From positions 12,850 through 76,849 of the forward strand of contig DHGX01000001.1 of assembly GCA_002402995.1 (NCBI GenBank): 64,000 nucleotides of DNA, written 5' to 3'. Shown here piece after piece: positions 1 to 64,000 of this stretch (positions within the stretch are counted from its first letter, which is position 1; each line of letters opens with the position of its first letter). Source of the stretch: Patescibacteria group bacterium UBA4787 (GTDB taxonomy: Bacteria > Patescibacteriota > Patescibacteriia > UBA2591 > UBA4787). Under the pieces are notes generated by a model. The model ran no database searches, was not told the DNA's origin, and saw only the letters and a list, made by a program, of their open reading frames with translations. Both the position numbers and the translations under genes were made by a program.

Positions 1-1279
1 TTTTTTTAAATTCTTCTCGCAGGTCTGCTTCTGAGACGTTGATTGTGTCGGCAAATTTTTTGAGCCAAAAATTTCTATCCATTGCATCGCCCAATTTTGC
101 CAAAGCGGGAAAAAATATTTTTTTCGCCTCTTTAATGTCAGCAGAAAATGAAAAATCTTTTCCGCTATTAGCTTTTATAAAATAATACTCCATAATCGGC
201 TGAGCTGATCTAACCGCTTTTTCCCAAAGGTCTTTGCCCTGTGACGAAGACTTCAAACATTCATCAGGATCTTTACCCGAAGGAATGGAAATAATCTTCA
301 CTTCCATTTCTTCTTGAAGGGCCAATTCAATGCCGCGATTAACCGCGTTTTGACCAGCTAAATCAAAGTCAAAGGCTAAGAGTAAATTATTAGTATAACG
401 CTTCAAAAGCATAATTTGTTCATGGGTAAAAGCAGTGCCAGAAGAAGCAACTGTATTTTTAAAACCGAACTGATGACAAGCAATCACGTCCATATTGCCC
501 TCTACGATAATAGCGGCGTTTTCTTTTTTAATATCAACCTTGGCTTTATCTAAGCCATAAATAACGCGACCCTTGCTGTAAATAAGCGTTTCCGACGTGT
601 TAATATATTTAGCGACCTCTTTCTCGTTCTTCACGCCAGGTAAAATTCTGGAGGTAAAGCCGACCACCCGACCGTGTAGATCTTGAATAGGAAAAATAAT
701 CCGATTGCGAAAACGTTCAAAATAACTTCCGCTTCCTTTAATAATTAAACCCGCTGCTTCCACGTCCGTTAAATTTACTTTGCGATTCTCAAAAAATTTA
801 ACAAGGCTGCCGGACAGATCAGGCGCGAAGCCGAGTTTGAAAATTTCGATCACGGCAGGAGATATGTCCCTTTTTCTTAAATAAGCTCGAGCGTTTTCTG
901 CTACCGGCGAACTTTCTAAAATTTTCTGATAAAAACGGCTGGCCAAATCGCAAACTTCTAGAAGCTTGTTCTTTTGATTTGTAGAAACTTTTTGTTCGCT
1001 TGATAAAACCACGCCGGCCTTGGCGGCCAAAATTTTCAAAACCTCAGGGAATTCAATTCCTTCTATTTCTTTTAAAAAAGTGAATATGTCGCCGCCCTTG
1101 CCGCAACCAAAACAATGCCAGATCTGCTTTTCAGAGGAAACTAAAAACGATGGCGTCTTTTCGTGATGGAAAGGACAAAGCGCCCGATAATTGGCGCCTG
1201 CCGATTTAAGCTGTATATACTCGGAAATTAATTCAACGATATCAAGTTTAGATTTAATTTCTTCTATTTGATCAGCCAT
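1..1279 (-). CDS. dnaG: DNA primase DnaG, N-terminal zinc-finger and TOPRIM part; C-terminal end runs off the window start
   Basis: Hand translation of the reverse strand from ATG at 1277-1279 gives MADQIEEIKSKLDIVELISEYIQLKSAGANYRALCPFHHEKTPSF (CHC2 zinc finger), followed by a TOPRIM-like segment (IIVEGNMDVIACHQFGFKN). Not in the ORF track because no stop lies inside the window. Confidence 0.85.
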   Translation of the reverse strand, partial: MADQIEEIKSKLDIVELISEYIQLKSAGANYRALCPFHHEKTPSFLVSSEKQIWHCFGCGKGGDIFTFLKEIEGIEFPEVLKILAAKAGVVLSSEQKVSTNQKNKLLEVCDLASRFYQKILESSPVAENARAYLRKRDISPAVIEIFKLGFAPDLSGSLVKFFENRKVNLTDVEAAGLIIKGSGSYFERFRNRIIFPIQDLHGRVVGFTSRILPGVKNEKEVAKYINTSETLIYSKGRVIYGLDKAKVDIKKENAAIIVEGNMDVIACHQFGFKNTVASSGTAFTHEQIMLLKRYTNNLLLAFDFDLAGQNAVNRGIELALQEEMEVKIISIPSGKDPDECLKSSSQGKDLWEKAVRSAQPIMEYYFIKANSGKDFSFSADIKEAKKIFFPALAKLGDAMDRNFWLKKFADTINVSEADLREEFKK

Positions 1280-1526
1280 CTAACTAAGAATTACAAATTG
1301 GTTAAACTTTTCCGTTTGACAACAATTGTCTAATGAAATTATATAAAAAATAAGACGTTGGGTCAAATTTGTGATTATTGATCGAGGATTGGAATATTTA
1401 AACAATAAATACGCGCAAAACGTCGCGCAATTCTTCGGTTTTTGGGCTTCGATGACATTATTGAGACTAATCTTTTTTATCTTTGACAAAATAAGATCAA
1501 ATATGAATTAACAATTTCTAAATATA

Positions 1527-2297
1527 CTAAAATAGTTTCCCGGGATGTTCGACTTCTTTGATTGCTTGACGATAATTGCAATAATCGCAGCCAGGAGCAG
1601 GAGCGGGCGGTTCATTTTTCACTAAACATTCTCGCGCTTTTAAAAGTGTTTCTTCGATCCAGCTGTCATCGCCGAGGTAAGGAATCAATTTAATTTCAAA
1701 CTCCAGTTTGCCGTCAAATGCCTTTCTGTCGGTTTGACCGTTACAATAAACGAAATAAGCCGTTTTAGACACCTTGAAGCCATTTTTTCTAAAAAGCCAT
1801 TGATATATCTCTACTTGTCTTTTATATCCCCCCTGCCACTCCGCATCAAGATTAATTTCAGAATTCTTGGCTGTGGCCTTATAATCCACAATAATTAATT
1901 CTTTTTGTTTATTGATCCATAAATCGTCAATGCCGCCGGTAACCAAAAAATTGGTCAACGGATGGCAATATTGAATTCCGCCGCGCAAGGCATCACGCCA
2001 GAGGTCCATTTTTTCGTGAGTAAACGGCACAGCTTCAACGCCGTAAGCTTCCATAAGAGGGTGTGTGGTTTTTTTCGCTCGATGAATATCGAATTCTTTT
2101 TTAAGTAGTATGTCAACTGCCGAATTTAGAGTAAAAGGAAATCCCGGTGGACGCGACACGCCGAATCGGCGGTCAGAATAAAAACAGTATGGACACTCAA
2201 AAAATAAATCTATTTTAGATCTACTTAATCTAAAGGGTTCCTTGTTATTGGGATTATAAAGATTTTTGATGCGTCTTGGTTTATAATATTCTGACAT
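1527..2297 (-). CDS. PD-(D/E)XK family nuclease, Cas4/DUF83-like, with an N-terminal CPYC and a C-terminal CDYC cysteine pair
   Basis: 256 aa ORF. The IIVDYKATAK motif fits the D-x-K nuclease core, and the four Cys are placed as in Cas4/RecB-type Fe-S nucleases. No cas genes are nearby. Confidence 0.45.
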   Translation of the reverse strand: MSEYYKPRRIKNLYNPNNKEPFRLSRSKIDLFFECPYCFYSDRRFGVSRPPGFPFTLNSAVDILLKKEFDIHRAKKTTHPLMEAYGVEAVPFTHEKMDLWRDALRGGIQYCHPLTNFLVTGGIDDLWINKQKELIIVDYKATAKNSEINLDAEWQGGYKRQVEIYQWLFRKNGFKVSKTAYFVYCNGQTDRKAFDGKLEFEIKLIPYLGDDSWIEETLLKARECLVKNEPPAPAPGCDYCNYRQAIKEVEHPGKLF

Positions 2298-2342
2298 AAT
2301 GAATTAAAAATTATTTTTAAAGCCTACTATATAATAAATAGT

Positions 2343-3059
2343 CTAAGTTTGCATTAGCTTGATTATATATTCCCTGGCCTTTAATTGATCTTCAAGGCTA
2401 TTCTCTACCTCTAAAGCGATAAATTTGGGGAAATATTTAAGAGAATATCTTTTAAGATAATCAAACTCTGACAACTCTTTAAAAAAATGCCAATCGTATT
2501 GAGCTTGGCGAACGTGGCGATAACGGCTATATTTTGGCTTTGAACTAATGGCGCTAATATGAGCACAGCCAATTTTAGATTTTTTTATCACTTCAAAATT
2601 ATGACAGTAAGCACCCTGATCAACAAGACGGTCATTCTCTAAGTGCGCAAAATCAAAACAAAGACCAGCGACTTTTTTCAATTCGGATAGATCCAATAAA
2701 ATAGCGGAGTTTTCGATATAAATTTTGTTTTTATATTTTGACAGGTCAAAGAGCGGAGGATATTTTGAATGCCGAGGAGAATGTATATTAAGCGCTTTAG
2801 TCTTATATCTTTTAATTAAAAATTCGACCTCTTTGACGTCCGAATCACTCCTTAAATGAACAAAAGGGATGCGCTGCAATTTAGTTTTAACTAAAAGACT
2901 GTAAAGCTTTTTTCTTTGCGCGGGATTTACGTTGGTTAAAAATAGGGCCACTTCTTTAATCGATAACTTGTCAATTTCTTTGATCTTTTTCTGCCAACCA
3001 GACGGGGTCAAAGTAGTAATAGATAGTAAAATTTTCCTAGAATTTATAAATTTATTCAT
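2343..3059 (-). CDS. hypothetical protein; possibly a xylose-isomerase-like TIM-barrel (AP endonuclease 2-like) fold
   Basis: 238 aa ORF. GLCFDFAHLEND resembles the G-x-C-x-D-x-x-H metal-site motif of sugar-phosphate isomerase/endonuclease IV-like barrels. The similarity is weak. Confidence 0.3.
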   Translation of the reverse strand: MNKFINSRKILLSITTLTPSGWQKKIKEIDKLSIKEVALFLTNVNPAQRKKLYSLLVKTKLQRIPFVHLRSDSDVKEVEFLIKRYKTKALNIHSPRHSKYPPLFDLSKYKNKIYIENSAILLDLSELKKVAGLCFDFAHLENDRLVDQGAYCHNFEVIKKSKIGCAHISAISSKPKYSRYRHVRQAQYDWHFFKELSEFDYLKRYSLKYFPKFIALEVENSLEDQLKAREYIIKLMQT

Positions 3060-3150
3060 TTTGTATTTTTGTGTCGCGAAACTGTCAAATTATAACTTAG
3101 AGCCTAAATTTAGCAAACGGCCAATATTTCTGATGCTAGTAAATATTTTA

Positions 3151-3798
3151 CTAAATTTTGATTTTTATTGCGCCTTGACGCAGAATTTTGATTTTTCTAT
3201 TTTTTATCTCCAACAAAGTTGACGGTAATGAATCTAATTTCCCTTCGTCCAAATAAAATTCAGCACGACAACCAAAATACTTTTTGGCCTCTTTGATGGT
3301 TTTGGCTGGTTTTAAGCCTTCGGGGTTGGCGCTCGGTGCAGTCAATGGCCCGACTTGTTTCAAAATTTTTATTAAAGAGGCTTTTTTAGGTAAACGAAAA
3401 GCCAGAGTATTTGTTCCGCGATGCAAATAAAAAAAATGCTTATGTGGACAATTTAAAATAACACTGATTCGGCCGGGCCACAATTTACTTAGGACTTTTC
3501 GCACAGTCGAACTGATTTTGATATTAAATAAATTTAAATCTTTCAGAGAAGAAATTAAAATAATTAAAGGCTTTCTAGGTTGCCGCCCCTTAATTTGATA
3601 AACTCTCCTCACGGTTTTTTTATTTAAGGCTTGGCCGACTAAACCATAGAGCGTGTCAGTTGCTATAACGCCCACTCCGCCTTGTTTCAAAACTTCAATA
3701 ATCACCGAATGATCAAGCTTTTTATTTTTTAACACTCCTTCGTTAGATAAAATGCGAAAATTTTTCTTCATAATAAAATCTTTATTATTCCTATACAT
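3151..3798 (-). CDS. tsaC: L-threonylcarbamoyladenylate synthase, TsaC/YrdC/Sua5 family
   Basis: ATDTLYGLVG and APSANPEG motifs of the YrdC domain. The true start is probably the second Met (MKKNFRIL, ~3771). Confidence 0.7.
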   Translation of the reverse strand: MYRNNKDFIMKKNFRILSNEGVLKNKKLDHSVIIEVLKQGGVGVIATDTLYGLVGQALNKKTVRRVYQIKGRQPRKPLIILISSLKDLNLFNIKISSTVRKVLSKLWPGRISVILNCPHKHFFYLHRGTNTLAFRLPKKASLIKILKQVGPLTAPSANPEGLKPAKTIKEAKKYFGCRAEFYLDEGKLDSLPSTLLEIKNRKIKILRQGAIKIKI

Positions 3799-3924
3799 AA
3801 TCGGCTCAATACATTAATTAATTGCCCTTGTCTCAAGAAAAAAGCGCTCGAAAATTGAATGCTTTTTAGAAATTTAGACGCATTAATCTAAATTAAAAAT
3901 CTAATTTATTTGCTTATTTTAATA

Positions 3925-4785
3925 TTATTTTCCGTCTATTTTCGCGGTAATTTTTGATAAGGATTCTTGAAATTCTTCTATGCGCTCCCCAAGCTCTTGC
4001 GGCAATTCCGGGTCTAGTTTTAAGGCGCGAATTTGATTTTGCAATAAACCAACAAAAAAACTAAAAAGATCTTTCTCGTATTGAGAAGCTTTGTCTAAAT
4101 CCGGAATGAATTCTTTCATGCCATGATTAATATAACTTACCGGCAAGGCTAAATAAAAAATGGGGATATTTTTGATGCTTGTTTTATTAATGGAAAGTTT
4201 TTGAGTTTCTTTGTCTTCTTTAATAACAAGGCCATATTTTAAGGTAGATCCGCCACGACGATCTTTTTCTAAGATTTTTCTTTCTTTCTCGCGAAAAACA
4301 TCACCAGAAGTATCACCCACTTCATCCAGCGCACAAATCACATTGCCATTCGTCTTATCCACAATAACATTATCAATACCGTTCTTGATATCATCATAAC
4401 GCGAAGACCTCGCCACCACGAATTCTCCTCTCAAAAATTTATGGAAAACGGAGGTTTTTAACATCTCTAACTTTTCACCCCATGTATTCTTCCTGCGTTT
4501 TTCTCTCTCGCGCCAACCGAGCCCATGATAGAACATATCCTCGCAGTACCTAACATATTCTCTATCTCTCGCAACGGCTTCGCGCGAATTATAATCTTCA
4601 ACGAAGGCATTTATGTCAATGCGGCAATCTGATTCAACCGGAATGTTTTGCTTTTTTAAATCATCATAAATTTTGCGCATAAACTCGAGCATCTTTTCAG
4701 AATCCTTTTTATGCTCAGGGCTGTTAGCATCTATCTTTTCGTCTTTATTGTGAGATCCAGATTGTTCGGGCAGTTCAAATTTCAT
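3925..4785 (-). CDS. hypothetical protein (286 aa, charged, no recognisable domain)
   Basis: Long ORF in the local gene orientation. Its stop region is followed by a family-A repeat copy. Confidence 0.4.
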   Translation of the reverse strand: MKFELPEQSGSHNKDEKIDANSPEHKKDSEKMLEFMRKIYDDLKKQNIPVESDCRIDINAFVEDYNSREAVARDREYVRYCEDMFYHGLGWREREKRRKNTWGEKLEMLKTSVFHKFLRGEFVVARSSRYDDIKNGIDNVIVDKTNGNVICALDEVGDTSGDVFREKERKILEKDRRGGSTLKYGLVIKEDKETQKLSINKTSIKNIPIFYLALPVSYINHGMKEFIPDLDKASQYEKDLFSFFVGLLQNQIRALKLDPELPQELGERIEEFQESLSKITAKIDGK

Positions 4786-4861
4786 AAAAAATTTATAGAT
4801 ATTAATTATTTAATAATTATACAACAATTTCCTGCTTGCGACAAAGCTTATCTATTATTTT

Positions 4862-4945
4862 AATAAAGGGTGTCAACCCTGTGTTATCCGCGCTCGCTCG
4901 GAAGAGTAAATAAATTTACTCTTCACTCATTCGCTTGATAATAAA
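4862..4945 (+). repeat. family A intergenic repeat, short form, copy A1
   Basis: aataaagggtgtcaaccctgtgttatccgcgctcgctcggaagagtaaataaatttactcttcactcattcgcttgataataaa. Inner palindrome gaagagtaaat/atttactcttc. Overlaps the HAD gene stop. Confidence 0.8.
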
Positions 4946-5595
4946 TTTTTTACCAATTGCGACATCTCCTGAAAATCTCTAACAATATAATCGGCGCCGG
5001 CCTTTTTAAGTTTATTTCTCGAGAACGTGTGAGTAATACCAATTACTATACAACCAGCTCTTTTGGCCGAAATCACTCCGTTAACCGAATCTTCCACAAC
5101 CAAGCATCTCGCGGACGGAATCCTAAGTTTTTTGACCGTTTTTAAATATGGCTCCGGGTCTGGCTTGCCGTTGACAATATCCTCCACCGTTATAACCAAA
5201 TCAAAAAAACTATGAAGCGCGAATTTATCAAAAACCATTTTTTGCGACCGCTTATGACCCGATGTTGTTAGCGCTAATTTATCAAACATTTTTCTAGCTC
5301 GCTTAATAAACAACATGGCTCCCGGGAAAAGTTTAATACTTGAAGAAGCGATTTTGACATAGGTATTCTTTTCATAAGAAATCAATTCCTGAACTCTTAA
5401 TGGCCGCTTGGCGAAATTTTTAAGAATATAGGTAAAAATAGCCAAAGAAGGTTTCCCTTTAAATTTTTTCCATTCGGTTAATGGAACCTTTATGTTATAT
5501 TTTTTCAAAACTAATAATTCTGCTTTCTGGTGAAGCGGCTCAGAATCAGTCAGCACGCCGTCCATATCAAAGATAATCGCCTTAAGTAATGACAT
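4927..5595 (-). CDS. HAD-superfamily hydrolase (beta-phosphoglucomutase-like)
   Basis: N-terminal IIFDMDGVLTDSE HAD motif I and a C-terminal VEDSVNG motif. The last codons and stop lie inside a family-A repeat. Confidence 0.75.
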   Translation of the reverse strand: MSLLKAIIFDMDGVLTDSEPLHQKAELLVLKKYNIKVPLTEWKKFKGKPSLAIFTYILKNFAKRPLRVQELISYEKNTYVKIASSSIKLFPGAMLFIKRARKMFDKLALTTSGHKRSQKMVFDKFALHSFFDLVITVEDIVNGKPDPEPYLKTVKKLRIPSARCLVVEDSVNGVISAKRAGCIVIGITHTFSRNKLKKAGADYIVRDFQEMSQLVKNLLSSE

Positions 5596-5608
5596 ATTAT
5601 TTCTTGGC

Positions 5609-5724
5609 TAATAAAGGATATTAAGCCCTGTGTTTGTTTCGCTCGCCCCGCCTTGACTCGCATCGGCGAGGCAGGTCGGAAAAGCAAATTCATTTGCTTT
5701 TCCCTCACTTGCTCACAAATAAAA
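5609..5724 (+). repeat. family A intergenic repeat, long form, copy A2
   Basis: Near-identical to 11239-11353. Lies between the HAD gene start and the methyltransferase gene stop. Confidence 0.8.
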
Positions 5725-6406
5725 TTTGATTAATCCAATTATTTTTCTCTTTAACAAAAACCTCTTTTTCAATATTGAAGGCCGTTTCAGTTAAAACTTT
5801 TCTTACTTCTTCCGGCCGGTGATAATACGATTCAATTTTAATCGAACCCCCTCTAGTGTCAACCTTCGGTGATCCTTTTTGATTAATATTTGTTAACAAA
5901 AAAAGGCCGTCGTTCTTCAAGATGCGATAAACTTCATTAAAATATTTAGTTAAATCCTTCAAATGAATGATCAAAAAAGTCGAAACAACTAAATCAAAAC
6001 TTTTGTCCTTAAACAACAAATTTTCCGCATCGCCAATGATTATTTTAATCAAAAGATTTTTACGATGCAAAACCTCCAACATTTTTCTAGAAACATCCAA
6101 AGCCGTTACCTTAGCGCCTTTTTGAGCTAAAATATTAGTTAAACGGCCCGTGCCCGCGCCGATATCCAGAACCTCCTTATTTTTTATTTCACCCAATAAT
6201 TCAAAAATTTTTCCTTGTTCAAAACTATTTAAATATTTTTCTTTCTGATCATAAATATCCGCGGCTAAATTATAGCCGCTCTTTGAATCTAAAATTTTTA
6301 TTTTCTTTTTAGACAATTTGAATATATGGTTTTTATTTAGTATCTTCTGTCGTGTCTCGCACAATGCCTTGATGATTAGACCTAAAGCAACATTCTCTGC
6401 CGACAC
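5705..6406 (-). CDS. class I SAM-dependent methyltransferase
   Basis: VLDIGAGTGRLT glycine-rich SAM-binding motif. The annotated N-terminus overlaps the CDF transporter gene end by ~70 bp, so the real start is likely downstream. Confidence 0.65.
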   Translation of the reverse strand: MSAENVALGLIIKALCETRQKILNKNHIFKLSKKKIKILDSKSGYNLAADIYDQKEKYLNSFEQGKIFELLGEIKNKEVLDIGAGTGRLTNILAQKGAKVTALDVSRKMLEVLHRKNLLIKIIIGDAENLLFKDKSFDLVVSTFLIIHLKDLTKYFNEVYRILKNDGLFLLTNINQKGSPKVDTRGGSIKIESYYHRPEEVRKVLTETAFNIEKEVFVKEKNNWINQILFVSK

Positions 6407-7244
6407 AGAATTTTTCTATTTCAATTTCAATCGTAGAGTGATGGATATTATTTTTTTCCAAAATTTCCTTAATAAGTTTTCTAATTTCGCTGGATTTAGC
6501 AAGCAGAACATCTTCAATCAAAACACGGGCAGTTAAGATACTGGTTTCTCCTTCCAGCGACCAGACATGAACATCATAGATTCCTTTTACGCCCTTAGTC
6601 GCCAACACTAATTGTTTTATTTTCTCTGTGTCAACGTGCGAAGGAACTCCTTCAAGAAAAATATTAAAACTTTCTTTTAAGTTTCTAAATACGCCCCAGA
6701 GAATGAAACAGGTAAATCCGATAGTAATTATTGGATCAACAAGATAATTACCCCAAAACTTAATGATTGTTCCGCCGATAAATATCACGACCCAGCCCAG
6801 CACGTCTTCCAGTAAATGCCAAGAAAGGATCTTCTCGTTTTGGCTATGCCCTTTTTTTAATCGGAAAAATCCTATGCCGTTTACAATCACCCCAAAAACC
6901 GCCATTAAAATCATCCCTTCAGCTTTTACGGGTTCGGGTTTAATAAGGCGAGGAATAACATTTAACAATATAAATAAAGATCCTGCTATTAGTACTATCG
7001 CCGCGAAAAACGAAGCGAACAAAGACAATCTTTGATAACCAAAAGTTCTTTTTTTATCCGCGGGCTTTTTACTGATTTTCTCTAAAATCCAGGCGAAAAT
7101 AAGCACTAAGCTGTCGCCGAAATCATGTAAAGCGTTAGATAAAATAGCCAAGCTGTTGGTTAAAAGACCAACTATAACCTCCGCGACAGCAAAAAATATA
7201 TTCAAATATGCCGCGAATTTAATATTGCTTTCTCTGTCTTTCAT
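6333..7244 (-). CDS. cation diffusion facilitator (CzcD-like) metal efflux transporter
   Basis: Six predicted TM helices, an LHDFGDS motif in TM2 and a C-terminal cytoplasmic domain. Confidence 0.75.
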   Translation of the reverse strand: MKDRESNIKFAAYLNIFFAVAEVIVGLLTNSLAILSNALHDFGDSLVLIFAWILEKISKKPADKKRTFGYQRLSLFASFFAAIVLIAGSLFILLNVIPRLIKPEPVKAEGMILMAVFGVIVNGIGFFRLKKGHSQNEKILSWHLLEDVLGWVVIFIGGTIIKFWGNYLVDPIITIGFTCFILWGVFRNLKESFNIFLEGVPSHVDTEKIKQLVLATKGVKGIYDVHVWSLEGETSILTARVLIEDVLLAKSSEIRKLIKEILEKNNIHHSTIEIEIEKFCVGRECCFRSNHQGIVRDTTEDTK

Positions 7245-7291
7245 AACGTATTTTAACCATATCTAATTAATTTCTGATGGGCGACGAAAAA

Positions 7292-8059
7292 TTATTCTTT
7301 TGGATATTTATACCATTGGCATTCGTCATTAACACATTTACATTTCAACCCATATATATCTGCGTTATAACAATCTCTGAATTCGCAGGTTGTGATTATC
7401 GGGTCTTCTAATTTCGATCTAGGTTGGCAAACTTGTCCAGAACAACCGCTTTTCATACAATCTTCATCGGTTAAACACCGTCCGCGAGTTGATAAACCGC
7501 AAAAATCATCCTTTGGCTGAGGAGAAACAGCTTTATGTTCGGTTACTTCTATTTCTTTTTCCCATAAAAGATCTATCGGCATATTCTCATATTCAATCCC
7601 AAAAATTTGGATTTTATACTTTCCTTTTCCCGGCGCTTCAATTTTCATATCAATTTCATAATCACAAACACATCTACACATTTTTCCCTCATTTTTTTCT
7701 TTTAATTTAACTAAGGTGTGGTCTGGACGGACTTCTAAAGAATCCAAATAAATCTCCATTTTAGCGCAACAGACATAATTTAAATAATGAGTTAAATTAA
7801 TAAAACCATTATCAATACTGACGTCTACTTTTTGTTCCTTGCCCGAGCCTCTGGTTTTCGTATATTCTTTCGTCTCTTTTTCGCCGCAGCCCCTCACATT
7901 ATAGCTCAATTTTAATATTTCGACCGGTTCGGTGGGCGGGGCGGGAATTGTTGGCGCGGAGACGGCTGTAGGTTTATCCAAATACACAAATAAACTGATT
8001 CCTGCCACGACTACTACGACGACTAAAATTCCATATAACAATTTTTTATTGGTAATCAT
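7292..8059 (-). CDS. membrane-anchored cysteine-rich protein, hypothetical
   Basis: N-terminal TM anchor (LLYGILVVVVVVAGISLFVYL), a Pro-rich linker, and many paired Cys in the C-terminal 70 aa (CGLSTRGRCLTDEDCMKSGCSGQVCQP...). Confidence 0.45.
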   Translation of the reverse strand: MITNKKLLYGILVVVVVVAGISLFVYLDKPTAVSAPTIPAPPTEPVEILKLSYNVRGCGEKETKEYTKTRGSGKEQKVDVSIDNGFINLTHYLNYVCCAKMEIYLDSLEVRPDHTLVKLKEKNEGKMCRCVCDYEIDMKIEAPGKGKYKIQIFGIEYENMPIDLLWEKEIEVTEHKAVSPQPKDDFCGLSTRGRCLTDEDCMKSGCSGQVCQPRSKLEDPIITTCEFRDCYNADIYGLKCKCVNDECQWYKYPKE

Positions 8060-8179
8060 AAAATTAAATAATTCTTATATTAACTTGTATTAAAGGGATG
8101 TATAACGGATTCTGAAAACTGGCGGTACCTGTTTGAAAATATCCCTGTCTACCGGTAGGCAGGCGAACTTTTTTTGACG

Positions 8180-8345
8180 AAAATCCGGATTGCGAACTTT
8201 GGCGCTCCGCTCCGCCGCCCCGCTCGCTGACGCTCGCCGCCCCGCAAAAAAGTTTTCTTCACATTTTCGGATTTGCGCGCGCCGATTTTTTCGGCGACGG
8301 CAATTTTTCGTGCCAGCAAAGCTGGCGCACCGCCTATTTCTTTCC
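8180..8345 (+). repeat. GC-rich repeat family B copy 1 (core hairpin GCCAGCAAAGCTGGC)
   Basis: Shares tcgtgccagcaaagctggcgc(a/g)ccgc with 33595-33620. Sits in an otherwise AT-rich intergenic region. Confidence 0.6.
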
Positions 8346-8520
8346 GGGTTTTCTCATTATAAATAAATATTTGAAACCCCTCAAATAGAAATTAAATTGC
8401 CTTATAATTGAAACTTTTTCCATAAGCCTACTATTTGATTCAATGCCGGTTATTGATCAACGAGGTTGTCGCGTTATTGTTAAGATTGATAATATATTTC
8501 AATGTCTATCCGCGTGTTTT

Positions 8521-8611
8521 TGATAAAGGGTATTAAGCTCTGTGTTGCCGTCGCTCGCTCGGAAGCTAAAAATACTGTTTTTTTTGCTTCACTCACTTGC
8601 TCGGCAATAAA
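8521..8611 (+). repeat. family A intergenic repeat, copy A3
   Basis: tgataaagggtattaagctctgtgtt...gctcgctcgg...cttcactcacttgctcggcaataaaa. Overlaps the stop of the DEAD-box helicase gene. Confidence 0.75.
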
Positions 8612-9923
8612 ATCGGCCGCGTCCATAACTCTTTGATGATTGGGATGGGCGATAAGGAGATCGGTGGCGGTGAGACCCGCCTGCGTGGTCGGAGCCACTT
8701 CGGCGAGGCAGAGACCCGCCGGAACGCGGATATTGACGTAAGTGTTCTAGACCCTGCGGACGCGCTGTTAAAAATTGAGGGGCGCGATGCGGTGGAAGAT
8801 CTGAAACCTCCGAAACAGGAATAATTTTTTTAATCAGACGCTCAATGTCGCGCAATTCTGCGCGCTGATCCGGCATCATAAATGAAATCGCGTGTCCATC
8901 AGCGCCGGCTCTGGCCGTGCGCCCAATCCGATGCACATAGTCTTCGGTGTTGGTCGGCAGGTCATAGTTAATAACCAGTTCAATGCCAACCACATCAATG
9001 CCTCGCGAGGCAATATCAGTAGCAATAAGCACACGATACTTCCCGGATTTGAATCCTTCTAACGCATCGCGGCGCTGGCTTAATGAGCGATTGGAATGGA
9101 TCTCAGCGGCCGTATGGCCGATACCACGCATTGCTTTAGTTAGCCTTTTCGCCCCATGTTTTGTCCGAGTAAAAATAAGTGTCGTTCCGGAATATTGCTG
9201 TAATAATTTTTCTACCAAACGAATTTTGTCTTCCTTCCGGATAATGAATATTTCCTGCGTTACCTGTTCTACTGTTGTCTCGGTAGGAGCCACTTCCACC
9301 CTGATCGGCAGTTTCATATAAGTCGCGGCCATCTTCGTGATTTCGGGCGGTATGGTCGCGGAAAAAAGCATAACTTGTCTTTCTTTCGGCAGCGTATGAA
9401 AAATTTTCTGGATTTGGGGCGCGAATCCCATGTCCAACATACGATCCGCTTCATCTAAAATAATAATACAAACTCTGTCCAGTTTAACTATTCTTTGCTG
9501 GAGATAGTCATTAAGCCGGCCAGGGGTCGCGATGATGATGTGGGGATCTTTAGCTATGGCCTGCAGCTGCGGCCTCATGGCCGCACCGCCAATAATCACT
9601 GCTGTTCTTAGCCCCAGACCAGCGCCGACTTGACGCAAGGCTTCATCCACCTGCATAGCCAGCTCTCGCGTGGGAAGCACTATAAGACCGCGTCCTTTGC
9701 TTTTACAAAGTCGCTGGATCATCGGGATGCCGAAAGCAAGCGTTTTTCCTGTTCCCGTCTGGGCGATGCCAACCATATCTTTCCCTTCCATTGCGATTGG
9801 GATGGCCAACTTTTGTATTGGAGTCGGGTGTTTAAAATGTAATTTTATGAGAACATCATAAATCGCCGGGGCGATACCAAGACCGGAAAACCCATCTGTT
9901 TTTACGATAAAATCATTATTCAT
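8589..9923 (-). CDS. DEAD-box ATP-dependent RNA helicase with an Arg/Ser/Gly-rich C-terminal tail
   Basis: AQTGTGKT, DEAD, SAT and HRIGRTAR motifs. The last seven residues (FYCRASE) and the stop are encoded by repeat A3. Confidence 0.85.
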   Translation of the reverse strand: MNNDFIVKTDGFSGLGIAPAIYDVLIKLHFKHPTPIQKLAIPIAMEGKDMVGIAQTGTGKTLAFGIPMIQRLCKSKGRGLIVLPTRELAMQVDEALRQVGAGLGLRTAVIIGGAAMRPQLQAIAKDPHIIIATPGRLNDYLQQRIVKLDRVCIIILDEADRMLDMGFAPQIQKIFHTLPKERQVMLFSATIPPEITKMAATYMKLPIRVEVAPTETTVEQVTQEIFIIRKEDKIRLVEKLLQQYSGTTLIFTRTKHGAKRLTKAMRGIGHTAAEIHSNRSLSQRRDALEGFKSGKYRVLIATDIASRGIDVVGIELVINYDLPTNTEDYVHRIGRTARAGADGHAISFMMPDQRAELRDIERLIKKIIPVSEVSDLPPHRAPQFLTARPQGLEHLRQYPRSGGSLPRRSGSDHAGGSHRHRSPYRPSQSSKSYGRGRFYCRASE

Positions 9924-9995
9924 AAAATAAAAATATATAAAAAATAACGACGGAATAAGTATCCTTAACGAAACACGAAGCTGGCGACGTGTTCA

Positions 9996-10565
9996 TTACT
10001 TTAATATTTCTTTAATTAAATCGCCCACGCCAATTCTCTTTTCCGCGGAATATGGAATAACTTTATGACTTCCGACTATATCTTGAATTTTTTGAAGCTG
10101 CTTTTTGTATTCTGTTTTTTTTATTTTGTCTATTTTATTCGCGACAATAACAATGTTCTTCCCTTGCTCTTCCAGGGCGTGGAGCATTTCCAGATCATTA
10201 TCTGTCAGACCAACATTCGCGTCTATAATAAGCACAATTTTTTTCTGTTCGTAGTGCGACCTAAACAGGTACCAATCAATCATTTTTTGAAGCCGCTCCC
10301 GATCTTTCCATGAAGCCATAGAAAACCCGTACCCGGGCAGATCCACTAAATAAAAAGATTTATTTATCAAAAATAAATTTATCTCTTGGGTGCGCCCGGG
10401 AAAAGAACTGGTTCTAGCTAAGTCTTTCTGTTTAACCAAAGAATTGATGGTGCTGGACTTGCCCACATTTGAACGGCCGATAAAAACGATTTGGGGAATG
10501 CCGTTCTCTAAAATCTTGTCGGTTCCCACCACGCCTTTTACAAACTCTGCGGATAGTATATGCAT
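9996..10565 (-). CDS. engB: ribosome biogenesis GTPase EngB/YihA
   Basis: GRSNVGKSSTINSL G1 motif, DLPGYGF, and overall size. Confidence 0.8.
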   Translation of the reverse strand: MHILSAEFVKGVVGTDKILENGIPQIVFIGRSNVGKSSTINSLVKQKDLARTSSFPGRTQEINLFLINKSFYLVDLPGYGFSMASWKDRERLQKMIDWYLFRSHYEQKKIVLIIDANVGLTDNDLEMLHALEEQGKNIVIVANKIDKIKKTEYKKQLQKIQDIVGSHKVIPYSAEKRIGVGDLIKEILK

Positions 10566-10705
10566 ACATTTATAATAGCGTTAAATTGCCTTGCAATTAA
10601 AATTTTTTCCATAAACTTGCTATTTAACTTGCCACTGACATTTCCGTCCCAGTCGAACTCGAAACTATGATTTTGAAAAATGGCGGAGGGGGGGGGTATC
10701 CTTCG

Positions 10706-10999
10706 TTAAAACTTCGGATTACCTCGTCTCCCATCCTCGTGATCCTTCTCTAAAGCTACAGAAACCAGTCGTTTATAGGCAAAAGCTTTTCCTGATCCTG
10801 TTTTAAGGTATCGTTCAAAATCTCTTGCCTGTTTTTCTGTTTCGAAACCACCACACCAAATCAACCTCCAAGGACGACGTGGCTTGGTTGCTTTTATTTT
10901 TCCTTCGCTGTGTAATCTTAATCTCTCCTTTAAGTTATTAGTGGAACCGAAATAAAAAATAGGAGATTTTGAACTTGATAAAATATAACAATAATACAT
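10706..10999 (-). CDS. small stand-alone GIY-YIG nuclease family protein (97 aa)
   Basis: MYYCYILSS...IFYFGSTNNLKERLRLH matches the GIY-YIG core. The track ORF 10706..11212 extends over the tRNA, so it is trimmed here to the Met at 10997-10999. Confidence 0.7.
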   Translation of the reverse strand: MYYCYILSSSKSPIFYFGSTNNLKERLRLHSEGKIKATKPRRPWRLIWCGGFETEKQARDFERYLKTGSGKAFAYKRLVSVALEKDHEDGRRGNPKF

Positions 11000-11073
11000 A
11001 TAACCTATTGGCGAGCCATTCCGTAGCGCTCTGTCGCTCGAAGCCATGGAAGCGTAGTGGACTCTAGCGAAGG

Positions 11074-11161
11074 ATGGCGGAAGGGGGGGGATTCGAACCC
11101 CCGATACCTTGCGGTATACGCGCTTTCCAAGCGCGCGCACTAGACCACTATGCGACCCTTC
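11074..11161 (-). tRNA. tRNA-Ser (anticodon GGA), type II with long variable arm, CCA encoded
   Basis: Hand-folded: acceptor GGAAGGG/CCCTTCC, 3-bp D stem, anticodon stem CGCGC/GCGCG with loop TTGGAAA, variable arm ATACC-GCAA-GGTAT, T loop TTCGAAT. Confidence 0.8.
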
Positions 11162-11238
11162 CTTGTTTGCCTCCATTTTACTGGGAATTTTGATTTTTGA
11201 CAAGTTTTTCAACTTTCCAAAAAAAAGAAATATATTAC

Positions 11239-11353
11239 AATAAAGGGTATTAAGCCCTGTGTTTGTTTCGCTCGCCCCGCCTTGACTCGCGTCGGCGAGG
11301 CAGGTCGTAAAAGCAAATAAATTTGCTTTTCCCTCGCTTGCTCACAAATAAAT
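11239..11353 (+). repeat. family A intergenic repeat, long form, copy A4
   Basis: Near-identical to 5609-5724. Contains the GC core gccccgccttgactcgcgtcggcgaggcaggtcg and inner hairpin aaaagcaaat/atttgctttt. Confidence 0.8.
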
Positions 11354-11373
11354 CAAGAAAGGAGGAAACGAGA

Positions 11374-11490
11374 ATGAAGCTCGTTTATAAAATCTTCGGG
11401 TGGATTTTTGATTTGATTCTCTTTGTCCTTTTGGCGTTCCTCGCAGCTGTTTATCCGCTCAATAATCCACTGAAGAAAAAGAAAAAATAA
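11374..11490 (+). CDS. small hydrophobic protein (37 aa)
   Basis: AGGAGG RBS 7 nt upstream, a single TM helix, and a hairpin terminator immediately downstream. Confidence 0.35.
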   Translation: MKLVYKIFGWIFDLILFVLLAFLAAVYPLNNPLKKKKK

Positions 11491-11524
11491 AAGACGCCTT
11501 TCATTAACTAAGGCGTCTTTTTGA
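11491..11524 (+). terminator. rho-independent terminator
   Basis: aagacgcctttcattaactaaggcgtcttttt: a GC stem followed by a T run. Confidence 0.6.
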
Positions 11525-11585
11525 TTAATATTATTTTTTTTATAATAAAAAACTCCTGATTTTATAAATCAGGAGTTAATGGCAA

Positions 11586-12125
11586 TTAATGCCATAGGCT
11601 GAATTTGAGATGATTGAGAAACCTTGACGGGCGCCTCCATCCGTCGAGAATTTCCAGTAGATCAAAAACCACTTTGACCGGTTCAAGCAGGGCGTTGACA
11701 ATAGCTCCGGCCGAAAAATTCCGAACAGGGACAAGCCGCACCGGCAATTGACCCCATTCATTAAGCCGCCAGAGCAAACGGATACGGAAAAGATGATACC
11801 ACGAACTGACCAGAATAACCTCATCGAATTGCTCTTGCCGATAGCGCAGGATTTTTAAGGCCCGCAGAGAAAACTGAACGTTCTCCAATGTTGACTGAGA
11901 ATATTTCTCCACGAGAACGGTTTCGTAGGGCGCGTCTGCCACAACCGGCGGATACCAACAGGTATAAAATTCCCTGGCCATCGCCACTGCTGCACCGCCG
12001 GAAAGGATTAAAACCGTAGCCTCAAGCGGCGGAATTTTCCAATCCTCGCCGACAGCCGCCAAAAACCTTGTATGGGATTCGCCCACACATTCGGTTTCGC
12101 AGCTAAAAACAATTTTTAGTTTCAT
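11586..12125 (-). CDS. DUF218/YdcF-SanA-ElyC family protein
   Basis: 179 aa. The ILVSSWYHLFRIRLL region resembles the DUF218 core. Local GC is ~50% against ~35% in the flanks. Confidence 0.45.
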   Translation of the reverse strand: MKLKIVFSCETECVGESHTRFLAAVGEDWKIPPLEATVLILSGGAAVAMAREFYTCWYPPVVADAPYETVLVEKYSQSTLENVQFSLRALKILRYRQEQFDEVILVSSWYHLFRIRLLWRLNEWGQLPVRLVPVRNFSAGAIVNALLEPVKVVFDLLEILDGWRRPSRFLNHLKFSLWH

Positions 12126-12300
12126 TTATTTTTATTCCTTCTCTGTCTTCTGTATTTTAATGAACTAATATTTTTTATTATTATAAATATAGCATAAAAA
12201 TGGTCTTTTGTCAAATAAAAAATTTGACAGAAAGAGATTTTCTTGCTTTAATATTAAATACAAACTATTTGTTCTTGAAAAAAACAAAGGAGGAAAGTAA

Positions 12301-12636
12301 ATGGACGCCAAACACCGACTAGTGGTAGTCGAAAGTCCGCTCAAGGGCGACATGGCGATGAACAAAAAATACGCTCGCGCCTGTATGCGAGACTGCTTAA
12401 TGAGAGGCGAATATCCTTTTGCTTCGCACCTGCTTTACGCGCAGGAAGGAATCCTGGACGACACGATTCCAGCCGAGAGAAAACTGGGCATGGAAGCTGG
12501 TTTCGCCTGGGAAGAATTCGCCGATGCCACAGTGGTTTATGTCGATCTGGGTATCAGCGCAGGAATGGAAAAAGGTCTTCAAAAAGCCAAAGAAGCAGAA
12601 CGGCCCGTGGAATTCCGCCAACTGAAAGATTGGTAA
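12301..12636 (+). CDS. hypothetical protein, DUF4406-like (nucleoside 2-deoxyribosyltransferase-like fold)
   Basis: RLVVVESPLKGD near the N-terminus and VDLGISAGMEKGLQKAKEAERPV near the C-terminus resemble the family signature. Strong AGGAGG RBS. High local GC. Confidence 0.4.
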   Translation: MDAKHRLVVVESPLKGDMAMNKKYARACMRDCLMRGEYPFASHLLYAQEGILDDTIPAERKLGMEAGFAWEEFADATVVYVDLGISAGMEKGLQKAKEAERPVEFRQLKDW

Positions 12637-12673
12637 ACTCATTAGGTTAAACCATAAATCGGGAGAAACTGAA

Positions 12674-12838
12674 ATGGAATACATACTGCTTGTAATCGTA
12701 CTGCTCATTCTGTTCGGGGCTGCCGGAAGCTCTAAAAACAAGAGCGGTGGTGGCTGCATTATAAAATCACCGCCCAAAACCCCTCCGCCCGGACCACCGC
12801 CACCAATGAAACCACAACCAACCAGCAAGAACGATTAA
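12674..12838 (+). CDS. small membrane protein with Pro-rich tail (54 aa)
   Basis: RBS gggag upstream, TM helix LLVIVLLILFGAAG, then PPKTPPPGPPPPMKPQP. Followed by a bidirectional terminator. Confidence 0.3.
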   Translation: MEYILLVIVLLILFGAAGSSKNKSGGGCIIKSPPKTPPPGPPPPMKPQPTSKND

Positions 12839-12844
12839 TAAAAC

Positions 12845-12877
12845 AAAAAGGACTGTTAAAAACAGTCCTTTTTTTCT
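12845..12877. terminator. bidirectional hairpin terminator between the Pro-rich ORF and nrdD
   Basis: aaaaaggactgttaaaaacagtccttttttt: a symmetric hairpin with A/T runs on both sides. Confidence 0.6.
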
Positions 12878-12899
12878 TCTTGGCATTATTCAGAATAAA

Positions 12900-15011
12900 T
12901 TATTTTCTAATATCAAACATTTTCCTTTGCCTAAACTCTTCTTGTTTGCTGGCGTTCCAAACTTGAACCGGTCTAAAATATCCGACCACGCGGCTATAGA
13001 CTTCGCAAGCGCTTTGGCAAGTCGGACACTTAAAATGCTCACCGGACAAATAACCATGATTCGGACAAATGGAATAAGTCGGCGTAATAGTAAAATATGG
13101 CAATTTGCTGTTAGTTGCCAGCTTCTTTATTAAATTCTTGCAGGACTTAGCGTCAATCAAACGCTCGCCGAGAAAAACATGAAAAACCGTACCGCCGGTA
13201 TAAAAAGATTGTAAGCCCTCCTGGTTGCGTATCGCGCCGAATAAATCATCGGTTTCATTAACCGGCAAACAGGTCGCTTGAGTGTAATAAGGTTCGCGCT
13301 CACCGGAAGTGATAATGTCCGGATATTGCTTTTTGTCAAGATGCGGCAAGCGGTAACTGGTGCCTTCGGCCGGCGTAGCTTCCAAATTATAAAGATGGCT
13401 AGTTTCTTTTTGAAAAGTAATAATTTTGTCGCGCATAAAATTAAGAATTTCTTGAGCGAATTTCTTGCCTTCAGTAGACCCGATACTTTTGCCCAATAAA
13501 TTTAAACAGGCTTCATGGCCGCCGATCAAGCCGATGGTTGAAAAATGGTGTTTCAGGGTGCCAAGATATCTTTTGCTAAATGGCGTAAGCCCGTTTTGGA
13601 TATTTTTTTCCACGATTTCCCGTTTAATCTCTAAAGAATTTTTGGCTAATTCCATCACATAGCTCAATCCAAGAAAAAATTCTTTTTTGGCTTTTTTTAA
13701 ATTTTTTCCTTTGGCCGTTTTCTTCGCCACATAAGCCAAGCGCGGCAAGTTAATCGTAACCACGCCAATTGAACCAGTAGAATCTCCGGAGCCGAAAAGG
13801 CCTCCGGTAATATTGCGGCGAACTTCGTCTAAACGCAATTGCAAGTGGCAGCACATTGAACGGACATCGCTCGGGTCAAGGTCAGATTTAATGAAATTGG
13901 TGAAATAGGGCAACCCGTATTTGCCGGTCATTTCGAAAAGAAGCTCAGCGTTTTCGCTGTCCCAGTCAAAATCTTTGGTCAAATTATAAGTCGGTATAGG
14001 AAAGGTAAATGGCCGACCCTGCGCATCGCCCTCTTTCATCACTTCCAAAAAGGCTCGATTTATCATATCCATTTCCTTCTGATAATCGCCGTACTTCGTT
14101 TCCAAAAGCTTGCCACCGACAATAACCGGTTCATTTTTAAGATCTTTGGGCACAGTCCAATCAAAACTCAAATTAGTAAAAGGAGTTTGACCGCCCCAAC
14201 GGCTAGTTGTGTTAAGATTAAAAACCAACTGCTGAATCGCTTGTTTGACTTCTTTGTAATTTAATTTATCGGAGCGAACCAGGGGAGCCAAAAGAGTGTC
14301 AACAGAATTAAAAGCCATAGCGCCGGCCCATTCATTTTGCAAAGTGCCGATAAAATTGGACATTTGCAAAAGAGCCGTGTCAAAATGCTTGGCCGGTCCG
14401 GAAGAAGCCTTGCCTTCAACACCGCCGAATCCTTCATAAAGCAATTGCTTCAAAGACCAACCAGCGCAATAACCAACCACTCCGAAAGATAAATTATGAA
14501 TATGTATGTCGCCACGGCGATGCGCTTCCGAAATTTCTCTAGGATAAATTCTAGTTAAAACATAATCACTAATAACCGACCCGGCGATATGAAGCAAAAG
14601 ACCGGACAACGAATAAGTAATATTGCTATTTTCTTTAACGCGCCAATCCAGTTTGCTGATATATTCATCAATAACTCTTCCCACGTCAATAAAAAGCGAC
14701 TCCATCTCGCGCATTTCTTGATGTTGTTTGCGGTAAAGAATATACGCCTTAGCTATTTCATAGAGATTATTTTTAATCAAAACTTCTTCCACAATATCTT
14801 GAATGTCTTCCACGTTTGAAATTCTTCTGGCGAAACGACGCTTTAAGACTTTAACGACTTCGTTGGAAATTTTCTTAGCGGCTCGTCCGTCACGGCCTTT
14901 GACAGCGATAATCGCGCGATGGACCGCGTTAGTTATTCTTTCCTGTTCAAAAATCACTATGCGGCCGTCTCGTTTTTTAATCTCTTGAATCTTAGCTATG
15001 GTTTTCTGCAT
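12900..15011 (-). CDS. nrdD: anaerobic ribonucleoside-triphosphate reductase, class III
   Basis: N-terminal ATP-cone, C-terminal zinc ribbon CPNHG...CPTCQSAC and the glycyl-radical region RVVGYF. 703 aa. Confidence 0.85.
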   Translation of the reverse strand: MQKTIAKIQEIKKRDGRIVIFEQERITNAVHRAIIAVKGRDGRAAKKISNEVVKVLKRRFARRISNVEDIQDIVEEVLIKNNLYEIAKAYILYRKQHQEMREMESLFIDVGRVIDEYISKLDWRVKENSNITYSLSGLLLHIAGSVISDYVLTRIYPREISEAHRRGDIHIHNLSFGVVGYCAGWSLKQLLYEGFGGVEGKASSGPAKHFDTALLQMSNFIGTLQNEWAGAMAFNSVDTLLAPLVRSDKLNYKEVKQAIQQLVFNLNTTSRWGGQTPFTNLSFDWTVPKDLKNEPVIVGGKLLETKYGDYQKEMDMINRAFLEVMKEGDAQGRPFTFPIPTYNLTKDFDWDSENAELLFEMTGKYGLPYFTNFIKSDLDPSDVRSMCCHLQLRLDEVRRNITGGLFGSGDSTGSIGVVTINLPRLAYVAKKTAKGKNLKKAKKEFFLGLSYVMELAKNSLEIKREIVEKNIQNGLTPFSKRYLGTLKHHFSTIGLIGGHEACLNLLGKSIGSTEGKKFAQEILNFMRDKIITFQKETSHLYNLEATPAEGTSYRLPHLDKKQYPDIITSGEREPYYTQATCLPVNETDDLFGAIRNQEGLQSFYTGGTVFHVFLGERLIDAKSCKNLIKKLATNSKLPYFTITPTYSICPNHGYLSGEHFKCPTCQSACEVYSRVVGYFRPVQVWNASKQEEFRQRKMFDIRK

Positions 15012-15121
15012 TTTTATTTATATTATTTGGTTAGGGCGCGGATAAAGAAAAAATAATAATACCACAAAAACACGAAAAAAACAATCTCCGTTTTTGACGA
15101 TATATTTAATTGAATAATTAA

Positions 15122-16183
15122 TTATTTCAAGTCTGTCCTGGAAAAAGCGACGTAAATTTCATTGCCTGCTTCTGGGTTTACCAACATCAAAACCGGCAGT
15201 CTTTTGCTTGGTAACTTCTTGGTCTGCCAATTTTGTCCACCATCTACAGATCGTTCGAGAGAATTGTTCGTTGTATAATAAATCTCATTGGTGTTGCGCG
15301 GGTTCAAGCCAAAAGAATAAATTTTAATTTTGCCCGGTTGGCTCAAAAGCTTGTAAGCCGTCCAAGTCGAACCGCCGTCATCGCTTCTTAAGATTCCATA
15401 AGGGCTAATCGTTAAAATTGCATCTGGCTTAGTCTGATCAAAAACCAAACTAAGCACATCTCGGCCATTCGGAAAAGCCGCCAAAGATGAATCCAGGCTT
15501 TGCCAAGAACTTCCGCCATCGCCTGAACGCCAAATTCCATTTGTGGTTGTTAAAACATAAACAATGCCAGTATTGCGAGGATTAAGATATATTTTTTTGA
15601 CGCGCGCCTTAAAATCATTGATGGTTGACCAACTTAAACCAGCATTAGCGCTCCGAAGTAATCGTCCATCAGAAAGTCCGGCGTAAATTTTATTGACATC
15701 GCCCATATCTACCGCCAAAGAAGAAATCTCTGTGACTGGCGTTGCATCTAAATAAATATTTTGCCAACTGCGGCAACAATCGCCACTTTTATAAACTCGG
15801 TTACCCATGCCAACATAAATAACATTTCTGTTCTTGGGATCAAGAGCGATACTATTGATAACACCCTTGGGCAAACGGTTGACCGACTGCCAACTGAATG
15901 CGCTGTCCAAACTCAAAAAAAGACCGTTATCTTTAGTGGCCAAATAAAGAACTTGGCTGTCTTGGGGATCAAGCGCTAAATCAACAGCATCAACGCTTGA
16001 AAGATTCTGCGCGCCGGGCGTAACCGACAAAACAGCTATTTTTTGCTCCCAATGTTGAGCCTTATCAATTGATTTAAAAACACCACCATCCGCTTGGTTG
16101 GTAGTTATGGTGATGCAACTGGCACCCAAAAAAATAAAACTAACGCCCAGAACCACCAACAATGAAAACAAAATTTTTCTCAT
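15122..16183 (-). CDS. BNR/Asp-box repeat (sialidase/Ycf48-like beta-propeller) lipoprotein
   Basis: Signal peptide with lipobox-like GASC. Repeated S-x-D-x-G-x-(T/S)-W motifs (SGDGGSSWQS, SDDGGSTWTA, SVDGGQNWQT). Confidence 0.6.
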   Translation of the reverse strand: MRKILFSLLVVLGVSFIFLGASCITITTNQADGGVFKSIDKAQHWEQKIAVLSVTPGAQNLSSVDAVDLALDPQDSQVLYLATKDNGLFLSLDSAFSWQSVNRLPKGVINSIALDPKNRNVIYVGMGNRVYKSGDCCRSWQNIYLDATPVTEISSLAVDMGDVNKIYAGLSDGRLLRSANAGLSWSTINDFKARVKKIYLNPRNTGIVYVLTTTNGIWRSGDGGSSWQSLDSSLAAFPNGRDVLSLVFDQTKPDAILTISPYGILRSDDGGSTWTAYKLLSQPGKIKIYSFGLNPRNTNEIYYTTNNSLERSVDGGQNWQTKKLPSKRLPVLMLVNPEAGNEIYVAFSRTDLK

Positions 16184-16248
16184 ATAATTTTTAATATTTA
16201 ATTATATATTCATATTAGATTAATTAACCGAATATTCAAGTCGCCCTC

Positions 16249-17205
16249 TTAGTCTAAAGATACAAACAAATTGTCTAAAACAATCCTTTTATTAGCCGAA
16301 TAATTCAAATATATTTGCGCTTGGCGTAATTCTTCTAAAAAAAAGATTAATCGAGCAGGAGAAAATTTCTTAGCCAATAATTTAATTTTTTGGCTGTGCG
16401 ATTGATTAACGACTGGCAAATCCAAACTAGCCATAATAATATCTCTGATTATTGATTTCCATGCAGGGAAAGGAGCGTCGTTTAAATCAAGATTGGCGAC
16501 AAAATTTAATCTTTCCACCAGACCGCCGGATAAAACTTCTAAAAAAATACCTGCGTTGTTATCGTATCCATTCAAAAATAACTTATCGTTAGCCAATTTT
16601 ACGGCTATGCCAGGCCGACCGAAAGAAATCGAAGCGATCTGCGCTGCTTGTTCTTTTTTAATTTTAAGATCGCCGACCAAATAATTCTCGATATCTTCTC
16701 TTTTAGCTTGATTGAAACGAATTAGCTGCGAACGACTGACGATAGTGGCTGGAATACTTTTTAAATCATTAACCAAAAGAATAATGACCGATTTCTGTGG
16801 CGGTTCTTCCAAAATTTTTAAAAAAGAATTGGCAGCCGCCTGATTAAGATTTTCTGCTTCATTAATAATAGCCACCTTGTAAGAATTGTTGAAAGATCCG
16901 GAAGATAGTTTTTCCTTTAACTCGCGAATCTGGTCAATGGAAATATTTTTTTTGCCCTCTGAGCGATCAATCCAGAATAAATCGGGATAAAGATGCTCTG
17001 TGATTTGATGGATGGGGACATTCTCGCCGAATAATTTGGCGGCAAAATATTCTGCCACAAATCTTTTACCGAGATTTTTCGCTCCATAAAATAAATAAGC
17101 ATGGGATATCCTCCCATTCTTGATGCTGTTTTCTAAAAATTTAACAATTTTTTCGTGGCCGATTATTTTTGGTTCTGTGACCTTGAGATGATTCATATCC
17201 ATCAT
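16249..17205 (-). CDS. holB: DNA polymerase III delta-prime subunit
   Basis: AAA+ clamp-loader fold, GAKNLGKRFVAEYFA P-loop-like motif and an SRC-type region. 318 aa. Confidence 0.7.
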   Translation of the reverse strand: MMDMNHLKVTEPKIIGHEKIVKFLENSIKNGRISHAYLFYGAKNLGKRFVAEYFAAKLFGENVPIHQITEHLYPDLFWIDRSEGKKNISIDQIRELKEKLSSGSFNNSYKVAIINEAENLNQAAANSFLKILEEPPQKSVIILLVNDLKSIPATIVSRSQLIRFNQAKREDIENYLVGDLKIKKEQAAQIASISFGRPGIAVKLANDKLFLNGYDNNAGIFLEVLSGGLVERLNFVANLDLNDAPFPAWKSIIRDIIMASLDLPVVNQSHSQKIKLLAKKFSPARLIFFLEELRQAQIYLNYSANKRIVLDNLFVSLD

Positions 17206-17304
17206 AAATTAGAATTAAGAATAATGTTAAAATGTTACAATGCTATAGTGTTAACTATTCTATTTTAACATTTTTAGCGACAATTAACAAGCAAAATTTT
17301 AAAC

Positions 17305-17338
17305 AAAAAGAGGTGCATTTAAGTGCACCCCTTTAATT
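17305..17338 (-). terminator. rho-independent terminator for the 17339..17611 gene
   Basis: Hairpin ggtgcacttaaatgcacc followed by a T run on the minus strand. Confidence 0.55.
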
Positions 17339-17611
17339 TTAGAGGGTCGTCGGAGAACACAGATTGACGGCAAAGAGATTAAGCGGGACATCGTGCTTCT
17401 CCATAAAAGTACAAATATCCAATGTCAGAAAGATAATGTCATAGAACTTCATATCTTGCCTGATCATAACGATTAGACAGGGATTCTGGTGCCAAGCTTT
17501 ATCAAAAACCGCACGTTGTTCACCCACCATCAGGCCTGTAACTCCCGGCAGAGCCAAAAGTTCGTCCTGGATGCGATTTTTAATCGCTTCCAATTCGGTT
17601 ACGGGAACCAT
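17339..17611 (-). CDS. hypothetical small protein (90 aa)
   Basis: ORF with its own downstream terminator. No domain recognised. Confidence 0.35.
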   Translation of the reverse strand: MVPVTELEAIKNRIQDELLALPGVTGLMVGEQRAVFDKAWHQNPCLIVMIRQDMKFYDIIFLTLDICTFMEKHDVPLNLFAVNLCSPTTL

Positions 17612-17695
17612 TTCTTCCTCCTTTGTTTTTTTGAATTTTAAAAAGAGCTTTTTGATTAATATAAATTATACCACAAATAATATTTTTATCAAGAT

Positions 17696-18817
17696 TTACT
17701 TAGTAAATTCATCTATAACATCGAGGGTATTTTTGGCGCACTTTTCCCAAGAAAAATTCTTAGCTTGGATAAATCCAGCTGAGATCATTTCTTCCCTTAG
17801 TTCGCGCGAGGATAAAACTTGTTTAACCGCCTCTATCCATGCTTCAACCGAATCATTTTTAACCATTAAGGCGGCTTCGCCGCCGACCTCAACAAGAGCT
17901 TCGTTCGTGCTAATAATAATCGGTGAGCCGCAAGCCATGGCCTCTAAAACCGGCAAACCAAATCCCTCATACAAACTCGGCATTAAACACAATCTGGCAC
18001 CGCCAATAATAAAGGACATTTTATCTTCTTCAACCCAGCCCAATTCTATAATTTTATTTTCCAGTTTATGAAAAGCAATGCGCTGTTTTATCTCTTGATA
18101 GCCAAAATCCGGCTTGCCCAATAAAACTAATTTTAAATCTTGATTTTCATCGCTGATAGACTTGAAAGCGTCTATCAATTTAATTAGCCCTTTCTTTTTG
18201 GTTAAACGCCCAAAATATAGAAGATACGGTCCGGAAATTTTAAAAGCCATTAAAACTTCTTGAATTTTTTCTTGGGCATAAACTTTAAAAAGACTGGAAT
18301 CATAACCCAAAGGAACGACGACAATCTTTTCCGGCGAAACATCATAAAGATTGATCAACTCCCGTTTAGTAAATTCAGAGGGAACAATAATTTTAACTGC
18401 GTGTTTAGCGGCGAAACGATGGGCGAAACGATAATAAAATCTCTGCCATCGCGTATAGACTTCTGGGGATCTTTCAAAACCCAAATCGTGGATCGTGGTA
18501 ATAACTTTTTTTGGATGAATCAAAGGAAGAGCATGAGCCGGAACAAACAAAATATCAGGCGCCCTAAATAGCATTTCCAGAGACAGGCGAATTTGAGTCC
18601 AAAGATATTTAAAAGGCCAAGACAAAACTTTATTTTGCCAATGAGCGGGCAATTTAACCAAATCACTCGATAAAGGTGTCGGTGAATATAACAAAAAAAA
18701 GTGGTTGGTTGAATCCACTTTTTTCAAGGCTTCAATCAGATTATAAACATACCATTCTGTACCGGTCTTATAGTATCTTATCGCCGGCGAAACATCAATA
18801 CCGATTCGCATATCCAA
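17696..18817 (-). CDS. GT4-family glycosyltransferase (glycosyl transferase group 1)
   Basis: EGFGLPVLEAMACGSPII motif of the GT-B fold. Confidence 0.8.
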   Translation of the reverse strand: MDMRIGIDVSPAIRYYKTGTEWYVYNLIEALKKVDSTNHFFLLYSPTPLSSDLVKLPAHWQNKVLSWPFKYLWTQIRLSLEMLFRAPDILFVPAHALPLIHPKKVITTIHDLGFERSPEVYTRWQRFYYRFAHRFAAKHAVKIIVPSEFTKRELINLYDVSPEKIVVVPLGYDSSLFKVYAQEKIQEVLMAFKISGPYLLYFGRLTKKKGLIKLIDAFKSISDENQDLKLVLLGKPDFGYQEIKQRIAFHKLENKIIELGWVEEDKMSFIIGGARLCLMPSLYEGFGLPVLEAMACGSPIIISTNEALVEVGGEAALMVKNDSVEAWIEAVKQVLSSRELREEMISAGFIQAKNFSWEKCAKNTLDVIDEFTK

Positions 18818-18828
18818 TATATCTAATT

Positions 18829-19842
18829 TTATTTAACCGCCAAAATGCTCTTTTTATAAGAATCCAAATTATCCAAAGCGATGCCCGTGCCCTTAACCAC
18901 GCATAGATGCGGTTCTTCGGCCACATAAGCCGGCACGCCGGTAGCTTGCGTTAATAATTTATCCGCGCCACGTAACAGCGCGGTGCCGCCGGACAAAACC
19001 ATACCCTTATCCATAATATCCGCCGAAAGCTCGGGCGGAGTTTCAAAAAAAACCGTCTTAACTGCCGTGATGATATGGTTAAGCTCTTCTTGAATGGCCT
19101 CAGTAACATCATCAGAAGTTATAGTAATGGTTCGCGGCAAACCCTTAATCATATCGCGACCGCGGATTTCCATACTTAATTTATTATCCAAATAAATCGC
19201 CGAACCGATTTTAATTTTAATCTCTTCAGCTGTTCTTTCGCCAATGGCCAAATTGTATTTTTTACGAATATGATCGGCAATGGCCGCGTCTAATTTATTT
19301 CCGGCTACGCGCACCGAAGTAGAAGCGACAATACCGCCCAAAGAAATAACCGCTATTTCGCTGGTGCCACCGCCCATATCAATAATCATATGGCCGGAGG
19401 CGGAGCCGATGGGAATATTAGCGCCGATAGCCGCGGCGATGGGTTCTTTTATAATATAAGCTGCCTTGGCGCCAGCTGCTATGGTCGCGTCGATCACCGC
19501 GCGTTTCTCGGTTGAAGTGATACCGCCAGGAACAGCCACCATAACTTCCGGGCGAAAGAATCTTATTGCTCCCAGAGTTTTGTTAATGAAATATCTGAGC
19601 ATGGCTTCGGTAATCTTGTAGTCAGCGATCACGCCATCCTTCATCGGCTTGCAGGCGATAATCGTATCTGGAGTGCGACCAATCATTTCTTTGGCTTCAT
19701 CGCCAACCGCTAAAACATTTTTATCGATGGTAGAAATCGCCACCACCGATGGCTCGTTAATAACCACGCCCTTGCCCGGTAAATGAACCAAAGTTGTGGC
19801 TGTGCCCAAATCAATTCCTATTTTCTTAATAAACATAAACAT
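18829..19842 (-). CDS. mreB: rod shape-determining protein MreB
   Basis: IGIDLGTATTLV phosphate-1 motif and actin-fold signatures through the whole length. Confidence 0.85.
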   Translation of the reverse strand: MFMFIKKIGIDLGTATTLVHLPGKGVVINEPSVVAISTIDKNVLAVGDEAKEMIGRTPDTIIACKPMKDGVIADYKITEAMLRYFINKTLGAIRFFRPEVMVAVPGGITSTEKRAVIDATIAAGAKAAYIIKEPIAAAIGANIPIGSASGHMIIDMGGGTSEIAVISLGGIVASTSVRVAGNKLDAAIADHIRKKYNLAIGERTAEEIKIKIGSAIYLDNKLSMEIRGRDMIKGLPRTITITSDDVTEAIQEELNHIITAVKTVFFETPPELSADIMDKGMVLSGGTALLRGADKLLTQATGVPAYVAEEPHLCVVKGTGIALDNLDSYKKSILAVK

Positions 19843-19894
19843 AGATTTAATTCAAAACACAAAAGCAAAAATTAAAAGGTTAATATCCAAAAAT

Positions 19895-20045
19895 TCAAAA
19901 TTTATAGTCGCTTCGCTCCTGAAATTGGGGCGCCCCGCTTCGCCATAGCTCTCGCCACGCTAACGCGTTGGCGTAGCGGGTTAGCGAGGCGAGTCAGAGT
20001 CAAATCAAAAGAAGACTTTTGTTTGATCTCCTCGCTTCCAACTAT
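19895..20045 (+). repeat. repeat family C copy 1 (gaaattgg(g/a)cgccc ... agtcaaat(c/t)aaaagaagactttt(g/a)tttgat)
   Basis: Shares a ~90-bp core with 58120-58225. Contains a caaaag...cttttg hairpin. This copy carries an internal ~60-bp GC-rich insertion. Confidence 0.6.
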
Positions 20046-20082
20046 AATAGACAAACTCAAAAAAAAGTCAAATTCTGTCGAT

Positions 20083-20196
20083 TTTATTATCAAGTGAGCG
20101 AGGGAAAAGTAAATTCATTTACTTTTCCGACCTGCCTCGCCGACGCGAGTCAAGGCGGGGCGAGCGAAACAAACACAGGGTTTAATACCCTTTATT
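20083..20196 (-). repeat. family A intergenic repeat, long form, reverse orientation, copy A5
   Basis: Reverse complement of the 11239-11353 type: ttattatcaagtgagcgaggg...cacagggtttaataccctttatt. Confidence 0.8.
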
Positions 20197-20539
20197 CTAA
20201 TTCAAAAACAAGCAGCCCACATTTCTTTATTTTTTCTTTATAGGCGGGAAAACTGTTATACATAGCCCTGAGCTCTTTTTCTGTTTTTAGCTCTGGATTA
20301 ATTTGGCTTGGCTTATAATGTTTAAGCAGCGCTCCGATTGTCGGGAATAGTTGAACCCTTTTAACCAGTTTATCGAATTTTTGTTTTTCGCATATTAATA
20401 CTACGCGATCTCCGGGCTTCATTGTTTTGTATCTTTTCGTAGCGGCGCGCGTTTCAAATTTTTTGCGATTGGTTTTTATCGCGTCGAAAATATCTTTGTT
20501 GATTTTACGAAACCTCAAAATGAATACTTTATTTTCCAT
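20192..20539 (-). CDS. ASCH-domain protein
   Basis: MKPGDRVVL beta-barrel motif typical of ASCH/PUA-like domains. Start trimmed to MENKV. Confidence 0.4.
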   Translation of the reverse strand: MENKVFILRFRKINKDIFDAIKTNRKKFETRAATKRYKTMKPGDRVVLICEKQKFDKLVKRVQLFPTIGALLKHYKPSQINPELKTEKELRAMYNSFPAYKEKIKKCGLLVFELE

Positions 20540-20999
20540 GGCATTTTTTAAATACTTTTCCGCTACGGCAAAAACATAAAGACCAATCCATTGGTTCGGT
20601 GAAACGCAAATAAAAACCGAATGGGTCGACAAGACGAAAATCTTTTTTGCCCCAACGCTTGAGCTCTAATTTTTGCGTTAAAGATTTTTTTATCGAAGGA
20701 AGTACTTTTCTATAATATTTTTCTATATTATTAATCGGGATAGTTATTTCTACTTCATATCCTCGTTTAGTTTCCTTCGGAAAATGTTTAAAAAAACTTT
20801 GTTTATACACGCGTCTGTCGCCTCCATAAAAATTTATTTTTGTGCCTTGTCTCTGCATCACCAAATATCCCAAGCGCTTTTTGATTGGTTCTTCCAATAT
20901 AATATTAAATCCGAGCTGCGAATAAAACTTTTTTATTTTTTTAAAATCCGGAACGTGCAGTTCAATAAATAATTTATTTTGTATCTGATCGTTTTTCAT
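20529..20999 (-). CDS. VOC-family (glyoxalase/bleomycin-resistance fold) protein
   Basis: HVPDFKKIKKFYSQLGF start of a βαβββ module and a second half-module. 156 aa. Confidence 0.45.
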   Translation of the reverse strand: MKNDQIQNKLFIELHVPDFKKIKKFYSQLGFNIILEEPIKKRLGYLVMQRQGTKINFYGGDRRVYKQSFFKHFPKETKRGYEVEITIPINNIEKYYRKVLPSIKKSLTQKLELKRWGKKDFRLVDPFGFYLRFTEPMDWSLCFCRSGKVFKKCHGK

Positions 21000-21012
21000 A
21001 ATTATGACCAGT

Positions 21013-21615
21013 TTAACGCTGTATTTTCGTCGGTATTAATTCCCAAAAACCGCTAGCGTTTTTTACGCCGTGGAACTTCATTGCCTCATATAATTTTTTG
21101 ATACTTACTATTTTCCACTTAGGAGATAGGCGAGACGGGTCTATCAAACGTATTTTGCCTTGTTTCAAATAAACTTTGTCTATTACGCAAACATGACCGC
21201 CATGAATTTTCCCGCCATCTAAAATTTTAACTTCGTAACACGCAAGCGTGTCCTTGTCTTTCTTCTCGATTTCTTGAAGATAATTTTTAAAATCAACGAA
21301 ATTCCCAAATTGATCAATTAATTTAAATTCTAACCTTAAAGGAATATGTAATTTTTTAAAGGCATTATTCGGCGCGTACTTTTTCTGATTAATTTTCGTT
21401 CCCCAGCCTGCCGAAGATTTTTTGCCGGTTCGGCCGTGCCAAAAATGACGCAGATCTTTCTTGGGAACCGTTAAGCCCAGATAGTGGCCGATTAATTCCG
21501 CGGACACCAACGGAATGCCGCGGCGGTACATCACCATCTGAATACAAGTCGGCGCGCAACACCACATTTGTTGGGTAAAAGGAATATATCTTGAATCTTT
21601 TGGTATAATATTCAT
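21013..21615 (-). CDS. putative papain-fold cysteine peptidase (C39-like/BtrH-like)
   Basis: Q-x-x-WCCAPTC candidate catalytic Cys near the N-terminus and a HGGHVCVID candidate His region. Confidence 0.35.
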   Translation of the reverse strand: MNIIPKDSRYIPFTQQMWCCAPTCIQMVMYRRGIPLVSAELIGHYLGLTVPKKDLRHFWHGRTGKKSSAGWGTKINQKKYAPNNAFKKLHIPLRLEFKLIDQFGNFVDFKNYLQEIEKKDKDTLACYEVKILDGGKIHGGHVCVIDKVYLKQGKIRLIDPSRLSPKWKIVSIKKLYEAMKFHGVKNASGFWELIPTKIQR

Positions 21616-21679
21616 AAAATTTTATAGTTTTCCACAGACACTATTGACAAAAACACTTAAAACGATACATTTAGATTAG

Positions 21680-21785
21680 ATAAAGGAATTGGTGAAAAAG
21701 CCGATTCCGACCATGGTCGCGAGCCATGGACCAAGCCTCCCTAAACGAGGCAGAGCCCCCTAAAATACCTGGGGGCTCTTTTTAT
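21680..21785 (+). ncRNA. candidate small structured RNA, convergent with secA
   Basis: Promoter-like TTGACA (21644-21649) with a TACATT -10 after a 16-nt spacer. Three hairpins follow (CCAUGG/CCAUGG, GCCUC/GAGGC, then AGAGCCCCC-loop-GGGGGCUCU plus a T run). No plus-strand ORF. Confidence 0.25.
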
Positions 21786-21947
21786 ATTTCCTTGGGAATT
21801 TCAATATTTATCCAAATATCGTCCTGTTCACACCAATAAACAGTTCTGTCATACTCTTTTTCATTTCTGGAATCATGACTAATATCTTGGTTTTTTATAG
21901 TCATTTCTTTATTGCATTTTGGACATTTCATAATGTTATATTTATTA

Positions 21948-24794
21948 TCATTTTCCATGACAATGTTTGTACTTCATCGACCGTCCGTCCGGATGTTTCG
22001 CTCCGCAAGGACATGGATCGTTGCGACCGACTTTTGCCGATTTTCCTCCCGCCTTGACGGGGCTAGAAAATCGAGCATCCGCCGACTTGTCCGCCGTAGC
22101 CCGTAGGGCGGAGGCGGGAGTCCATTGGTTAAAGGACGAAGGCGGATTACTACCCTTTTTGCTGGGCCCGGATAAAATAATTTCTTTTGGTTTTTCTTCT
22201 GTCTGGAGTATATTGCCGGTTAAACCAACCTTGAAAATTCCATAGACGATTTCTCGGTCAATTTCTTGGAGCAAATGATTATATTTTTGAAACGCCTCTC
22301 TCTTATATTCAACCAAAGGATCGTGTTGGCCGTAAGCCCGTAAACCGATGCCTGCCTTAAGGTTTTCTATGGTTTCCAGATAATCAATCCAATAATTATC
22401 AATACTGCGTAACATTATGGAACGCTCAATGCCTGCCAAAAATATTTCTCCGTCAACTTTCAAATTTTGCGCTCCATAACCAATAAGATATTTTTCAATT
22501 TTCTCGTAATTCAATTTTGCTTTCTCGGTCAAATATTTTATTAAACGGTCACGAGCATAGACATCAGCTACGCGATCTCCGGCTTGCTCACGCAAGTCTT
22601 CCAATTCGTTTGCTAAATTTAAGTCTTTGCCAAATATGCTGATAGCCACTTCGGCAATTTCCCTTAAATTCCAATTTTCTTGAGCGTCTCCCACGGTATG
22701 GAAGGCTACAATGCGCGAAAATTCTTCTTGGGTAAGTTTTAAAATTGTATCTTTCAATAACCCGTGATCCATGACGAGAATTTGTCGCCGATGATTATAA
22801 ATCGCTTCGCGCTGTTTATTTAGGACATCATCATATTCGAGCAAATGTTTTCTTAAATCGAAGTTATAACCTTCAACTTTATTCTGCGCCGCCTCAACCG
22901 TCTTAGAAATTAACGGATTTTCCAGCGGCACATCTTCGGGCAAAGAAAAACGTTCCATCATCGCCTTCATCCTGTCGCCGCCGAAGATCCTCATTAGATC
23001 ATCTTCTGTAGAAATAAAAAATTGGCTTATACCTGGATCGCCCTGACGTCCAGAACGACCCCTTAATTGATTATCAATACGTCTTGATTCGTGCCTCTCT
23101 GTGCCGATTACTAACAAACCACCTAATTCACAAACCAGCTTCTGTTCTTTGGCGTCAGGTGGATTGCCTCCTAAAATAATATCCACACCTCGACCGGCCA
23201 TATTGGTTGCCAGAGTAACCGAACCTCGTCGACCGGCTTGTGCGATAATTTCCGCTTCACGCTCATGATTTTTAGCGTTTAGAATTTCGTGTTTGACTCC
23301 ATAATGATTCAAGAGGGCGGACAATGCTTCATTTTTTTGAATGGAAATTGTGCCAACCAAAACTGGCTGGCCATTTTCTTGTCTGGTTTTTAATTCTTTA
23401 ACCACTGCTTCCATTTTAGCTTTTTCTGTCTTAAAAATCTTATCCGACAAATCTTGTCTAATCATTTTATTGTTTGTCGGGATGATAATTACCTCTAAAT
23501 TATAAATTTTGTAGAACTCTTCTGCTTCGGTTGCCGCCGTGCCGGTCATGCCGGATAATTTTTGATAAAGCCGAAAATAATTTTGAAAAGTAATGGTGGC
23601 CAAGGTGCGCGACTCTTGTTGAACTTCCACTTCGCTATGCCCCCCGGTGTGAGACTTGGCTTCAATCGCTTGATGCAAACCTTCGGAATATCGCCGACCA
23701 TGCATTTTTCTTCCTGTAAATTCATCAATAATTACCACCTCTCCGCGTTCAATAATATAATCGCGATCTTCTTTGAAAAGTGTTTCCGCGCGCAAGGCGG
23801 CATCAACATGATGAACCAAACTAAAATTGCTGGCCGACCAAGGATCTATGCCCAGCCATTCAATCAATTTTTCCTGACCAGATTCTAATAACGCTACGGA
23901 CCGCATTTTTTCGTCTATATTATAGTCTTGATCGTTTAATTTTTTCACCAAACGAGCGAGCTGATAGTAAGTATCAGCCGAGTCTTCGGATGGCGCTGAA
24001 ATAATTAAAGGCGTTCTTGCTTCATCAATTAAGATACTATCGATTTCGTCAATGATCGCATAATGGAGCGAACGCTGTACCCGTTCTTTATGGCTATAAA
24101 CCATATTGTCCCTTAAATAATCAAAGCCAAACTCATTGTTCGTGCCATATGTAATATCAGCCAGATAAGCTTCTTTCCGACTAACCGGCCTTAAACGATC
24201 CTCTCTAACCATGAAAACGTTAACGGAGTTTTCTATAAATAAATCTTTCTTTTCTTGGTTTAATTCATTGGTAGAATTTTCTTTTGGGGCTTGATAATCG
24301 GGATCAAAGATAAAGGCCTCGTCGTGCTGGATACAGCTAACAGAAAGCCCCAAGGCGTGATAAATTTGCCCCATCCAAACAGCATCGCGTCGCGCCAAAT
24401 AATCGTTCACAGTAATAATATGAACGCCTTTGCCGGACAAAGCATTTAAATAAGCGGGTAAAGTAGCAGCTAAAGTTTTTCCCTCTCCTGTTCTCATCTC
24501 GGCGATCGTTCCGCGATGCAAAACAACGCCACCAATAAGTTGGACATTGAAATGTCTTTGACCAATAGTACGCTTTGCTGCTTCTCGCACCAATGCAAAA
24601 GCTTCTGGCAGTAAATCTTCCAAATTTTTTGTTTCTTGTGATTTTTGTTTTAACCGAATCGATTCTTGTCTAAGCTGTTCTGGGGATAAACCCTGATATT
24701 GTTGTTCTAGACTATTTATTTTTTCAACAGTTGGCAAAATCTTTTTTATTGTTCTCTCGTTCGGGTCACCAAATATTTTTAAAAAATTTGACAT
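21948..24794 (-). CDS. secA: preprotein translocase ATPase SecA
   Basis: 948 aa, DEAD-like motor motifs and the C-terminal zinc-binding tail CPCGAKHPDGRSMKYKHCHGK. Confidence 0.9.
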   Translation of the reverse strand: MSNFLKIFGDPNERTIKKILPTVEKINSLEQQYQGLSPEQLRQESIRLKQKSQETKNLEDLLPEAFALVREAAKRTIGQRHFNVQLIGGVVLHRGTIAEMRTGEGKTLAATLPAYLNALSGKGVHIITVNDYLARRDAVWMGQIYHALGLSVSCIQHDEAFIFDPDYQAPKENSTNELNQEKKDLFIENSVNVFMVREDRLRPVSRKEAYLADITYGTNNEFGFDYLRDNMVYSHKERVQRSLHYAIIDEIDSILIDEARTPLIISAPSEDSADTYYQLARLVKKLNDQDYNIDEKMRSVALLESGQEKLIEWLGIDPWSASNFSLVHHVDAALRAETLFKEDRDYIIERGEVVIIDEFTGRKMHGRRYSEGLHQAIEAKSHTGGHSEVEVQQESRTLATITFQNYFRLYQKLSGMTGTAATEAEEFYKIYNLEVIIIPTNNKMIRQDLSDKIFKTEKAKMEAVVKELKTRQENGQPVLVGTISIQKNEALSALLNHYGVKHEILNAKNHEREAEIIAQAGRRGSVTLATNMAGRGVDIILGGNPPDAKEQKLVCELGGLLVIGTERHESRRIDNQLRGRSGRQGDPGISQFFISTEDDLMRIFGGDRMKAMMERFSLPEDVPLENPLISKTVEAAQNKVEGYNFDLRKHLLEYDDVLNKQREAIYNHRRQILVMDHGLLKDTILKLTQEEFSRIVAFHTVGDAQENWNLREIAEVAISIFGKDLNLANELEDLREQAGDRVADVYARDRLIKYLTEKAKLNYEKIEKYLIGYGAQNLKVDGEIFLAGIERSIMLRSIDNYWIDYLETIENLKAGIGLRAYGQHDPLVEYKREAFQKYNHLLQEIDREIVYGIFKVGLTGNILQTEEKPKEIILSGPSKKGSNPPSSFNQWTPASALRATADKSADARFSSPVKAGGKSAKVGRNDPCPCGAKHPDGRSMKYKHCHGK

Positions 24795-24807
24795 TCTATA
24801 AATTTAT

Positions 24808-25164
24808 TTAAAATTCTATCCCTGCTTCTTTTTTTCGACGGATCATTTGTCTTGTTTTTTTTCTTTTCTCCTCTTTCCAATCTTTGAGCTCCCTCAATTG
24901 CCTGCGTAGTTTGGTTGTTATGCGATCAACTGCCTCGCTCAAGGTTCCGGCTCTTATGCTGGCATAAAGATCTTTCTTGGGCAAACGCAAAAAAGCTTCT
25001 AATCTAACAATCTCTTTTTTATTGTGTGCTGGATTAAAACTTAAATCTAGTTTAGCGAGAAAAATTTTAGCATTATATTTTTTTAAACGGTTAACGCGCT
25101 CTATAATTTTGGCTTTTACTTTTGTGTCTAGTTCAATGTTTTGAAGAAAAAATTCAATGTTCAT
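24808..25164 (-). CDS. hpf: ribosome hibernation promoting factor / RaiA family
   Basis: 118 aa βαβββα fold signature. The hpf-secA arrangement is conserved in many bacteria. Confidence 0.8.
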   Translation of the reverse strand: MNIEFFLQNIELDTKVKAKIIERVNRLKKYNAKIFLAKLDLSFNPAHNKKEIVRLEAFLRLPKKDLYASIRAGTLSEAVDRITTKLRRQLRELKDWKEEKRKKTRQMIRRKKEAGIEF

Positions 25165-25211
25165 ATATATATTTGGTTATTTAATTTTTGATCTTATTTT
25201 TGGATTTTAAA

Positions 25212-26795
25212 TTAGATTAACGGCGTGCCGGTCATTTTCTGTGGTTGTTTAATGCCTATAATTTTTAGAATGGTTGGGGCGATATCAGCTAAAACTCCAA
25301 CGGGCGGCATCAGACTCAAATCAACCTGCGCGCTGTTTCCGCCCTGTATTATTTCATAATCATGACTAACGATTATCAAGGGAACTGGATTATTAGAATG
25401 TTCTTTGTCAATCTCCCCGTTTCTTAAATTAACTAATTCTTCAGCGTTTCCATGATCAGCTGTTATTATTATATTGCCACTTTTTTCTAAAATCGCCAAA
25501 ACGATTTCTCCTAATAATTTATCGACTATTTCTGCGGCTTTAATGGTGGCCTGCAAATTACCCGTGTGCCCGACCATATCTAAATTGGCAAAATTAAGGA
25601 CGATAAAATTATACTTATTAGAAGAAATTGCTTCAATTACTTTTTGTGTCACAATCGGCGCGGACATTTCTGGTTTCTGGTCGTAACTGGCGATGCGGGG
25701 TGAAGGAACCAAAATCCAATCTTCTTTTTCGAACGGCTTCTCTGATCCACCGTTCATAAAATAAGTAACGTGCGCGTATTTTTCTGTTTCCGCGATGTGA
25801 AGCTGCTTGAGGCCTGCCTCGCTGATTACCCTTGCTAGCGGCATAATAATTCTTTCTGGCGGAGAAATAATTTCTACAGGCAGTCCTTCTTCATATTCTG
25901 TCATCGTAGCGAAAAATAAGTTTTTTATTCTTGAACCACGGTCAAATTCAGAAAAATTATTCAGCACGAAAGCTCTAGTGAGTTCGCGCGCGCGATCGGG
26001 GCGGAAATTAAAATAAATTATTGCATCGTTCTCTTGAACCGTCGACAGAGGCAAATCGTCGGCGCCCGAAATAATGGTTGGCTCAAATTCTTCATCAAAA
26101 ATATTGTTTTGATATGAAGCTTTGATCGCCTCTAGCGGATTTTTGGAAAGCTTGCCTTTGCCTATCGTCATTAAACGATAAACTTTTTCAATCCTTTCCC
26201 AATGATTATCCCGATCCATCGCGTAATAACGCCCCGAGAGGCTAGCTATTTTTCCACACTTATAAGATTTTAACTTTTCTTCCAACTCGGCGATAAAAAC
26301 TTTGGCGGAATCTCTAGGTGCGTCACGACCGTCTAAAAAAGCATGGATAAAAATTCTATTAAATTTATGTTGGCTGGCACAATCTATTAAAGAAAAAAGA
26401 TGGTCCGAAGAAGAATGGACATTACCTCGGGAAACTAAACCTATTAAATGAAGATTAGATTTATTTTCTTCGGCGTGTTTGATGGCCTTTAAGATAACTT
26501 CATTTTTTAAAAACTCTCCACTGACAATTAAACGGTTAATTCTAGGTAGGTCCTGGTAAATGATTTTACCAGCGCCGATATTCAAATGTCCAACTTCGGA
26601 ATTACCCATTACGCCCCACGGCAAACCAACCGCCTCGCCTGAGGCCTGAAGAGTAAACGTCGGACAACTGGCCGTCAATTTATTGAAAAACGGGGTTTTT
26701 GCCAAAGTAATGGCATTGCCCTGGCTCGGCGGAGCAACACCCCAGCCATCCAATATAATCAAAGCTGTCAGTCCTTTTGTTTGCTTTTCGACCAT
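25212..26795 (-). CDS. gpmI: 2,3-bisphosphoglycerate-independent phosphoglycerate mutase (iPGM), copy 1
   Basis: ILDGWG, AETEKYAHVTYF and ITADHGNAEE motifs. Confidence 0.85.
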   Translation of the reverse strand: MVEKQTKGLTALIILDGWGVAPPSQGNAITLAKTPFFNKLTASCPTFTLQASGEAVGLPWGVMGNSEVGHLNIGAGKIIYQDLPRINRLIVSGEFLKNEVILKAIKHAEENKSNLHLIGLVSRGNVHSSSDHLFSLIDCASQHKFNRIFIHAFLDGRDAPRDSAKVFIAELEEKLKSYKCGKIASLSGRYYAMDRDNHWERIEKVYRLMTIGKGKLSKNPLEAIKASYQNNIFDEEFEPTIISGADDLPLSTVQENDAIIYFNFRPDRARELTRAFVLNNFSEFDRGSRIKNLFFATMTEYEEGLPVEIISPPERIIMPLARVISEAGLKQLHIAETEKYAHVTYFMNGGSEKPFEKEDWILVPSPRIASYDQKPEMSAPIVTQKVIEAISSNKYNFIVLNFANLDMVGHTGNLQATIKAAEIVDKLLGEIVLAILEKSGNIIITADHGNAEELVNLRNGEIDKEHSNNPVPLIIVSHDYEIIQGGNSAQVDLSLMPPVGVLADIAPTILKIIGIKQPQKMTGTPLI

Positions 26796-26806
26796 TATCT
26801 AAATAA

Positions 26807-28423
26807 TTATATAATTAAACTTTTTCCAGTCATTTCTGTCGGCTGCTTAATGCCCATAATTTCCAATACCGTAGGCGCAACATCTCCCAAAACGCCGCCT
26901 TCCCGCAAATGAGCAAATTTATATTTTGGATGAAAAATTATGGCTGGCACCGGATTAATTGAATGCTTGGTGTCAATCTCTCCAGTCTTTAAATTGATCA
27001 TTTCTTCAGCATTTCCGTGATCAGCCGTGATAAAAGCCCAACCGTTCTTGCGCTTTAAAGCTTCCAAAATTTTAGCCAAACATTGGTCAACAACCGTAAT
27101 TCCTTTAACCGCTGCCTCTAAATTTCCAGTGTGACCTAACATATCAGGATTAGCGAAATTAATAACCATAAAATCCGGATCGGCTTTGCGCAAAATTTTT
27201 AAAGCTTCGGCTGTGATTTTGAAAGCGCCCATTTCCGGGACCATATTATAATGTTCAACCGATGGAGATTTAAGCGCGATGCGATTCTCGCCCACCACCG
27301 GGCGATCGTAACCGCCGTTAAAAAAGTAAGTAACGTGCGCGTATTTTTCTGTTTCCGCGATGTAAAATTGGTTCAAACCTTTTAAAACCCAGGGCAGAGT
27401 ATTAATTGGCATTCTGTCTGGATAGGCCGTGTGGATATTGTCTAAATCCGGCCCAAAACTTGTCATAGCCACAAACAACAAATTTTCTAGATATTTTTTT
27501 CGGCGGAAAGAATTCGGATTCATCTTTGTAAAATCTTTTTGCGCGAAAACCTTGGTTAATTCACGCGCGCGATCAGAACGCAAATTCATAAAAATAACCA
27601 CATCGCGATCTTCTACGGTCGCGAGTGGTTTGCTATTTTTATCAACTATGACTGTAGGCTTAACGAACTCGTCGGTTTCGCCGCGATTATAAGCCTGAAC
27701 AATGGCTTCATCTGCTTTTTCCGCGGTCACCTCGCTCCGACCCAAAACAATCGCGTCATAAACTTTCTCGACAACCGGCCAGTTCTTTTTTCGGTCCATT
27801 GCGTAAAATCTTCCGCAAACAGAGGCAATAATAATTTTTTGCTTATCATTAACATGATTATGATTCCGCACCCCGTTAACTTTTCTCTCAAATCTTTTAA
27901 TTAATTTGATGGCGGCGTGTTGCGAAGAATCGCGACCGTCGGTAAACAAGTGAATATAGATATTTTCCACGCCCTCATTTAATAAAAATTTTAACATGGC
28001 CATCCAGTGATCGGGCGAAGAATGGGCGCTGTCATTTTCGGTGATCAATCCCATTAAATGCAATTTTGATTTGTGATATTTGAGATAGTTAATCGCCTCT
28101 AAAAAAATAGGGTTTTTAAAAAAATCTCCATTCTTAATTTCTTCTGTGATCGTCGTATTTTCACTTTCTACTAAGCGACCCGCGCCAATATTTAAATGCC
28201 CGGACTCTGAATTTCCCACTTGCGGATCTGGTAAACCCGCGCAACGACCATGCGCGCAAAGACTTTTAATAGAAGGGTAATTTCTATACAGCCAATTCAT
28301 TGTCTTTGTTTTCGCTAAAGTAACAGCGTTGCCACGATTTGGCGGAGCTATACCCCAGCCGTCTAAGATAACCAGTAAGGCCGGCTCCTTTTTGATTTTT
28401 GATCTCACCAAAGACGAAAACAT
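26807..28423 (-). CDS. 2,3-bisphosphoglycerate-independent phosphoglycerate mutase paralog, copy 2
   Basis: Same motif set (ILDGWG, AETEKYAHVTYFFNGG, ITADHGNAEE) in a diverged sequence, immediately upstream of copy 1. Confidence 0.8.
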   Translation of the reverse strand: MFSSLVRSKIKKEPALLVILDGWGIAPPNRGNAVTLAKTKTMNWLYRNYPSIKSLCAHGRCAGLPDPQVGNSESGHLNIGAGRLVESENTTITEEIKNGDFFKNPIFLEAINYLKYHKSKLHLMGLITENDSAHSSPDHWMAMLKFLLNEGVENIYIHLFTDGRDSSQHAAIKLIKRFERKVNGVRNHNHVNDKQKIIIASVCGRFYAMDRKKNWPVVEKVYDAIVLGRSEVTAEKADEAIVQAYNRGETDEFVKPTVIVDKNSKPLATVEDRDVVIFMNLRSDRARELTKVFAQKDFTKMNPNSFRRKKYLENLLFVAMTSFGPDLDNIHTAYPDRMPINTLPWVLKGLNQFYIAETEKYAHVTYFFNGGYDRPVVGENRIALKSPSVEHYNMVPEMGAFKITAEALKILRKADPDFMVINFANPDMLGHTGNLEAAVKGITVVDQCLAKILEALKRKNGWAFITADHGNAEEMINLKTGEIDTKHSINPVPAIIFHPKYKFAHLREGGVLGDVAPTVLEIMGIKQPTEMTGKSLII

Positions 28424-28483
28424 AAAAAAAATAATTAAGAATTAAGAATTAAATTTCGCGCTTCAAGATTTGAGATTTAAGAT

Positions 28484-29770
28484 TCAAGATTCGAGTTCTT
28501 TCTCTATTTCCATCAAACGGTTATATTTGGCAACTCGCTCGCCGCGCGATGGCGCGCCAGCCTTGATAAAATCGGCATTTACGGCTACGGCCAAATCTGC
28601 GATAAAAGCGTCTGTTGTCTCTCCTGAACGATGAGAAATAATTATTTTATAATTATTGATTTTGGCTAAATTAATGCAATTAATTGTTTCTGTTAAAGTG
28701 CCAATTTGATTTAATTTGATTAGAATTGTGTTAGCAACACTTTGATCAATTCCTTTTTGTAAATAATTTACATTTGTAGTAAATAAATCATCACCCACTA
28801 AATTTATAGAAGGTGTCGTAGATTTAATAAGGTCGGTAAATTCTTGCCAAGTTTCCCAATCATCGTCGGCGAACGGATCCTCAATGGAAATAATCGGGTA
28901 TTTGGTCAACCATGAACGATAAAGATCTATCATTTCTTTGCTGGTTTTTTGTTTTTGTTCAAATCTATATTGTCCAGTTTTTTTGTCAAAAAATTCCGAG
29001 GCGGCGCAATCTATACCAAAAAATAAATCGTGACCAAGCTGGTAGTCTATCTCTTTGATGGCTTCGCTTAGAATATCCAAAGCCTCTTCGTTGTCCTTTA
29101 AGGCTGGAGCAAAACCGCCTTCGTCACCAACCATTACCGAATAATGATATTTTTTTTGCAAAATATTCTTGAGCGACCAAAAAATCTCATCAGCCATTCT
29201 AATCTTTTCGGCGATTGAAATATTTTCTCTGGACACAACCATCATATATTCTTGAATATCAAGCTTGTTGTCCGCGTGCTTTCCGCCGTTAATCACATTT
29301 AGCATCGGCGAGGGCAGGCGATAATCATTTAATTTTAATTGATAAGTTTCTCTAATATATTGATATAAAGGCTTGTTCAAAGCCGTGGCCGCGGCGCGCG
29401 GCACTGCCAGAGAAACGCTTAAAATCGCGTTCGCGCCGAGTTTACTTTTATTTGGCGTGCCATCTAAATCAATCATGCGCTGATCAATAGCTTGTTGGTC
29501 GCTCGCTTCCATACCAATAATCGCCGGCGCGATAATTTCTTCTACGTTTTGGCAAGCCTTTAAAATACCTTTGCCGTTAAATCGCCTGGAGTCATTGTCT
29601 CTTAATTCTACGGCTTCTCGTTGGCCAGTTGAAGCGCCAGAAGGCACAGAAGCCACACCAAAAACACCGTTTTCTAAAACGACTTTGGCCTCAATGGTCG
29701 GATTGCCGCGTGAATCAAGAATTTCGCGGGAAGTTATATTTTTGATTTTTGGCATATATTTAGCTGACAT
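28484..29770 (-). CDS. eno: enolase
   Basis: SREILDSRGNPTIEAKV start and full-length enolase motifs. Start trimmed to MSAKY. Confidence 0.9.
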   Translation of the reverse strand: MSAKYMPKIKNITSREILDSRGNPTIEAKVVLENGVFGVASVPSGASTGQREAVELRDNDSRRFNGKGILKACQNVEEIIAPAIIGMEASDQQAIDQRMIDLDGTPNKSKLGANAILSVSLAVPRAAATALNKPLYQYIRETYQLKLNDYRLPSPMLNVINGGKHADNKLDIQEYMMVVSRENISIAEKIRMADEIFWSLKNILQKKYHYSVMVGDEGGFAPALKDNEEALDILSEAIKEIDYQLGHDLFFGIDCAASEFFDKKTGQYRFEQKQKTSKEMIDLYRSWLTKYPIISIEDPFADDDWETWQEFTDLIKSTTPSINLVGDDLFTTNVNYLQKGIDQSVANTILIKLNQIGTLTETINCINLAKINNYKIIISHRSGETTDAFIADLAVAVNADFIKAGAPSRGERVAKYNRLMEIEKELES

Positions 29771-29974
29771 AGATAAATTTATCTTGAGCTTTATTATTTT
29801 ATCAAAATTAACAGCAAGTGGCAATATAGCCGAAACTATTGACGAATCTACGGGAAAAGTATATCATTTATCTAATATTTTTATCTTTGTAACTTGTTCT
29901 TTTAAAAAAATAAATCTGTTGACGAAAGAAATTTATAAAGTTAAAACAAAAAAACCAAAAAAGGAGAATGACCA

Positions 29975-30223
29975 ATGTGGGCCAACGAAAAAGAATTTAA
30001 AAAAATATGCGCGCGCGCCACGAAAATACTAAAAACCCAAACTGCGATAATAAACGCGATGCGAGCCCAGAGCCTGCTGTTCGTCAGGGGACTTAACCTG
30101 CGAGGAGATCTCCAGAGCCCGGATATTAATCCCGCCATTCGCTTGAAGATCAAAAAAGAGCTGAAGAAGATAAAAAAAGAGCTCGCTAGAGCAGAAAAAC
30201 GCCTAGTAAAAGCAACAAAATGA
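29975..30223 (+). CDS. small basic protein (82 aa), paralog 1 of a tandem pair
   Basis: AGGAGA RBS. Shares LR(G/K)DL...PDI(N/Y)PA(I/V)R..IKKEL with the next ORF. Followed by the terminator aaaggggttgtgaaaaaatcacaaccctttttt. Confidence 0.45.
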   Translation: MWANEKEFKKICARATKILKTQTAIINAMRAQSLLFVRGLNLRGDLQSPDINPAIRLKIKKELKKIKKELARAEKRLVKATK

Positions 30224-30233
30224 TCTAAGCTCA

Positions 30234-30267
30234 AAGGGGTTGTGAAAAAATCACAACCCTTTTTTTA
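30234..30267 (+). terminator. rho-independent terminator (copy 1 of a duplicated terminator)
   Basis: ggggttgtga-aaaaa-tcacaaccc followed by a T run. Confidence 0.65.
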
Positions 30268-30293
30268 TTTTATTCATTTATAGACATGAAAAC

Positions 30294-30322
30294 TTGACAA
30301 ATTTTCGAAAAATCTATAATAT
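30294..30322 (+). promoter_or_regulatory. consensus sigma-70-type promoter for the second small basic protein gene
   Basis: TTGACA, a 17-nt spacer, then TATAAT. About 45 nt upstream of the AGGAGA RBS. Confidence 0.5.
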
Positions 30323-30371
30323 TTTATTTACTCTTAAAAAAGCTCATTATAAAACAAAAAGGAGAATAACC

Positions 30372-30629
30372 ATGAGGTTTCCCAAACACAGAGAGCTCCG
30401 CATTCCCCGTCCGCGAAGACTAACCATGGAAGATATCAGACTAATAACTGCCGAGGAACGAAAACTCCTAAAACAAGGAGGAAAAACTAACACGATCAAA
30501 ACCTTGCGGCTCAGGATAAAACACTTGAGAAAAGATCTCAAGGACCCGGATATCTATCCGGCTGTCCGCTCGACCATCAAAAAAGAGCTGCGACAAAAAG
30601 AAATGCAGCTCCGCCAATTCGTCGAATAA
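30372..30629 (+). CDS. small basic protein (85 aa), paralog 2 of the tandem pair
   Basis: AGGAGA RBS 7 nt upstream of the ATG and a paralogous C-terminal half. Followed by the near-identical terminator aaagggttgtgaaaaatcacaacccttttt. Confidence 0.45.
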   Translation: MRFPKHRELRIPRPRRLTMEDIRLITAEERKLLKQGGKTNTIKTLRLRIKHLRKDLKDPDIYPAVRSTIKKELRQKEMQLRQFVE

Positions 30630-30650
30630 GATGAATATCGGCCGAACCCA

Positions 30651-30682
30651 AAAGGGTTGTGAAAAATCACAACCCTTTTTTA
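30651..30682 (+). terminator. rho-independent terminator (copy 2)
   Basis: Near-identical to the terminator at 30234-30267. Confidence 0.65.
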
Positions 30683-31062
30683 TTTATATATTTCTCGCAA
30701 AACTTTTTAACATTCGGCGCTAAAGGATATTTTTGAAAATCGTCTAACAACAGCCAAAACAAGTCGCCGAACGAATCAGGCTCGGTAATTTTCGGCAACC
30801 CGCCATATTTTAATCTGGCCAAATAAACATGGCCGCGGAAATCTTTTTCTTCCGCGCGAATATCATCAAAACCAAAATATTCAAGCCCCTCAACCTCGCA
30901 ACCGATTTCTTCTTTAGTCTCTCGTGTAGCCGCTTCTTCCAGGCTCTCGCCGTCTTTCACTTTGCCGCCGGGAAATTCATAATATTGATGTTTCTTTTTG
31001 AAAAGGAGCAGAAGCTTTCTGTCTTTTATAATCGCGCAACCGGATAAATTTATTCGATCCAT
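30667..31062 (-). CDS. NUDIX hydrolase
   Basis: GGKVKDGESLEEAATRETKEEIGCEV Nudix box. Confidence 0.75.
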   Translation of the reverse strand: MDRINLSGCAIIKDRKLLLLFKKKHQYYEFPGGKVKDGESLEEAATRETKEEIGCEVEGLEYFGFDDIRAEEKDFRGHVYLARLKYGGLPKITEPDSFGDLFWLLLDDFQKYPLAPNVKKFCEKYINKKGL

Positions 31063-31233
31063 AGAACTTATTTTATAATTTAACCGCACACTCTATAATA
31101 TAACAAAATAATACTGTTCCGTCTAACAAAAAATAGCCCTTCGGGGCTGTTTTTTTGTATAATTAATCTTTAAAATATCCTACCCCAAACCACGTCGGGT
31201 TCGGGGTAGCCCAGCGCCCCGCGTGGTGACGGG

Positions 31234-31689
31234 CTATTTTTTAATCACTTTCTTTTTTGTCGTCTTTTTAGTTTTAAGTTCGGATGTATTTTTTATTTTT
31301 TCTTTAACTTCGGCTAAAGCTGGCTTAGACATTACTCCAACCGCCTTGATTAGGTTGTCCAATTTTATGTTTATCGCCTCCAACTGCTTTTTAACCTCGT
31401 CATTATTTTTACCTACTCCAAAACTGGAATCCACTTGCGGTCTAGGGCCAAAATCTTTTTTAGGAGAATTATCAAAATTTGATCTTGACGAACCGCGCAT
31501 TTTAGCAAAACAATCTTTACAATAAACCGGTCGATCGCCGGTCGGCTTAAAAGGAACTTGGCAATTTTGATGACACTCAGCGCAAACCGCTTCATGCATA
31601 GAAGTCTCCCTGTTTCGACCGCCAAACCTAGAACCTCCCCCGCGATTATCGCCAAAACCTCTGCCGCCGCCTTGGTTGAATCTTCCCAT
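31234..31689 (-). CDS. RGG-box / C4 zinc-ribbon / Lys-rich protein, putative nucleic-acid binding
   Basis: N-terminal GGGRGFGDNRGGGSRFGGRNR, then CAEC-x17-CKDC, then a K/E-rich coiled-coil tail. The region just downstream (31133-31233) carries hairpins suggestive of terminators, not annotated separately. Confidence 0.45.
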   Translation of the reverse strand: MGRFNQGGGRGFGDNRGGGSRFGGRNRETSMHEAVCAECHQNCQVPFKPTGDRPVYCKDCFAKMRGSSRSNFDNSPKKDFGPRPQVDSSFGVGKNNDEVKKQLEAINIKLDNLIKAVGVMSKPALAEVKEKIKNTSELKTKKTTKKKVIKK

Positions 31690-31816
31690 ATATTTTTTAA
31701 ATGTTTATTAATGTTAATAATCAAACCTTTAATTATGTCGCCTATTGTGAGTATATACCTATGACCACACTTGTGTCAATGTTTCAAATATTTCTAACTA
31801 AAAACGCGCTCCAAGC

Positions 31817-33268
31817 TTACAACCTACCTAAATCAAGTTCTTTATTAAATTTAATCCCTTTTACAAAATCCGGCATATGACTAACAAGAATGATCGCGCC
31901 TTCGTATTTATTTATAGCTTTAGCTATGACCGGAATATGGCGAAAATTAATATGATTAGTCGGCTCATCCAAAATTAAAAGACCGGGTTTCATTAATATT
32001 AATCGCGCAAAAAACAACAAACCTTTTTGACCTTCAGACAAATGAGAAATCTTAGATCCCATCAATTCACCGGTAATTAAAAAACCCGCGGCGATAGAAC
32101 GCATCTCTTGAATATCTGCCCCTTCGTTTAACGCGCTTTTTAAAAAATCAAAAACCTTTTGTTCGTAATCCAAAGTGGCAAAATCCTGACTATAATAACC
32201 GACGCGAGTGTCTTCTAAAATAGTCGCGCCCTCGCTGGTGTTATCTACCAAAGAGCGCAATAGCAGACTCTTGCCAATACCGTTTGGTCCGGAGATTAAA
32301 AGTCTGTCTCTTTGTCTTAATAAAATATCTACTTCTTTTATTACCGGTTTGTGATTTTTAATTATTTTTACCGACTTAATGGTCACCACATTACCGACAA
32401 TTCCTTGAGATGGAATATTAAATTCTCTGATGGTTTTATCTTCACGCCGAACATCCACCTTATTTTCTTCCAATTCCTCAATTTCTTCTTTTAATTTACT
32501 CGCTAATTTGCGCATTTTACCGCCTTTGTTGGCAAAAAAATTTACCTTCTCTTTGTTGTCTATAATTTCTTTTTCCAATTGAGCGTTTTTCTTTATTTCT
32601 CTTTCAATTCTGTTATTTATTTCTTCCACAACGGAATAATAATCGCCGACATAAGTTTCTGTTTTTCTGGTAAAAACATCAAGATAAACCACCCCCTCGG
32701 TAAAACAATTTAAAAAATCAGCATCGTGGGAAATAACTATCACCGTCTTGTCGTACATAACTAAAAATTCTACCAAATGATCAATACCGGATTCATCTAA
32801 ATTATTCGTTGGTTCATCCAAAAGCAAAATATCGGGATTTTGTATAAGCGCGAAAGCCAATAAAATTCTCGCCTGTTGACCGCCTGATAAATCCGCTAAT
32901 TTTCTATCAATGGGCGCGGTTAAATCAACGGCGTTCATTACTTTGTTTATCTGACCTTTAATGTTGCCGGGAACGCTGTCAAAAGCTTTCGCAAAATACT
33001 CTTCAACAGTTAAATTTAAATCTTGCTTGTCAACCATTTGCAGCGCCGTGGCAATAGTCGCGTTATTGGTAATAAACACATCGCCTTTGGTAGGTTTTAT
33101 TTCCCCTTTTATCAATTTGAATATCGTACTTTTCCCGGCGCCATTTTGTCCCATTAAGGTTGTTTTCGCGCCTTTGCGCACGCAAAAACACGCTTCATCA
33201 AGCACTGGTTTTTTTTCTACATATTCAAATTTTACATTGTCAAACCTTAAAATTACATCTTCCGCCAT
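31817..33268 (-). CDS. ABC-F family ATPase (two ABC domains, no TMD)
   Basis: Two Walker A sites (GQNGAGKST, GPNGIGKSLL), two LSGGQ-type signatures and a charged inter-domain linker. Confidence 0.8.
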   Translation of the reverse strand: MAEDVILRFDNVKFEYVEKKPVLDEACFCVRKGAKTTLMGQNGAGKSTIFKLIKGEIKPTKGDVFITNNATIATALQMVDKQDLNLTVEEYFAKAFDSVPGNIKGQINKVMNAVDLTAPIDRKLADLSGGQQARILLAFALIQNPDILLLDEPTNNLDESGIDHLVEFLVMYDKTVIVISHDADFLNCFTEGVVYLDVFTRKTETYVGDYYSVVEEINNRIEREIKKNAQLEKEIIDNKEKVNFFANKGGKMRKLASKLKEEIEELEENKVDVRREDKTIREFNIPSQGIVGNVVTIKSVKIIKNHKPVIKEVDILLRQRDRLLISGPNGIGKSLLLRSLVDNTSEGATILEDTRVGYYSQDFATLDYEQKVFDFLKSALNEGADIQEMRSIAAGFLITGELMGSKISHLSEGQKGLLFFARLILMKPGLLILDEPTNHINFRHIPVIAKAINKYEGAIILVSHMPDFVKGIKFNKELDLGRL

Positions 33269-33453
33269 AATGTTTATTCAATTTATAATTTCAAGGGATG
33301 AGCCAAGCCAAAAATTTATTTTTGACTTGCAAAACCCGCAGAAATTTCAAGCTTTGCTTATATAAATAACGAGCCTTTGAAGGGCTCATTATCAAAAATA
33401 ATCTCATAATTTTAGCTAATTGTCAAGAAAATAAAAGATGTATAAATTTAATC

Positions 33454-33535
33454 GCTCCGAACGCTGAACGAAATCTTTACCTCGTAGTTAAACAAAGTTT
33501 ATACTACTGGGGTTCCGCCGCCGCCGAATTCTTGC
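33454..33535 (+). repeat. repeat family D copy 1 (~80 bp, near-exact direct repeat of 37751-37830)
   Basis: gctccgaacgctgaacgaaatctttacctcgtagttaaacaaagtttatactactggggttccgccgc. Contains TTTACC-17nt-TTATACT. Confidence 0.75.
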
Positions 33536-33635
33536 CTTGCCGTAGCCTTGCGTTGTCATTCCGTAGCATTTCGCGAAGGATGGGCAAAGGCAGGTCGTGC
33601 CAGCAAAGCTGGCGCGCCGCTTCTTGTAGATTTTC
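33525..33635 (+). repeat. GC-rich repeat family B copy 2
   Basis: tcgtgccagcaaagctggcgcgccgc hairpin core shared with 8308-8334. Confidence 0.6.
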
Positions 33636-33803
33636 TCTAACCTATACTTGTCGCGACGTTTTTTTAAAAAAACAGCCAATAAAATAAAACACCCGCTTAG
33701 AGCCACAATTGATTTCACGATGACGGTTTGAAAAAGCAACATTTTGGTTCCAAAATCACCCACGAAAAAATCTGGTATTGTCTTTATTTTATTGATTTGT
33801 CGA

Positions 33804-34739
33804 TTAAAGTTCTTTGTCTGGTACGCAACAAGTTCTAGGAGCCGGATCTTTGCATTCAGAAAGTCCAAGAAAACCGCAGCTATGTGTTTCCTCGTAAGAA
33901 CCACAGTCGGTCATCCCTATACTCTTAAACCCCTTGGAACAGGTAGCGCCATTTTGACAAGTTCCTGCCGTACATTTTGTATCATTTACCGCCATACAAC
34001 ACTTTGTTGGTTTTTTCTTGCAACACTTACCAAATCCCCACCAGCATGTTTCACAATCCTCTGCCTCCCCACAATTGGCAGAACCAACATTTTGTGTCCC
34101 CAGAGGACAATCATTGTAAGTGCACATCCCAGTAGCGCAATCGATCACTGGTTTTGAATATTCACAACAAGTGGCAGGCAGGTATTCACAGCATTTTCTT
34201 AAGCCCAAAAAACCACACGAACGGCATTGTTTTTGCGGTTGACAACCAGCTGAACCCTTATTTGTCGCTCCACTCGGACAAACTTTGTCTACGGAGCAAT
34301 ACCCATTACATACTTCCTGAGCAGACGACTCCTGCGGGGCTGTTGACTTGCAACCTTTGGCTTTTACGGCCGCTACTATCCCCGGCATCCTTGATGCCCA
34401 CTTTTCCAAGAACTGGCTTGTTCCCTCACCCCCTCCCAAGCGCTGTGTGTAATATGCCACAAATTCGGCACCGGTCACATTATAAGGCGCTGCCAATTCT
34501 CTAAATTTTTCTTCCGAGATGGATGTTCCTTTGAGACAGACGGAAATGCGTGCCACAATATACAAAGCAATCTCATCTGTCATCTTTCCAGTTGGAGCGG
34601 TCAACAAACTCCCCATCTCTTGTTGGCCAAATAATTGTGTTATATCAAATCCCATTTCGTCAGTGTCTAATTGGGCAAAAACCGTACCGGCAATCAAAAA
34701 TACTACTAAAATCGCAAGAACTAAAAATTTAATTTTCAT
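33804..34739 (-). CDS. secreted cysteine-rich protein (311 aa)
   Basis: Signal peptide MKIKFLVLAILVVFLIAGTVFA. The C-terminal ~180 aa carry more than 35 Cys and a twice-repeated SCGFLGL(R/S)(K/E)C motif. Confidence 0.5.
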   Translation of the reverse strand: MKIKFLVLAILVVFLIAGTVFAQLDTDEMGFDITQLFGQQEMGSLLTAPTGKMTDEIALYIVARISVCLKGTSISEEKFRELAAPYNVTGAEFVAYYTQRLGGGEGTSQFLEKWASRMPGIVAAVKAKGCKSTAPQESSAQEVCNGYCSVDKVCPSGATNKGSAGCQPQKQCRSCGFLGLRKCCEYLPATCCEYSKPVIDCATGMCTYNDCPLGTQNVGSANCGEAEDCETCWWGFGKCCKKKPTKCCMAVNDTKCTAGTCQNGATCSKGFKSIGMTDCGSYEETHSCGFLGLSECKDPAPRTCCVPDKEL

Positions 34740-34765
34740 AAAATGATATATTTACATCTATAATT

Positions 34766-35161
34766 TTAATAATTTCTAGATTCCTGTAGCACTCTTACCA
34801 TTTCCTTAGCGTCAATAAAATCATTTTGAGCGTCTTCTTCGCACCCTTTTTTTCCATAAGGATCAAACGACAAATATTCACAAACATCCGGCCTATCAAA
34901 CTTAGCGCCAAGAATAAGATAACAAAGTCCTGAAAGTCCTATATGCTCGGCCTTGCACATCGCCAGCCCCTCTTCATAAGTTTTGACATCTAACACGCTT
35001 TTCTCATTTGTTTCTCCCGCTGTTTCCCCTTCTTGAGGCGTTACGATTTCCGTATCCGACGTTGGCGTCGGAGCGAGTGTTTCTTGCTTGCCGCAACCAG
35101 CGCCCGCGAGAATCAAAACACCAACCAGAATAAAAGCGATACTAAACATTTTTTTGTTCAT
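34766..35161 (-). CDS. lipoprotein, hypothetical
   Basis: Signal peptide with lipobox LAGAGC, a Thr/Glu-rich linker and four Cys in the globular part. Confidence 0.5.
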   Translation of the reverse strand: MNKKMFSIAFILVGVLILAGAGCGKQETLAPTPTSDTEIVTPQEGETAGETNEKSVLDVKTYEEGLAMCKAEHIGLSGLCYLILGAKFDRPDVCEYLSFDPYGKKGCEEDAQNDFIDAKEMVRVLQESRNY

Positions 35162-35187
35162 ATATGTTCTGTTAATTAAAAATAAGA

Positions 35188-37557
35188 TTAATAAGTTACA
35201 TCTAAAAACGCTTTGCTTAGATTACCAACGGAAAAAGTCATGACCAAAAAATAACCCGGTTTATACATTGTCAGTTGATTACTACCTTCATCTTGCGCTT
35301 TATAATCAATCCCAATTAAATATTTTTTCACTGCTGTTAAATCATCTTTAATAATGACGCGATCAAACATATAGCGAAGCATTGCTCCACCCATATTGTC
35401 TGTCGTCTTTACTTTATTATTATACAACTGATTTAAAATTGGCAAAAGATCATTGTGGACCATTTTGCTTTTGTCATTAATCAGCTCCGCGGGAATCGCT
35501 TTTTCATAATTTATCTGTGGCCAAGTTCTGGGTGTTGCCGATGTGTCGGTGATATTTTGCAAAGGGGTATCATAAGTGGAAATAGAAGGTGCGATTGGAC
35601 ACAGGGTTTCTTTTGAATTTTTATACGAAGCAAAAACCTTTATTTTAAACTTTTTATAAAGAGCCAATTCTGGTTTTCGTTTCGTTAAATTAACTAAATA
35701 AGGCTCTACTTGCACAATCAAATTGTTGGAAATGGTGTATGGCGTCATCAACTCTGTAATGATATTGCCACTATAATTTATAATCCAATTTTTATTGTCT
35801 TTAACATTGCCACTCCCATCCAATTTCATCAAGAAGCCATCTTTATAATAAGTAATGCTGTCTAGTATAACCGATTGAATATCAGTAGAAGTATATCCAC
35901 CGGCAATAATGGCCCCACTGTCCGCAGTTGCGCGTACTGCATAATTTGTCGCCTCGCGCTGGGGATTGATTATTTTGGCCCAACTAACATTTAAATCCTG
36001 ATCAATTTTGGTCATAAAAATACCAGAACGAAATGCGTCTTGGGCTATTTTAAGAACCGCTCGAACTTTTTTATAATCCTCTCGCGATTCTTTTGTTTTG
36101 TCTTTTTCCTCTTTTGACATTTCTATTTCCCCATATTTTTCATTGTACCATTTTACCTGCTCATTGGCGGTTTTCATCTTTGCCCTATAATCATAATCAG
36201 CCCAAGTAATAGGACCCACTATTATCACCTTCTTATCAGTTGTCAAAGAAACAGAAAATTCTGTTACTGGAGCAGTAAACTCATTAAAACCTAAAGTCAT
36301 TTTTTTAACCCACTCTAAATTACCAGAAGAACTAAACTTAAACGCGATCAAATAGCCCTTCACCGGCGCTGCTAAATCTAAACTATTAGTCAATAAAGAT
36401 AACCCGCCAGACCACTGCCCCAAAACAAGATAACCTTTATCCTCTGTCCTCACTATGCCTTTAGGTACGATTGCTCCTTGACGCACTTTTTTCCAGCCCA
36501 ACTCAAATCCTCCGCCAGCTTTGGGAATAGCTGCCGCCATGTCTAGTGGTATACCTTCCATGCTTTTTGCCCATTCAAAATTAAAATCTTTATCAAACTT
36601 TACCAAGCCTGGGTAGGTATCAAAATTATATGGCAGTTCTTTTTCTGGGTTTGTTTCAGTTACGTTTCCGGTCAAGACATATCCTCCGTCAACCGTAGTG
36701 GTGAGATAGGTGACGCTCTTCCTAGAAATAAAATTTTTAATATTCTTTGACCACTGTAAATTACCAACCTGATCAAATTTTAAAACTTTAAGCGAGGCAA
36801 ATGGCATATCCTGATAAACATCAGGATCTTCTCCTCTTTTGTCGGGGTCTAGATCAAGAATATTCGCATAAAACAAAAAACCTTTGTCAGTAGTTTCCAA
36901 CAAAGAATTTCTGGCGTCCTCAACAAATCCAGTAAATGATTTGTTCCAAATCATGTTGCCATTTTTGTCTAATTTGGTGAACAAAATCTTGTTTACTTCC
37001 ACGCCTGCTTCTGATTCTGCTACGTTGATAAAACCCCAAACCTTGGAAGCCATTAAATAACCGCCGTTTTTCAATTCAATAATTGATTGTACGTCTTCCT
37101 TGCCCAATGGATTCAACATAGCCATGCCGCCAGATGCATTTTTGGTTTTCAAAAACTTCATCCACTGCACATTGCCTTGTTTATCCATTTTAGCCACAAA
37201 GCCATCTGGCGGGATAAACATAATATTGGGGTCGGTTATGCCGGAAACAATATAACCCCCATCTTTAGTTGGCCAAGCGCCATTGATTTTTGTAAACGCC
37301 AAAAGGCGGTATGATTTCAAAAAAGTTGTATTTGAAAGAGGTATTGTTTCTGCACCATTAACGCAACTTAGCCCTGCATTAACAGCCTGAATTAAATAAT
37401 CTCCGTCATTTGCTCGCGCTATATCCAATGCTGTTGCGAAATTTGGTAAAAAACATTGTTTGAAAATGGATAAATTTAGAATAACGATGACAAAAACTAC
37501 CGCCACTATGAGTAATAGGGGAAGTAAAAGATAATATTTTTTTAATGCAAATCGCAT
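35188..37557 (-). CDS. large secreted/membrane-anchored seven-bladed beta-propeller repeat protein, hypothetical
   Basis: N-terminal hydrophobic anchor from MRFALKKYYLLLPLLLIVAVVFV. Seven spaced D-x-x-G-N-x-x-W-x-K motifs (DKQGNVQWMK, DKNGNMIWNK, DQVGNLQWSK, DKDFNFEWAK, SSSGNLEWVK, DQDLNVSWAK, DGSGNVKDNKNW). Confidence 0.55.
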   Translation of the reverse strand: MRFALKKYYLLLPLLLIVAVVFVIVILNLSIFKQCFLPNFATALDIARANDGDYLIQAVNAGLSCVNGAETIPLSNTTFLKSYRLLAFTKINGAWPTKDGGYIVSGITDPNIMFIPPDGFVAKMDKQGNVQWMKFLKTKNASGGMAMLNPLGKEDVQSIIELKNGGYLMASKVWGFINVAESEAGVEVNKILFTKLDKNGNMIWNKSFTGFVEDARNSLLETTDKGFLFYANILDLDPDKRGEDPDVYQDMPFASLKVLKFDQVGNLQWSKNIKNFISRKSVTYLTTTVDGGYVLTGNVTETNPEKELPYNFDTYPGLVKFDKDFNFEWAKSMEGIPLDMAAAIPKAGGGFELGWKKVRQGAIVPKGIVRTEDKGYLVLGQWSGGLSLLTNSLDLAAPVKGYLIAFKFSSSGNLEWVKKMTLGFNEFTAPVTEFSVSLTTDKKVIIVGPITWADYDYRAKMKTANEQVKWYNEKYGEIEMSKEEKDKTKESREDYKKVRAVLKIAQDAFRSGIFMTKIDQDLNVSWAKIINPQREATNYAVRATADSGAIIAGGYTSTDIQSVILDSITYYKDGFLMKLDGSGNVKDNKNWIINYSGNIITELMTPYTISNNLIVQVEPYLVNLTKRKPELALYKKFKIKVFASYKNSKETLCPIAPSISTYDTPLQNITDTSATPRTWPQINYEKAIPAELINDKSKMVHNDLLPILNQLYNNKVKTTDNMGGAMLRYMFDRVIIKDDLTAVKKYLIGIDYKAQDEGSNQLTMYKPGYFLVMTFSVGNLSKAFLDVTY

Positions 37558-37750
37558 ACTTTTTATATTATAACACAATGCCGTAATTATACCACAATTT
37601 TGAGCTAAAAATTTTTTGGGCAAACAAAAGGGAGTTCCTTAGCGTTGCCCACGAATGGGCGGGGTACGCTTCGCTCCGGGGTATAAACTTCGAATCCTCT
37701 TCTATATATAATATAATAAAAAAGACGGGATATGCCCATCTTTTTTATTA

Positions 37751-37830
37751 TGCTCCGAACGCTGAACGAAATCTTTACCTCGTAGTTAAACAAAGTTTAT
37801 ACTACTGGGGTTCCGCCGCTGCCAAATTTT
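37751..37830 (+). repeat. repeat family D copy 2
   Basis: ~72 bp identical to 33454-33525. Lies between the beta-propeller gene start and the zinc-ribbon gene end. Confidence 0.75.
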
Positions 37831-37879
37831 GCACCGTCTTTTTTATATTTTGTTTTTCAGACAAAATATAAAAATAATT

Positions 37880-39487
37880 TTACTCTCGAACAAGAGTCCC
37901 TTCGTCGACACAGTATATAATATCTCCTGGTTTGCCCATAATATATTTTACTTTCACCGAGATTTTTCCTTGAAAGTTATAGAATTGATATGTATAAGTA
38001 AACCCTTCATAATCTAATCTTACGAACCCAGAGTCATTAATTATGCCACTCCCGGTATAAGGCACGCCAGCAACAGTATCCCAAATAAGTTTATTATTTT
38101 CTACCATAAAAGATGATTGTTTTTGCGATTTTTCTGTTCTATCGGCTTCTCCTATAATACCCTTTATAGCACAGACCGAGTTTACTATGCCGGGATATAT
38201 TCCATCCCAAATTCCGCCTTGTTTTTTGACTGGCTCCGGAGCGGCGATTGGTTTGCCTTGTTGAACTGTGCCTTGTCCGCCTTCTTTATGCCCGCCTTCG
38301 GCTGTTGGTTTGCTGGGTGCAGCACCAGTTTGACTAGTATTCGTGTCGGATTGAATCGAATTTTCAACCGGCGTGCCCAGCGCAAAATAAATTTCCTGAT
38401 ATTCTTTATCCCATTGGAAAAGCGTCAGACCTTCGGTCCCCTCAGCGAAACCAATTGCCGAAGCGGCGATTTCGTTAGTTGATTGCACAGCATCCTCCAC
38501 ACAATATTTACGGGTGGTCTCATTCCCTGTGCTCGCGCCGCCGGCGCCAATACAAATGGTTCGCTTGGATACATTATCATAAGAATAATTGGCCAAAGTT
38601 TCCGCGTATTTGGCGGCCTGGTCTTTAATATCAGTTTGTTCTCCTGTCGCACTATCTTCGGGCGTGATCTCTTTCTGGCACCTGACTTCGCAACCATATT
38701 GCTTTCTTAATTTATTTGTCCAGCGGACTTTATAGAAATCGGGGAAGTCGCAAACCAAACAGGTTACATCCATGCCTTTGATACTTGGAACCGGCTCAAG
38801 CCCGCTTGAGCTGGCAGCAAAAGCCGCTGCCACTGGATTAAAAGCTACGGAATCGCTACGCGAATGAAGTATGGCGTTTAGCCAATGCTCTTCAATCAAT
38901 AACTTAGCTCCAATTTTTAGCATGGCTTCGCGGTCTTTGTTTGCAATAGCAGAATCCCCTGATGTTTTTAAGTCCGCGACGCTTCTTATAATTGGCTTAA
39001 AAAGATTATAGGCTTTAGCTTCGCTTATTAATAACGGAAAGTCGTCTGGTTGATTTTTTAGTTTTTTCCATTCTTTTTTATCTTCCGCGGCCGCGGCGAT
39101 TCTAATAGACCACAAAATGGCGGCGGCTTGATAATTTTTCAACTCATCCGGCACCGACAATTCAGCCAAATTTTTTGCGGTCGTGATGGCTGTTATTTGT
39201 ATGGAGTCCATCGTCGCCCCTGTCTTTTTTCCCGCCATAATAAAATCACCGCCTTTTTTAGCAGTCGCAATCTCCGCCAGATTGGACTGAATACCCGCCA
39301 CCGCATCATTAAATTGTTTATCAAGGGAAATGGCTAAAAAAACTATGCCAGCCAGTAGAACGAACACAATTGGAATAATTATCCAGAGTAAGCGGCGATG
39401 TTTTTTCTTACGCGCAAACTCCGCACCGCATTTTCTGCAGAATTTAGGATACCACCAGTTGAATTTGCCACATTTTGGACAGCGCAT
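37880..39487 (-). CDS. zinc-ribbon-anchored membrane protein with large extracytoplasmic domain, hypothetical
   Basis: MRCPKCGKFNWWYPKFCRKCGAEF zinc ribbon, a TM helix LLWIIIPIVFVLLAGIVFLAI, and a ~470 aa external domain with a Gln/Gly/Pro-rich linker. Confidence 0.55.
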   Translation of the reverse strand: MRCPKCGKFNWWYPKFCRKCGAEFARKKKHRRLLWIIIPIVFVLLAGIVFLAISLDKQFNDAVAGIQSNLAEIATAKKGGDFIMAGKKTGATMDSIQITAITTAKNLAELSVPDELKNYQAAAILWSIRIAAAAEDKKEWKKLKNQPDDFPLLISEAKAYNLFKPIIRSVADLKTSGDSAIANKDREAMLKIGAKLLIEEHWLNAILHSRSDSVAFNPVAAAFAASSSGLEPVPSIKGMDVTCLVCDFPDFYKVRWTNKLRKQYGCEVRCQKEITPEDSATGEQTDIKDQAAKYAETLANYSYDNVSKRTICIGAGGASTGNETTRKYCVEDAVQSTNEIAASAIGFAEGTEGLTLFQWDKEYQEIYFALGTPVENSIQSDTNTSQTGAAPSKPTAEGGHKEGGQGTVQQGKPIAAPEPVKKQGGIWDGIYPGIVNSVCAIKGIIGEADRTEKSQKQSSFMVENNKLIWDTVAGVPYTGSGIINDSGFVRLDYEGFTYTYQFYNFQGKISVKVKYIMGKPGDIIYCVDEGTLVRE

Positions 39488-39491
39488 ATTT

Positions 39492-39689
39492 TTATTTTAT
39501 TAAATCATCAATGCTAACCCCAAGAGCTTTCGCAATTTTCTTGAGAGTATTAAGCGTTGGATTCTGGTTTTTGCCAGCTTCTATTTTGATAATTGTATTA
39601 TTGGCGACATCGGCTAATCTCGCCAATTTTTCTTGGGATAACCCTTTGGCTTCCCTAAGTTTTCTAAGTGTTTTTGTAATGTTTGACAT
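39492..39689 (-). CDS. XRE-family helix-turn-helix transcriptional regulator (65 aa)
   Basis: LRKLREAKGLSQEKLARLADVANNTIIKIEAGK matches the Cro/C1 HTH. Ends 4 nt before the zinc-ribbon gene start. Confidence 0.7.
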   Translation of the reverse strand: MSNITKTLRKLREAKGLSQEKLARLADVANNTIIKIEAGKNQNPTLNTLKKIAKALGVSIDDLIK

Positions 39690-39953
39690 ACTAATATAGT
39701 AGTAGTAGTAGAATCAAAGTATCAGTAATATTACCTTTCAACTACTTTAATGTTAGACCAAAAAATAAAAATTGTAAACAGGCGGCGCATTTTGCAAAGC
39801 GAAATACGAAATTCGGCGGCGGAACGGAGCATCAAAAAACCCTTCGCAAGAAGGGTTTTTGTATTTGGCTCCCCTGATGGGACAATCTGCCTCGCTGGCA
39901 AGGCGGATCCGCCTCGCCGACGCGAGTCAAGGCGGGTTAGATATTTTTTAAAA

Positions 39954-40037
39954 TGGGCGAGAGAGGACTCGAACCTCCAAGGGATTGCTCCCACTAGCTC
40001 CTAAAGCTAGCGCGTCTACCAATTTCGCCACTCGCCC
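39954..40037 (-). tRNA. tRNA-Leu (anticodon TAG), long variable arm
   Basis: Hand-folded: acceptor GGGCGAG/CTCGCCC, anticodon stem CTAGC/GCTAG with loop TTTAGGA, variable arm TGGGAGCAATCCCTT, T loop TTCGAGT. Confidence 0.8.
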
Positions 40038-40142
40038 AATTACAACATAAAATATAATTCGTGAAAAAGAAAATAATAATAACTAAACAGCTGTTCGTCG
40101 ATATTTTAATTGTAATTTTGTAAAAACCGAGCCTAGAATAAA

Positions 40143-40226
40143 ATGCCGTCGGCCGGACTCGAACCGGCAAGAGCTCACGCTCAACAGATTTTAAGTCTGT
40201 CGTGTATACCAATTCCACCACGACGG
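40143..40226 (-). tRNA. tRNA-Leu (anticodon TAA), long variable arm
   Basis: Acceptor GCCGTCG/CGACGGC, anticodon stem ACAGA/TCTGT with loop CTTAAAA, T loop TTCGAGT. Confidence 0.8.
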
Positions 40227-40289
40227 CAATAATAATGAATTATGAATTAGGAATTTAGATACTGACTTCTATTTTCTACATTACTATTT

Positions 40290-40680
40290 TCTAAATTCTA
40301 GTTTATAACAACAAATTTGTAAATTTTTACAATATCTTTCTGAAGTTTAGAGGTGTCTATTCCTCTTTTTCGCAATATCTTTTCTACCAACCCCAGAGCT
40401 TTAAGATATTTTTGTTGGTTTTTCTTTAATTATGATTAGTCAAATTAGTTAAACGATTAAAAAACTTCTGCCAAAAAGTATATTTCTTCTGACACTCCTT
40501 GGCATATTTCAAATTCAAATCTTTAAAATTCTCTTGGTATCTACTTAATATTTTTAATAATTTGCTCTTTTTTTCTTCGTCGAAAAAATGGAGGTTTTTT
40601 AATATACCTTCTTTTTCTTCGTTAGTTAGAAGAAAAGTATCCGTGACTAATAATTCTAAATTTAAATTGACATTGTCCAT
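40290..40680 (-). pseudogene. decayed partial duplicate of the 3' end of the adjacent 823-aa gene
   Basis: The 84-aa ORF 40426..40680 (LTNEEKEGILKNLHFFDEEK) is paralogous to residues ~700-730 of the large protein (LSDDERDKIFKDHFLFLISENK). DNA 40300-40420 aligns to 40693-40830. Confidence 0.4.
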
Positions 40681-40692
40681 TTTGTTGTTTAA

Positions 40693-43164
40693 TTACTTGT
40701 TAATAATTTTTCTGAGTTTGGCGATATCCTTTTGCAAATTAGAGGTATCTACTCCCTTTTTTCTTAAAACCTTCTCAACAATAACCAGTGATTTAAGATA
40801 TTTCTGCTGATTCTCCGGCGACCAAGATTTTATTTTCGCTTCCCATCTCACCGGATCTTCAAAAAGCGAATTGATAAGAGAAACGAAAAATTCTGACGGG
40901 TTTGAAAACGGATGACCCTCAGCAGCTGGATCATCGAAAAATTTATTTTCTGAAATTAAAAATAAAAAATGGTCTTTAAAAATTTTATCTCTTTCGTCGT
41001 CGGACAAATCTTTATTTTCCAAAACTTTTTCTAATAACCTCGACAGGTCTTCGCTTTCTTGCTTAAACAACAACGCAAAAGCACCGTGCTCAGAACAATA
41101 ATGGTCGTCCGGGTTTGTCGTATTTGGTCCCAGACTCCAATCAAGCTTGTGCAGAGCCTCATGACGACCAACTAAACGATAAATAACTTTAGCGCCACGC
41201 AATGCTCGACCCTCTACCACCAAAGACCTGACTGTTAAAAATATTGATCTCTCATTTTTGGCGCCGTTGAAATAGGCGTTATCGACATCTATGTCGCCAC
41301 CTACATAAAAACTTCTAATGTTCCAATTATGATTAAAATATTCTTCTAGTTGGGTGATGCCATATGCCGTTTCTTCCAATGCTTTCATATATTGTTCTCT
41401 GCCTATACTCTGAAAGGTTTGCAAGGTATCTATGTCAGTAACATAAAAATTCAAATTATAGGCCTCCTTGTTTGCCTTATTCTCGACGGAAATATTGCCC
41501 ATATAAAATGCCGGCATTTGCTCAAACGAAAGCTTGCCCGCTATTTTCCCTTTCTCGTTTTTTATAACTAAATCAACAATCTGATCTTGTGAAACTGCGT
41601 CAACCGAACCACCGACATTATGATCTTGCCCAAGCTCAAATTTCTGAACATTTTTTTGACCTGAATCGTTATATGATGACTGGAGGCGACTATTTATTTC
41701 TACGCTGTATCCCCTGGGTAAAGAAAATTTTAAACCATACAGCTTGCCGTCAATTTTGATGGGTTGTTTTAATTGATTAACCCCTAGGTCTAAATTAAAA
41801 TTATAATAAATACCGCCCGACAAGACACAAATTCCTAAATTTATGTTTTGAATCAAATTTGCGCCTTTTTCTAAATTTCCTCTTTCTCCTTCGGTTAAAA
41901 GATCGTATTTTTTCTGGTCAACTGATATCTTACAATCATTCGCCAAAACAGCCACATTATTTAAATTTTCTATATTTTTATCATTTTTAATCTGCGCAAC
42001 AATCTGGTTAAGAATATAAGTATTTATTTGTTCGGGAGTACAATCCTTATAGTCTTCAAATTTTTGGGGATCGAAGGGAACCCTAATTTGCGCTTTAATC
42101 GTTTTATTTTTCAAATCGAGAATAGTGAAGGTCAAAATAACATTTGGCGCTTTATCATTCATACACGGATTGGAAATAATCACATAACGATTGTTATAGG
42201 GCTTTCGGGTTAAAGTCTCGGGGAGTAATTGACTCTGCGTAAATTTATTAGATAGATATTCATTTTTTCTGGACTCGCTCCACCACTCCCAATAAGCTGT
42301 AAAATAATTATTTTGTTCGTAAAATTTTTCTAGTTCATTCAGTTTGGCAATTATCCTCGGATCGTCAGAATAGTCGTTAGTATTCTCCATGCCTCTTAGA
42401 AAGACGGCGTTTTCGTTCCATTCTGAATCACTAGTATATTGGAATATTTCCAACAAGTCTCTAACAGAAAAATATAAATAACTGCTGTTCAATTTATCAT
42501 TTTTTTCGACGGGAAACTCTTTAACTAGTCCCGCCTCTATCTTAGAATCTAAAGATGGGGTTTTAATCTTTGACTCCATCTGCGATTCTGGAGTTTGTTT
42601 TGTTTCAGGCTCTTTTTGTCCGACTTCCTGGGCAAATAATTTTTGGGATTTGATTGCCGAAGTCGTAGACAACATTAAAAATAGAGTCGCTAAGCGCAAA
42701 AATCTATTTCCGGCGATCTGATTAAAAATAATATTGCGCTTTTGGGTTGATTCTATCACCGGAACTTCGTTTACCGGCAAAACTTCGTGAGGCGACGTAT
42801 TAACTTGCGCCACTAAATTTTTTGCCGAGGATTGAGCCAATGTGACCACATCTTCTTTCTTGACAATGAAACTTTCTTCCGATAATTTCTGACGGCCGAG
42901 CTTGGTTAATTCGGTAAGTTCGTTTTTATATTTATCTAAAATTTTTCTTTGTTCCAATTTCATATCCAATTCTGTCGCGGCGAAAATCTCAACTAATTTC
43001 AATCTCGTTTCCGAGTCTAGATCGGGATCTCTCGTTACCGCGTCAAAAATATTGTCCGCTATTCTTACAAGCGCTTCAAGGTGTTCAAAATTCTGTTGAT
43101 CTTTCTCCGGTTGCTCCGGCGAAGACTCAACAAAAGATTTTAATTCTATTTCTTTATTCATCAC
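40693..43164 (-). CDS. large membrane-anchored protein (823 aa) with C-terminal HExxH zinc-metallopeptidase-like motif, hypothetical
   Basis: Coiled-coil N-terminus, hydrophobic anchor FLRLATLFLMLSTTSAI, a long Asn/Lys-rich middle region, then LVGRHEALHKLDW...DDHYCSEHGAF. Confidence 0.55.
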   Translation of the reverse strand: MMNKEIELKSFVESSPEQPEKDQQNFEHLEALVRIADNIFDAVTRDPDLDSETRLKLVEIFAATELDMKLEQRKILDKYKNELTELTKLGRQKLSEESFIVKKEDVVTLAQSSAKNLVAQVNTSPHEVLPVNEVPVIESTQKRNIIFNQIAGNRFLRLATLFLMLSTTSAIKSQKLFAQEVGQKEPETKQTPESQMESKIKTPSLDSKIEAGLVKEFPVEKNDKLNSSYLYFSVRDLLEIFQYTSDSEWNENAVFLRGMENTNDYSDDPRIIAKLNELEKFYEQNNYFTAYWEWWSESRKNEYLSNKFTQSQLLPETLTRKPYNNRYVIISNPCMNDKAPNVILTFTILDLKNKTIKAQIRVPFDPQKFEDYKDCTPEQINTYILNQIVAQIKNDKNIENLNNVAVLANDCKISVDQKKYDLLTEGERGNLEKGANLIQNINLGICVLSGGIYYNFNLDLGVNQLKQPIKIDGKLYGLKFSLPRGYSVEINSRLQSSYNDSGQKNVQKFELGQDHNVGGSVDAVSQDQIVDLVIKNEKGKIAGKLSFEQMPAFYMGNISVENKANKEAYNLNFYVTDIDTLQTFQSIGREQYMKALEETAYGITQLEEYFNHNWNIRSFYVGGDIDVDNAYFNGAKNERSIFLTVRSLVVEGRALRGAKVIYRLVGRHEALHKLDWSLGPNTTNPDDHYCSEHGAFALLFKQESEDLSRLLEKVLENKDLSDDERDKIFKDHFLFLISENKFFDDPAAEGHPFSNPSEFFVSLINSLFEDPVRWEAKIKSWSPENQQKYLKSLVIVEKVLRKKGVDTSNLQKDIAKLRKIINK

Positions 43165-43305
43165 AAATTATTAATTAAAACAAGAGAGAGACTGCCTAAA
43201 GATCCCTTCATAATGCCGAATATTTTTTCTGATTATATTTCCGGGTGCTTTCTGCTTTCATAGACTCACCCAATTATTAAACAAATTTGAAAAAGGCTGT
43301 AAAAA

Positions 43306-43380
<75 letters not shown>

Positions 43381-44150
43381 GTTTATCTATCATCATTATT
43401 TTACTCAATTAAAAGCAAATGTCAACCCCGTAATGGAAAAATATAAATAAAAACAGACACAAATTATTCTTTGTGTCCCTTTGTTTGGCGATGATTAACA
43501 CGGCTTTTCTCAAGTATATGAGACGAGCGCATTCGCCTGAGAGCGGAACAAGTCGGGAACAGTTGATGATATTTTTGAGCACACTCGATCGGCGCTAAAT
43601 TGTTGAGCAAGTTATAGTGTCCAACGACAATCAATTTATCTATTAGTCGTTATATTTGACGACTCTGTAGATATACTCATAACTTAGACTTGTCGATCAA
43701 TATACTATGTTTATCCTATCTAATGTTCCATGTGGAACAAATCATCAACACCGACGTATATCCAATAATATTCATATCCTGTAGATCGACTATGATAAAT
43801 CCGGTATATAAGATCGTTAATAAGTCGTCACAAATACAACACCCAATACCGATGATCTATTATGAATGATTCTATAGTGATCACAAACATCAAAAAGATA
43901 CGCACAGATAATCCACATACGCACAATACTATTATATCATATCAAACAGAGCAGATAATATGTTATTATCGCTCCGGCGATTCTGATTGCTCATGCCACT
44001 AATGGTGGCTAATACATTATCAAAATAACAATATATCGGAGTATTGTGAATATGGCACGTAAGTAGAATATGATGTGCGTCGCACATTATAATAATCAAA
44101 ATAATATAATACAAAACGAGCGAAGTTTATTCGCTCGTTATTATTATTTC

Positions 44151-44324
44151 TCATCCCTTTAAATATTCGCGTGTATATTTATTTTCAATAATCGCGCGCG
44201 TGCCGATCTCCACCCATTGATAAAGCTCCTTTGCCTCCTCATAAAGCATTCTTACGCAACCCATTGAAACCGGATAACCTGGTAAATCACCGACATGAAG
44301 ATAGAAACCCTGGTAAAAATTCAT
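44151..44324 (-). pseudogene. L,D-transpeptidase (YkuD) catalytic-domain remnant (57 codons)
   Basis: Hand translation gives MNFYQGFYLHVGDLPGYPVSMGCVRMLYEEAKELYQWVEIGTRAIIENKYTREYLKG*. The S-x-GC-x-R(M) active-site motif is present but the N-terminal two-thirds of a normal Ldt is absent. Hairpin terminator at 44115-44140. Confidence 0.5.
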
Positions 44325-44488
44325 GTAGTAATTTTTATAATTAGTGAACGGAGGAACAAATAAAAAAAATTTTATTTGATTCCGTAGCGAGCCAACTTCA
44401 CGAGCGAGACAAGTATAGTTTCCATGTGATGGGCTCTTGACTTTTGTTCAATTTCTGCTTAAATTTTGACAGCTCATTAAAAAAATAA

Positions 44489-44576
44489 AAATAAAGGATA
44501 TTAAACCCTATGTTATCCGCGCTCGCTCGGAAAATGAAAATGAAATTTTCTTTTCACTCGCTCACTTGATAATAAA
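44489..44576 (+). repeat. family A intergenic repeat, short form, copy A6
   Basis: aataaaggatattaaaccctatgttatccgcgctcgctcgg...cactcgctcacttgataataaa. Immediately followed by the AGGAGG RBS of ftsH. Confidence 0.8.
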
Positions 44577-44596
44577 TCAAAAAGGAGGAATCAACA

Positions 44597-46375
44597 ATGA
44601 ACCGGAAGATGAATTTCGTCGTCATTCTTTTGGCGACCTTGTTCGCCATTTTCCTTATCAACGGGGCACTTTCCCGACCAAAAGTCGTAACGCTGGATTA
44701 CACAGACTTCTTAGGCAAGGTTAATCAAGGGCTGGTGACCGAAATTACCATCAATAACAACAACTCCGTAGAAGGCAAGTTCACCGACCAAATAAAATTC
44801 AAAACTACCATACCGGTTAATGATCCTGATTTGATGCCACTCCTTAAACAGAAAGGCGTTAAAATCACCATCAAGGGGTCGGGCGGATTATCTATCTTCA
44901 GTTTCCTGCCTTTAATATTCATGCTGACCATAATGTTTTTCCTCTTCAAAAGGATGAATCCAGGAAATCAAATGAAGGGTTTCACTAAAAACGCCACGAA
45001 AGTGCTGAACAAAGAAGAGATCACTACGACTTTCGCAGACGTGGCTGGCATGGATGAAGCTAAGTTTGAGCTTCAGGAGATCGTTGAGTTCCTTAAAAGT
45101 CCGGACAAATTCGCTAAATTAGGAGCCAAAATGCCTAAAGGCGGTTTAATGACCGGACCAGCTGGTTGCGGTAAAACGCTTTTAGCCAAAGCCATTGCCG
45201 GCGAAGCCAAGGTGAAATTTTTCACTACTTCCGGATCGTCTTTTGTGGAAATGTTTGTCGGCGTCGGCGCGGCTCGCGTACGCGACTTGTTCGATGAAGC
45301 GAAAACGAACGCGCCCTGTATTATCTTTATCGACGAACTAGACGCTATCGGCCGCCATCGCGGAGCCGGAATCGGCGGAGGACACGACGAAAGAGAACAA
45401 ACTCTAAATCAAATCCTCGTCTGTATGGACGGCTTTGACAGTAGCTCCGGTGTAGTGATTATCGCGGCCACCAATCGTCCAGATATCCTGGATCCTGCTC
45501 TTATCAGGCCAGGTAGATTCGATCGACAAATCGTTGTGTCAATACCAGATATTAAAGGACGCGAAGCCATTCTTAAAGTCCACGTCAAAAAAGTTCCTTT
45601 GTCCGAAGACGTAAATTTGACTAAGGTCGCCAAACTGACTCCATATTTCTCTGGTGCTGACCTGGCTAACCTCGTTAACGAAGCAACGATTTTAGCAGCA
45701 CGCGAGGGCGCGGAAAAAGTCACCATGAAACATTTCTCAGGAGCCCGCGACAAAATCATCTTAGGTTTGAGCCGACCAATTGCCCTCGACAACAAGGAAA
45801 AAGAGCTCATAGCCTACCACGAAGCAGGACACGCCATCGTCGCGACATTTACTAAGGATGCTGATCCAGTAGAAAAAATCAGCATCATTCCGCGCGGTCA
45901 CGCTCTGGGTATAACCCAACAATTACCAGAAAGGGAAAGAATCTGTCCCGCAAAATCATATTTGATGGGACAACTGTCAATCCTATTGGGTGGCCGTCTC
46001 GCCGAAGAAATGAAGTATGGCAAAGACGAGGTAACTGTTGGCGCTGGCAATGACTTGGAACGAGTAACCAATCTGGCGCAGCGAATGATCTGCGAATTCG
46101 CCATGGGCAAGATCGATTTCCGGACTTTCGGCGAAACCAAAGGCGAGATCTTTTTGGGAAAACGCCGTGAGACAGAACGCAATTATTCCGAAACCACGGC
46201 CCAACTAATCGACAAGGAAATCGAGGACCTTATCACTACAGCCAGGAATAACGCGAAGAAAATTCTCAAAGGGCGCCAGATACAACTAGACCAACTGGCT
46301 GCAGCACTTCTGGAAAAAGAAACCTTGGAAGCCGAGGAGATCAACCAGATCCTGACCTTCGAACAGAATTTGTAA
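44597..46375 (+). CDS. ftsH: ATP-dependent zinc metalloprotease FtsH, copy 1
   Basis: Two TM helices, AAA+ Walker [14 protein letters not shown], an SRH motif, and HEAGHAIV in the M41 domain. 592 aa. Confidence 0.9.
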
Positions 46376-46389
46376 TTCTAAATTTATAA

Positions 46390-46420
46390 AAACCGCTCTA
46401 AAAAATCAGAGCGGTTTTTC
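46390..46420. terminator. bidirectional hairpin terminator
   Basis: aaaaccgctctaaaaaatcagagcggttttt between the convergent ftsH and peptidase genes. Confidence 0.6.
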
Positions 46421-46439
46421 ATTTTTGATTATAATTATG

Positions 46440-47243
46440 TTATTCGCCAAATATAATCATCGCCTTGCGACCAGCTAAAATATCATATTCATTTTCGTGG
46501 ATGTTAAGTTCGTCATTCCAATCATGAATTGCATTAAATAAATTTTGATAAGTATAGCTAAAATTTTGCCCGTGCTTCGTGCCAGGATCATTGGTGATAA
46601 ATCCCTTGTCGTCATAGCCGCGAATTACCAACATATGATAATAAGGTCCTGGTTGTTTGAAATAAGGATTTTTTAGATAACGGCCGGCTGACGGCACCAC
46701 AACCACATGACCAAGGGATAATTCTTTTTTAATGTCATCGATACTTATGTCGTATTTTACTGAAATTTCTTCAAAAGAAAAATATTTTTTGACCAGCTCT
46801 GCGGTTTTAGCCACCGACAGATCATAATGACCGCCGAAATTATCATTTTGCCAATGCACCATTTTAAGAATTTGATCGTCGGCTACATATCTGTCTAACC
46901 TTTTATTTTGTAAATAATAAATAGCCATTAAAACCGAGGCTTCTTCGCAAGCTTCGCTATGCAATTTATCCCAATTAGCGAACGGCGCCTGGGGGGTAAA
47001 AGGAATCTCTAAATTAACTGATTCTTTGATAGAAATAGAATTTTCGGCACCCTCTGTGTCTTGTGGAATAGAAATAGGGGCGGATGCCTGCGGCGCAGAA
47101 GAGATTTCCGGACTAATCAAATTTTCAATTTTAACAAGATCTTTAATGGCTGGACGTTTTTTAAAAACAAAAAAAATAGCGCTGATAGAAAATATTACCA
47201 AGAATATCAGTACCCCGATATAAAAATATTTTTTGTGAGACAT
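46440..47243 (-). CDS. membrane-anchored Peptidase_C39_2-like (papain-fold) protein
   Basis: N-terminal TM. FTPQAPFANWDKLHSEACEEASVLMAIYYL places a candidate catalytic Cys, and YYHMLVIRGYDD...DPG a candidate His. Confidence 0.4.
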   Translation of the reverse strand: MSHKKYFYIGVLIFLVIFSISAIFFVFKKRPAIKDLVKIENLISPEISSAPQASAPISIPQDTEGAENSISIKESVNLEIPFTPQAPFANWDKLHSEACEEASVLMAIYYLQNKRLDRYVADDQILKMVHWQNDNFGGHYDLSVAKTAELVKKYFSFEEISVKYDISIDDIKKELSLGHVVVVPSAGRYLKNPYFKQPGPYYHMLVIRGYDDKGFITNDPGTKHGQNFSYTYQNLFNAIHDWNDELNIHENEYDILAGRKAMIIFGE

Positions 47244-47381
47244 TATAATAACTACTATTATAAAAATTAATTTCGCACTTAAGTCAAAGGGTTATTTGAT
47301 TCTATCTCGCGGCGAGACAACCTTCAACAAAATTTATTCCGATTAAATAATATCGCAGAAACTTTCTTTGATTAAATTAAT

Positions 47382-47846
47382 TTAATAGAGATGGGTTTTG
47401 TCTTTTGACCATTCTTGTAAAAGCGTCAAGCAGGCCGATCGTTCAAAATTATCTTTTATTTTAACTTTCGACTTGCCCATTCTCTTCATTTTAAAATTAC
47501 TAATCGTCAATTCATTAAAACCCAAAGCTTTTACGTCTCTAATGTCTGTGCCGTAATAAACTCTATCTATTCGCGCCCAGTGAATTGCCGAAAAACACAT
47601 CGGGCAAGGTTCAGTGGTAGAATAAATTTCGCAACCATTGAGTTCCCATGTTTTTAATTTCTTAGAAGCGAGGCGAATAGCGTTAATCTCCGCATGACAA
47701 GTTGCATTCTTGCTTTTTAAAACCGTGTTGTGAGCCGTAGCTATAATTTTATTATTTTTAACAATGCAGGCGCCGAACGGACCGCCTTCTTTTTTTCTAA
47801 TGCCCTGCCGCGCGCTTTTAAGCGCTAGTCCCATAAATTTATTCAT
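47382..47846 (-). CDS. tadA: tRNA-specific adenosine deaminase TadA (CDA-fold zinc deaminase)
   Basis: HAEINAI and PCPMC zinc-binding motifs. 154 aa. Confidence 0.7.
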   Translation of the reverse strand: MNKFMGLALKSARQGIRKKEGGPFGACIVKNNKIIATAHNTVLKSKNATCHAEINAIRLASKKLKTWELNGCEIYSTTEPCPMCFSAIHWARIDRVYYGTDIRDVKALGFNELTISNFKMKRMGKSKVKIKDNFERSACLTLLQEWSKDKTHLY

Positions 47847-47858
47847 AAATTATTTTGT

Positions 47859-48063
47859 TTTATTATCAAGCGAGCGAGGGAAACGAGAAACGAAGTTTTT
47901 CATTTCCGACCACGCCCGACTTCGCCTTGAGTGATTTTTAAAAACAGTCTTTCTAAACTAATATTTGCGGGGGGGGTTCGGTACTTCGCTATTACTGCGC
48001 GGAACGGCGAACTCAAGGCGGGCGGGGCGAGAGCAGATAACACAGGGTTTAATGCCCTTTATT
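47859..48063 (-). repeat. family A intergenic repeat, reverse orientation, carrying a nested ~80-bp insertion, copy A7
   Basis: Canonical ends (ttattatcaagcgagcgaggg ... cacagggtttaatgccctttatt). Inverted repeats cgccttgagt/actcaaggcg flank an extra segment containing a G8 tract. Confidence 0.7.
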
Positions 48064-48750
48064 TAATGCCCAGAGAAATCCCATTTTTTTGTCAAAATGC
48101 GATGGGAAAATCTCTGTACTAAACTTATTTTTCCGTAATTTGCTTTCGATGATTTTAAAATCTTTATTCTTACTGCTGATATGATATTCCATAATTATAG
48201 CTTGAATTTTTAAAAAGTCATTAAAATTCAAACTTTCAAAAATTTTATATTCCGCGCCCTCTATGTCCATTTTTAACAAAGAAATTCGGCTAATTTGATG
48301 TTGAGCTAAAAAATCAGTTAGACTGAAAACCTTAACACGTTGAACGGTGACAAAAGAATCATCTAAAAAATCGTCTACTAAATGATGATTGTGGTTATCG
48401 CTGGAAATAATTAAATTACCTTCGCCAGTTTTATCGCTCAAGGCCGCGGATACAATTTCAATATTCTTAAGATTATTTTCCTTGATATTCTGTTTTAAAA
48501 TCTTTAGATTATCTGCTTCCGGTTCAACGGCATAAATTTTGGCCTGTTTATTTAAAGACCTGCAATATAAACTGAAGAGCCCAATATGACTGCCCACATC
48601 CAATATTGAATTCTCGGCGCTAACAATCTGTTCTTCGGCCCTACGATATTCTTTAAATTTAAAAATTTCGTTAAAAACGCTTCGGTCAACTTGATCACGT
48701 AAATAAACTTGCCAAGAATGATTATTAAATTTGAGAGAAATCTTTTCCAT
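48049..48750 (-). CDS. FkbM-family methyltransferase
   Basis: LDVGSHIGLFSLY SAM-binding motif and overall FkbM-like layout. The last codons lie in repeat A7. Confidence 0.55.
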   Translation of the reverse strand: MEKISLKFNNHSWQVYLRDQVDRSVFNEIFKFKEYRRAEEQIVSAENSILDVGSHIGLFSLYCRSLNKQAKIYAVEPEADNLKILKQNIKENNLKNIEIVSAALSDKTGEGNLIISSDNHNHHLVDDFLDDSFVTVQRVKVFSLTDFLAQHQISRISLLKMDIEGAEYKIFESLNFNDFLKIQAIIMEYHISSKNKDFKIIESKLRKNKFSTEIFPSHFDKKMGFLWALNKGH

Positions 48751-48780
48751 CTGTATATCGTAGCAAAAATTTTAAGATTA

Positions 48781-48810
48781 AAAAAGCAGATAAATTTTTT
48801 ATCTGCTTTT
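48781..48810. terminator. hairpin terminator
   Basis: aaaagcagataaattttttatctgctttta. Confidence 0.55.
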
Positions 48811-49597
48811 ATAAGTCTATCAACGATTGACACAAGTTGGGATTGCGAATCAGCCTGAAAAAACCGCGAGCATAAGAATCTTCGTCATCGCCCTGGCCCA
48901 ATTCTTTGAAATTCTTATAAGTAATTTGAACTTTTCCCGGGTACTGCCAATAAAAATCCAACTCCTTTTGCACCATGTTTCGTATAACGGGTTCCAATTT
49001 ATAGGGCAATCGCGCTTCTTCAACGGTTCTGACTGACGCACAACCGATGATATTAGCCTCCACTAATAGTTTAGACAAAATGATGGCTGCTAAGACCCGA
49101 TCGTCAATCGTTTCCTCGCCGATCATAGCCAAACTTGAACTGAGAAGTTTGTCTAAGCCAAACTTAACCGCCAAACCTTCGCTGAGGTCTTTGGAAGAAA
49201 GGGGGCGAAAACAATGAACAAGTTCGTGTATCAATACGTATTTCAGCCAAGTAAGAGCGGCCACTTTCACGATTTTTCCTGAGAATAAATCGATTTTTGA
49301 GAACAAATCGATTTTCTTGTTAAGACCCAAATAGGCTCGCTCCACATCTCTGGCCGGCAAAAAGATTTGACAGAGTCTATAGCCTTTACGCAGGGATGTA
49401 GGAAATGGGAGATAGTCAACATAGGCGTGCGGCCTCTTGGTCGTTTTTGAAATAAATAATGTGGAATACATAGGAATAGAAACATAACACTGATTGACTA
49501 AAATTTTCCTGCATCCGTCAGAAAGCTTTTTGAGCCAATTAGAAAATTCTTCCTGACGAAATAATGGTGGCAAGTCTTTATCCGGAGCCATTCTCAT
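48809..49597 (-). CDS. putative HExxH metallohydrolase (SprT/DUF45-like), hypothetical
   Basis: VLIHELVHCF motif. Internal tandem repeat KIDLFSKIDLFSGK from the DNA repeat aaatcgatttttgagaacaaatcgattttc. Confidence 0.4.
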   Translation of the reverse strand: MRMAPDKDLPPLFRQEEFSNWLKKLSDGCRKILVNQCYVSIPMYSTLFISKTTKRPHAYVDYLPFPTSLRKGYRLCQIFLPARDVERAYLGLNKKIDLFSKIDLFSGKIVKVAALTWLKYVLIHELVHCFRPLSSKDLSEGLAVKFGLDKLLSSSLAMIGEETIDDRVLAAIILSKLLVEANIIGCASVRTVEEARLPYKLEPVIRNMVQKELDFYWQYPGKVQITYKNFKELGQGDDEDSYARGFFRLIRNPNLCQSLIDL

Positions 49598-50052
49598 GGC
49601 TGTTCCTCCTATAATTTAAAATTTCAAAGAACGATTAATTCATTTCTTATTGTGAATTTAGCAGATTTTACAAAAAAGTCAAATCCATCAAAATCTTTTA
49701 AAATATGTTCGGCCGAAAAATACCAAATATTTTTCAAAAAGCGTTTGATGTTCCATTGAATTGAATAGATCAGCGAGAAACAAAAAACAGCGCGATAGTT
49801 TTGAATTCACACTGCTTAAAAAGATAACGCCATCAGGATAAAAGCGCCTAAAAATATAGGCAGAAAATACCAACAAATGGCATTATAAATTTTCTGGCTC
49901 ATTTTATCGTATTGCTTCTTTTTATCTAAATCTCGGAATACTGCCTTTAGCCGCCACGCAAGCGACATAAACGATACAGAATAGGCTGACGACAAAACAA
50001 AAAGCACTGGCACGAACTATAACAATGATCTTCATTTTCCCTCCTTATATAT

Positions 50053-52071
50053 TTATATTTCAAAAATTTTCTTAATAATTTTTTCCTCGTGATAAAATTC
50101 TAGTTGATCGCCGATTTCTAAACTTATTTTTGAATCAATGCGCATGCCACACTCACAACCAGCTTTTGCGTGCTGCACATCAATTTTGTTGACTTGTAAT
50201 TGAACTAATCGACCCTCTCCCATCAATTGCTCTTTTCGCCAGATGGTCACTTTAGCGCCCTTCTCGATTTCACCATCAATCACCCGACCACCGAAGATAA
50301 TTTGATTGCCACCTTTTTTAAATAAAGCTAGGACTTCAATTTTGCCCAAATAAATTTCTTTGATTTTTGGTTTGACTAATTTGTTTATTTCTTCTTTCGC
50401 TTCGTCAACTAACTCGTAAATGATTTTAAATATTTTCGGCGTTAAGCCGGCGGTATCGGCTGATCTAACCGCGGCCACACTAATTCCGACATTAAATCCG
50501 GCCAACCAAGCGTTAGAGGCCTTCGCCCTTTCCACGTCTAATTCATTAATATCGCCCAGGCCCCTTTTAACGATTTCTACTTTTATCTCTGGCGTGCTTA
50601 AATCGGTTAAAGCTTCGACCACTGCTTCAAGCGAGCCCGAAACATCAGCCCGAGTCACCACATTAAACACCGCTTCTTGCTTCTCTTTATCGGCACTTGT
50701 TTCGTCTACGCTCATTCTTTTATAGCCCTGTCGTTCTAATAATTTAGAGCGTCCTTTTATTTCTTTAGGGTCGTTTAATACTTCCATGATCTCGCCGACA
50801 ATGGGCACCGATTTCAAACCGGTGATTTGAACCGGTGTGCCTGGTCCAGCAGCTTTGATTAATTTTCCTTGATAATTTTTCATTGTCCTAATGCGACCAT
50901 AAACTCGGTTAAAAAAAACAAAATCGTGGTTGCGCAAGGTGCCAACATGTATGAGAATAGTAGCTACACGGCCCTCACCCTTATCTAGATGACTTTCAAT
51001 TACTGTGCCAATTGCCGGACGGTTAACTTCTGCCATTAATTTATCTTTCTCGATATCAGAAACTAAAATAATCATTTCTAATAAATTATTGATACCCTGT
51101 TTGGTGCGCGCAGAAACAGGAACGCAAATAGTTTTTCCGCCCCAATCTTCGGGCGTCAGATTAATTTCTGCTAAACCCTTTTTAATGCGATCAACGTCGG
51201 AGTCTGGTTTGTCAACTTTGTTGATCGCCACGACAAAAGGCAGACCAGCTTCTTGAATAACTTTGATAGATTCTATGGTTTGGGGTTGAATTTTGTCGTC
51301 TGCGGATATAACCAAAACAGCGATATCGGCAATTTGTCCGCCGCGTGAACGCATTTCATTAAAAGCCGCGTGCCCCGGCGTGTCAACAAAAGTAATCAAT
51401 CTTTCTTCGTTTTTGACCTTTATTGTCGCTTGATAAGCACCGATGTGTTGTGTAATAGCGCCTGCTTCTTTGGCGGCTATATTAGTTTCTCGAATTGCAT
51501 CTAATAAAGAGGTTTTGCCGTGATCAACATGCCCCAAAACTACCACCACCGACGGACGCAAAATCAAATTCTCGTTCTCTTGATTACAGTCTTTCAATAA
51601 ATTTTCTAATTTTTCTTTGTGAGAAATAATTTTGTTCTGTTCGTCTTCTTCCTCTAAAATCGCCTTAAGCCCAAAACCCTCGACTACAATTGCGGCAATT
51701 TCGAAATCCAGATTATCGTTAATGCTGGCCATCACGCCATTTTTAATTAATTCGTGAATCAATTTAACCACGGAAACTTTTAACTTCTCCGCCAAACGAC
51801 TTACCGTGATAACTTTAGGCAACTTAATAATATTCTTGTCTTCTGTCAGTTCTTCTTTTTCTTGTGCTTGTTGCACTTCTGATTTGGCCGCAAACTTGGC
51901 TCTTAACTTCTCCAAGGTTTCCATTTCTCGCCATTTAACCATAGCTTTTTCCGCTTGTTCGTCAGGGATTTGGATAGCTTTCAATCCAATATCAAAGCCG
52001 AGAGAAGGCAACTTCTCTTTCAACTCATTCGTTGTCACTTTCAAATGTCTGGCTAGTTCGCTAAGATTCAT
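50053..52071 (-). CDS. infB: translation initiation factor IF-2
   Basis: VVLGHVDHGKTSLLD G1 motif and full GTPase plus C-terminal beta-barrel domains. 672 aa. Confidence 0.9.
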   Translation of the reverse strand: MNLSELARHLKVTTNELKEKLPSLGFDIGLKAIQIPDEQAEKAMVKWREMETLEKLRAKFAAKSEVQQAQEKEELTEDKNIIKLPKVITVSRLAEKLKVSVVKLIHELIKNGVMASINDNLDFEIAAIVVEGFGLKAILEEEDEQNKIISHKEKLENLLKDCNQENENLILRPSVVVVLGHVDHGKTSLLDAIRETNIAAKEAGAITQHIGAYQATIKVKNEERLITFVDTPGHAAFNEMRSRGGQIADIAVLVISADDKIQPQTIESIKVIQEAGLPFVVAINKVDKPDSDVDRIKKGLAEINLTPEDWGGKTICVPVSARTKQGINNLLEMIILVSDIEKDKLMAEVNRPAIGTVIESHLDKGEGRVATILIHVGTLRNHDFVFFNRVYGRIRTMKNYQGKLIKAAGPGTPVQITGLKSVPIVGEIMEVLNDPKEIKGRSKLLERQGYKRMSVDETSADKEKQEAVFNVVTRADVSGSLEAVVEALTDLSTPEIKVEIVKRGLGDINELDVERAKASNAWLAGFNVGISVAAVRSADTAGLTPKIFKIIYELVDEAKEEINKLVKPKIKEIYLGKIEVLALFKKGGNQIIFGGRVIDGEIEKGAKVTIWRKEQLMGEGRLVQLQVNKIDVQHAKAGCECGMRIDSKISLEIGDQLEFYHEEKIIKKIFEI

Positions 52072-52185
52072 AAATTTCTATTACAAACGGACTAAAATTT
52101 TATTAACTAATATATTTTAGAGCTTTATGGGTCGTTTGTCAAATCGCGCCCATTTTACTTGACGAAAAAAAATAGTTCCGCTAAA

Positions 52186-52275
52186 CTTTATTATCAAGCA
52201 AACGAGAGAAGGGCGAATAAATTTGCTCTTCTGGACAAGCATGGGATAATACAGAGCTAAATACCTTTTTTAATC
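52186..52275 (-). repeat. family A intergenic repeat, degenerate copy A8
   Basis: tttattatcaagcaaacgagagaagggcgaataaatttgctcttc...acagagctaaataccttttt keeps both ends but has a diverged interior. Confidence 0.5.
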
Positions 52276-52301
52276 TAATTAAGTAATCTAACTAAGTAAT
52301 C

Positions 52302-53384
52302 ATGGACTATTTAACAATGGACGATTTATTAAATAAGAAAGAAGATAAAACTGCTTTATCTCTGCCGAAAGATGGAGATTTAGTAGAAGGCACAGTTATT
52401 AAAATAGGCCGTAGCGAAATATATCTAGACCTCGATGGCATAAAAACTGGCGTTATCCGCGGTCCGGAGTTGCAAGATGAATTGGACGAATATACCGACC
52501 TAAAAATTGGCGACATAGTTTCCGCCACAATTATTGAACAAGAAAACGAGAAAGGATTGGTGGAATTATCTTTCCGTCGGGCTGGACACAAAAAGGCTTG
52601 GCAGAAACTTCAGGATATTATGACTAAAAACGAAAGCATCAATGTAAAAGTTTTAGATGCTAATGCCGGCGGCTTGATTATTCAACTTGGCAAAATTACA
52701 GGATTTTTACCTACTTCCCAGTTAAATCCTGATCACTACCCATTAGTAGAAAGCGGCGATAAAACAAAAATTATTGAACTTTTGAAGAAATTTGTTGGGC
52801 AACAATTGCCGGTAAAAATTATCGGCCTGGACGAGAACGAAGACAAACTAATTGTATCCGAAAAAGAATTAAACAAAGGTCAAAATATTTCCGATAAATA
52901 TAAAATCGGCGATGATATTGAAGGCGAAATCTGCGGCTTGGCTAATTTCGGCGCTTTTGTAAAATTCGACAATCAAGAAGGATTAGTGCATATTTCAGAG
53001 ATTGCCTGGCGAAGGCTTGACCATCCGACAGATATATTAAAAATCGGCGATAAAATTAAAGCACAAATCATCGGCGTGGAAAATGGCAAATTCTCGCTGT
53101 CAATGAAAAAATTAATGACCGATCCCTGGAAAATAATAAACGATAAATATAAAATCGGCGACATAGTGGAGGGGAAAATTCTGAAGGTTAATCCTTTTGG
53201 TTTATTTGTTGAACTTAATCCTGAAATCCACGGCTTGGCCCATATTTCGGAGATTTCCGAAGAACAAATCGGCAACCTTACCGAGATGTTTAAATCTGGC
53301 GATGTCCAAAAATTCAAAATTATCTCCTTGGAGCCAGACGACCATCGTCTTGGATTAAGTCTCAAATCGCTCAAAAATAATTAA
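52302..53384 (+). CDS. rpsA: 30S ribosomal protein S1-like (four S1 domains)
   Basis: Four repeats of the G-x-V/I-x-x-I-x-x-F/Y-G-x-F-V S1 fold (e.g. GLANFGAFVKF, FGLFVEL). 360 aa. Confidence 0.75.
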   Translation: MDYLTMDDLLNKKEDKTALSLPKDGDLVEGTVIKIGRSEIYLDLDGIKTGVIRGPELQDELDEYTDLKIGDIVSATIIEQENEKGLVELSFRRAGHKKAWQKLQDIMTKNESINVKVLDANAGGLIIQLGKITGFLPTSQLNPDHYPLVESGDKTKIIELLKKFVGQQLPVKIIGLDENEDKLIVSEKELNKGQNISDKYKIGDDIEGEICGLANFGAFVKFDNQEGLVHISEIAWRRLDHPTDILKIGDKIKAQIIGVENGKFSLSMKKLMTDPWKIINDKYKIGDIVEGKILKVNPFGLFVELNPEIHGLAHISEISEEQIGNLTEMFKSGDVQKFKIISLEPDDHRLGLSLKSLKNN

Positions 53385-53407
53385 TTAAAATTTTCTATAT
53401 AAGAAAT

Positions 53408-55246
53408 TTGATGCGCAACAATATCGTAAAAAATATTTTAATTTTCGGGCTGATTTTTTTAATTGTCAGCGGAGTTTTTAGTTTGCTTAAAACGCCTGGA
53501 AACAAACCAACGAAAATTTCCTTTAACCAATTAATTGCGGAAATTAACGCTGAACAAATAAAAAATATTTCTGTTTCCGACAATCGCATTGATATCACAT
53601 TAGGCGACGAAAGAAAACAATTCACCTACAAAGATTCGTCCGAAGGCCTGACTACTGTCTTTAAAAATTACAACATTGATCAAGAAAAATTAAACAAAAT
53701 TGACTTGCAGATTAAAAATACCTCAGACAGGGGAATTTGGCTGTCTGTTGTTTTGCCAACAATTTTGCCCTTTATTTTGATTATGGCTTTTTTCTTCTTT
53801 ATGACTCGCCAATTAAGAGGCGCGGGGAATCAAGTTTTCAAGTTCGGAGAAAGTCAAGCACGTGAAATTTCGGCAGATGATAAAAAGAAAAAGTTAACTT
53901 TCAAAAATGTGGCGGGCGTTAAGGAAGCCAAACAAGAATTATTGGAAATTGTGGAATTCTTGAAACGTCCAAAAAAATTCATCGCCTTAGGCGCCAAAAT
54001 ACCCAAAGGTGTTTTATTGGTTGGCCAGCCAGGTACCGGTAAAACCTTACTTGCTCGAGCAGTGGCCGGTGAAGCCAATGTTCCGTTTTTCCATATTTCC
54101 GGATCGGAATTCGTGGAAATGTTCGTCGGCGTCGGTGCGTCCCGCGTACGCGATCTTTTCAAAAAAGCTAAAAGAAATTTGCCTTGTATAATCTTTATTG
54201 ACGAATTAGACGCAGTCGGCCGTCAACGTGGCGCTGGCTTAGGTGGTTCGCACGATGAGCGCGAACAAACTTTAAACCAGATTCTCGTTGAGATGGACGG
54301 CTTTGAACCAAATTTAGGATTAGTTGTTATGGCCGCCACTAACCGCCCGGATATTCTAGATAAAGCCCTGCTTCGTCCGGGTCGTTTCGACCGACGCACA
54401 ATTCTTGATTTGCCCGATGTTCATGATCGCGAAGAAATATTAAAAATTCATAGTGAAGGTAAACCCTTAACAGAAAAAGTTTCCCTAAAAAAAGTAGCAG
54501 AACGCACGGTTGGCTTTTCCGGCGCCGACCTGGCAAACTTAATGAACGAAGCGGCTATTTTTGCAGCGCGGAAAAACAAAACCCGCATTGAAGAGATTGA
54601 TATTTTAGAAAGCATAGAAAGAGTTATTTTAGGACCGGAAAGAAAAAGCCATATTTTATCGGAGAAGGAGAAAAAAATAGTTGCTTATCACGAAGCCGGA
54701 CATGCTTTGGTGGCACACGAACTGCCGGGCTGTGATCCAATTCGCAAAGTCTCAATTATCTCTCGCGGCCAAGCAGCTGGCTATACTTTGAAAATGCCGG
54801 AAACGGAAAAATACTTAATATTTAAAGCTGAATATTTAGACAATTTATCAGCACTTCTAGCCGGTTATAGCGCAGAAAATATAGTCTTTGGCGATGTTAC
54901 TACCGGCGCTTCTAACGACCTCCAAGAAGCCACGAAACTAGCCAAAAAACTTGTTACCGAATATGGTATGAGCGCCAAGCTTGGCACCCGCACTTTTGGT
55001 TTAAAAGAAGAGTTAATTTTCTTGGGTCGGGAAATCTCCGAACAAAAAGACTATAGTGAAAAAACCGCGGAAGTTATTGATACAGAAGTTTCTAATTTCA
55101 TAAACTTGTGTTATAATAAAACTAAAGAGATTATCCAGAAAAAACGGGAAAAATTAGACGAAATCGCCAACTTACTTTTAGAAAAGGAAAGTTTGGAAAG
55201 CGACGAATTTGAGGCCATATTCAAAGAAAAAAATAAAGGGTATTAA
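53408..55246 (+). CDS. ftsH: ATP-dependent zinc metalloprotease FtsH, copy 2
   Basis: [13 protein letters not shown] Walker A, an SRH motif and HEAGHALV. 612 aa. The C-terminal KNKGY and the stop are encoded by the 5' end of repeat A9. Confidence 0.9.
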
Positions 55247-55318
55247 ACCCTGTGTTTCCGGCGCTTGCTCGGAAATGAAAATAAAATTTTCATTTCGCTC
55301 ACTCGCTTGGCAATAAAA
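55232..55318 (+). repeat. family A intergenic repeat, short form, copy A9
   Basis: aaataaagggtattaaaccctgtgtttccggcgcttgctcggaaatgaaaataaaattttcatttcgctcactcgcttggcaataaaa with inner palindrome gaaatgaaaat/attttcatttc. Confidence 0.8.
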
Positions 55319-55339
55319 TTGTCTTAAAATATATGAAAT

Positions 55340-56269
55340 ATGTTAAAACAAATTTTTAAAAACTCTTGGCAGACGGCTGCTTATAATCCTCTGTTTTGGA
55401 TTTTTGGATTTTTTGCCACAATTTTCCTTGGCAACGAAATGACTATTTTGATCAACCAAGCCAACAGCACTCTAAACCTCGTTAACAACGTTTATATTAA
55501 AAATCTTTTCTCATTTAAAGAAGGTCTGGCTGGCGGAGCTAATCATGTTTTTATCGGTGTCTTAATGTATTCTATTCTAATTATTCTAATAGCCATTTCG
55601 ACTTTCGCACAAATTTCCTTAATTTCGAGTATTAATAAAAAAGGAGGGGGTGGTTCTTTCAAAAATTACCTACAAGACGGCTTATCATGTTTTTGGCCGA
55701 TTTTCTTGCTTAATGTGATTGGCTTGCTTATTATTAATTTAATTTTTGTTGTAATGGGTTCATTTTTAATTCATATAACGTCCGTCAACAGCAAATTATT
55801 TACACTTTTTGTTTTCCTCGGAACTTTAATCAGCTTTCTAATTAATTTTATAATAATTTTCTTAACAAAATTTGCCTCCTTCCAGCTCGTTTTAGAAAAA
55901 GACAGACTTATTCTGTCTTTAAAAAAATCGCTAATTTTCTTGGGGAAAAACTGGAAAGATTGTCTATTGATTATGGCCTGTATCTTAGGTTTTAGTTTTG
56001 TTTTCGGTTTGTTTTTCCTTTTTATCTCGATGGGCACCATTCTTCCTTTCTCTATTTTGGGTGTTGTCGCTTATTATTTTGGTTGGGGAACGTTTTTCTA
56101 CGGCCTATTAATGGTGAATTTCTGTTTGATTATGCTTATGCTGTTGGTAGCTATCAGTTTTTTCACTGTTTTCCAATATAGCGCTTGGGTATATTTCTTT
56201 AAAAATAAAAATAAAGGGTGTCAGACCCCGTGTTGCCATCGCTCGTTCGACAATAAAACTAATCTATAA
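55340..56269 (+). CDS. polytopic membrane protein, hypothetical (309 aa)
   Basis: About 8 hydrophobic helices. The last ~20 residues (KNKNKGCQTPCCHRSFDNKTNL) and the stop are encoded by repeat A10. Confidence 0.5.
   Translation: MLKQIFKNSWQTAAYNPLFWIFGFFATIFLGNEMTILINQANSTLNLVNNVYIKNLFSFKEGLAGGANHVFIGVLMYSILIILIAISTFAQISLISSINKKGGGGSFKNYLQDGLSCFWPIFLLNVIGLLIINLIFVVMGSFLIHITSVNSKLFTLFVFLGTLISFLINFIIIFLTKFASFQLVLEKDRLILSLKKSLIFLGKNWKDCLLIMACILGFSFVFGLFFLFISMGTILPFSILGVVAYYFGWGTFFYGLLMVNFCLIMLMLLVAISFFTVFQYSAWVYFFKNKNKGCQTPCCHRSFDNKTNL
56210..56259 (+). repeat. family A intergenic repeat, minimal ~50-bp form, copy A10
   Basis: aataaagggtgtcagaccccgtgttgccatcgctcgttcgacaataaaa has the 5' hairpin and 3' end but lacks the inner palindrome. 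Confidence 0.65.
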
Positions 56270-56359
56270 AAAATCTGGACAAAAATACAATAAAAAGTTA
56301 AAACTAAGTGAACAAAGAGTTAATAAACCTGAAAAATTTTTAGAAAAATGCAAATTAGG

Positions 56360-56495
56360 AAATTTATCAACAGTTTTGCCGATGTTATCAACTGTTTTTA
56401 AAGATTTCTTTAATAAGTTATCAACAAACTATTAACCCGGAAATCGTGATCAAATAAAAGTTAAATTGGTTTTAGTAAACTTATCAACCGCATTA
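56360..56495 (+). promoter_or_regulatory. cluster of four DnaA-box-like 9-mers (TTATCAACA x2, TTATCAACT, TTATCAACC), same orientation, upstream of dnaN
   Basis: Boxes at 56364-56372, 56385-56393, 56418-56426 and 56481-56489, each one mismatch from TTATCCACA. Followed by an AT-rich tract, cattattactactactactaatttataaatataaat, a possible DNA-unwinding element (DUE). Confidence 0.45.
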
Positions 56496-56526
56496 TTACT
56501 ACTACTACTAATTTATAAATATAAAT

Positions 56527-57660
56527 ATGAAATTAATAATACTCCAAGAAAATTTCCTAAAAGGACTAAATATAGTCAACCGAATTGCTAGTAGTAATAA
56601 AAATAGCTTACCTATTTTAAATAATATTTTATTAGAAGCACGTCAAGGAGTTTTAGATTTAATAACTACTAATCTCGAAATCGCAGTTAAATCTTCAATT
56701 AGATCAAAAATAGAAAAAGAAGGAAAAATAACAATTCCAGCACAAATCTTAACAAGTTATATTAGTCTATTAGAAAGCGGTCCCCTAATTTTGAATTTAG
56801 AAGGGGACGAATTAGAAATAAAAACTAAAAATAGTAAAACTAAGATTAAAGGTATTTCAGCCGAAGATTTTCCAATAATTCCACAAGTGGAGAGAAAACA
56901 TAAATATGTAATTCAATCCGACCTCCTTAAAAAATGTATTGAAAACGTAGATTTTTGTGTTTCGTCTAGCGAAACAAGGATGGAAATAAGTGGTTTATTG
57001 TTTAATTTTAATAATCCAGAAAATGGCAAATTAAATATTGTTGGAACAGATAGTTATCGTTTAGCTGAAGTCCAAACAATATTAGATAAAAGTTCATCAG
57101 AAGATAAAATTAGTGTTATTATACCACTAAAAACAGTCCAAGAAGTTTCAAAGAATTTATTAGAAGACAAAAAAGATGTTGAGCTTTATCTTTCTGAAAA
57201 TCAAGTTTTATTCATAAACGGCGAAGATGAAGTTGTTTCCCGTCTAATTAGCGGACAATTTCCTGATTATAAATTAATTATTCCTAAAAATTTTCGTTCC
57301 CGCGCCACACTTGATAAAGAATTATTTTTAAAAGCTGTAAAATTATGCGGTTTATTTACCAAATCAGGAATTAATGATATTAATATAAAAATTAAAGCTG
57401 AAGAAAGTAAGATTGTCGTTTCTTCCACTAATAATCAATTAGGGGAAAACACTACAGAGATAGATTGCCAAATCTATGGCGAGGACAATGAGATCGTTTT
57501 CAATTATCGCTTTCTCTTAGACGGTTTATTAACTTTAAATCAAGACGAGGTAATTTTAGAAATGATTAATGATGCCACGCCGGCAATTTTAAGAGCAGAA
57601 AAAGAGAAAGATTATGTTTATTTGATAATGCCGATTAAACACCAAGAAGCAAATAATTAG
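56527..57660 (+). CDS. dnaN: DNA polymerase III beta sliding clamp
   Basis: 377 aa with three-domain beta-clamp organisation. N-terminus MKLIILQENFLKGLNIVNRIAS. Confidence 0.85.
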   Translation: MKLIILQENFLKGLNIVNRIASSNKNSLPILNNILLEARQGVLDLITTNLEIAVKSSIRSKIEKEGKITIPAQILTSYISLLESGPLILNLEGDELEIKTKNSKTKIKGISAEDFPIIPQVERKHKYVIQSDLLKKCIENVDFCVSSSETRMEISGLLFNFNNPENGKLNIVGTDSYRLAEVQTILDKSSSEDKISVIIPLKTVQEVSKNLLEDKKDVELYLSENQVLFINGEDEVVSRLISGQFPDYKLIIPKNFRSRATLDKELFLKAVKLCGLFTKSGINDINIKIKAEESKIVVSSTNNQLGENTTEIDCQIYGEDNEIVFNYRFLLDGLLTLNQDEVILEMINDATPAILRAEKEKDYVYLIMPIKHQEANN

Positions 57661-57779
57661 TTTGTAAATAAATTAATTAATAAACTCAGTTAAATTGCTC
57701 CGCCAGCTGGCGGAGTCAACCGACGAAGTTGAATTTAACGGGAGTAAAGGTCGATAAATTTTCTCTAATCTATATTATT

Positions 57780-58058
57780 ATGAATAAAGGAGAATTAATC
57801 AGCAAATTAGCTGAAAAATACGGCGCTTGTTCTAGGGCCGAAGCAGAAAGAGCATTAGATTCTTTTGTTGATATCGTTGTGGAATCCTTAACAAAAGGCG
57901 AAGAAGTAGCGATTTCTGGTTTTGGTACTTTTAGCGCAAGGGCCAGAGCTGCTCGTCAGGGTATCAATCCAAAGACAGGCGTGAAGATCCAAATTCCGGC
58001 TATGAGATCACCCAAATTTAAAGCTGGCAAGGGCTTAAAGGATGCCTTAAAAAAATAA
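57780..58058 (+). CDS. hup: DNA-binding protein HU
   Basis: MNKGELISKLAEK...GFGTFSARARAARQGINPKTG arm motif. 92 aa. AGGAGA RBS. Confidence 0.85.
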   Translation: MNKGELISKLAEKYGACSRAEAERALDSFVDIVVESLTKGEEVAISGFGTFSARARAARQGINPKTGVKIQIPAMRSPKFKAGKGLKDALKK

Positions 58059-58119
58059 ATTTTAAACGTTTTTTCAGCGCTGAAAAATTTATACGACAGT
58101 AAGAGATTTTTCTTACTAT

Positions 58120-58225
58120 TGATACTTTCCATCATTCGCCAACAGGCGAAGGCGGATCGTGAAATTGGACGCCCGGAGTCAAATTAAAAGAAGACTTTTA
58201 TTTGATGTTCTCGCTACCAATTATA
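58120..58225 (+). repeat. repeat family C copy 2
   Basis: gtgaaattggacgcccggagtcaaattaaaagaagacttttatttgatgttctcgctaccaattataaaaag, core shared with 19895-20045. Confidence 0.6.
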
Positions 58226-58259
58226 AAAAGACCTTGTTTTATAAAACAAGGTCTTTTTT
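58225..58259. terminator. bidirectional hairpin terminator between hup and rpmA
   Basis: aaaaagaccttgttttataaaacaaggtctttttt. Confidence 0.65.
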
Positions 58260-58277
58260 GTCGGAAATCGTTGAAAA

Positions 58278-58583
58278 TTATTTTTTATTGTATTGATGTT
58301 TAGGTTTTTCGGAAACAATGCTTATAACCTTTTTCCAGACTTGTTTACCGGTAAAACTCAGTAATTTTTTTGAACTGAATTTTATGTAACCTTCTTTGGC
58401 GGCATATAAAGTGTCGTCTTTGCCACGTTTAACATTCTTCCCGGGTTTAAATTTAGTGCCTCGTTGTCTAATAATTATTGATCCGGCGTTGACGTGTTGG
58501 CCATCTTGAGCTTTGACACCCAAACGTTGGCCGTGTGAATCACGACCCAAAACTGTTGAACCACCTGCTTTTTTATGCGACAT
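58278..58583 (-). CDS. rpmA: 50S ribosomal protein L27, with ~15-aa C-terminal extension
   Basis: [24 protein letters not shown] start. Confidence 0.85.
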
Positions 58584-58768
58584 ATAATACCTGAACTTAA
58601 TTTGTTTATAAGTTATTTCATTTTAAACAAATATTTTTTTTCTGTCAATAGTTTTTTAGGTTAGAAAATTATAGTTGACAAGAAGCCATTTTTCTGCTAT
58701 ATTGTATTTAATTGTATTTAGTAATCACCCTGGTTCATTAAAAAATTTATATCGATAAAGGAGAAAAA

Positions 58769-59299
58769 ATGAAAAGGATTTTATCCTGTCTTCGTCCTCG
58801 ATTGTTCCGCGGCGTAATAATTATGGGTTTATTCGTCTTCTTGGCAGAAACTACGGTATTCGCCTGGTCAATTAATGATCGCGTTATTAAATCCGATGAC
58901 GAAACATGGCTTTCGGTCAGCGAAACAGTCGCGACTGGTATCGGCGGCCCCTTGCTCATTAGATGGGGCTGGAATAAGGCCTTTAAAAACACCGATACGA
59001 CAAGCGACTTTGCCCAATCAGCAGTTTTCAAGAGAGTGTGTCTTTCTCACGTGATAGCCACAGGAATTTTTTTGATTATTCCCGCCAAGGCTCCTCATGA
59101 CAATGATCCGTGGGGCACAAATCCCGCGATGTTGGCTATAGCATGGGTGCCGATCGATATAGGCATAGCCGTTTATAAATTCGATAAGGCGAGAAATCGA
59201 GCTAAGAATTCTTTGAAGAAAGAAGAGACATTTTCTCTGGATGTCCAGCCAATTTTTGGGAGAAGCAGAACAGGTATCCTTTTAACTAAGAAATTTTAA
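58769..59299 (+). CDS. hypothetical membrane/secreted protein (176 aa)
   Basis: AGGAGA RBS. N-terminal hydrophobic segment and two more helices. Local GC is above the flanks. Followed by two hairpin terminators (59305-59334, 59361-59396). Confidence 0.4.
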   Translation: MKRILSCLRPRLFRGVIIMGLFVFLAETTVFAWSINDRVIKSDDETWLSVSETVATGIGGPLLIRWGWNKAFKNTDTTSDFAQSAVFKRVCLSHVIATGIFLIIPAKAPHDNDPWGTNPAMLAIAWVPIDIGIAVYKFDKARNRAKNSLKKEETFSLDVQPIFGRSRTGILLTKKF

Positions 59300-59389
59300 G
59301 TATTTAAGCGATCTGAAAAAATCAGATCGCTTTTTGTTTTGAAAGATTTTCTGAAAATTAAAAAGATTGCTTTTGATTGAGCAATCTTT

Positions 59390-59704
59390 TTATTTTAGGC
59401 AGATTTTCATCTTAACGATGTCTTTGAGCGGAACCTGTTTGCAGCAACCGTCCCACAAGGTTCTAATGTAAGAGACCATATCATTGTGGTCGCCGACAAT
59501 AAAGACCTTCTGGAGTATGAGTTTTTTGCCGTTGTTCAAATAGGTAATGGTCACCGGCACCGCGCTGCCATTTATTCTTTTGACGAGCAAGATGAAAAGT
59601 TTTCTTTTCCTGGCCTCATCTTCAGGAAAATGGCACGTGGAACAATTCTGCTGTTTGTCTTGCTGGTTATAAGGGGTTCCACAGAATGGGCAATCTATTA
59701 ACAT
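59390..59704 (-). CDS. hypothetical protein with N-terminal C4 zinc-ribbon (104 aa)
   Basis: CPFCG...CSTCH near the N-terminus. Confidence 0.3.
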   Translation of the reverse strand: MLIDCPFCGTPYNQQDKQQNCSTCHFPEDEARKRKLFILLVKRINGSAVPVTITYLNNGKKLILQKVFIVGDHNDMVSYIRTLWDGCCKQVPLKDIVKMKICLK

Positions 59705-60063
59705 TGCACTCGCCTCCTTTGTTCCGCCAATTAGCAGATTTGTTTTTAAAAAGAACTTTTCACTTTTATTTAATTATAATCATCTTACTGATTTTGTTAA
59801 GAGGATAATTTTTGCATCTTAATTTGACAGAATTTTTAATTCTGATAATATAAAGATATGAAAAAGATTTTATTAAATAATAACCGCAATAATAATTCGT
59901 TTTAAGCGAAGCGGTTTTTGTTTGATAAAAATTATTCAAATAAAAATCCGCTTTGCGCGGATCTTTTTTATTCCACAGGCTTTTTTGTCTAAATCCTGGG
60001 GTAATTTCAGCCCAAAGCTGATTCGTTCAGGGCGGACAATTGACAATTAATCCTCGACGTTAT

Positions 60064-60139
60064 TCTCCCGTAGTTCAATTGGTAGAACGCTGCACTGTTA
60101 ATGCAGATGTTGGAGGTTCGAGTCCTTCCGGGAGAGCCA
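60064..60139 (+). tRNA. tRNA-Asn (anticodon GTT), CCA encoded
   Basis: Acceptor TCTCCCG/CGGGAGA, anticodon stem CTGCA/TGCAG with loop CTGTTAA, T loop TTCGAGT. Promoter-like TTGACA at 60040. Confidence 0.8.
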
Positions 60140-60683
60140 TATGGGATGAGCAGAGCCAAAAGCTCTGCTTTTCTCTTTATTTACGGACTTTTTCAGCGGT
60201 TAGAACCTTTGCGATTACTTGGTTGGACACGAGTGAAGCGGTTTTCATCGGCACAAGTGAATTTTCTGAGGAAACACTAATCTTTTTGTTCATAAGTGAG
60301 AGGCTCGAACCGAGAGTGGAGAGAATCTCTTTTTTTCTCCCGCTGGCCGGTTTTGAATTTTATCACGGCGTGCTCCACGAAATCAAAGGCTTCATTAGCA
60401 AATTTAATCCGCTTGTCTATCTGATCACCAACTGTGTCCCAGTTGATATCGTTCTTCTCTGACTCGCAATTGTCTGGACAATAGTCGTGTTTTACAAAAT
60501 CTCTCCTCCTTCGTCCTCATGGAGGACTACGAAAGGACACGGAAAGCTGGCGGCGTATCTCCTTGTGCTGTGTCTTCTTTCGGCGAATTTTGCTTTGTAT
60601 CTGAATTACTCTATATTGGATGCTTAATTAATACTCCAGATTAATAATTACAGATTAACAATAGGGCAGATATTATAATACCC

Positions 60684-60775
60684 TGTTTTTATTATTAGGG
60701 TATTGACAGAGTGTAGTTATGGGTATATATTCATAATAGATAGCTATAATAAAGGTTGAGCTATCTGTTAAACAA
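60684..60775 (+). promoter_or_regulatory. promoter with overlapping palindromes upstream of the DUF5320-DUF134 genes
   Basis: Palindrome AATACCCT-n12-AGGGTATT overlapping TTGACA, a 17-nt spacer, then TATATT. A second palindrome GATAGCT-n13-AGCTATC lies downstream. Confidence 0.4.
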
Positions 60776-60793
60776 TAATAACCTACAAAAACT

Positions 60794-61033
60794 ATGCCAA
60801 GACTAGATGGAACTGGGCCTTGGGGAATAGGAGCTGGCGCTGGTTGGGGCTTAGGCCCTTGCGGTGGTGGCTTCAGACGAGAATTCGGCCGTGGATTTGG
60901 CAGATACTGGAGATTCGGTTCTCAAGTATTACCCAAAGACGAAAAGCAGATGTTGGAAGACGAAGCCAAAATTTTGGAAGAAGATTTGAAATCCGTGAAA
61001 GAACGCCTCTCTGAACTCAACGCCCAAAAATAA
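60794..61033 (+). CDS. DUF5320-family small protein (Gly-rich N-terminus, coiled-coil C-terminus)
   Basis: MPRLDGTGPWGIGAGAGWGLGPCGGG start characteristic of DUF5320, then EDEAKILEEDLKSVKERLSELNAQK. Confidence 0.55.
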   Translation: MPRLDGTGPWGIGAGAGWGLGPCGGGFRREFGRGFGRYWRFGSQVLPKDEKQMLEDEAKILEEDLKSVKERLSELNAQK

Positions 61034-61129
61034 AGAAGGCCAAGAGCCCAGCCCTTCCTTTTGGGAGGGCTGGGAGAGCCTTCTTAATTAGAGAACATCA
61101 GTTAATTTAAGTTATTTCAATATAAATTT

Positions 61130-61405
61130 ATGCCACGACCAAGACTTTGCAGACGAATACAATTTGACCCAAATATCACTTATTTCAAACCTCAAGGCGT
61201 GCCGATGAGGGAACTCGAGATTATTGAACTTACGACCGAAGAAATAGAAGCGTATCGCTTGCGACATATTAACGATTTAGAACAGCAGAAAGCGGCTGAT
61301 AAGATGCACACCTCACAAAGCACATATCAGAGAATACTTTATTCCGCTTATAAAAAAATTGCGGACGCTTTGATAAACGGCAAGGCGATAAAAATTATCA
61401 AATAA
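61130..61405 (+). CDS. DUF134 (UPF0251) family predicted DNA-binding protein
   Basis: MPRPRLCRRIQFDPNITYFKPQG N-terminal signature and a C-terminal sigma-70 region-4-like HTH (QQKAADKMHTSQSTYQRILYSAYKKIA). Confidence 0.6.
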   Translation: MPRPRLCRRIQFDPNITYFKPQGVPMRELEIIELTTEEIEAYRLRHINDLEQQKAADKMHTSQSTYQRILYSAYKKIADALINGKAIKIIK

Positions 61406-61512
61406 AATAGAGCCGAAATTTAAAGGACTGTTTATAATTCTTTTTCTTTTTGCTACTATATCAATATAGATTGATATTTGCCTGCCTCTCGGCAGACAGG
61501 CGCAAAACCCCT

Positions 61513-61758
61513 ATGAATTTTAATTGTTGTAAAACCAAAAAATCAAAGAGCAATCTTAATCGGGTTATGGATTTTTTGAAAGTTATCTCGGAAGAAAACC
61601 GCCTGAAGATTTTATGCATTCTGCGAAAGCAGGAAAAGTGTGTCTGTGAAATCTGGCAGTTTTTGGATTTGCCGCAAAATCTGATTTCTCATCACTTAAA
61701 GGTCTTAAAAGATTCTGGCCTGATTGATTCAAGAAAAGAAGGCACCAAAGTTTTCTAG
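61513..61758 (+). CDS. ArsR/SmtB-family metalloregulator (short, possibly C-terminally truncated)
   Basis: ENRLKILCIL...CVCEIWQFLDLPQNLISHHLKVLKDSGLI. The Cys-Val-Cys in helix 3 and the HTH match ArsR. Ends abruptly after SRKEGTKVF. Confidence 0.55.
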   Translation: MNFNCCKTKKSKSNLNRVMDFLKVISEENRLKILCILRKQEKCVCEIWQFLDLPQNLISHHLKVLKDSGLIDSRKEGTKVF

Positions 61759-61877
61759 TTATTAAATCATAAAAATATCAAAAAATTCACTTCTTTGCTG
61801 TCGCATTTTATTAAATAACTAAATAAAAATATGACCATCAAAATTTTGGCTTCGTCTTCCAACATCTGCTTTTCGCT

Positions 61878-62165
61878 TTGGCGTTTTGTCCTTACAGTGG
61901 GGTTTTGTTTTTCGGAACTCTGATCTCTTTGGTTTTAAAATCAACGGAGAGTTTGATTTTGCCGCCTATTTTCGCTTTAGGAACTGGGTTGTCAGTGATA
62001 ATATTTTCTTTCTTAATCGCTTTTTCAATACAGAAAGTCAGTAAGGCGTTTCAGATAGTTCAGAAAGTTGAAAAAGTGATGAGGTATACGGTCGCTTCAA
62101 TATTCTTAATTACGGGAGTTTATTATTTGCAATATCTTATAAGATATTTGATTAATATTAGTTAA
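61878..62165 (+). pseudogene. C-terminal fragment of a CcdA/DsbD-like membrane protein (TTG start in track, 95 codons)
   Basis: Three TM helices ending ...KVMRYTVASIFLITGVYYLQ, similar in character to the C-terminus of the 414-aa protein at 62468 (…KYSRWSHLIGGILMLIIGLLLIF). No proper N-terminal half. Confidence 0.3.
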
Positions 62166-62190
62166 TAAAATTATTTACTTAACAAAATCT

Positions 62191-62463
62191 ATGAAAGTAT
62201 TAAAATTTGGCGCTGTTTGGTGCTCTGGTTGCTTGGTGATGAAGCCAAGATGGGCAGAAATTGAAAAAGAATTGCCTTGGTTGGAAACAGTAATGTATGA
62301 CCACGATAAAGATAAAGAAATGGTTGGAAAATATAAGATTGATGAAGGAGTCCTGCCCGCCTTCGTTTTTCTTGACAAAGAAGGCAAGGAAATTCTGCGC
62401 CTTAATGGCGAGCCGTCAAAAGAAGAACTGTTGAAAGTTATTAAAGAAAATAAAGAAAAGTAA
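62191..62463 (+). CDS. thioredoxin-fold protein (CxxC: WCSGC)
   Basis: KFGAVWCSGCLVMKP active site, 90 aa. Confidence 0.6.
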   Translation: MKVLKFGAVWCSGCLVMKPRWAEIEKELPWLETVMYDHDKDKEMVGKYKIDEGVLPAFVFLDKEGKEILRLNGEPSKEELLKVIKENKEK

Positions 62464-62467
62464 AAGT

Positions 62468-63712
62468 ATGAACAAGAAAACAATCCTTTTGGTTTTGGGG
62501 ACTATTGTTGTTTTTGGCTTTTTGTTCGGTTCTGTTCTAAAAACAGAAAAAGTTTCAGCTGTTGAGAAAGAGGTGAATATTTATTTTTTCTGGGGCGAAG
62601 GTTGTTCGCATTGCGTCAAAGAAAAACCATTTTTGGAAAAACTTGAGAAGAAATACCCGGAAGTGAAAGTCTATAATTTTGAAGTTTGGGGAAATAAAGA
62701 CAACCAAGGGCTGTTAGTAGAAATCGGTAAAAGGCTTAATGCTAATATTTCGGGCGTGCCTTTTACCGTGATTGGCGAGAAATATTTTATCGGCTGGTAT
62801 GATGAACAAAGCACCGGTGCGGCTATTGAAGACGCTGTTAAATGCGTAAAGAAAAATAGCTGTCAGGATATAGGCGGAGAAGTTTTATCTTTGGCTGATC
62901 AAAATGCCAAGCAGAATAAAGATCAGGAAGGTGGCGACGGTGAAGATGAAAAATCTCCCATTCCACAAAAACTTAACGTTCCTATTTTAGGAGAAATTGA
63001 AACCAAAAATTTTTCTTTGCCTGTGTTGACAATAGTTTTAGGCGCTTTGGACGGCTTTAATCCCTGCGCCATGTGGACGCTTTTGTTTTTGATTAGCTTG
63101 CTTTTGGGAATGGAAAACAGAAAAAGAATGTGGATTTTGGGCAGTGCCTTTATTGTCGCCTCGGCTTCAGTGTACTTCGTGTTTATGGCGGCTTGGCTAA
63201 ACTTAATTTTATTTATCGGTTTAGTGGTTTGGGTAAGAATAATTATTGGTCTAATCGCTCTTTTGGGCGGTGGTTATAACTTAAAAGAATACTTTACCAG
63301 TCCAAAGTCCGGATGCAAAGTAACGGGCGGCGAGAAAAGACAAAAAGTTTTTGAAAAACTGAAAAATATCACTCATCAAAAAAGTTTCTATTTAGCTTTG
63401 GGTGGCATTATTATTTTGGCTTTCGCGGTTAATTTAGTTGAACTCATCTGTTCAGCCGGCCTGCCGGCGGTTTATACGCAAGTCTTGGCTTTGAGTAATT
63501 TGGCAAAGTGGCATTACTACCTCTACATCCTGCTTTATATTTTTATATTCATGCTGGATGATTTAATTATCTTTTTTATTGCCATGACCACTTTACGGAT
63601 GACCGGCATTACCACTAAATATAGCCGCTGGTCACATTTGATTGGTGGAATCTTAATGTTAATTATCGGCCTACTGCTGATATTTAAGCCCGGCTGGTTG
63701 ATGTTTGGTTAA
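62468..63712 (+). CDS. thioredoxin-like domain fused to a DsbD/CcdA-like polytopic membrane domain
   Basis: Signal anchor, then FFWGEGCSHCVKEKP thioredoxin-type CxxC. The membrane domain has conserved Cys in TM segments (GFNPCAMW, ELICSAGLPAV). Confidence 0.5.
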   Translation: MNKKTILLVLGTIVVFGFLFGSVLKTEKVSAVEKEVNIYFFWGEGCSHCVKEKPFLEKLEKKYPEVKVYNFEVWGNKDNQGLLVEIGKRLNANISGVPFTVIGEKYFIGWYDEQSTGAAIEDAVKCVKKNSCQDIGGEVLSLADQNAKQNKDQEGGDGEDEKSPIPQKLNVPILGEIETKNFSLPVLTIVLGALDGFNPCAMWTLLFLISLLLGMENRKRMWILGSAFIVASASVYFVFMAAWLNLILFIGLVVWVRIIIGLIALLGGGYNLKEYFTSPKSGCKVTGGEKRQKVFEKLKNITHQKSFYLALGGIIILAFAVNLVELICSAGLPAVYTQVLALSNLAKWHYYLYILLYIFIFMLDDLIIFFIAMTTLRMTGITTKYSRWSHLIGGILMLIIGLLLIFKPGWLMFG

Positions 63713-63789
63713 ATATTTAATTACTCTTTTCTGAATCGTTTGAATTCTCTCAATTTCGTTTTGTGGGTATCAATCTTTTGCTTTTCCCT

Positions 63790-64000
63790 CTCAATTACTC
63801 GCCTTCCGTCGCTCTACGGGCTACGGAGGGCAAAGCCACGGGCCTGTCGTGGGCCGGAGGTAGCCAGCTCGTAATTCGGGGCAACCCTTCGATAAGCTCA
63901 GGGCAGTTTTCACCAGTAACGCACGATTTTAAACGGCGAAATGTTGCCGGGAGTCTGTCAAATTGCGGTTCTAAATACGTGAAGCGCGCGGAGTTATGGT
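63790..64000 (+). ncRNA. candidate structured RNA at the window edge (identity unknown)
   Basis: A GC-rich (~58%), ORF-free, helix-rich tract (ctacgggctacggagggcaaagccacgggcctgtcgtgggccggaggtagccagctcg...) directly after an AT-rich gene. Continues past the window end. Confidence 0.2.

Follow-up and report, generated by a model that had tools for sequence, protein, structure and literature searches.

Family A, small hairpin-forming DNA elements inserted at ATAAA sites in very small groundwater bacteria

The BOX repeats of streptococci, the ERIC repeats of enterobacteria and the Correia elements of Neisseria are confined to single genera and are built with terminal inverted repeats or with defined box modules. 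The Rickettsia palindromic elements (RPEs) lie in-frame in unrelated housekeeping genes, to whose products they add a peptide segment (PMC10969869). In REP/REPIN sequences the hairpin has a basal stem of 7-20 bp, and a GT[AG]G tetranucleotide precedes it on the 5′ side at a distance of 0-2 nt; for the REP/REPIN-RAYT (TnpA-REP) system and the atypical class 3 Y1-associated hairpins alike, processing in single-stranded form by one HUH enzyme per genome, acting in trans, is presumed (PMC6006769). Elements of the IS200/IS605 type combine a hairpin with a guide tetranucleotide and are excised precisely as a single strand (PMC6006769, PMC3201880, PMC5027513), and they insert beside a short fixed sequence, which the internal guide recognises by base pairing (PMC3201880, PMC5027513).

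The 64,000-nucleotide stretch of Patescibacteria group bacterium UBA4787 analysed here (the window) carries copies of family A, tiny parasitic DNAs that form hairpins, measure 48-300 nt and insert at ATAAA in very small groundwater bacteria, and for which there is no earlier description. The element consists, in order, of (A)ATAAA, hp1, TGTGTT, the 5′ arm of P1, a loop of the CTCGCTCG type, the 3′ arm of P1 and AATAAA (Table 1). hp1 is a conserved 5-bp hairpin (AGGGT-ATTAA-ACCCT), while P1 is a closing stem with arms that vary yet stay complementary, at least eight different arm pairs being present across the copies. The P1 loop accepts nested hairpins, AT-rich (P2) and GC-rich, both optional, by which the core unit of about 48 nt is extended to forms of 85, 115 and 200-300 nt. 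The three forms distinguished in a preliminary description are all real, the short one measuring 84-90 nt, the long one, which contains the GC core, about 115 nt and the minimal one about 48 nt. The view taken there of the elements as GC-rich does not hold, since short forms are 33-42% GC, similar to the genome, and GC-richness is confined to the optional core. The copy at 56210 is not truncated but a minimal form with all its parts, of which equivalents exist in loci L001, L013, L052 and L007. No terminal inverted repeats were seen in the alignments or end logos, the ends reading (A)ATAAAGGGTATT... and ...CTTGATAATAAA; the 5′ end (GGGTATTAAACCC) bears no relation to the 3′ end (...CTTGATA), and P1 alone has complementary arms, which are internal and differ between copies. 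In the end logos the sequence is [A/T]ATAAA on the 5′ side and AATAAA[A] on the 3′ side, outside of which composition is that of the background.

Table 1. Family A copies, their parts and associated features in the window
Feature	Position	Strand	Observations
Short-form copy	4862-4947	+	96.5 bits; antisense to neighbouring genes
HAD hydrolase gene	4927-5595	-	Stop within 3′ end of antisense copy 4862-4947
Long-form copy with GC-core hairpin	5610-5725	+	95% identity to 11239-11352
Methyltransferase gene	5705-6406	-	Stop within 3′ end of antisense copy 5610-5725
Short-form copy	8522-8613	+	89 bits; P1 TTGCCG/CGGCAA
DEAD-box helicase gene	8589-9923	-	Stop within 3′ end of antisense copy 8522-8613
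Long-form copy	11239-11354	+	Followed by RBS and 38-codon ORF; adjoins tRNA-Ser and GIY-YIG ORF
Chimeric long-form copy upstream of mreB	20083-20201	-	Broken P1, TTTGT vs GATAA
Probable eleventh copy, old and degenerate	33284-33364	-	28.1 bits, E ~1e-3; same hp1/P1/P2 layout by eye
Lone GC-core hairpin module beside tRNA-Leu	39906-39936	-	31 nt; 94% complementary match to 11276-11306
Promoter-like site	44437-44465		Near the ftsH-1 copy
Short-form copy	44489-44578	+	91.8 bits; immediately upstream of ftsH-1 RBS
Expanded copy in FkbM-deaminase interval	47859-48064	-	About 205 nt; AATAAA at each end
Short-form copy with degenerate hp1	52187-52272	-	69.7 bits; in the divergent infB / S1-domain-like protein (52302-53384) region, near the GC-skew minimum
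Reference short-form copy	55232-55317	+	100.5 bits
Reference copy, AATAAA	55232-55237	+
Reference copy, hp1	55237-55251	+
ftsH-2 stop codon (TAA)	55244-55246		In the hp1 loop
Reference copy, P1 arms	55253-55259 with 55309-55315	+
Reference copy, P2 arms	55272-55282 with 55286-55296	+
Reference copy, final AA	55316-55317	+
ORF traversing the whole copy at 56210	55340-56269
Complete minimal form (hp1, P1, loop ATCGCTCGTTC)	56210-56259	+	39 bits; model positions 1-85

A covariance model was built from 27 copies, five of them from the window and 22 from other genomes. With this model, cmsearch recovered all ten copies of the preliminary description, in both orientations, at 25-100 bits (E-values 5e-3 to 8.5e-19), the rest of the window scoring below 29 bits throughout; the partial GC-core copy reported earlier was also confirmed. 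The window copies are mutually 90-95% identical. The motif AATAAAGGR-N7-CCCTGTGTT has eight matches in the window against 0.10 expected by chance, and eight were reached in none of 100 shuffles. Some 70 further distinct copies are present in other genomes. They come from collection scans with one 24-nt hp1 pattern, which yielded 20 genome loci and 50 metagenome loci; cmsearch gave 81 matches, 69 of them distinct. The further copies belong to uncultured groundwater bacteria labelled Patescibacteria or Elusimicrobia, on contigs ranging from 30% to 59% GC, and in the 59% GC contig (L018) a 39% GC copy lies directly after the pth stop codon. Searches against Rfam 15 identified only tRNAs in the window at gathering thresholds and no match at the elements in three loci with ten copies at E<=1.

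Comparison of orthologous loci shows that family A inserts at ATAAA-like sites, leaving ATAAA at both ends. The site of the expanded copy 47859-48064 is empty in L011, where it reads CATTA-AATAAA-ACAAAAC, and the filled site has AATAAA at both ends (element orientation). Other pairs of filled and empty sites are L026 with L064 and L053 with L055, and at about 43.2 kb the window lacks the copy that fills the corresponding site in both L041 and L043. Each empty site is precise and has exactly one ATAAA-like motif, and relative to these sites the copies are insertions. One copy was found nested inside a type-B copy in L027 which is uninterrupted in L021, and tandem copies with one common AATAAA occur in L021 and L035. 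The site upstream of ftsH-1 is also filled in L011 and L041, with interiors that differ from that of the window copy. With the replication origin placed at the GC-skew minimum near 52 kb, the folding strand is on the lagging template for five window copies and not for the other five, a small sample.

A number of genes end within the elements. As had been proposed, the second ftsH copy terminates in the element (...KNKGY*), its stop codon lying in the hp1 loop, and the HAD hydrolase, DEAD-box helicase and FkbM methyltransferase also end in copies. The window FkbM protein has the C-terminus ...ALNKGH*, against ...ALNKTKQ* in the element-free orthologue of L011, in support of the reading that the repeat supplies gene ends. 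In the HAD hydrolase, the methyltransferase and the DEAD-box helicase listed in Table 1, the stops lie 5-8 codons into the 3′ ends of the antisense copies. Element-derived protein tails are mostly 2-8 residues in length, with 17 in one case, namely the ORF starting at 55340, which continues for 17 codons beyond the K-G codons of AATAAAGGG because the TAA of the hp1 loop is mutated (TGTCAG). Two in-frame intragenic copies were identified, both outside the window, with inserts of 84 nt in murC (L037) and 81 nt in an unannotated ORF of 726 aa (L065). In the L037 murC the alignment to PDB MurC is broken exactly at the element, with an FI/FV dipeptide (TTTATT) aligned on both sides. The L065 copy is in the same antisense frame, and its ORF, read by eye, is an IorA-like candidate. 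Yet copy length is divisible by three in only 24% of cases, and about half are open in that frame.

The stems covary strongly, as the preliminary description had suggested from their self-complementary variation. Of the stem cells 95.2% are paired and 170 are compensatory, the corresponding shuffle values being 82.0% and 46. Compensatory change is seen at 17 of 22 pairs, and slid controls give pairing of 42-56%; the seed alignment also covaries. G.T mismatches (24) are about as common as A.C (32). In the chimeric copy at 20083 the 5′ half resembles the copy at 11239 and the 3′ end is that of the orthologous short copies, so that P1 is broken; the orthologues L015 and L046 have at this mreB-upstream site a short form with intact P1. 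A second chimera with broken P1 is found in L024 when compared with its orthologue L010. The compensatory changes do not resemble the outcome of selection on an RNA at individual loci, and from the G.T and A.C counts and the chimeras, structure seems to matter for propagation of the element and not for host function at each site.

An alternative is that family A is a host-selected cis-acting RNA element, the hairpins of which, transcribed within operons, serve in mRNA stability or processing, in ending antisense transcription or in the insulation of genes, with spread being secondary. This would account for the well conserved structure with its compensatory changes, and many copies fill exactly the space from a stop codon to the RBS that follows, where transcription is unavoidable. 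The two sites upstream of ftsH-1 and of mreB are filled in all available relatives (all three related genomes), which would fit retained function too, hp1 on the opposite strand forms a terminator-like hairpin followed by a T-run, and orientation is weakly biased, 26 copies being co-directional with genes and 18 antisense. However, both gene-relative orientations are common, G.U wobble pairs do not exceed A.C, the chimeras with broken P1 persist, copies also occur within coding sequences and in one another, and no Rfam family was matched, even at E<=1; as for termination, the genome has its own ordinary strong canonical terminators elsewhere. Identification of the element as an intrinsic terminator was rejected, since only the antisense reading of hp1 fits and copies lie in both orientations. 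Overall, a host-selected RNA is an improbable explanation.

Somewhat less probable again is a classical MITE, a deletion derivative of an IS with a DDE transposase that would move by cut-and-paste and duplicate a 4-5 bp target at ATAAA. The elements are small, non-coding and multi-copy, and the ATAAA direct repeats at their ends resemble a target-site duplication. The presence of ATAAA at both ends and once per empty site fits either such a duplication or a target plus an element-borne terminal ATAAA, the latter being possible because the ATAAA sequence is fixed. Against a MITE, the flanking repeat is near-invariant, unlike most target duplications, the P1 arms are internal and differ among copies, and no parent IS was found among the scanned window ORFs or the L037 neighbours. 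Without terminal inverted repeats, family A falls outside the strict definition of a MITE, and it also lacks the REP GTAG head; the earlier label of a REP/MITE-like dispersed hairpin applies in the broad sense. Very improbable is a non-mobile origin as ancient, vertically inherited intergenic punctuation homogenised by gene conversion, with empty sites as deletions, for although the chimeras make conversion between copies clear and some sites are conserved in relatives, copies lie in murC and a second conserved-looking ORF at points where nothing of the kind exists in solved homologues, one copy is nested in another, an AT-rich copy lies in a 59% GC genome, and the empty sites are precise with one ATAAA each.

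Family A is thus probably a selfish mobile DNA that is non-autonomous and belongs, in the broad REP/RPE/MITE sense, with the small palindromic repeats. Surviving copies lie exactly at gene ends, TAA-A being a frequent context of stop codons in a genome that is AT-rich and tightly packed, and there provide genes with stop codons or a few terminal residues; intragenic survival is rare, requiring a length that is a multiple of three and an open frame. Copies at a locus are later partly overwritten via gene conversion from other copies. Effects on transcripts or proteins are probably by-products and not the reason for the element's existence. Movement may possibly take place as a single DNA strand in folded form, which an enzyme acting in trans, of the HUH/Y1 (IS200/IS605 or RAYT) type or analogous to it, would cut and rejoin. 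Such an enzyme would recognise hp1, and the adjacent conserved TGTGTT, which can pair with either terminal AATAAA or with a target ATAAA, would guide cleavage and the site of insertion. Pfam analysis of about 40 window ORFs and of the neighbours of five L037 copies revealed no transposase, integrase or reverse transcriptase, and a tblastn search of 578 kb for a Y1 transposase, a weak test using approximate IS608 and IS200 TnpA queries, gave nothing below E=1. More tentatively still, family A might represent a new kind of mobile element, structure-defined, TIR-less, ATAAA-specific and TGTGTT-guided, moved in single-stranded form by an enzyme still to be linked to it and spread horizontally among very different ultra-small groundwater bacteria. 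If so, it would be the main dispersed repeat in those bacteria and a source of new protein termini and of in-frame peptide insertions in essential genes.

Among the known systems, the IS200/IS605 elements share with family A the absence of TIRs, subterminal hairpins, a fixed tetra- or pentanucleotide target and precise empty sites, for which the nested and tandem junctions of family A are further evidence. However, they have similar hairpins at both ends and a guide 5′ of the hairpin foot, whereas in family A conservation is limited to hp1, the variable P1 closes the right end and the candidate guide TGTGTT lies 3′ of hp1; moreover, no tnpA or tnpB was found in the searched ORFs and there is no lagging-strand bias in the window. 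REP sequences are likewise high-copy extragenic hairpins of similar geometry, but the motif of family A is ATAAA, and a second closing stem, P1, joins both ends. The sequence rule of the REP class does not hold for family A, the GT[AG]G head being absent and hp1 having 5 bp. A Pfam search of about 40 window ORFs and of the neighbours of five copies in L037 identified no RAYT gene. An integron attC site, an imperfect palindrome with R'' (RYYYAAC) at the 5′ end and R' (GTTRRRY) at the 3′ end, was rejected, AAC...GTT cores in this order being absent by inspection from both strands of the consensus. With the RPEs, family A has in common small palindromic repeats in a reduced genome, no known transposase and in-frame copies in murC and a second ORF; this is a likeness of behaviour and not sequence membership, there being no known sequence relationship and the host lineages being unrelated. 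RPEs are about 150 bp in length, whereas the core of family A is 48 nt, its site is fixed as ATAAA, its modules are nested and its 5′ hairpin is conserved, and its copies in the window are mostly at gene ends and not inside genes. The BOX, ERIC and Correia repeats resemble it as transcribed, modular intergenic repeats of 50-200 nt with strong hairpin potential that may affect neighbouring genes; in contrast to these, family A spans very divergent uncultured lineages.

Family A consists of very small mobile repeats that are modular, fold into hairpins and insert at ATAAA. As a family it is apparently undescribed, although its general kind, that of the palindromic repeats dispersed in bacterial genomes, is known; the interpretation put forward in the preliminary description was essentially right. 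The family was recovered directly by repeat detection in the window (direct families D1-D6, D11 and D13; inverted pairs I1-I14), and the motif AATAAAGGR-N7-CCCTGTGTT occurs there eight times against 0.10 expected, a number reached in none of 100 shuffles. A covariance model (R1), based on five window copies and 22 copies of other genomes (27 in all), was applied to the window without filtering. It rests on a hand-curated seed alignment, as a search for the 3′ boundary with the complement of the closing stem (P1) was misled by the nested AT-rich stem (P2). R1 recovers all ten copies first reported, each at its position and in its orientation, with 25-100 bits. The next best match is a candidate degenerate copy, and all scores in the rest of the window lie below 18 bits, while the partial copy of the GC-rich core noticed earlier was confirmed as an isolated core (see table). 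The density is about one copy per 6 kb. Copies 5610 and 11239 (named by start coordinate) are 95% identical and copies 11239 and 20083 are 90% identical, which is counted as evidence for mobile DNA. One copy sits in the region of minimum cumulative GC skew (context 1-64000), where genes to the left are nearly all on the reverse strand and those to the right all on the forward strand; the replication origin probably lies here.

Coordinates of features in the window
Feature	Position	Strand	Remark
Methyltransferase	5705-6406		
GIY-YIG nuclease-domain ORF	10712-11032	-	small
tRNA-Ser	11075-11162		
Family A copy 20083	20083-20201		broken P1
Phosphoglycerate mutase paralogues	25212-26795; 26807-28423		tandem
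Enolase	28484-29824		
Terminator-like hairpins	30232-30264; 30648-30680; 46388-46419		e.g. CAAAGGGGTTGTGAAAAAATCACAACCCTTTTT
Candidate degenerate Family A copy	33284-33364	-	28 bits, E about 1e-3
D9 repeat	33454-33530; 37752-37828		77 nt, 97% identical
Large ORF	35188-37623		811 aa
Large ORF	37880-39487		535 aa
Isolated GC core	39906-39936		31 nt, 94% match
Large ORF	40693-43164		823 aa
FtsH paralogues	44597-46375; 53408-55246		
Family A copy 47859	47859-48064		205 nt
GC-skew minimum	52100-52300		
Family A copy in GC-skew minimum	52187-52272		
ORF with tail from copy 56210	55340-56269		
Family A copy 56210	56210-56259		complete minimal form
dnaN	56527-57660		
Inverted repeat arms	60931-60976; 61839-61884		46 nt

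The anatomy of the element was taken from alignments and a consensus fold. It begins with (A)ATAAA, followed by the 5-bp hairpin hp1 (AGGGT-ATTAA-ACCCT), conserved in both stem and loop, and a G. The 5′ arm of P1, consisting of TGTT and three to five variable bases, is followed by about 3 nt and GCTCGCTCGG, an optional GC-rich hairpin (the GC core), P2 (an AT-rich palindromic stem, some 10 bp long) and CTCGCTCGCT, after which come the 3′ arm of P1 (variable bases and AATA) and the AA that forms the 3′ end. The consensus of 69 distinct copies is aATAAAGGgtATTAAaCCCTgTGTT..C.CgCtcgcTCGG...CTCgcTcgCTtg..AATAAa. In the minimal form, which lacks P2, P1 closes a TCGCTCGCT-type loop; copy 56210 has counterparts in L001, L013, L052 and L007 (L numbers denote loci and contigs of other genomes and metagenomes). 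Larger forms carry extra hairpins nested in the same P1 loop, examples being copy 47859 and L003 (294 nt). The elements had been described as GC-rich, which is correct for the optional core only, the short forms having 33-42% GC, like the genome. A 'type B' subfamily, borne by L021, L027, L045, L053 (9992-10082), L055 and L059 and absent from the window, has hp1 in common and a different interior (GTTTTGTCTTCGCTCGGAGAAAATATAAAA...TTTTCTATTTT).

The compensatory change proposed earlier is real. In the seed alignment 94.8% of cells are paired against 84.2% in shuffles, and both partners have changed in 60 cells against 16; for the 69 distinct copies these values are 95.2% against 82.0% and 170 against 46, with compensatory change at 17 of 22 pairs, and slid controls pair at 42-56%. 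At least eight P1 arm pairs occur (TTATC/GATAA, TTTGT/ACAAA, TTGCC/GGCAA, TTGTC/GACAA, TTTTC/GAAAA, TTAGC/GCTAA, TTTCGCC/GGCGAAA and TTTTT/AAAAA). However, this pattern does not look like purifying selection on RNA at each locus, since G.T mismatches are not commoner than A.C (24 against 32, one fixed G.T pair excluded), both strands fold as DNA with similar energies and z-scores and are not told apart, and chimeras with a broken P1 persist, namely copy 20083 and L024, for which the orthologue L010 served as reference.

A host-selected RNA function for Family A is disfavoured by the symmetric mismatch spectrum and the broken chimeras, and also by mixed orientations, by intragenic and nested copies and by the existence of ordinary terminators in the genome. 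The latter are represented by canonical strong, bidirectional terminator-like hairpins, which form a second small repeat family unrelated to Family A. A terminator role was rejected, given that hp1 is terminator-like in the antisense reading only and that copies occur in both orientations in a genome with ordinary terminators. A promoter was likewise rejected as a general function: just one subfamily has a 3′ end (TTGATAAT) similar to a -10 box, and distinct promoter-like sites are often found next to the element. A classical MITE fails for want of terminal inverted repeats, and vertical inheritance alone does not account for copies within genes, within other copies or in high-GC hosts.

Comparison of orthologous loci shows that the copies are insertions. 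The site of copy 47859, which reads CATTA-AATAAA-GGGC...TTGAT-AATAAA-ACAAAAT in element orientation, is empty in L011 (CATTA-AATAAA-ACAAAAC). Likewise L026 is filled (GATTAAC-AATAAA-GGG...CACA-AATGAA-AAATCTG) and L064 empty (GATTAAC-AACGAA-AAATCTG), and another orthologous site is filled in L053 and empty in L055. A copy lies beside tRNA-Gly in both L041 and L043, with none at the equivalent position of the window (about 43.2 kb). In L027 a type B element has a copy nested in its P2 loop, inserted between ...ATGTAAA and ACTATC as judged against the uninterrupted L021 copy. Tandem copies in L021 and L035 have a single AATAAA between them, common to both. In end logos the 5′ terminus reads [A 75%/T 20%]ATAAA and the 3′ terminus AATAAA[A 61%]; farther out the composition is that of the background. 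From the empty and filled sites and these logos, the insertion site is ATAAA-like and is found on both sides after insertion, representing either a true duplication of 4-5 bp or a retained target with an element-borne end, as in IS200/IS605.

Occupied sites are also subject to turnover. The site upstream of ftsH-1 is occupied in the window (copy 44489), L011 and L041, and that upstream of mreB in the window (copy 20083), L015 and L046, with differing interiors in both cases. Upstream of ftsH-1, a GC palindrome replaces P2 in L011, and L041 has a P2 like that of copy 47859; copy 20083 has an 11239-type 5′ half and GC core fused to the orthologous 3′ end. Such differing interiors at shared sites indicate that gene conversion has taken place among copies. 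The two FtsH paralogues of the window share about 68% DNA identity over the AAA domain; Family A copies lie at the 5′ end of one and the 3′ end of the other.

Crude ORF calling around 74 copies placed 26 in the same direction as the genes on either side and 18 antisense to both, with 10 in divergent and 5 in convergent regions. Among co-directional copies the stop codon of the upstream ORF is the TAA of AATAAA in 13 and the TAA of the hp1 loop in seven. In the window ftsH-2 ends ...NKGY-stop within a copy. The proposal that copies write the C-termini of genes is supported by FkbM, whose orthologue without the element ends ...ALNKTKQ-stop, this stop overlapping the next start codon, compared with ...ALNKGH-stop in the window; the rewritten tails are short. 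The HAD hydrolase and DEAD-box helicase do terminate inside copies, 5-8 codons into antisense ones, as does the methyltransferase at 5705-6406. The ORF running into copy 56210 reads through it because the loop TAA is mutated, and its tail extends 17 codons past the K-G of AATAAAGGG. In L037, murC contains an in-frame intragenic copy of 84 nt (FIIKRAREIKNEVFHFRANADIKRFNTPFI, between ...SSNY and VEACEW...); alignment to solved MurC structures breaks exactly at this copy, where an FI/FV dipeptide (TTTATT) aligns on both sides. A 726-aa ORF of L065, which by eye may be IorA-like, has an in-frame copy of 81 nt (FIAKRAREKKNLFFFSERALATQGLTPFI) in the same antisense frame. As the length is a multiple of three in no more than 24% of copies, and about half lack stops in this frame, the two intragenic copies are survivors of selection for translatability.

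Family A is widespread in ultra-small groundwater bacteria. One degenerate 24-nt hp1 pattern identified 20 loci in species-representative genomes and at least 50 in metagenome contigs, nearly all being full elements of the same architecture, and cmsearch over these loci gave 81 matches, including some copies without the exact pattern; L037 has five copies within 11.8 kb. The host bacteria are uncultured and come from groundwater and sediment; their records are labelled Patescibacteria/Paceibacterota or Elusimicrobia, and a few bins have other, uncertain labels. Host contigs range from 30% to 59% GC, L018 (59%) having a 39% GC copy directly after the pth stop codon, and the enolase and NrdD of two element-bearing genomes are just ~55% identical to the window proteins. 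Closest to the window, syntenic and with 82-90% nucleotide identity, are a MAG labelled 'Patescibacteria group bacterium H41-bin211_1' and related metagenome contigs. Same-species contigs from other samples (L071-L077) have the same insertions as the window, with just one new copy in the 20 kb by which they extend it, and no strain-level insertion polymorphism was seen among them. No matches were found in a scan of viral contigs, by BLAST in plasmid and phage collections, or in Rfam, either at gathering thresholds or, for three copy-rich loci, at E<=1. No relevant description of the motif, or of repeats in Patescibacteria, Parcubacteria or CPR bacteria, was found in the literature.

Ultra-small groundwater bacteria that depend on hosts are usually said to have streamlined genomes poor in mobile DNA. 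The window has a copy of one repeat family every ~6 kb, common to many uncultured lineages and lying precisely at gene boundaries. Family A offers a convenient marker with which strains can be typed and horizontal exchange among these bacteria followed. It is also a warning for annotation, in that a transposon is the source of stop codons, of short tails at C-termini and of some segments inside proteins.

The window has other repeats also. The two D9 copies are intergenic and separated by 4.3 kb; read on the reverse strand, D9 is upstream of genes and has a hairpin inside, and it gave no Rfam match at gathering thresholds. The inverted repeat has arms 91% complementary and 862 nt apart, flanking small ORFs. 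The cofactor-independent phosphoglycerate mutase paralogues, with 70-84% DNA identity over stretches, adjoin enolase. Of the three large ORFs, the first two gave no Pfam match.

Insertion at ATAAA is site-specific and terminal inverted repeats are absent, making this a tractable case of how a 48-nt element without inverted repeats or visible transposase picks a five-base target. The conserved hairpin lies directly 3′ of the left ATAAA, and the closing stem puts the right AATAAA beside this hairpin. TGTGTT, right after hp1, would pair with the right AATA in P1, and could equally pair with the left AATAAA (five of six positions) or with a target ATAAA. About 40 ORFs of the window, and L037, were scanned with Pfam and showed no partner enzyme, nor did tblastn over 578 kb, a weak search with approximate query sequences, find a Y1 transposase. 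A GIY-YIG gene lies beside tRNA-Ser and copy 11239, and L026, L043 and L029 each have a homologue no more than a few kb from a copy; as a candidate partner it was set aside, this proximity being too weak for an association.

With regard to known systems, the TGTGTT pairing is reminiscent of the way guide and cleavage site pair in IS200/IS605, and the hairpin geometry of the REP tetranucleotide plus hairpin (PMC6006769, PMC3201880, PMC5027513). These likenesses favour, tentatively, the possibility that Family A moves as a folded single strand via a trans-acting HUH-type or analogous enzyme; against this count the negative enzyme searches in the window, L037 and the 578 kb, the lack of similar hairpins at the two ends and the 5:5 orientation relative to the inferred origin in the window. 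Self-guided single-strand insertion, if true, could widen the known repertoire of HUH-type or similar DNA processing. Family A fails the defining tests of MITE, REP, IS200/IS605 ends and attC. In its in-frame insertion into coding sequences (L037, L065) it is similar to the Rickettsia palindromic elements (RPEs), for which the same behaviour has been described (PMC10969869).

Follow-up and report, generated by a model that had tools for sequence, protein, structure and literature searches.

A probable member of a widespread family of small, IS-like GIY-YIG cassettes at the 3' end of a tRNA-Ser gene

In a stretch of 64,000 nucleotides from Patescibacteria group bacterium UBA4787 (the window), a tRNA-Ser(GGA) gene is followed by a unit of 380 bp that consists of a left hairpin, a 97-aa GIY-YIG open reading frame (ORF), a right hairpin, and a copy of tRNA positions 61-76. 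We consider it likely that this unit belongs to a widespread cassette family, small and IS-like with a GIY-YIG gene, and that it was inserted directly after tRNA nucleotide 74. The architecture, its recurrence at no fewer than seven tRNA species (at least 7), and the tRNA-specific repeat are established by direct observation. So is the presence at both ends of conserved hairpins with compensatory changes, which are completed by target bases: G73-C74 plus a variable N75 on the left and C61-C62 on the right. We therefore describe the cassette as IS-like and targeted to tRNA 3' ends, while the mechanism of insertion is inferred and has not been demonstrated. The features of the locus are as follows:

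11175..11203, minus strand: promoter-like site TTGTCA-17-TAAAAT upstream of tRNA-Ser, inferred from a consensus scan only
11075..11162, minus strand: intact tRNA-Ser(GGA) with encoded CCA, the target gene (ARAGORN; Rfam RF00005)
11075..11090, minus strand: upstream repeat copy, tRNA positions 61-76 (CCCCCCCCTTCCGCCA)
11015..11078, minus strand: left-end hairpin GCC-ATCC-TTC-GC...GC-TAC-GGAAT-GGC, supported by family alignment, pair counts, and fold
10706..10999, minus strand: 97-aa single-domain GIY-YIG nuclease ORF (Pfam PF01541), stop codon TAA at 10706-10708
10695..10723, minus strand: right-end hairpin GGTAATCC-GAAG-TTTTAA-CGAA-GGATACC, an inverted copy of the left end
10681..10696, minus strand: downstream repeat copy, tRNA positions 61-76 (CCCCCCCCCTCCGCCA), 15/16 identity to the tRNA
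10706..11212, minus strand: artefactual six-frame ORF of 168 aa that reads through the tRNA, not to be annotated

The tRNA-Ser(GGA) gene matches Rfam RF00005 with a score of 57 bits (E 5.6e-11). Read on the plus strand, its 3' end is TGGCGGAAGGGGGGGG at 11075-11090, and the second copy is TGGCGGAGGGGGGGGG at 10681-10696. The upstream copy comprises the 3' strand of the T-stem, the 3' strand of the acceptor stem, the discriminator, and CCA; the downstream copy is followed by TTTTTC and then by the EngB gene. The sole internal mismatch between them falls at position 69, which is T in the tRNA and C in the copy. An earlier note on this DNA had reported the repeat as a 17-mer with 16 of 17 positions identical. 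That figure does not hold, the ungapped identity being 15/17 over the 17-mer and 15/16 over positions 61-76. Both places were correctly identified, with coordinates that ran 10 too low for the second copy and 1 too low for the first. The repeat itself is real and not a chance G-run. With up to 3 mismatches allowed, the 17-mer has two sites in 64 kb where 0.09 are expected, and two matches were obtained in 0 of 100 shuffles. The concern that it might be a common motif is likewise removed, as only its two copies were found within the window. Besides the repeat, there is just one G8 run in the window (47969-47976). A consensus scan detected no promoter-like or terminator-like site between tRNA-Ser and the GIY-YIG ORF, so co-transcription of the two is likely.

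The 97-aa ORF is a stand-alone GIY-YIG protein and, as the earlier note proposed, the only plausible gene between the repeat copies; the insert contains no tyrosine or serine recombinase gene. Residues 1-71 match Pfam PF01541 (E 2.4e-17), with no other Pfam domain. The catalytic residues Y5, Y16, R26, and E62 (Tyr, Tyr, Arg, and Glu) are invariant in 30 family sequences, H30 is nearly invariant (at least 90%), and the criterion for the GIY-YIG superfamily, namely the motifs plus catalytic Arg and Glu in a domain of ~80-100 aa, is met. The best PDB relatives of the nuclease profile are the UPF0213 protein 1ZG2 (30.8 bits, E 2.3e-6) and SLX1. Similarity to the UPF0213/COG2827 family of YhbQ and BH0048 (30.8 bits for 1ZG2 and 21 bits for 1YWL) is limited to the catalytic core, and the C-terminal YLKTGSGKAFAYKRL block is not common to the UPF0213 relatives. 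An NCBIfam scan of the 97-aa protein returned no match. Relatives found by profile are mostly about 80-130 aa long, with a few outside this range; for one distant representative (P0208), there were no named relatives and no cassette ends in the 123 nt of upstream sequence present on its contig. The six-frame ORF listed above passes through tRNA-Ser and is the artefact that the earlier note took it to be. The public gene call for the protein (P0001, 113 aa) is N-terminally over-extended relative to 29 homologues that start with MYYCYIL or MHYTYIL.

The cassette unit was found in 80 genomes (81 loci), mostly from the candidate phyla radiation (CPR). The protein has 457 close homologues, of which the best 120, at 67-77% identity, are labelled from many CPR lineages, and a scan of 185,579 species genomes yielded 462 confirmed stretches. 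The unit has a constant size of ~330-400 bp and conserved ends, and it lies directly 3' of different tRNAs. A same-strand tRNA is present less than 400 nt upstream in 52 of the 81 loci, with Gln (21), Ser (17), and Asn (10) joined by Tyr, Trp, Leu, and Cys. In 40 of these 52 loci, the gene is followed by 12 nt or more that repeat the locus's own tRNA exactly (median 14 nt, positions 61-74). When tRNAs and loci were mismatched, the longest repeat was 10 nt, and 0 of 430 pairs reached 12 nt. Thus, of the two origins suggested in the earlier note, a small tRNA-targeted insertion is supported, since a ~330-400 bp unit sits at different tRNAs and is followed each time by a copy of that tRNA's 3' end. 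The other, the scar of a larger integrated element, finds no support, given the constant unit size and ends, the absence of an integrase near the cassette in the window, and the housekeeping nature of the neighboring genes (EngB, a DEAD-box helicase, DUF218, and NrdD).

Three loci without an ARAGORN tRNA hold a tRNA-Asn with a group I intron, and at another, other strains have tRNA-Ser(GCT). For roughly a dozen loci, no tRNA is recognizable in the upstream flank, whose likeness to the carried fragment is confined to a GTTC motif plus the final 4-7 nt; a simple fixed target-site duplication fails to explain them. In L016 and L023, the carried fragment is canonical (14/14) while the upstream flank is not. 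The idea of microhomology insertion at non-tRNA sites is weakened and remains unresolved: several such sites are intron-containing tRNAs, and others are tRNA-like remnants (L014, L005, L041, and L070) or second partial tRNA copies (L035 and L053). Most genomes apparently have one copy, and the ORFs are almost always intact. Searches of IMG/VR and of PLSDB plasmids produced no cassette match.

The left hairpin is closed by G73, C74, and C75 of the tRNA, paired to the element's GGC. Its loop is enlarged to 39 nt in the window (11028-11066), the usual family loop being 4 nt (TAAA). Pairing extends to 96.5% of cells in the family alignment, with changes on both sides at 7 of 11 pairs, a result reached by 0 of 500 shuffles. 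The N75:N' pair displays three-state covariation (CG 22, AU 15, UA 11), the discriminator pair 73:31 is found as GC (43) and AU (3), and the predicted fold of the window sequence includes the hairpin's closing stem. On the right, the 5' arm of the hairpin encodes the C-terminal G-x-P-K, the hairpin spans the stop codon, and closure is provided by GG paired to C61-C62 of the tRNA fragment. Among 20 variant arms here, 13 have full compensation, versus 0 of 1497 in a cross control. Hairpin ends in the window are restricted to the two cassette ends and one solo copy. An RNA fold of the whole unit (z = -1.9) was not informative, and an Rfam scan of the cassette identified no known RNA. G-U pairs are tolerated in the hairpins, which could equally work at the RNA level. 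The two conserved terminal hairpins, the tRNA bases closing them, and the link to the Ssn family had been overlooked in the earlier note.

The cassette boundaries are recombinationally active, in that sequences with an identical nuclease diverge exactly there. Identical copies of protein P0028 occur in 3 upstream and 2 downstream contexts, with downstream divergence directly after fragment position 74, and those of P0092 occur in 3 downstream contexts that diverge directly after ...GGGGAGC. Another identical protein, P0010, has one context throughout. The elements in L007 and L008 are 99.4% identical and have unrelated upstream flanks. They were rejected as two insertions given their shared downstream block, which indicates a rearrangement at the left end; other strains have a normal tRNA-Ser at that end. 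Derivatives exist as tandem, solo-end, and nested mini copies, the latter being ~40 nt long, ORF-less, and flanked by GCT. No near-identical cassettes were seen at two different tRNAs, and because of this and the presence of mostly one copy per genome, current activity is unproven. The comparison with related genomes advised by the earlier note, carried out as an EngB-anchored scan of metagenome contigs (80 loci), revealed no orthologous empty site. Owing to a rearrangement, the closest EngB relatives (89-91% identity) have no upstream tRNA-Ser. A tRNA-Ser beside EngB without the cassette is kept in L126 and L128 alone (EngB 62% identity), which is weak evidence, and an exact EngB look-up returned only same-strain contigs, all occupied. 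An occupied site would be recognized by tRNA 61-74 + N + ATCCTTCGC and an empty one by the tRNA running into its native trailer; the window's empty site is predicted to read ...GGTTCGAATCCCCCCCCTTCCGCCATTTTTCAAAATCATAG.

The mechanism that we propose is an inference. The nuclease may act like the Ssn enzymes by binding its own hairpins in ssDNA, with both binding and cleavage being inferred. Nicks would be expected a few to a dozen bases outside the hairpins and, by symmetry, at 60/61 on one strand and 74/75 on the other. Host repair or replication would then copy the cassette into the tRNA 3' end and duplicate positions 61-74, and base pairing or short homology, offered by the bases that close the hairpins and by the 14 nt of tRNA carried along, might determine the target. 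The tRNA would remain intact, and transcription reading through from the tRNA promoter would probably drive expression of the cassette. Since GIY-YIG enzymes cut by hydrolysis and have no known strand-transfer chemistry, insertion must depend on host functions. We raise as a tentative possibility that the cassettes are a new type of autonomous transposable element, in which a ~97-aa GIY-YIG ssDNA nuclease is the sole protein, pairing at 73-75 and 61-62 together with the 14-nt guide picks the target, and the host finishes insertion. If true, Ssn-type hairpin-nuclease units would be true mobile elements and a minimal, reprogrammable ssDNA-targeting system.

Several other explanations need to be weighed against an IS-like cassette that depends on its own nuclease and on the host. 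A classical TIR transposon or MITE-like unit could make a fixed 14-bp staggered cut in CC-N10-GC (tRNA 61-74), moved either by the GIY-YIG protein or by an unseen transposase in trans, in which case the repeat would be an ordinary TSD without homology guidance. The tight repeat length at tRNA sites (13-15 nt, always covering 61-74) and the inverted ends speak for such a unit. The repeat also perfectly fits the new tRNA after a switch of tRNA species (e.g. Tyr in L009, which stands beside Asn and Gln relatives in the tree), and the nested ~40-nt ORF-less mini copies are flanked by GCT. We nevertheless regard it as unlikely. Neither a DDE transposase nor one of another type is encoded in or beside the unit, the right-end fragment is unlike the upstream flank save for the last 4-7 nt in the loci without a recognizable tRNA and also in L004 and L048, and in L016 and L023 it is canonical (14/14) even though the flank is not. 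This account overlaps with the one that we favor, from which it differs solely in the origin of the duplication. A reading as mere chance likeness between G-runs, or as a scar left when a large island was excised, would be in keeping with a G/C-rich, low-complexity repeat, but deserves virtually no credence. It has already been refuted by the window count (2 matches versus 0.09 expected) and by the family repeat test, in which 40 other loci show an equivalent repeat with tRNA ends that are not G-rich, and the constant unit size also speaks against it.

It is well established that tRNA genes serve as att sites of integrase-borne islands, and the locus has their topology, with an insert between the intact tRNA and a displaced fragment of its 3' end. 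A large island with a serine recombinase even abuts the fragment in one population and restores the CCA. Site-specific integration by a recombinase in trans (a phage or ICE integrase, or host Xer), with the 14-nt tRNA segment as att core and the GIY-YIG gene as cargo, is still very improbable. No recombinase accompanies the cassette in the window or at most loci, a cargo gene is not expected to keep covarying hairpins that overlap its own stop codon, and the att core would need to be re-specified for each of the at least 7 tRNAs. Alternatively, the unit may be a domesticated, immobile tRNA-linked gene whose hairpins are RNA processing or stability signals (e.g. RNase III sites) that part the mRNA from the tRNA, with the repeat as an old relic. 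The usual single copy per genome, the location that stays the same in many samples of one species, the plausible co-transcription with the tRNA, the tolerance of G-U pairs, and the nearly always intact ORFs are all compatible with this. Even so, we find it quite improbable, as perfect 14-nt repeats in most loci would not be expected of a neutral relic, the unit is patchily distributed and occupies many different tRNAs, there are tandem, solo, and nested copies as well as rearrangements at the boundaries, and the Ssn relatives act on ssDNA rather than RNA (PMC11893778).

The hairpin-flanked Ssn nucleases are a recent discovery, first described in 2025; attention was drawn to an IS-like layout, but no insertion footprint was presented. 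The present locus and its relatives provide such a footprint in the form of target tRNA nucleotide 74, a 14-nt tRNA-specific repeat, and target-completed covarying hairpins. This renders several points testable: mobilization of the unit's own gene, the cut sites (predicted at 60/61 and 74/75), and reprogramming via the 2-3 subterminal bases or the 14-mer. For annotation of CPR genomes, it means that spurious ORFs cross tRNAs and that a tRNA 3' fragment may be taken wrongly for an att site. The tails of tRNA genes in these genomes further emerge as hotspots where structure varies.

A literature search for GIY-YIG together with tRNA, target-site duplication, CPR, or SsnA did not find this arrangement described. 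Among described systems, the Ssn family comes closest, with the reservation that homology to SsnA/cd10448 at the protein level has not been established. Ssn nucleases are ~94-aa single-domain GIY-YIG proteins that recognize, in ssDNA, the hairpin repeats on either side of their gene and cleave upstream of them (Chenal et al. 2025, Nat Commun 16:2388, PMC11893778), and their authors remark on the IS-like layout of NTS/SRM-ssnA-NTS/SRM units (PMC11893778). The proteins are alike in being single-domain and of similar size (~94 aa versus 97 aa here) without a DNA-binding domain, and in both cases hairpin-forming repeats of 20-50 nt lie inverted on both gene flanks. The hairpin cores are also comparable (ATTCC...GC-loop-GC...GGA(A)T here and ATTCCCGCG-MAV-GCGGGAAT in NTS), and the catalytic spacing of Y5, Y16, and E62 equals that of Y6, Y17, and E64, the residues mutated in SsnA (PMC11893778). 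In contrast, the tRNA 3'-end target, the 14-nt duplication, and the target-closed hairpins seen here have not been described for Ssn, with 0 mentions of tRNA in PMC11893778. The hairpin repeats here are also not amplified in the genome, and the published SRM pattern HGTCWYN(0-2)YYVSBRHN(0-5)WNVSBRGN(0-2)RNCYNB matched nowhere on either strand of 71 loci (369,600 bases).

In IS200/IS605 elements, hairpins are recognized as ssDNA, and the cleavage or target site is partly set by base pairing between element and flank. The cassette shares with them subterminal hairpins, target bases read by pairing (here tRNA 73-75 with N'GC and C61-C62 with GG), and insertion at a fixed short motif. It differs in that those elements use the covalent chemistry of an HUH Y1 transposase (TnpA), whereas a Pfam scan of the cassette detected no TnpA and only the hydrolytic GIY-YIG nuclease. 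Moreover, their ends are not inverted and no target is duplicated, as opposed to the inverted ends and 14-nt repeat here. Islands and prophages that integrate at tRNAs, with integrase att sites in the T-loop or 3' end of the gene, likewise leave an intact functional tRNA, an insert, and a displaced tRNA 3' copy, but the cassette has no integrase, an insert of ~380 bp, and one family at many tRNAs. GIY-YIG homing endonucleases, of which I-TevI is an example, resemble it in that the gene lies beside conserved RNA genes and spread is presumably dependent on host repair. They have separate DNA-binding domains, make dsDNA cuts, and lack terminal hairpins and target duplication, in contrast to the single 97-aa domain here. 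A free-standing member, T4 SegB, is located in a tRNA cluster (PMC2330249). Finally, small GIY-YIG ORFs are known from CPR rRNA genes, in insertions that are neither group I nor group II introns (PMC11270868). These belong to the same host group as the cassette, and their targets are rRNA genes rather than tRNA tails.

The tRNA-Ser(GGA) gene of the window is followed by a second copy of its own 3′ end, and one credible gene, encoding a 97-aa GIY-YIG protein, lies between the two copies, as the earlier note had it. We call this arrangement a cassette: a left hairpin, the GIY-YIG reading frame, a right hairpin and then the copied tRNA 3′ end (the fragment). All of these parts are present in the window.

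11075..11162, minus strand: tRNA-Ser(GGA) (ARAGORN; Rfam tRNA, 57 bits)
11075-11090, plus-strand reading: tRNA-Ser positions 61-76 (last 16 nt), CCCCCCCCTTCCGCCA
10681-10696, plus-strand reading: second copy of tRNA-Ser 61-76, CCCCCCCCCTCCGCCA
11015-11078, minus strand: left hairpin, closed by G73-C74-C75 with GGC
11028-11066, minus strand: left hairpin loop, 39 nt versus 4 nt (TAAA) in almost all relatives
10706..10999, minus strand: GIY-YIG ORF, 97 aa (Pfam GIY-YIG, E 2.4e-17)
10695-10723, minus strand: right hairpin
11175-11203: promoter-like site upstream of tRNA-Ser

The two 3′-end copies are identical at 15 of 16 positions. The earlier note had counted 16 of 17 and placed the second copy 10 nt too low; over its 17-mer the identity is 15/17. 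The repeat itself is real. When the 17-mer was searched with up to 3 mismatches, just these two sites were found in the 64 kb, compared with 0.09 expected, and two matches were reached in 0/100 shuffles, which also settles within the 64 kb the concern that it might be a common motif at unrelated positions.

The GIY-YIG assignment was borne out by the profile search, and the six-frame ORF 10706..11212 is indeed an artefact that reads through the tRNA. The public gene call (P0001, 113 aa) is over-extended, because 29 homologues begin at the MYYCYIL/MHYTYIL methionine. The 97-aa protein is a bare GIY-YIG domain for which NCBIfam has no model; four of its residues are invariant (Y5, Y16, R26, E62) and a fifth, H30, almost so (at least 90%). 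Among solved structures it is matched best by the UPF0213 proteins 1ZG2 (E 2.3e-6) and 1YWL and by SLX1. A profile run against 1.84 billion cluster representatives matched 9608 clusters at E≤1e-3 (1808 at E≤1e-10), mostly of about 80–130 aa with a few outside this range; neither IMG/VR viral contigs nor plasmids yielded a relative.

The association with tRNA genes recurs widely. A word-indexed search identified 457 relatives of the protein, the best 120 of which share 67–77% identity and carry labels from many candidate-phyla-radiation (CPR) lineages (Jorgensen-, Levy-, Pace-, Komeili-, Moran-, Lipton- and Portnoybacteria among the matches listed). Scanning a single genome for each species confirmed 462 stretches; the best 80 loci were analyzed together with the window (n = 81). 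In 52 of the 81, a same-strand tRNA ends fewer than 400 nt before the start codon, as a rule 25–60 nt from it (Gln 21, Ser 17, Asn 10; Tyr, Trp, Leu and Cys 1 each). Of these 52 loci, 40 repeat 12 nt or more of their own tRNA 3′ end without mismatch (median 14 nt); the repeat is located at the stop codon or immediately beyond it and nearly always covers positions 61–74, which comprise the T-stem and acceptor 3′ strands, the discriminator and C74. With mismatched tRNA/locus pairs the longest common word was at most 10, and 0/430 reached 12. The main interpretation of the earlier note, a small tRNA-targeted insertion, therefore holds. Some loci without an ARAGORN tRNA nevertheless hold one: the tRNA-Asn genes of L180, L050 and L051 are missed because an intron splits them.

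L180 803-1122, also L050 and L051: tRNA-Asn group I intron, about 490 nt (Rfam RF00028)

A tRNA-Asn split in this way precedes the cassette in the population of protein P0092, and the 5′ half, TCCCCGGTAGCTCAGCGG, sits 573 nt upstream. The intron match covers the full model (E 6.9e-5) at 28 bits, below the gathering score of 50; one tRNA gene thus carries both an apparent intron and a 3′ cassette. Locus L023 also has a group I intron match (1107-1320, 49.4 bits).

Directly 3′ of C74 stand one variable base (N75) and then a conserved left end, ATCC-TTC-GC-TAAA-GC-TWC-GGAAT-N'-GC. The right end, GGTATTCC-GAA-GC-TTTA-GC-GAA-GGATA, repeats it in inverted orientation and leads into the fragment. Median cassette length is 355 bp, and the window copy measures 380 bp. 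When an alignment of 49 left ends was scored against the proposed hairpin, 96.5% of cells were paired, both sides had changed in 7 of 11 pairs, and neither any of 500 shuffles nor any slid register approached this score. N75 pairs with N' as C-G (22), A-T (15) or T-A (11), and the tRNA discriminator pairs with an element base as G-C (43) or A-T (3), so the left hairpin is closed by tRNA nucleotides 73–75. The 5′ arm of the right hairpin lies within the codons for a C-terminal G-x-P and is perfectly compensated (7/7 pairs) in 13 of 20 loci with a variant 3′ arm, a level reached by 0/1497 cross-locus controls; closure here is by GG with C61-C62 of the fragment. The extra sequence in the window's left-hairpin loop folds on itself, and in L038, L049 and L079 different ORF-less mini copies of ~40 nt, flanked by GCT, are nested at the same place. 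Separately, L041 and L042 have four tandem ~33-nt units (…AGAATTGCATGCCACATTCCCAAGTTT…) in the cassette 5′ UTR, between left hairpin and start codon.

Neither a promoter-like nor a terminator-like site was found between tRNA-Ser and the ORF, and several relatives have a terminator hairpin after the fragment. Together with the promoter-like site before the tRNA, this makes expression by read-through from the tRNA promoter a likely inference.

Several observations are signs of mobility or of recombinational activity. The conserved cassette occurs at no fewer than seven tRNA species, each with its own repeat, and a neighbour-joining tree has groups that follow tRNA type, broken by several switches: Tyr (L009), for one, adjoins Asn (L001), Gln (L019) and the window's Ser. 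Two different tRNA-Gln genes of one MAG bear diverged copies (L021 and L056, 69% nucleotide identity), and each copy has a 16-nt repeat of its own. Derivative forms include the nested mini copies described above; solo left ends lie downstream of the full element in L063 and L007, and right ends are duplicated in L016, L017, L036, L040, L061 and others. The window holds a solo hairpin as well, without a GIY-YIG ORF, preceded by the tRNA-3′-like CCTGCCTTTGCCC and inside a doubtful 138-aa ORF (33488..33904); it is possibly a relic or MITE-like copy of the family.

33558-33581 (context 33540-33600), minus strand: solo left-end-like hairpin, ATCCTTCGC-GAAA-TGCTACGGAAT

L007 and L008 share an element (99.4% identical) and downstream sequence (about 98%) and are unrelated upstream beyond 28 nt; in most strains this element stands behind a normal tRNA-Ser(GCT). 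In populations with an identical nuclease, sequence divergence begins exactly at the cassette edges. Protein P0028 occurs in three upstream contexts, with two downstream variants that part right after fragment position 74, and P0092 has three downstream variants parting right after ...GGGGAGC. One of the latter is an island with a large serine recombinase, in which the CCA is restored; in its place, DUF4145 or other sequence is found in further strains whose GIY-YIG protein is identical. The displaced tRNA fragment may serve as an attachment site.

L185 448-1642, also L188: serine recombinase island (Resolvase/Recombinase/Zn_ribbon_recom) abutting the tRNA fragment, in some strains

No orthologous empty site was found in a comparison of relatives, and of contigs with identical EngB, anchored on this gene downstream of the cassette. 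Contigs with identical EngB are all occupied, and the upstream region is rearranged in the nearest EngB relatives (89–91% identity). A tRNA-Ser without a cassette stands 373 nt upstream of EngB at just one, distant syntenic locus (L126/L128, EngB 62% identity). Three independent assemblies of the window's strain (Logan contigs L168, L169 and L170) break off 703, 566 and 293 nt upstream of EngB, inside the tRNA-Ser/cassette region or shortly before it, which could reflect the G/C run, a repeat or population heterogeneity at the site. In the closest relatives (EngB 89–91%), a homologue of the window's tRNA-Asn region (L081 35-272 and L147 1003-1239 versus window 59823-60136) lies about 1.8 kb upstream of EngB, compared with about 49 kb from it in the window, indicating a large rearrangement. 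The window tRNA-Asn(GTT) itself (60064-60139, plus strand, ending ...CCTTCCGGGAGAGCCA) has the CC-N10-GC features of targeted tRNAs and no cassette, and is thus an unoccupied potential target.

Some dozen loci have an upstream flank in which no tRNA can be recognized. These flanks keep a T-loop-like GTTC motif about 22–28 nt from the junction, and their last 4–7 nt (CCGC, CAGC, GAGC, CAAC) are in every case of the same class as the carried fragment, which remains a canonical tRNA 3′ strand (14/14 between L016 and L023, whose elements are 82% identical). L035 and L053 have an intact tRNA plus a second, partial 3′-half copy fused to the cassette left end; in both (L035 2740-2960, L053 2730-2950; Leu or Ser tRNA) the intact gene keeps its own trailer and the partial copy follows 150–200 nt later. 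Such cases may be tRNA copies that have decayed or been rearranged, or they may be insertions that were guided by a short stretch of homology to the carried fragment. LOOT RNAs (RF03000) were also seen about 115 nt from the cassette end in L014 (2670-2790, minus strand, 84 bits) and about 1.3 kb from it in L037 (4614-4740, minus strand, 72 bits).

What the sequences establish is the architecture and the pairing of element bases with target bases; how the cassette moves is inferred. By analogy with the Ssn nucleases discussed below, the enzyme would read both end hairpins in single-stranded DNA, each completed by target bases, and nick the DNA a set number of bases 5′ of either hairpin foot. 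Since 12 nt of repeat precede a TTC-type hairpin on each strand, this would put the sense-strand cut at 60|61 and the opposite-strand cut at 74|75. The resulting 14-nt stagger would be exactly the repeat, with 74|75 the point where population variants diverge, and host repair or replication copying would regenerate the repeat. A requirement for CC at 61–62 and [G/A]C at 73–74 would explain why tRNA tails are preferred and why the orientation is strict, and the carried 14-mer could add homology guidance. We offer this nicking-and-repair scheme tentatively, and would lean against its being right in its specifics. Alternatively, the cassette could be a simple TIR transposon that makes a staggered cut, could be moved by a recombinase acting in trans, or could be a domesticated gene whose hairpins act on RNA. 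We are confident that the window locus is an inserted, tRNA-3′-end-associated hairpin/GIY-YIG cassette.

The locus opens onto a widespread and apparently undescribed class of such cassettes. No description of a tRNA-tail-specific GIY-YIG cassette turned up in the literature searched. CPR rRNA genes contain GIY-YIG ORFs in non-intron insertions (PMC11270868), which may be related. The closest described system is the Ssn family, single-domain GIY-YIG enzymes of ~94 aa whose genes are flanked by hairpin repeats (NTS/SRM); these enzymes bind the hairpin in single-stranded DNA only and cut strand-specifically a few bases upstream, in variable flank, and NTS-ssnA-NTS was likened to an insertion sequence by its authors (PMC11893778). 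The cassette resembles it in size, single domain and flanking hairpins, and Ssn-like cleavage is inferred by analogy. However, the published SRM search pattern gave 0 matches to cassette ends, and that paper does not mention tRNA, whereas the cassette sits at tRNA tails. Like IS200/IS605, the cassette depends on hairpins that pair with bases in the flank. Its topology mimics that of an integrase-borne tRNA island.

What the first reader, a model, noticed from the sequence alone, without database searches (positions are those of the whole stretch)
33454..39689. XRE-regulated secreted/surface protein module bracketed by 80-bp direct repeats
Five co-oriented genes follow one another on the minus strand:
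- a 65-aa XRE HTH regulator,
- a zinc-ribbon-anchored membrane protein with a ~470-aa external domain,
- an ~790-aa seven-bladed beta-propeller protein with a signal anchor,
- a lipoprotein,
- a 311-aa secreted protein with more than 35 Cys and a repeated SCGFLGL(R/S)xC motif.

None has a recognisable enzymatic domain. Together they look like a cell-surface recognition or adhesion module of the kind expected for an episymbiotic lifestyle.

The three distal genes are bracketed by near-exact 72-80 bp direct repeats (33454, 37751). Each repeat contains a plus-strand promoter-like TTTACC-17nt-TTATACT that would drive antisense transcription into the module. This hints at recombination-mediated amplification or excision of the cassette, or antisense control.
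Basis: partly seen in the sequence, partly recalled or inferred. Interest (0 to 1): 0.65.

Follow-up and report, generated by a model that had tools for sequence, protein, structure and literature searches.

The report
Shared repeat ending two surface-gene units
In a tiny groundwater bacterium, two neighbouring sets of exported cell-surface genes each end with the same 77-base non-coding element, inside a genome stretch that relatives fill with other genes; this points to ordinary gene shuffling, not a single regulated five-gene machine.

Summary
Five minus-strand genes and a 77-nt direct repeat (33454-33530 / 37752-37828; 68 nt identical) are real and recur in independent assemblies.

The genome is a Candidatus Magasanikbacteria (CPR) genome.

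- **Variable segment.** The five genes fill the gap between tRNA-Leu(UAG) and an ABC-F gene. The closest syntenic relative fills that gap with two unrelated genes.
- **Two separable units.** Unit 1 is XRE plus a zinc-ribbon membrane protein. Unit 2 is a propeller, lipoprotein and Cys-rich operon. A terminator and a promoter lie between them.
- **What the repeat is.** It is the 3' end element of each unit, with the layout B block, hairpin, C block. The same element follows the zinc-ribbon orthologue in a Portnoybacteria contig and the propeller orthologue in another Patescibacterium. In each of those loci it was found once, not as a bracket.
- **Conservation.** Blocks A, B and C are 97.5-100% conserved. 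The hairpins between them change by compensatory substitutions.
- **Gene transfer.** 1.3 kb of the zinc-ribbon gene is 97.6% identical to the Portnoybacteria gene, but its C-terminal domain is swapped.
- **Antisense promoter.** It is no better than background and is not conserved.

Best reading: a REP-like 3' extragenic element that the two copies share through gene conversion. A cassette recombination site remains possible. Interest is moderate to low.

The parts
33454..33530 (-). Repeat copy 1. In minus sense it reads B block (33530-33513, AATTCGGCGGCGGCGGAA), AT-rich hairpin (33512-33480), then C block (33474-33454, ATTTCGTTCAGCGTTCGGAGC).
   Evidence: The B and C blocks are identical to those in L092.
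33531..33689 (-). Upstream part of the composite 3' element of the propeller operon. It contains the A block (33689-33611), the hairpin GCCAGC-TTT-GCTGGC (33613-33599), and a 60-nt GC-rich insert (v1).
   Evidence: The A block is 97.5% identical over 80 nt to L092 12284-12363, while the adjacent gene is 81% identical. The hairpin stem is re-written by compensatory changes in L092. The ORF called here (33491-33763, 91 aa) has no homologue among 1.84 billion proteins.
33804..34739 (-). Secreted Cys-rich protein, 311 aa. It has a Sec signal ending VFA|Q and 30 Cys, 28 of them in the last 172 residues.
   Evidence: The AlphaFold2 model is poor (pLDDT 54).
34766..35161 (-). Small lipoprotein, 131 aa, with the lipobox-like signal LAGAG|C.
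   Evidence: Homologous N-termini follow the propeller gene in L094, L095, L098 and L099.
35188..37557 (-). Signal-anchored seven-bladed beta-propeller protein, 789 aa. It has a helical insertion at 457-507 and a C-terminal alpha/beta domain at 590-789.
   Evidence: The best Foldseek match in the PDB is CylK 7roo (E 7e-14, 14% identity).
37586..37594 (-). Extended -10 promoter element (TGGTATAAT) of the propeller operon.
   Evidence: It is conserved upstream of the propeller gene in L092 and L102. The window-L092 homology starts at 37610.
37610..37751 (-). Intrinsic terminator (37751-37713) followed by a GC-rich block. This region is homologous to the sequence that follows tRNA-Asn in L027.
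37752..37828 (-). Repeat copy 2. It carries a variant B block (AATTTGGCAGCGGCGGAA), then the hairpin and C block. It lies 51 nt after the ZnR535 stop codon and directly before the terminator.
   Evidence: The variant B block and the hairpin also follow the ZnR535 orthologue in L104.
37880..39487 (-). Zinc-ribbon, single-pass membrane protein, 535 aa. It has a conserved ectodomain, a Pro/Gly-rich linker, and a polymorphic C-terminal domain after the motif GGIWDG (residues 429-535).
39492..39689 (-). XRE-family HTH protein, 65 aa. Its stop codon lies 4 nt before the ZnR535 start codon.
39810..39830 (+). Short inverted copy of the element: B block minus one CGG unit, plus the last 5 nt of C. It lies between the tRNA terminator (39834-39860) and the promoter-like sites upstream of XRE (39750-39798).
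39953..40038 (-). tRNA-Leu(UAG), the conserved left boundary of the variable segment.
33358..33438 (-). Conserved ABC-F promoter and leader, the right boundary of the variable segment. Homology to relatives resumes here, 15-25 nt from repeat copy 1.
   Evidence: (L012, L014, L021, L024).

Best explanation
**Anatomy (shown).** The region is a replacement-type variable segment between tRNA-Leu(UAG) and the ABC-F gene of a Magasanikbacteria genome. It is assembled from two independent transcription units that encode exported envelope proteins.
- Unit 1 is XRE plus ZnR535. ZnR535 is a membrane-anchored protein whose first 428 codons are near-identical to a Portnoybacteria gene and whose C-terminal domain is swapped.
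- Unit 2 is the propeller, lipoprotein and Cys-rich operon. It is a cluster kept in many Patescibacteria, in changing neighbourhoods.
- Each unit ends in a copy of one lineage-specific non-coding element: B block, hairpin, C block. In unit 2 this is preceded by an A block and a second hairpin.
- The '77-nt direct repeat' is these two unit-end copies.

**History (inferred).** The element was attached to each unit before the species split. The 68-nt identity of the two copies within this genome comes from recent gene conversion or crossover between them.

**Mechanism (inferred, weakest step).** The element lies in the 3' untranslated region, ahead of the terminator. It probably acts like a REP/BIME-type extragenic hairpin element, protecting or defining the 3' end of the transcript. 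As a conserved DNA flank it would also supply downstream homology, which lets surface-protein units or C-terminal cassettes be exchanged by recombination.
For: 1. **Variable segment.** The closest syntenic relative, L012 (ABC-F 93% aa), keeps tRNA-Gly, p823, p84, two tRNA-Leu genes, ABC-F, the zinc-finger gene and NUDIX. Between tRNA-Leu(UAG) and ABC-F it carries a 272-aa and an 87-aa gene, and none of the five genes.
2. **Separate units.** A terminator and a promoter lie between them. The propeller family has 68 close clusters. The eight other contexts examined all differ and all lack XRE and ZnR535.
3. **The element belongs to each unit.**
   - After the propeller stop in L092 lie A (97.5% over 80 nt), B (18/18) and C (21/21). 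The segments between them are unrelated.
   - After the ZnR535-orthologue stop in L104 lie the variant B block and the hairpin.
   - B-block variants follow the gene, not the genome. AATTC.. occurs in copy 1 and L092. AATTT.. occurs in copy 2 and L104.
   - Hairpin and C are identical between the two window copies.
4. **Hairpins are under selection.**
   - The inner stem TAAAC/GTTTA becomes GAACGC/GCGTTC in L104.
   - The stem GCCAGC/GCTGGC becomes GCCCCG/CGGGGC in L092.
   - No pair is broken.
5. **Non-coding.** The ORF over A-B has no homologue and is not intact in L092.
6. **Position.** Copy 2 sits between the stop codon and the terminator.
7. **Repeat-rich genome.** At least 9 copies of another mosaic hairpin repeat occur in the 64 kb, and their modules are shared with this locus.
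8. **Recombination and transfer at the locus.**
   - 1.3 kb is 97.6% identical to the Portnoybacteria contig, with sharp breakpoints.
   - The GC content of that segment is 45.7%, against 38.6% for the window.
   - A deleted p823 paralogue leaves a remnant.
Against: - Only two full copies and one short copy were seen in 64 kb. The element was found in only two other species among 1.4 Mb of related loci. A REP-like, many-copy family is therefore not shown.
- The element as a whole folds no better than shuffled sequence (z -0.2 to -1.0).
- The near-100% conservation of the A, B and C blocks across species is stronger than expected for a plain stabiliser hairpin. It hints at a sequence-specific protein or recombinase site.
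- No transcript data exist.
- Copy 1 has no clear terminator after it.
- The comparison rests on one syntenic relative and on short contigs. L104 ends inside the element.
Confidence: 0.5

Rival explanations
1. The B-hairpin-C element is a site-specific recombination (att-like) site for recombinase-less cassettes. Under this reading the propeller cassette inserted as a circle into the copy behind ZnR535, which left direct repeats. It could excise again using a recombinase encoded elsewhere.
For: - Repeat boundaries are sharp, and the mismatches are confined to one end.
- The cassette occupies different contexts in different genomes, twice directly downstream of a tRNA.
- Conserved sequence blocks flank structure-conserved hairpins, as in attC sites.
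- The element accompanies a gene that has crossed between CPR classes.
- A third, inverted partial copy flanks unit 1.
- Small insertions with duplicated tRNA 3' ends occur in relatives.
Against: - No integrase or transposase family appears among the genes within about 10 kb on either side.
- The L092 cassette has a single downstream copy and none upstream.
- B-block variants track the gene, which suggests long residence rather than a fresh integration.
- B and C are not complementary to each other, and no GTTRRRY core site lies at the boundaries.
- The hairpin's inner arms vary in sequence while keeping their pairing. A recombinase arm site would not tolerate that.
Confidence: 0.2
2. One reading: each repeat carries a plus-strand promoter (TTTACC-N18-TATACT) that drives an antisense RNA into the module.
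For: The motif is present in both copies. On the plus strand after copy 1 lies a GC-rich stretch of about 150 nt that ends in a T-run at 33658-33665.
Against: - The match scores 9/12. It is one of 32 promoter-like sites in 7.1 kb, against 19 +/- 4 in shuffles.
- The motif lies in the hairpin segment, which is replaced in L092 and re-written in L104 so that TATACT is lost.
- After copy 2 there is no comparable downstream RNA.
- Rfam gives no hit.
Confidence: 0.06
3. A type I toxin-antitoxin-like pair. The 84-91-aa ORF (33491-33763) has a transmembrane helix and a basic tail and would be the toxin. An antisense RNA from the repeat would overlap its 3' end.
For: The ORF begins with a hydrophobic helix followed by KKRRDKYRLEKIYKKRR. 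A convergent promoter-like site exists. The length difference between the window and L092 is a multiple of 3 (60 nt).
Against: - No homologue exists among 1.84 billion representative proteins.
- In L092 the N-terminal half and the start codon are missing, and a 1-nt indel breaks the reading frame. Yet the nucleotide blocks stay 97.5-100% identical.
Confidence: 0.03
4. The repeat is a degenerate tRNA gene, or a duplicated tRNA 3' end from a classical tRNA-targeted island.
For: The island abuts tRNA-Leu. The C block occupies the same position as the 3' end of tRNA-Asn in L027, and the downstream sequence is homologous.
Against: - ARAGORN at default settings and Rfam find nothing.
- The relaxed ARAGORN call is noise, with 29 calls in the window and 35 in a shuffle.
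- Neither tRNA-Leu 3' end is duplicated anywhere in the window.
- The C block does not match the window's own tRNA-Asn.
Confidence: 0.02
5. The repeat is an assembly artefact.
For: None beyond the general risk with metagenome assemblies.
Against: The same four junctions appear in a JGI assembly, an NCBI genome and Logan unitigs of several runs. The repeat is shorter than a typical read, so the gene order is resolvable.
Confidence: 0.01

Closest known systems
REP/BIME repetitive extragenic palindromes (Enterobacteria, Pseudomonas)
   Same: Both lie outside genes at 3' ends. Both are imperfect palindromes that keep their pairing through compensatory change. Both show mosaic combinations of modules, and copies are homogenised within a genome. 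They can act as transcript 3' stabilisers and as recombination substrates.
   Different: Only 2-3 copies were seen here. The long A, B and C blocks are conserved in sequence across species. No RAYT-type gene was seen. Copies are not arranged as inverted pairs.
Integron gene cassettes with attC sites, including integrase-less attC clusters
   Same: Co-oriented gene units each end in a similar element. That element has conserved ends and a variable centre that conserves structure.
   Different: No IntI gene is present. No R''/R' (RYYYAAC/GTTRRRY) cores are present, and the two ends do not pair. The units have their own promoters and terminators.
Replacement flexible genomic islands (e.g. PMC4033161) and the genomic islands and gene transfer reported among Patescibacteria (PMC12455944)
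   Same: A fixed chromosomal site between conserved flanks holds different surface-related genes in close relatives. The transfer partners are other Patescibacteria.
   Different: Here the inserted units carry a shared non-coding end element. Only one syntenic comparator is available.
Polymorphic C-terminal-domain proteins (CdiA, Rhs, LXG-type toxins; variable-tip adhesins)
   Same: ZnR535 is 97% identical to its orthologue up to a short motif (GGIWDG). It is 27% identical in the last 107 aa. Across the family the C-terminal domains are unalignable.
   Different: There is no immunity-like gene downstream, no known toxin domain, and no orphan C-terminal cassettes in the 64 kb.
SBBP / DUF5122-type seven-bladed beta-propellers (CylK 7roo; Leptospira LipL53 family)
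   Same: Both have seven repeats with a K-x-D-x-x-G-x-x-x-W signature. CylK is the best structural neighbour (E 7e-14).
   Different: Identity to CylK is 14%, and scores fall below every curated family threshold. The CylK N-terminal Ca-binding domain is not matched. This protein adds a helical insertion and a 200-aa C-terminal domain. No catalytic assignment can be made.

Membership tests
XRE-family HTH regulator | Cro/C1-type helix-turn-helix domain scoring above the Pfam threshold | tested here: met
   HTH_3 scores 68.1 bits against a cut-off of 23.
   A terminator and promoter lie between ZnR535 and the propeller. The propeller clusters in 8 other contexts lack XRE. L104 lacks XRE.
Seven-bladed SBBP/DUF5122 beta-propeller | Seven blades or sequence repeats | tested here: met
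   The AlphaFold2 model (pLDDT 85.5) has about 28 strands between residues 76 and 543. Seven K-x-D-x-x-G-N-x-x-W repeats appear among the alignment's invariant columns.
Seven-bladed SBBP/DUF5122 beta-propeller | Match to the curated family profile above its threshold | tested here: not met
   No Pfam hit. NCBIfam LipL53 scores 28.5 bits against a cut-off of 400.
Bacterial lipoprotein | Signal peptide ending in a lipobox with an invariant Cys | tested here: met
   The N-terminus reads MNKKMFSIAFILVGVLILAGAG|C. GAGC is conserved in the homologues. This is a pattern match by eye, not a predictor result.
Integron cassette / attC | IntI integrase adjacent to the array | tested here: not met
   No recombinase family appears among the genes called within about 10 kb on either side.
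Integron cassette / attC | End-to-end hairpin with R''/R' core sites (GTTRRRY at the cassette junction) | tested here: not met
   B and C are not complementary. Folding z is about -0.2. No GTTRRRY lies at the boundaries.
tRNA-targeted integrative island | Lies next to a tRNA gene and is absent from a close relative | tested here: met
tRNA-targeted integrative island | Direct repeat derived from the tRNA 3' end, plus an integrase gene | tested here: not met
   The tRNA-Leu 3' ends are not duplicated. The repeat is not tRNA-like. No integrase was seen.
REP/BIME-like extragenic repeat | Extragenic imperfect palindrome at gene 3' ends, with pairing kept by compensatory change | tested here: met
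REP/BIME-like extragenic repeat | Many dispersed copies per genome; an associated RAYT transposase | not testable with these tools
   Only 64 kb of the genome is held, with 2 full copies and 1 short copy.
Diversity-generating retroelement (TR/VR pair) | Repeat pair with one copy in a coding 3' end, adenine-specific mismatches, and a reverse transcriptase nearby | tested here: not met
   Both copies are non-coding. The mismatches are C/T and G/A. No reverse transcriptase appears among the neighbouring genes.
Type I toxin-antitoxin | Conserved small hydrophobic toxin ORF | tested here: not met
   No homologue. The ORF is broken in L092.
Polymorphic toxin / C-terminal swapping protein | Conserved body with an abruptly divergent C-terminal domain | tested here: met
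   97% versus 27% identity. The nucleotide breakpoint is at about 38207.
Polymorphic toxin / C-terminal swapping protein | Downstream immunity gene, or a recognisable toxin domain | tested here: not met
   Only 51 nt separate the stop codon from repeat copy 2. No family hits. No orphan C-terminal cassettes.

The most novel reading that the evidence does not exclude
The A / B-hairpin-C element would be a new kind of cassette-end recombination site. A host or trans-acting recombinase would use it to move surface-protein units, and to swap the C-terminal domain of ZnR535, between chromosomal sites near tRNA genes and even between classes of Patescibacteria (Magasanikbacteria and Portnoybacteria).
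Probability: 0.13. Interest if true: 0.75.

Novelty: new member of a known kind. Interest (0 to 1): 0.38.

Why it matters
CPR/Patescibacteria are thought to live attached to other cells, so how their envelope proteins vary matters for host range. This locus shows three things concretely:
- A conserved propeller-centred surface operon that relocates between genomes.
- A membrane protein whose body has moved very recently between CPR classes while its tip domain was replaced.
- A strongly conserved non-coding element that travels with both.

If the element proves to be a recombination site, it would explain how such streamlined genomes, which have few mobile-element genes, still shuffle surface genes. 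If it is only a 3' stabiliser hairpin, the finding is an ordinary variable islet.

Tried and rejected
**Searches that gave nothing new.**
- A metagenome scan for the repeat core gave 0 hits.
- A scan for the A block found only the contig already held.
- Viral scans for the A block, the propeller and ZnR535 gave nothing.
- Rfam at gathering and at relaxed thresholds gave only tRNAs.
- Profiles found no sequence relatives in the PDB.
- PHROGs and PADLOC matched only the HTH domain.
- Two literature searches found no description of such repeats in Patescibacteria.

- The AlphaFold2 model of the Cys-rich protein was too poor to search with.
- No covariance model was built. MAFFT put the L104 inner stem out of register, and motif searches had already found no further copies in 1.4 Mb of loci.

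**Ideas rejected.** A degenerate tRNA, a tRNA-end att duplication, a DGR pair, an integron attC site, a type I toxin, orphan C-terminal cassettes, and pseudogene remnants of the downstream genes seen in other clusters.

Full report
**Observation.**
The window holds five co-oriented minus-strand ORFs: XRE (39492-39689), ZnR535 (37880-39487), the propeller (35188-37557 from the ATG that gene callers also use), a small lipoprotein (34766-35161) and a Cys-rich protein (33804-34739).
- A 77-nt direct repeat lies at 33454-33530 and 37752-37828. Identity is 75/77. The first 68 nt are identical, and both mismatches lie at the high-coordinate end. Chance expectation is zero.
- Outside these 77-81 nt the flanks are unrelated.
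- The same genes and the same four repeat/flank junctions recur in a JGI contig and in Logan unitigs of at least six runs. Those unitigs break inside the repeat, as expected for a true repeat longer than k.
- Small corrections: the Cys-rich protein has 30 Cys, not more than 35. SCGFLGLxxC occurs twice. The promoter-like motif has an 18-nt spacer and scores 9/12.

**Proteins.**
- XRE is a clear HTH_3 protein.
- ZnR535 has an N-terminal CxxC...CxxC ribbon, one hydrophobic segment, and about 480 external residues.
- The propeller model is confident (pLDDT 85.5, pTM 0.82). It shows an N-terminal helix, a disordered linker, seven blades that match seven K-x-D-x-x-G-N-x-x-W repeats, a helical insertion, and a C-terminal alpha/beta domain.
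- Its best PDB neighbour is the propeller enzyme CylK (E 7e-14, 14% identity, TM 0.37). The remaining hits are generic propellers.
- Pfam, NCBIfam, PHROGs and PADLOC name nothing apart from a sub-threshold SBBP/LipL53 match.
- So 'exported, no recognisable enzyme domain' stands. An enzymatic propeller is not excluded.
- The Cys-rich model is unreliable.

**Where the locus sits.**
- ABC-F relatives identify the organism as Candidatus Magasanikbacteria.
- Only one relative, L012 (ABC-F 93% aa), is syntenic on both sides. It has tRNA-Gly, p823, p84, a second p823 paralogue, tRNA-Leu(UAA), tRNA-Leu(UAG), then a 272-aa and an 87-aa gene, then ABC-F, the zinc-finger gene and NUDIX.
- None of the five genes is present in L012 at this site.
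- Homology to L012 and to other relatives resumes at window 33430-33439, in the ABC-F promoter. That is 15-25 nt from repeat copy 1.
- The five genes are therefore a replaceable filling between conserved flanks.
- No integrase or transposase family appears among the genes called within about 10 kb on either side. The tRNA-Leu 3' ends are not duplicated.

**Two units, not one module.**
- Between ZnR535 and the propeller lie repeat copy 2, a 17-bp-stem intrinsic terminator (37751-37713) and a TGGTATAAT promoter (37594-37586). The promoter is conserved upstream of propeller orthologues.
- The propeller family has 68 close clusters in Patescibacteria at 49-81% identity.
- Eight other contexts were examined. 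In each the gene lies in a different neighbourhood and never with XRE or ZnR535.
- In those contexts it is often followed by the small lipoprotein, the Cys-rich protein (three of the eight), a roughly 200-aa membrane protein and a MamF/MmsF-like protein.
- In L092/L093 and in L102 it directly follows a tRNA and its terminator.

**What the repeat is.**
- Downstream of the L092 propeller gene (81% nt identity to the window) lies an 80-nt block that is 97.5% identical to window 33689-33611 (block A).
- An 18-nt block identical to the B end of the repeat follows. After 207 unrelated GC-rich nt comes a 21-22-nt block identical to the C end.
- Between A and B, the window hairpin GCCAGC-TTT-GCTGGC is replaced in L092 by GCCCCG-CAGTGGC-CGGGGC. 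The window also carries an extra 60 nt.
- After the stop codon of the ZnR535 orthologue in L104 the sequence reads AAAATTTGGTGGCGGCGGAAAGCCCCAGTAGTAGAACGCCTTGCGTTCACTACGGGG. This is the copy-2 type B block followed by the same hairpin. The outer stem is unchanged, and the inner stem is re-written from TAAAC/GTTTA to GAACGC/GCGTTC.
- So the 77-nt repeat is B + hairpin + C, a conserved 3' element attached to each unit in other species as well.
- B-block variants follow the gene: AATTC in copy 1 and L092, AATTT in copy 2 and L104. Hairpin and C are identical between the two copies within this genome. That pattern is what gene conversion or a crossover within hairpin-C would give.
- In the L092 locus the element was found once, downstream only.
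- A third, short, inverted copy (B minus one CGG, plus GGAGC) lies at 39810-39830, between the tRNA terminator and the XRE promoter.
- No other copy was found in 1.4 Mb of related loci.

**Coding or RNA gene?**
- The 91-aa ORF that gene callers place over A-B has no homologue in 1.84 billion proteins. It is not intact in L092.
- Rfam finds nothing.
- The element as a whole folds no better than shuffles.
- ARAGORN finds no tRNA. A relaxed call is noise.
- The plus-strand promoter-like site lies in the non-conserved hairpin segment and is at background level.

**Recombination at the locus.**
- ZnR535 is 97% identical over residues 1-428 to a protein of Portnoybacteria genomes (P0139, OIO48614.1). 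It is only 27% identical in the last 107 residues.
- At the DNA level, window 39513-38207 is about 97.6% identical to L104. Identity then falls to about 60-65%, and rises to 82% at the B-hairpin.
- The upstream breakpoint lies in the last seven codons of XRE, which L104 otherwise lacks.
- The shared part has 45.7% GC, against 38.6% for the window and 36.1% for the swapped tail.
- Across 23 family members the ectodomain stays 43-63% identical, while the tail after GG(I)WDG is 7-41% identical or unalignable.
- No silent tail cassettes occur in the window.
- A deleted p823 paralogue leaves a 3' remnant at about 40290-40425.
- Gene transfer among Patescibacteria and genomic islands in them have been reported (PMC12455944).

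**Conclusion.**
- The repeats are real, but they are the shared 3' end elements of two separable surface-protein units inside a replaceable segment.
- I favour a REP/BIME-like 3' extragenic element homogenised by gene conversion (0.5).
- An att-like cassette site is the main rival (0.2). It is kept alive by the unusually strict conservation of blocks A, B and C and by the element's association with transferred genes.
- Antisense control, a toxin-antitoxin pair, a tRNA origin and an assembly artefact are unlikely.

Noticed in passing
window 4852-4945, 5601-5725, 8513-8610, 11230-11352, 20083-20201(-), 44481-44576, 47859-48064(-), 55223-55320, 56201-56249: A dispersed extragenic repeat family of about 95-205 nt. 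Copies read AATAAAGGGTATTAAaCCCTGTGTT ... nested GC-rich hairpin modules ... CTCGCTCACTTGATAATAAA. At least 9 copies occur in 64 kb, in both orientations relative to the flanking genes. There is no Rfam match. This is unusual repeat density for a streamlined genome.
   Followed up: partly
window 39906-39936; also 5647-5677, 11276-11306, 20129-20159: The hairpin module CCCGCCTTGACTCGCGTCGGCGAGGCRG from the dispersed family also lies just 3' of tRNA-Leu(UAG). A second module, TCGTGCCAGCAAAGCTGGCGC, occurs at 8308-8338 and inside the A/hairpin junction at 33595-33625. Intergenic regions here appear to be mosaics of shared hairpin modules.
   Followed up: partly
L027 2716-2842 and window 37665-37756; L012 6075-6200: In L027, a 17-nt duplicate of the tRNA-Asn 3' end (AATCCGACCCTGGGAGC) flanks an insert of about 93 nt. 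That insert is homologous to the window sequence just after repeat copy 2. In L012, the tRNA-Leu(UAG) 3' end (GAGTCCCTCCyCCAGCATTTTTA) is duplicated about 100 nt downstream. These look like miniature insertions into tRNA 3' ends.
   Followed up: partly
window 38207-39513: 1.3 kb, covering the body of ZnR535, is 97.6% identical at the DNA level to a contig whose protein is 99% identical to Portnoybacteria proteins. This points to a very recent transfer between CPR classes. The breakpoints are sharp, and the segment has raised GC content (45.7%).
   Followed up: yes
window 40693-43164 (p823) and 40290-40425: p823 is an 823-aa protein with an internal hydrophobic segment, an HEALH (HExxH) motif and no family match. 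In L012 a second paralogue follows p84. In the window only its last 45 or so codons survive as a remnant after p84.
   Followed up: partly
window 33358-33438: The ABC-F promoter (TTGACA-17-TGAGATTAT) and a leader hairpin (GAGCCCTTCAAAGGCTC) are conserved in several Magasanikbacteria relatives. This may be an attenuator of the kind known for ABC-F resistance genes.
   Followed up: no
window 25747-25815 / 27312-27380: A 69-nt repeat at 84% identity lies inside two tandem paralogous genes for cofactor-independent phosphoglycerate mutase (538 and 527 aa in the annotation of L001).
   Followed up: no
window 60931-60976 / 61839-61884: A 46-nt inverted repeat, 91% complementary, with arms 862 nt apart. 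Its nature is unknown.
   Followed up: no
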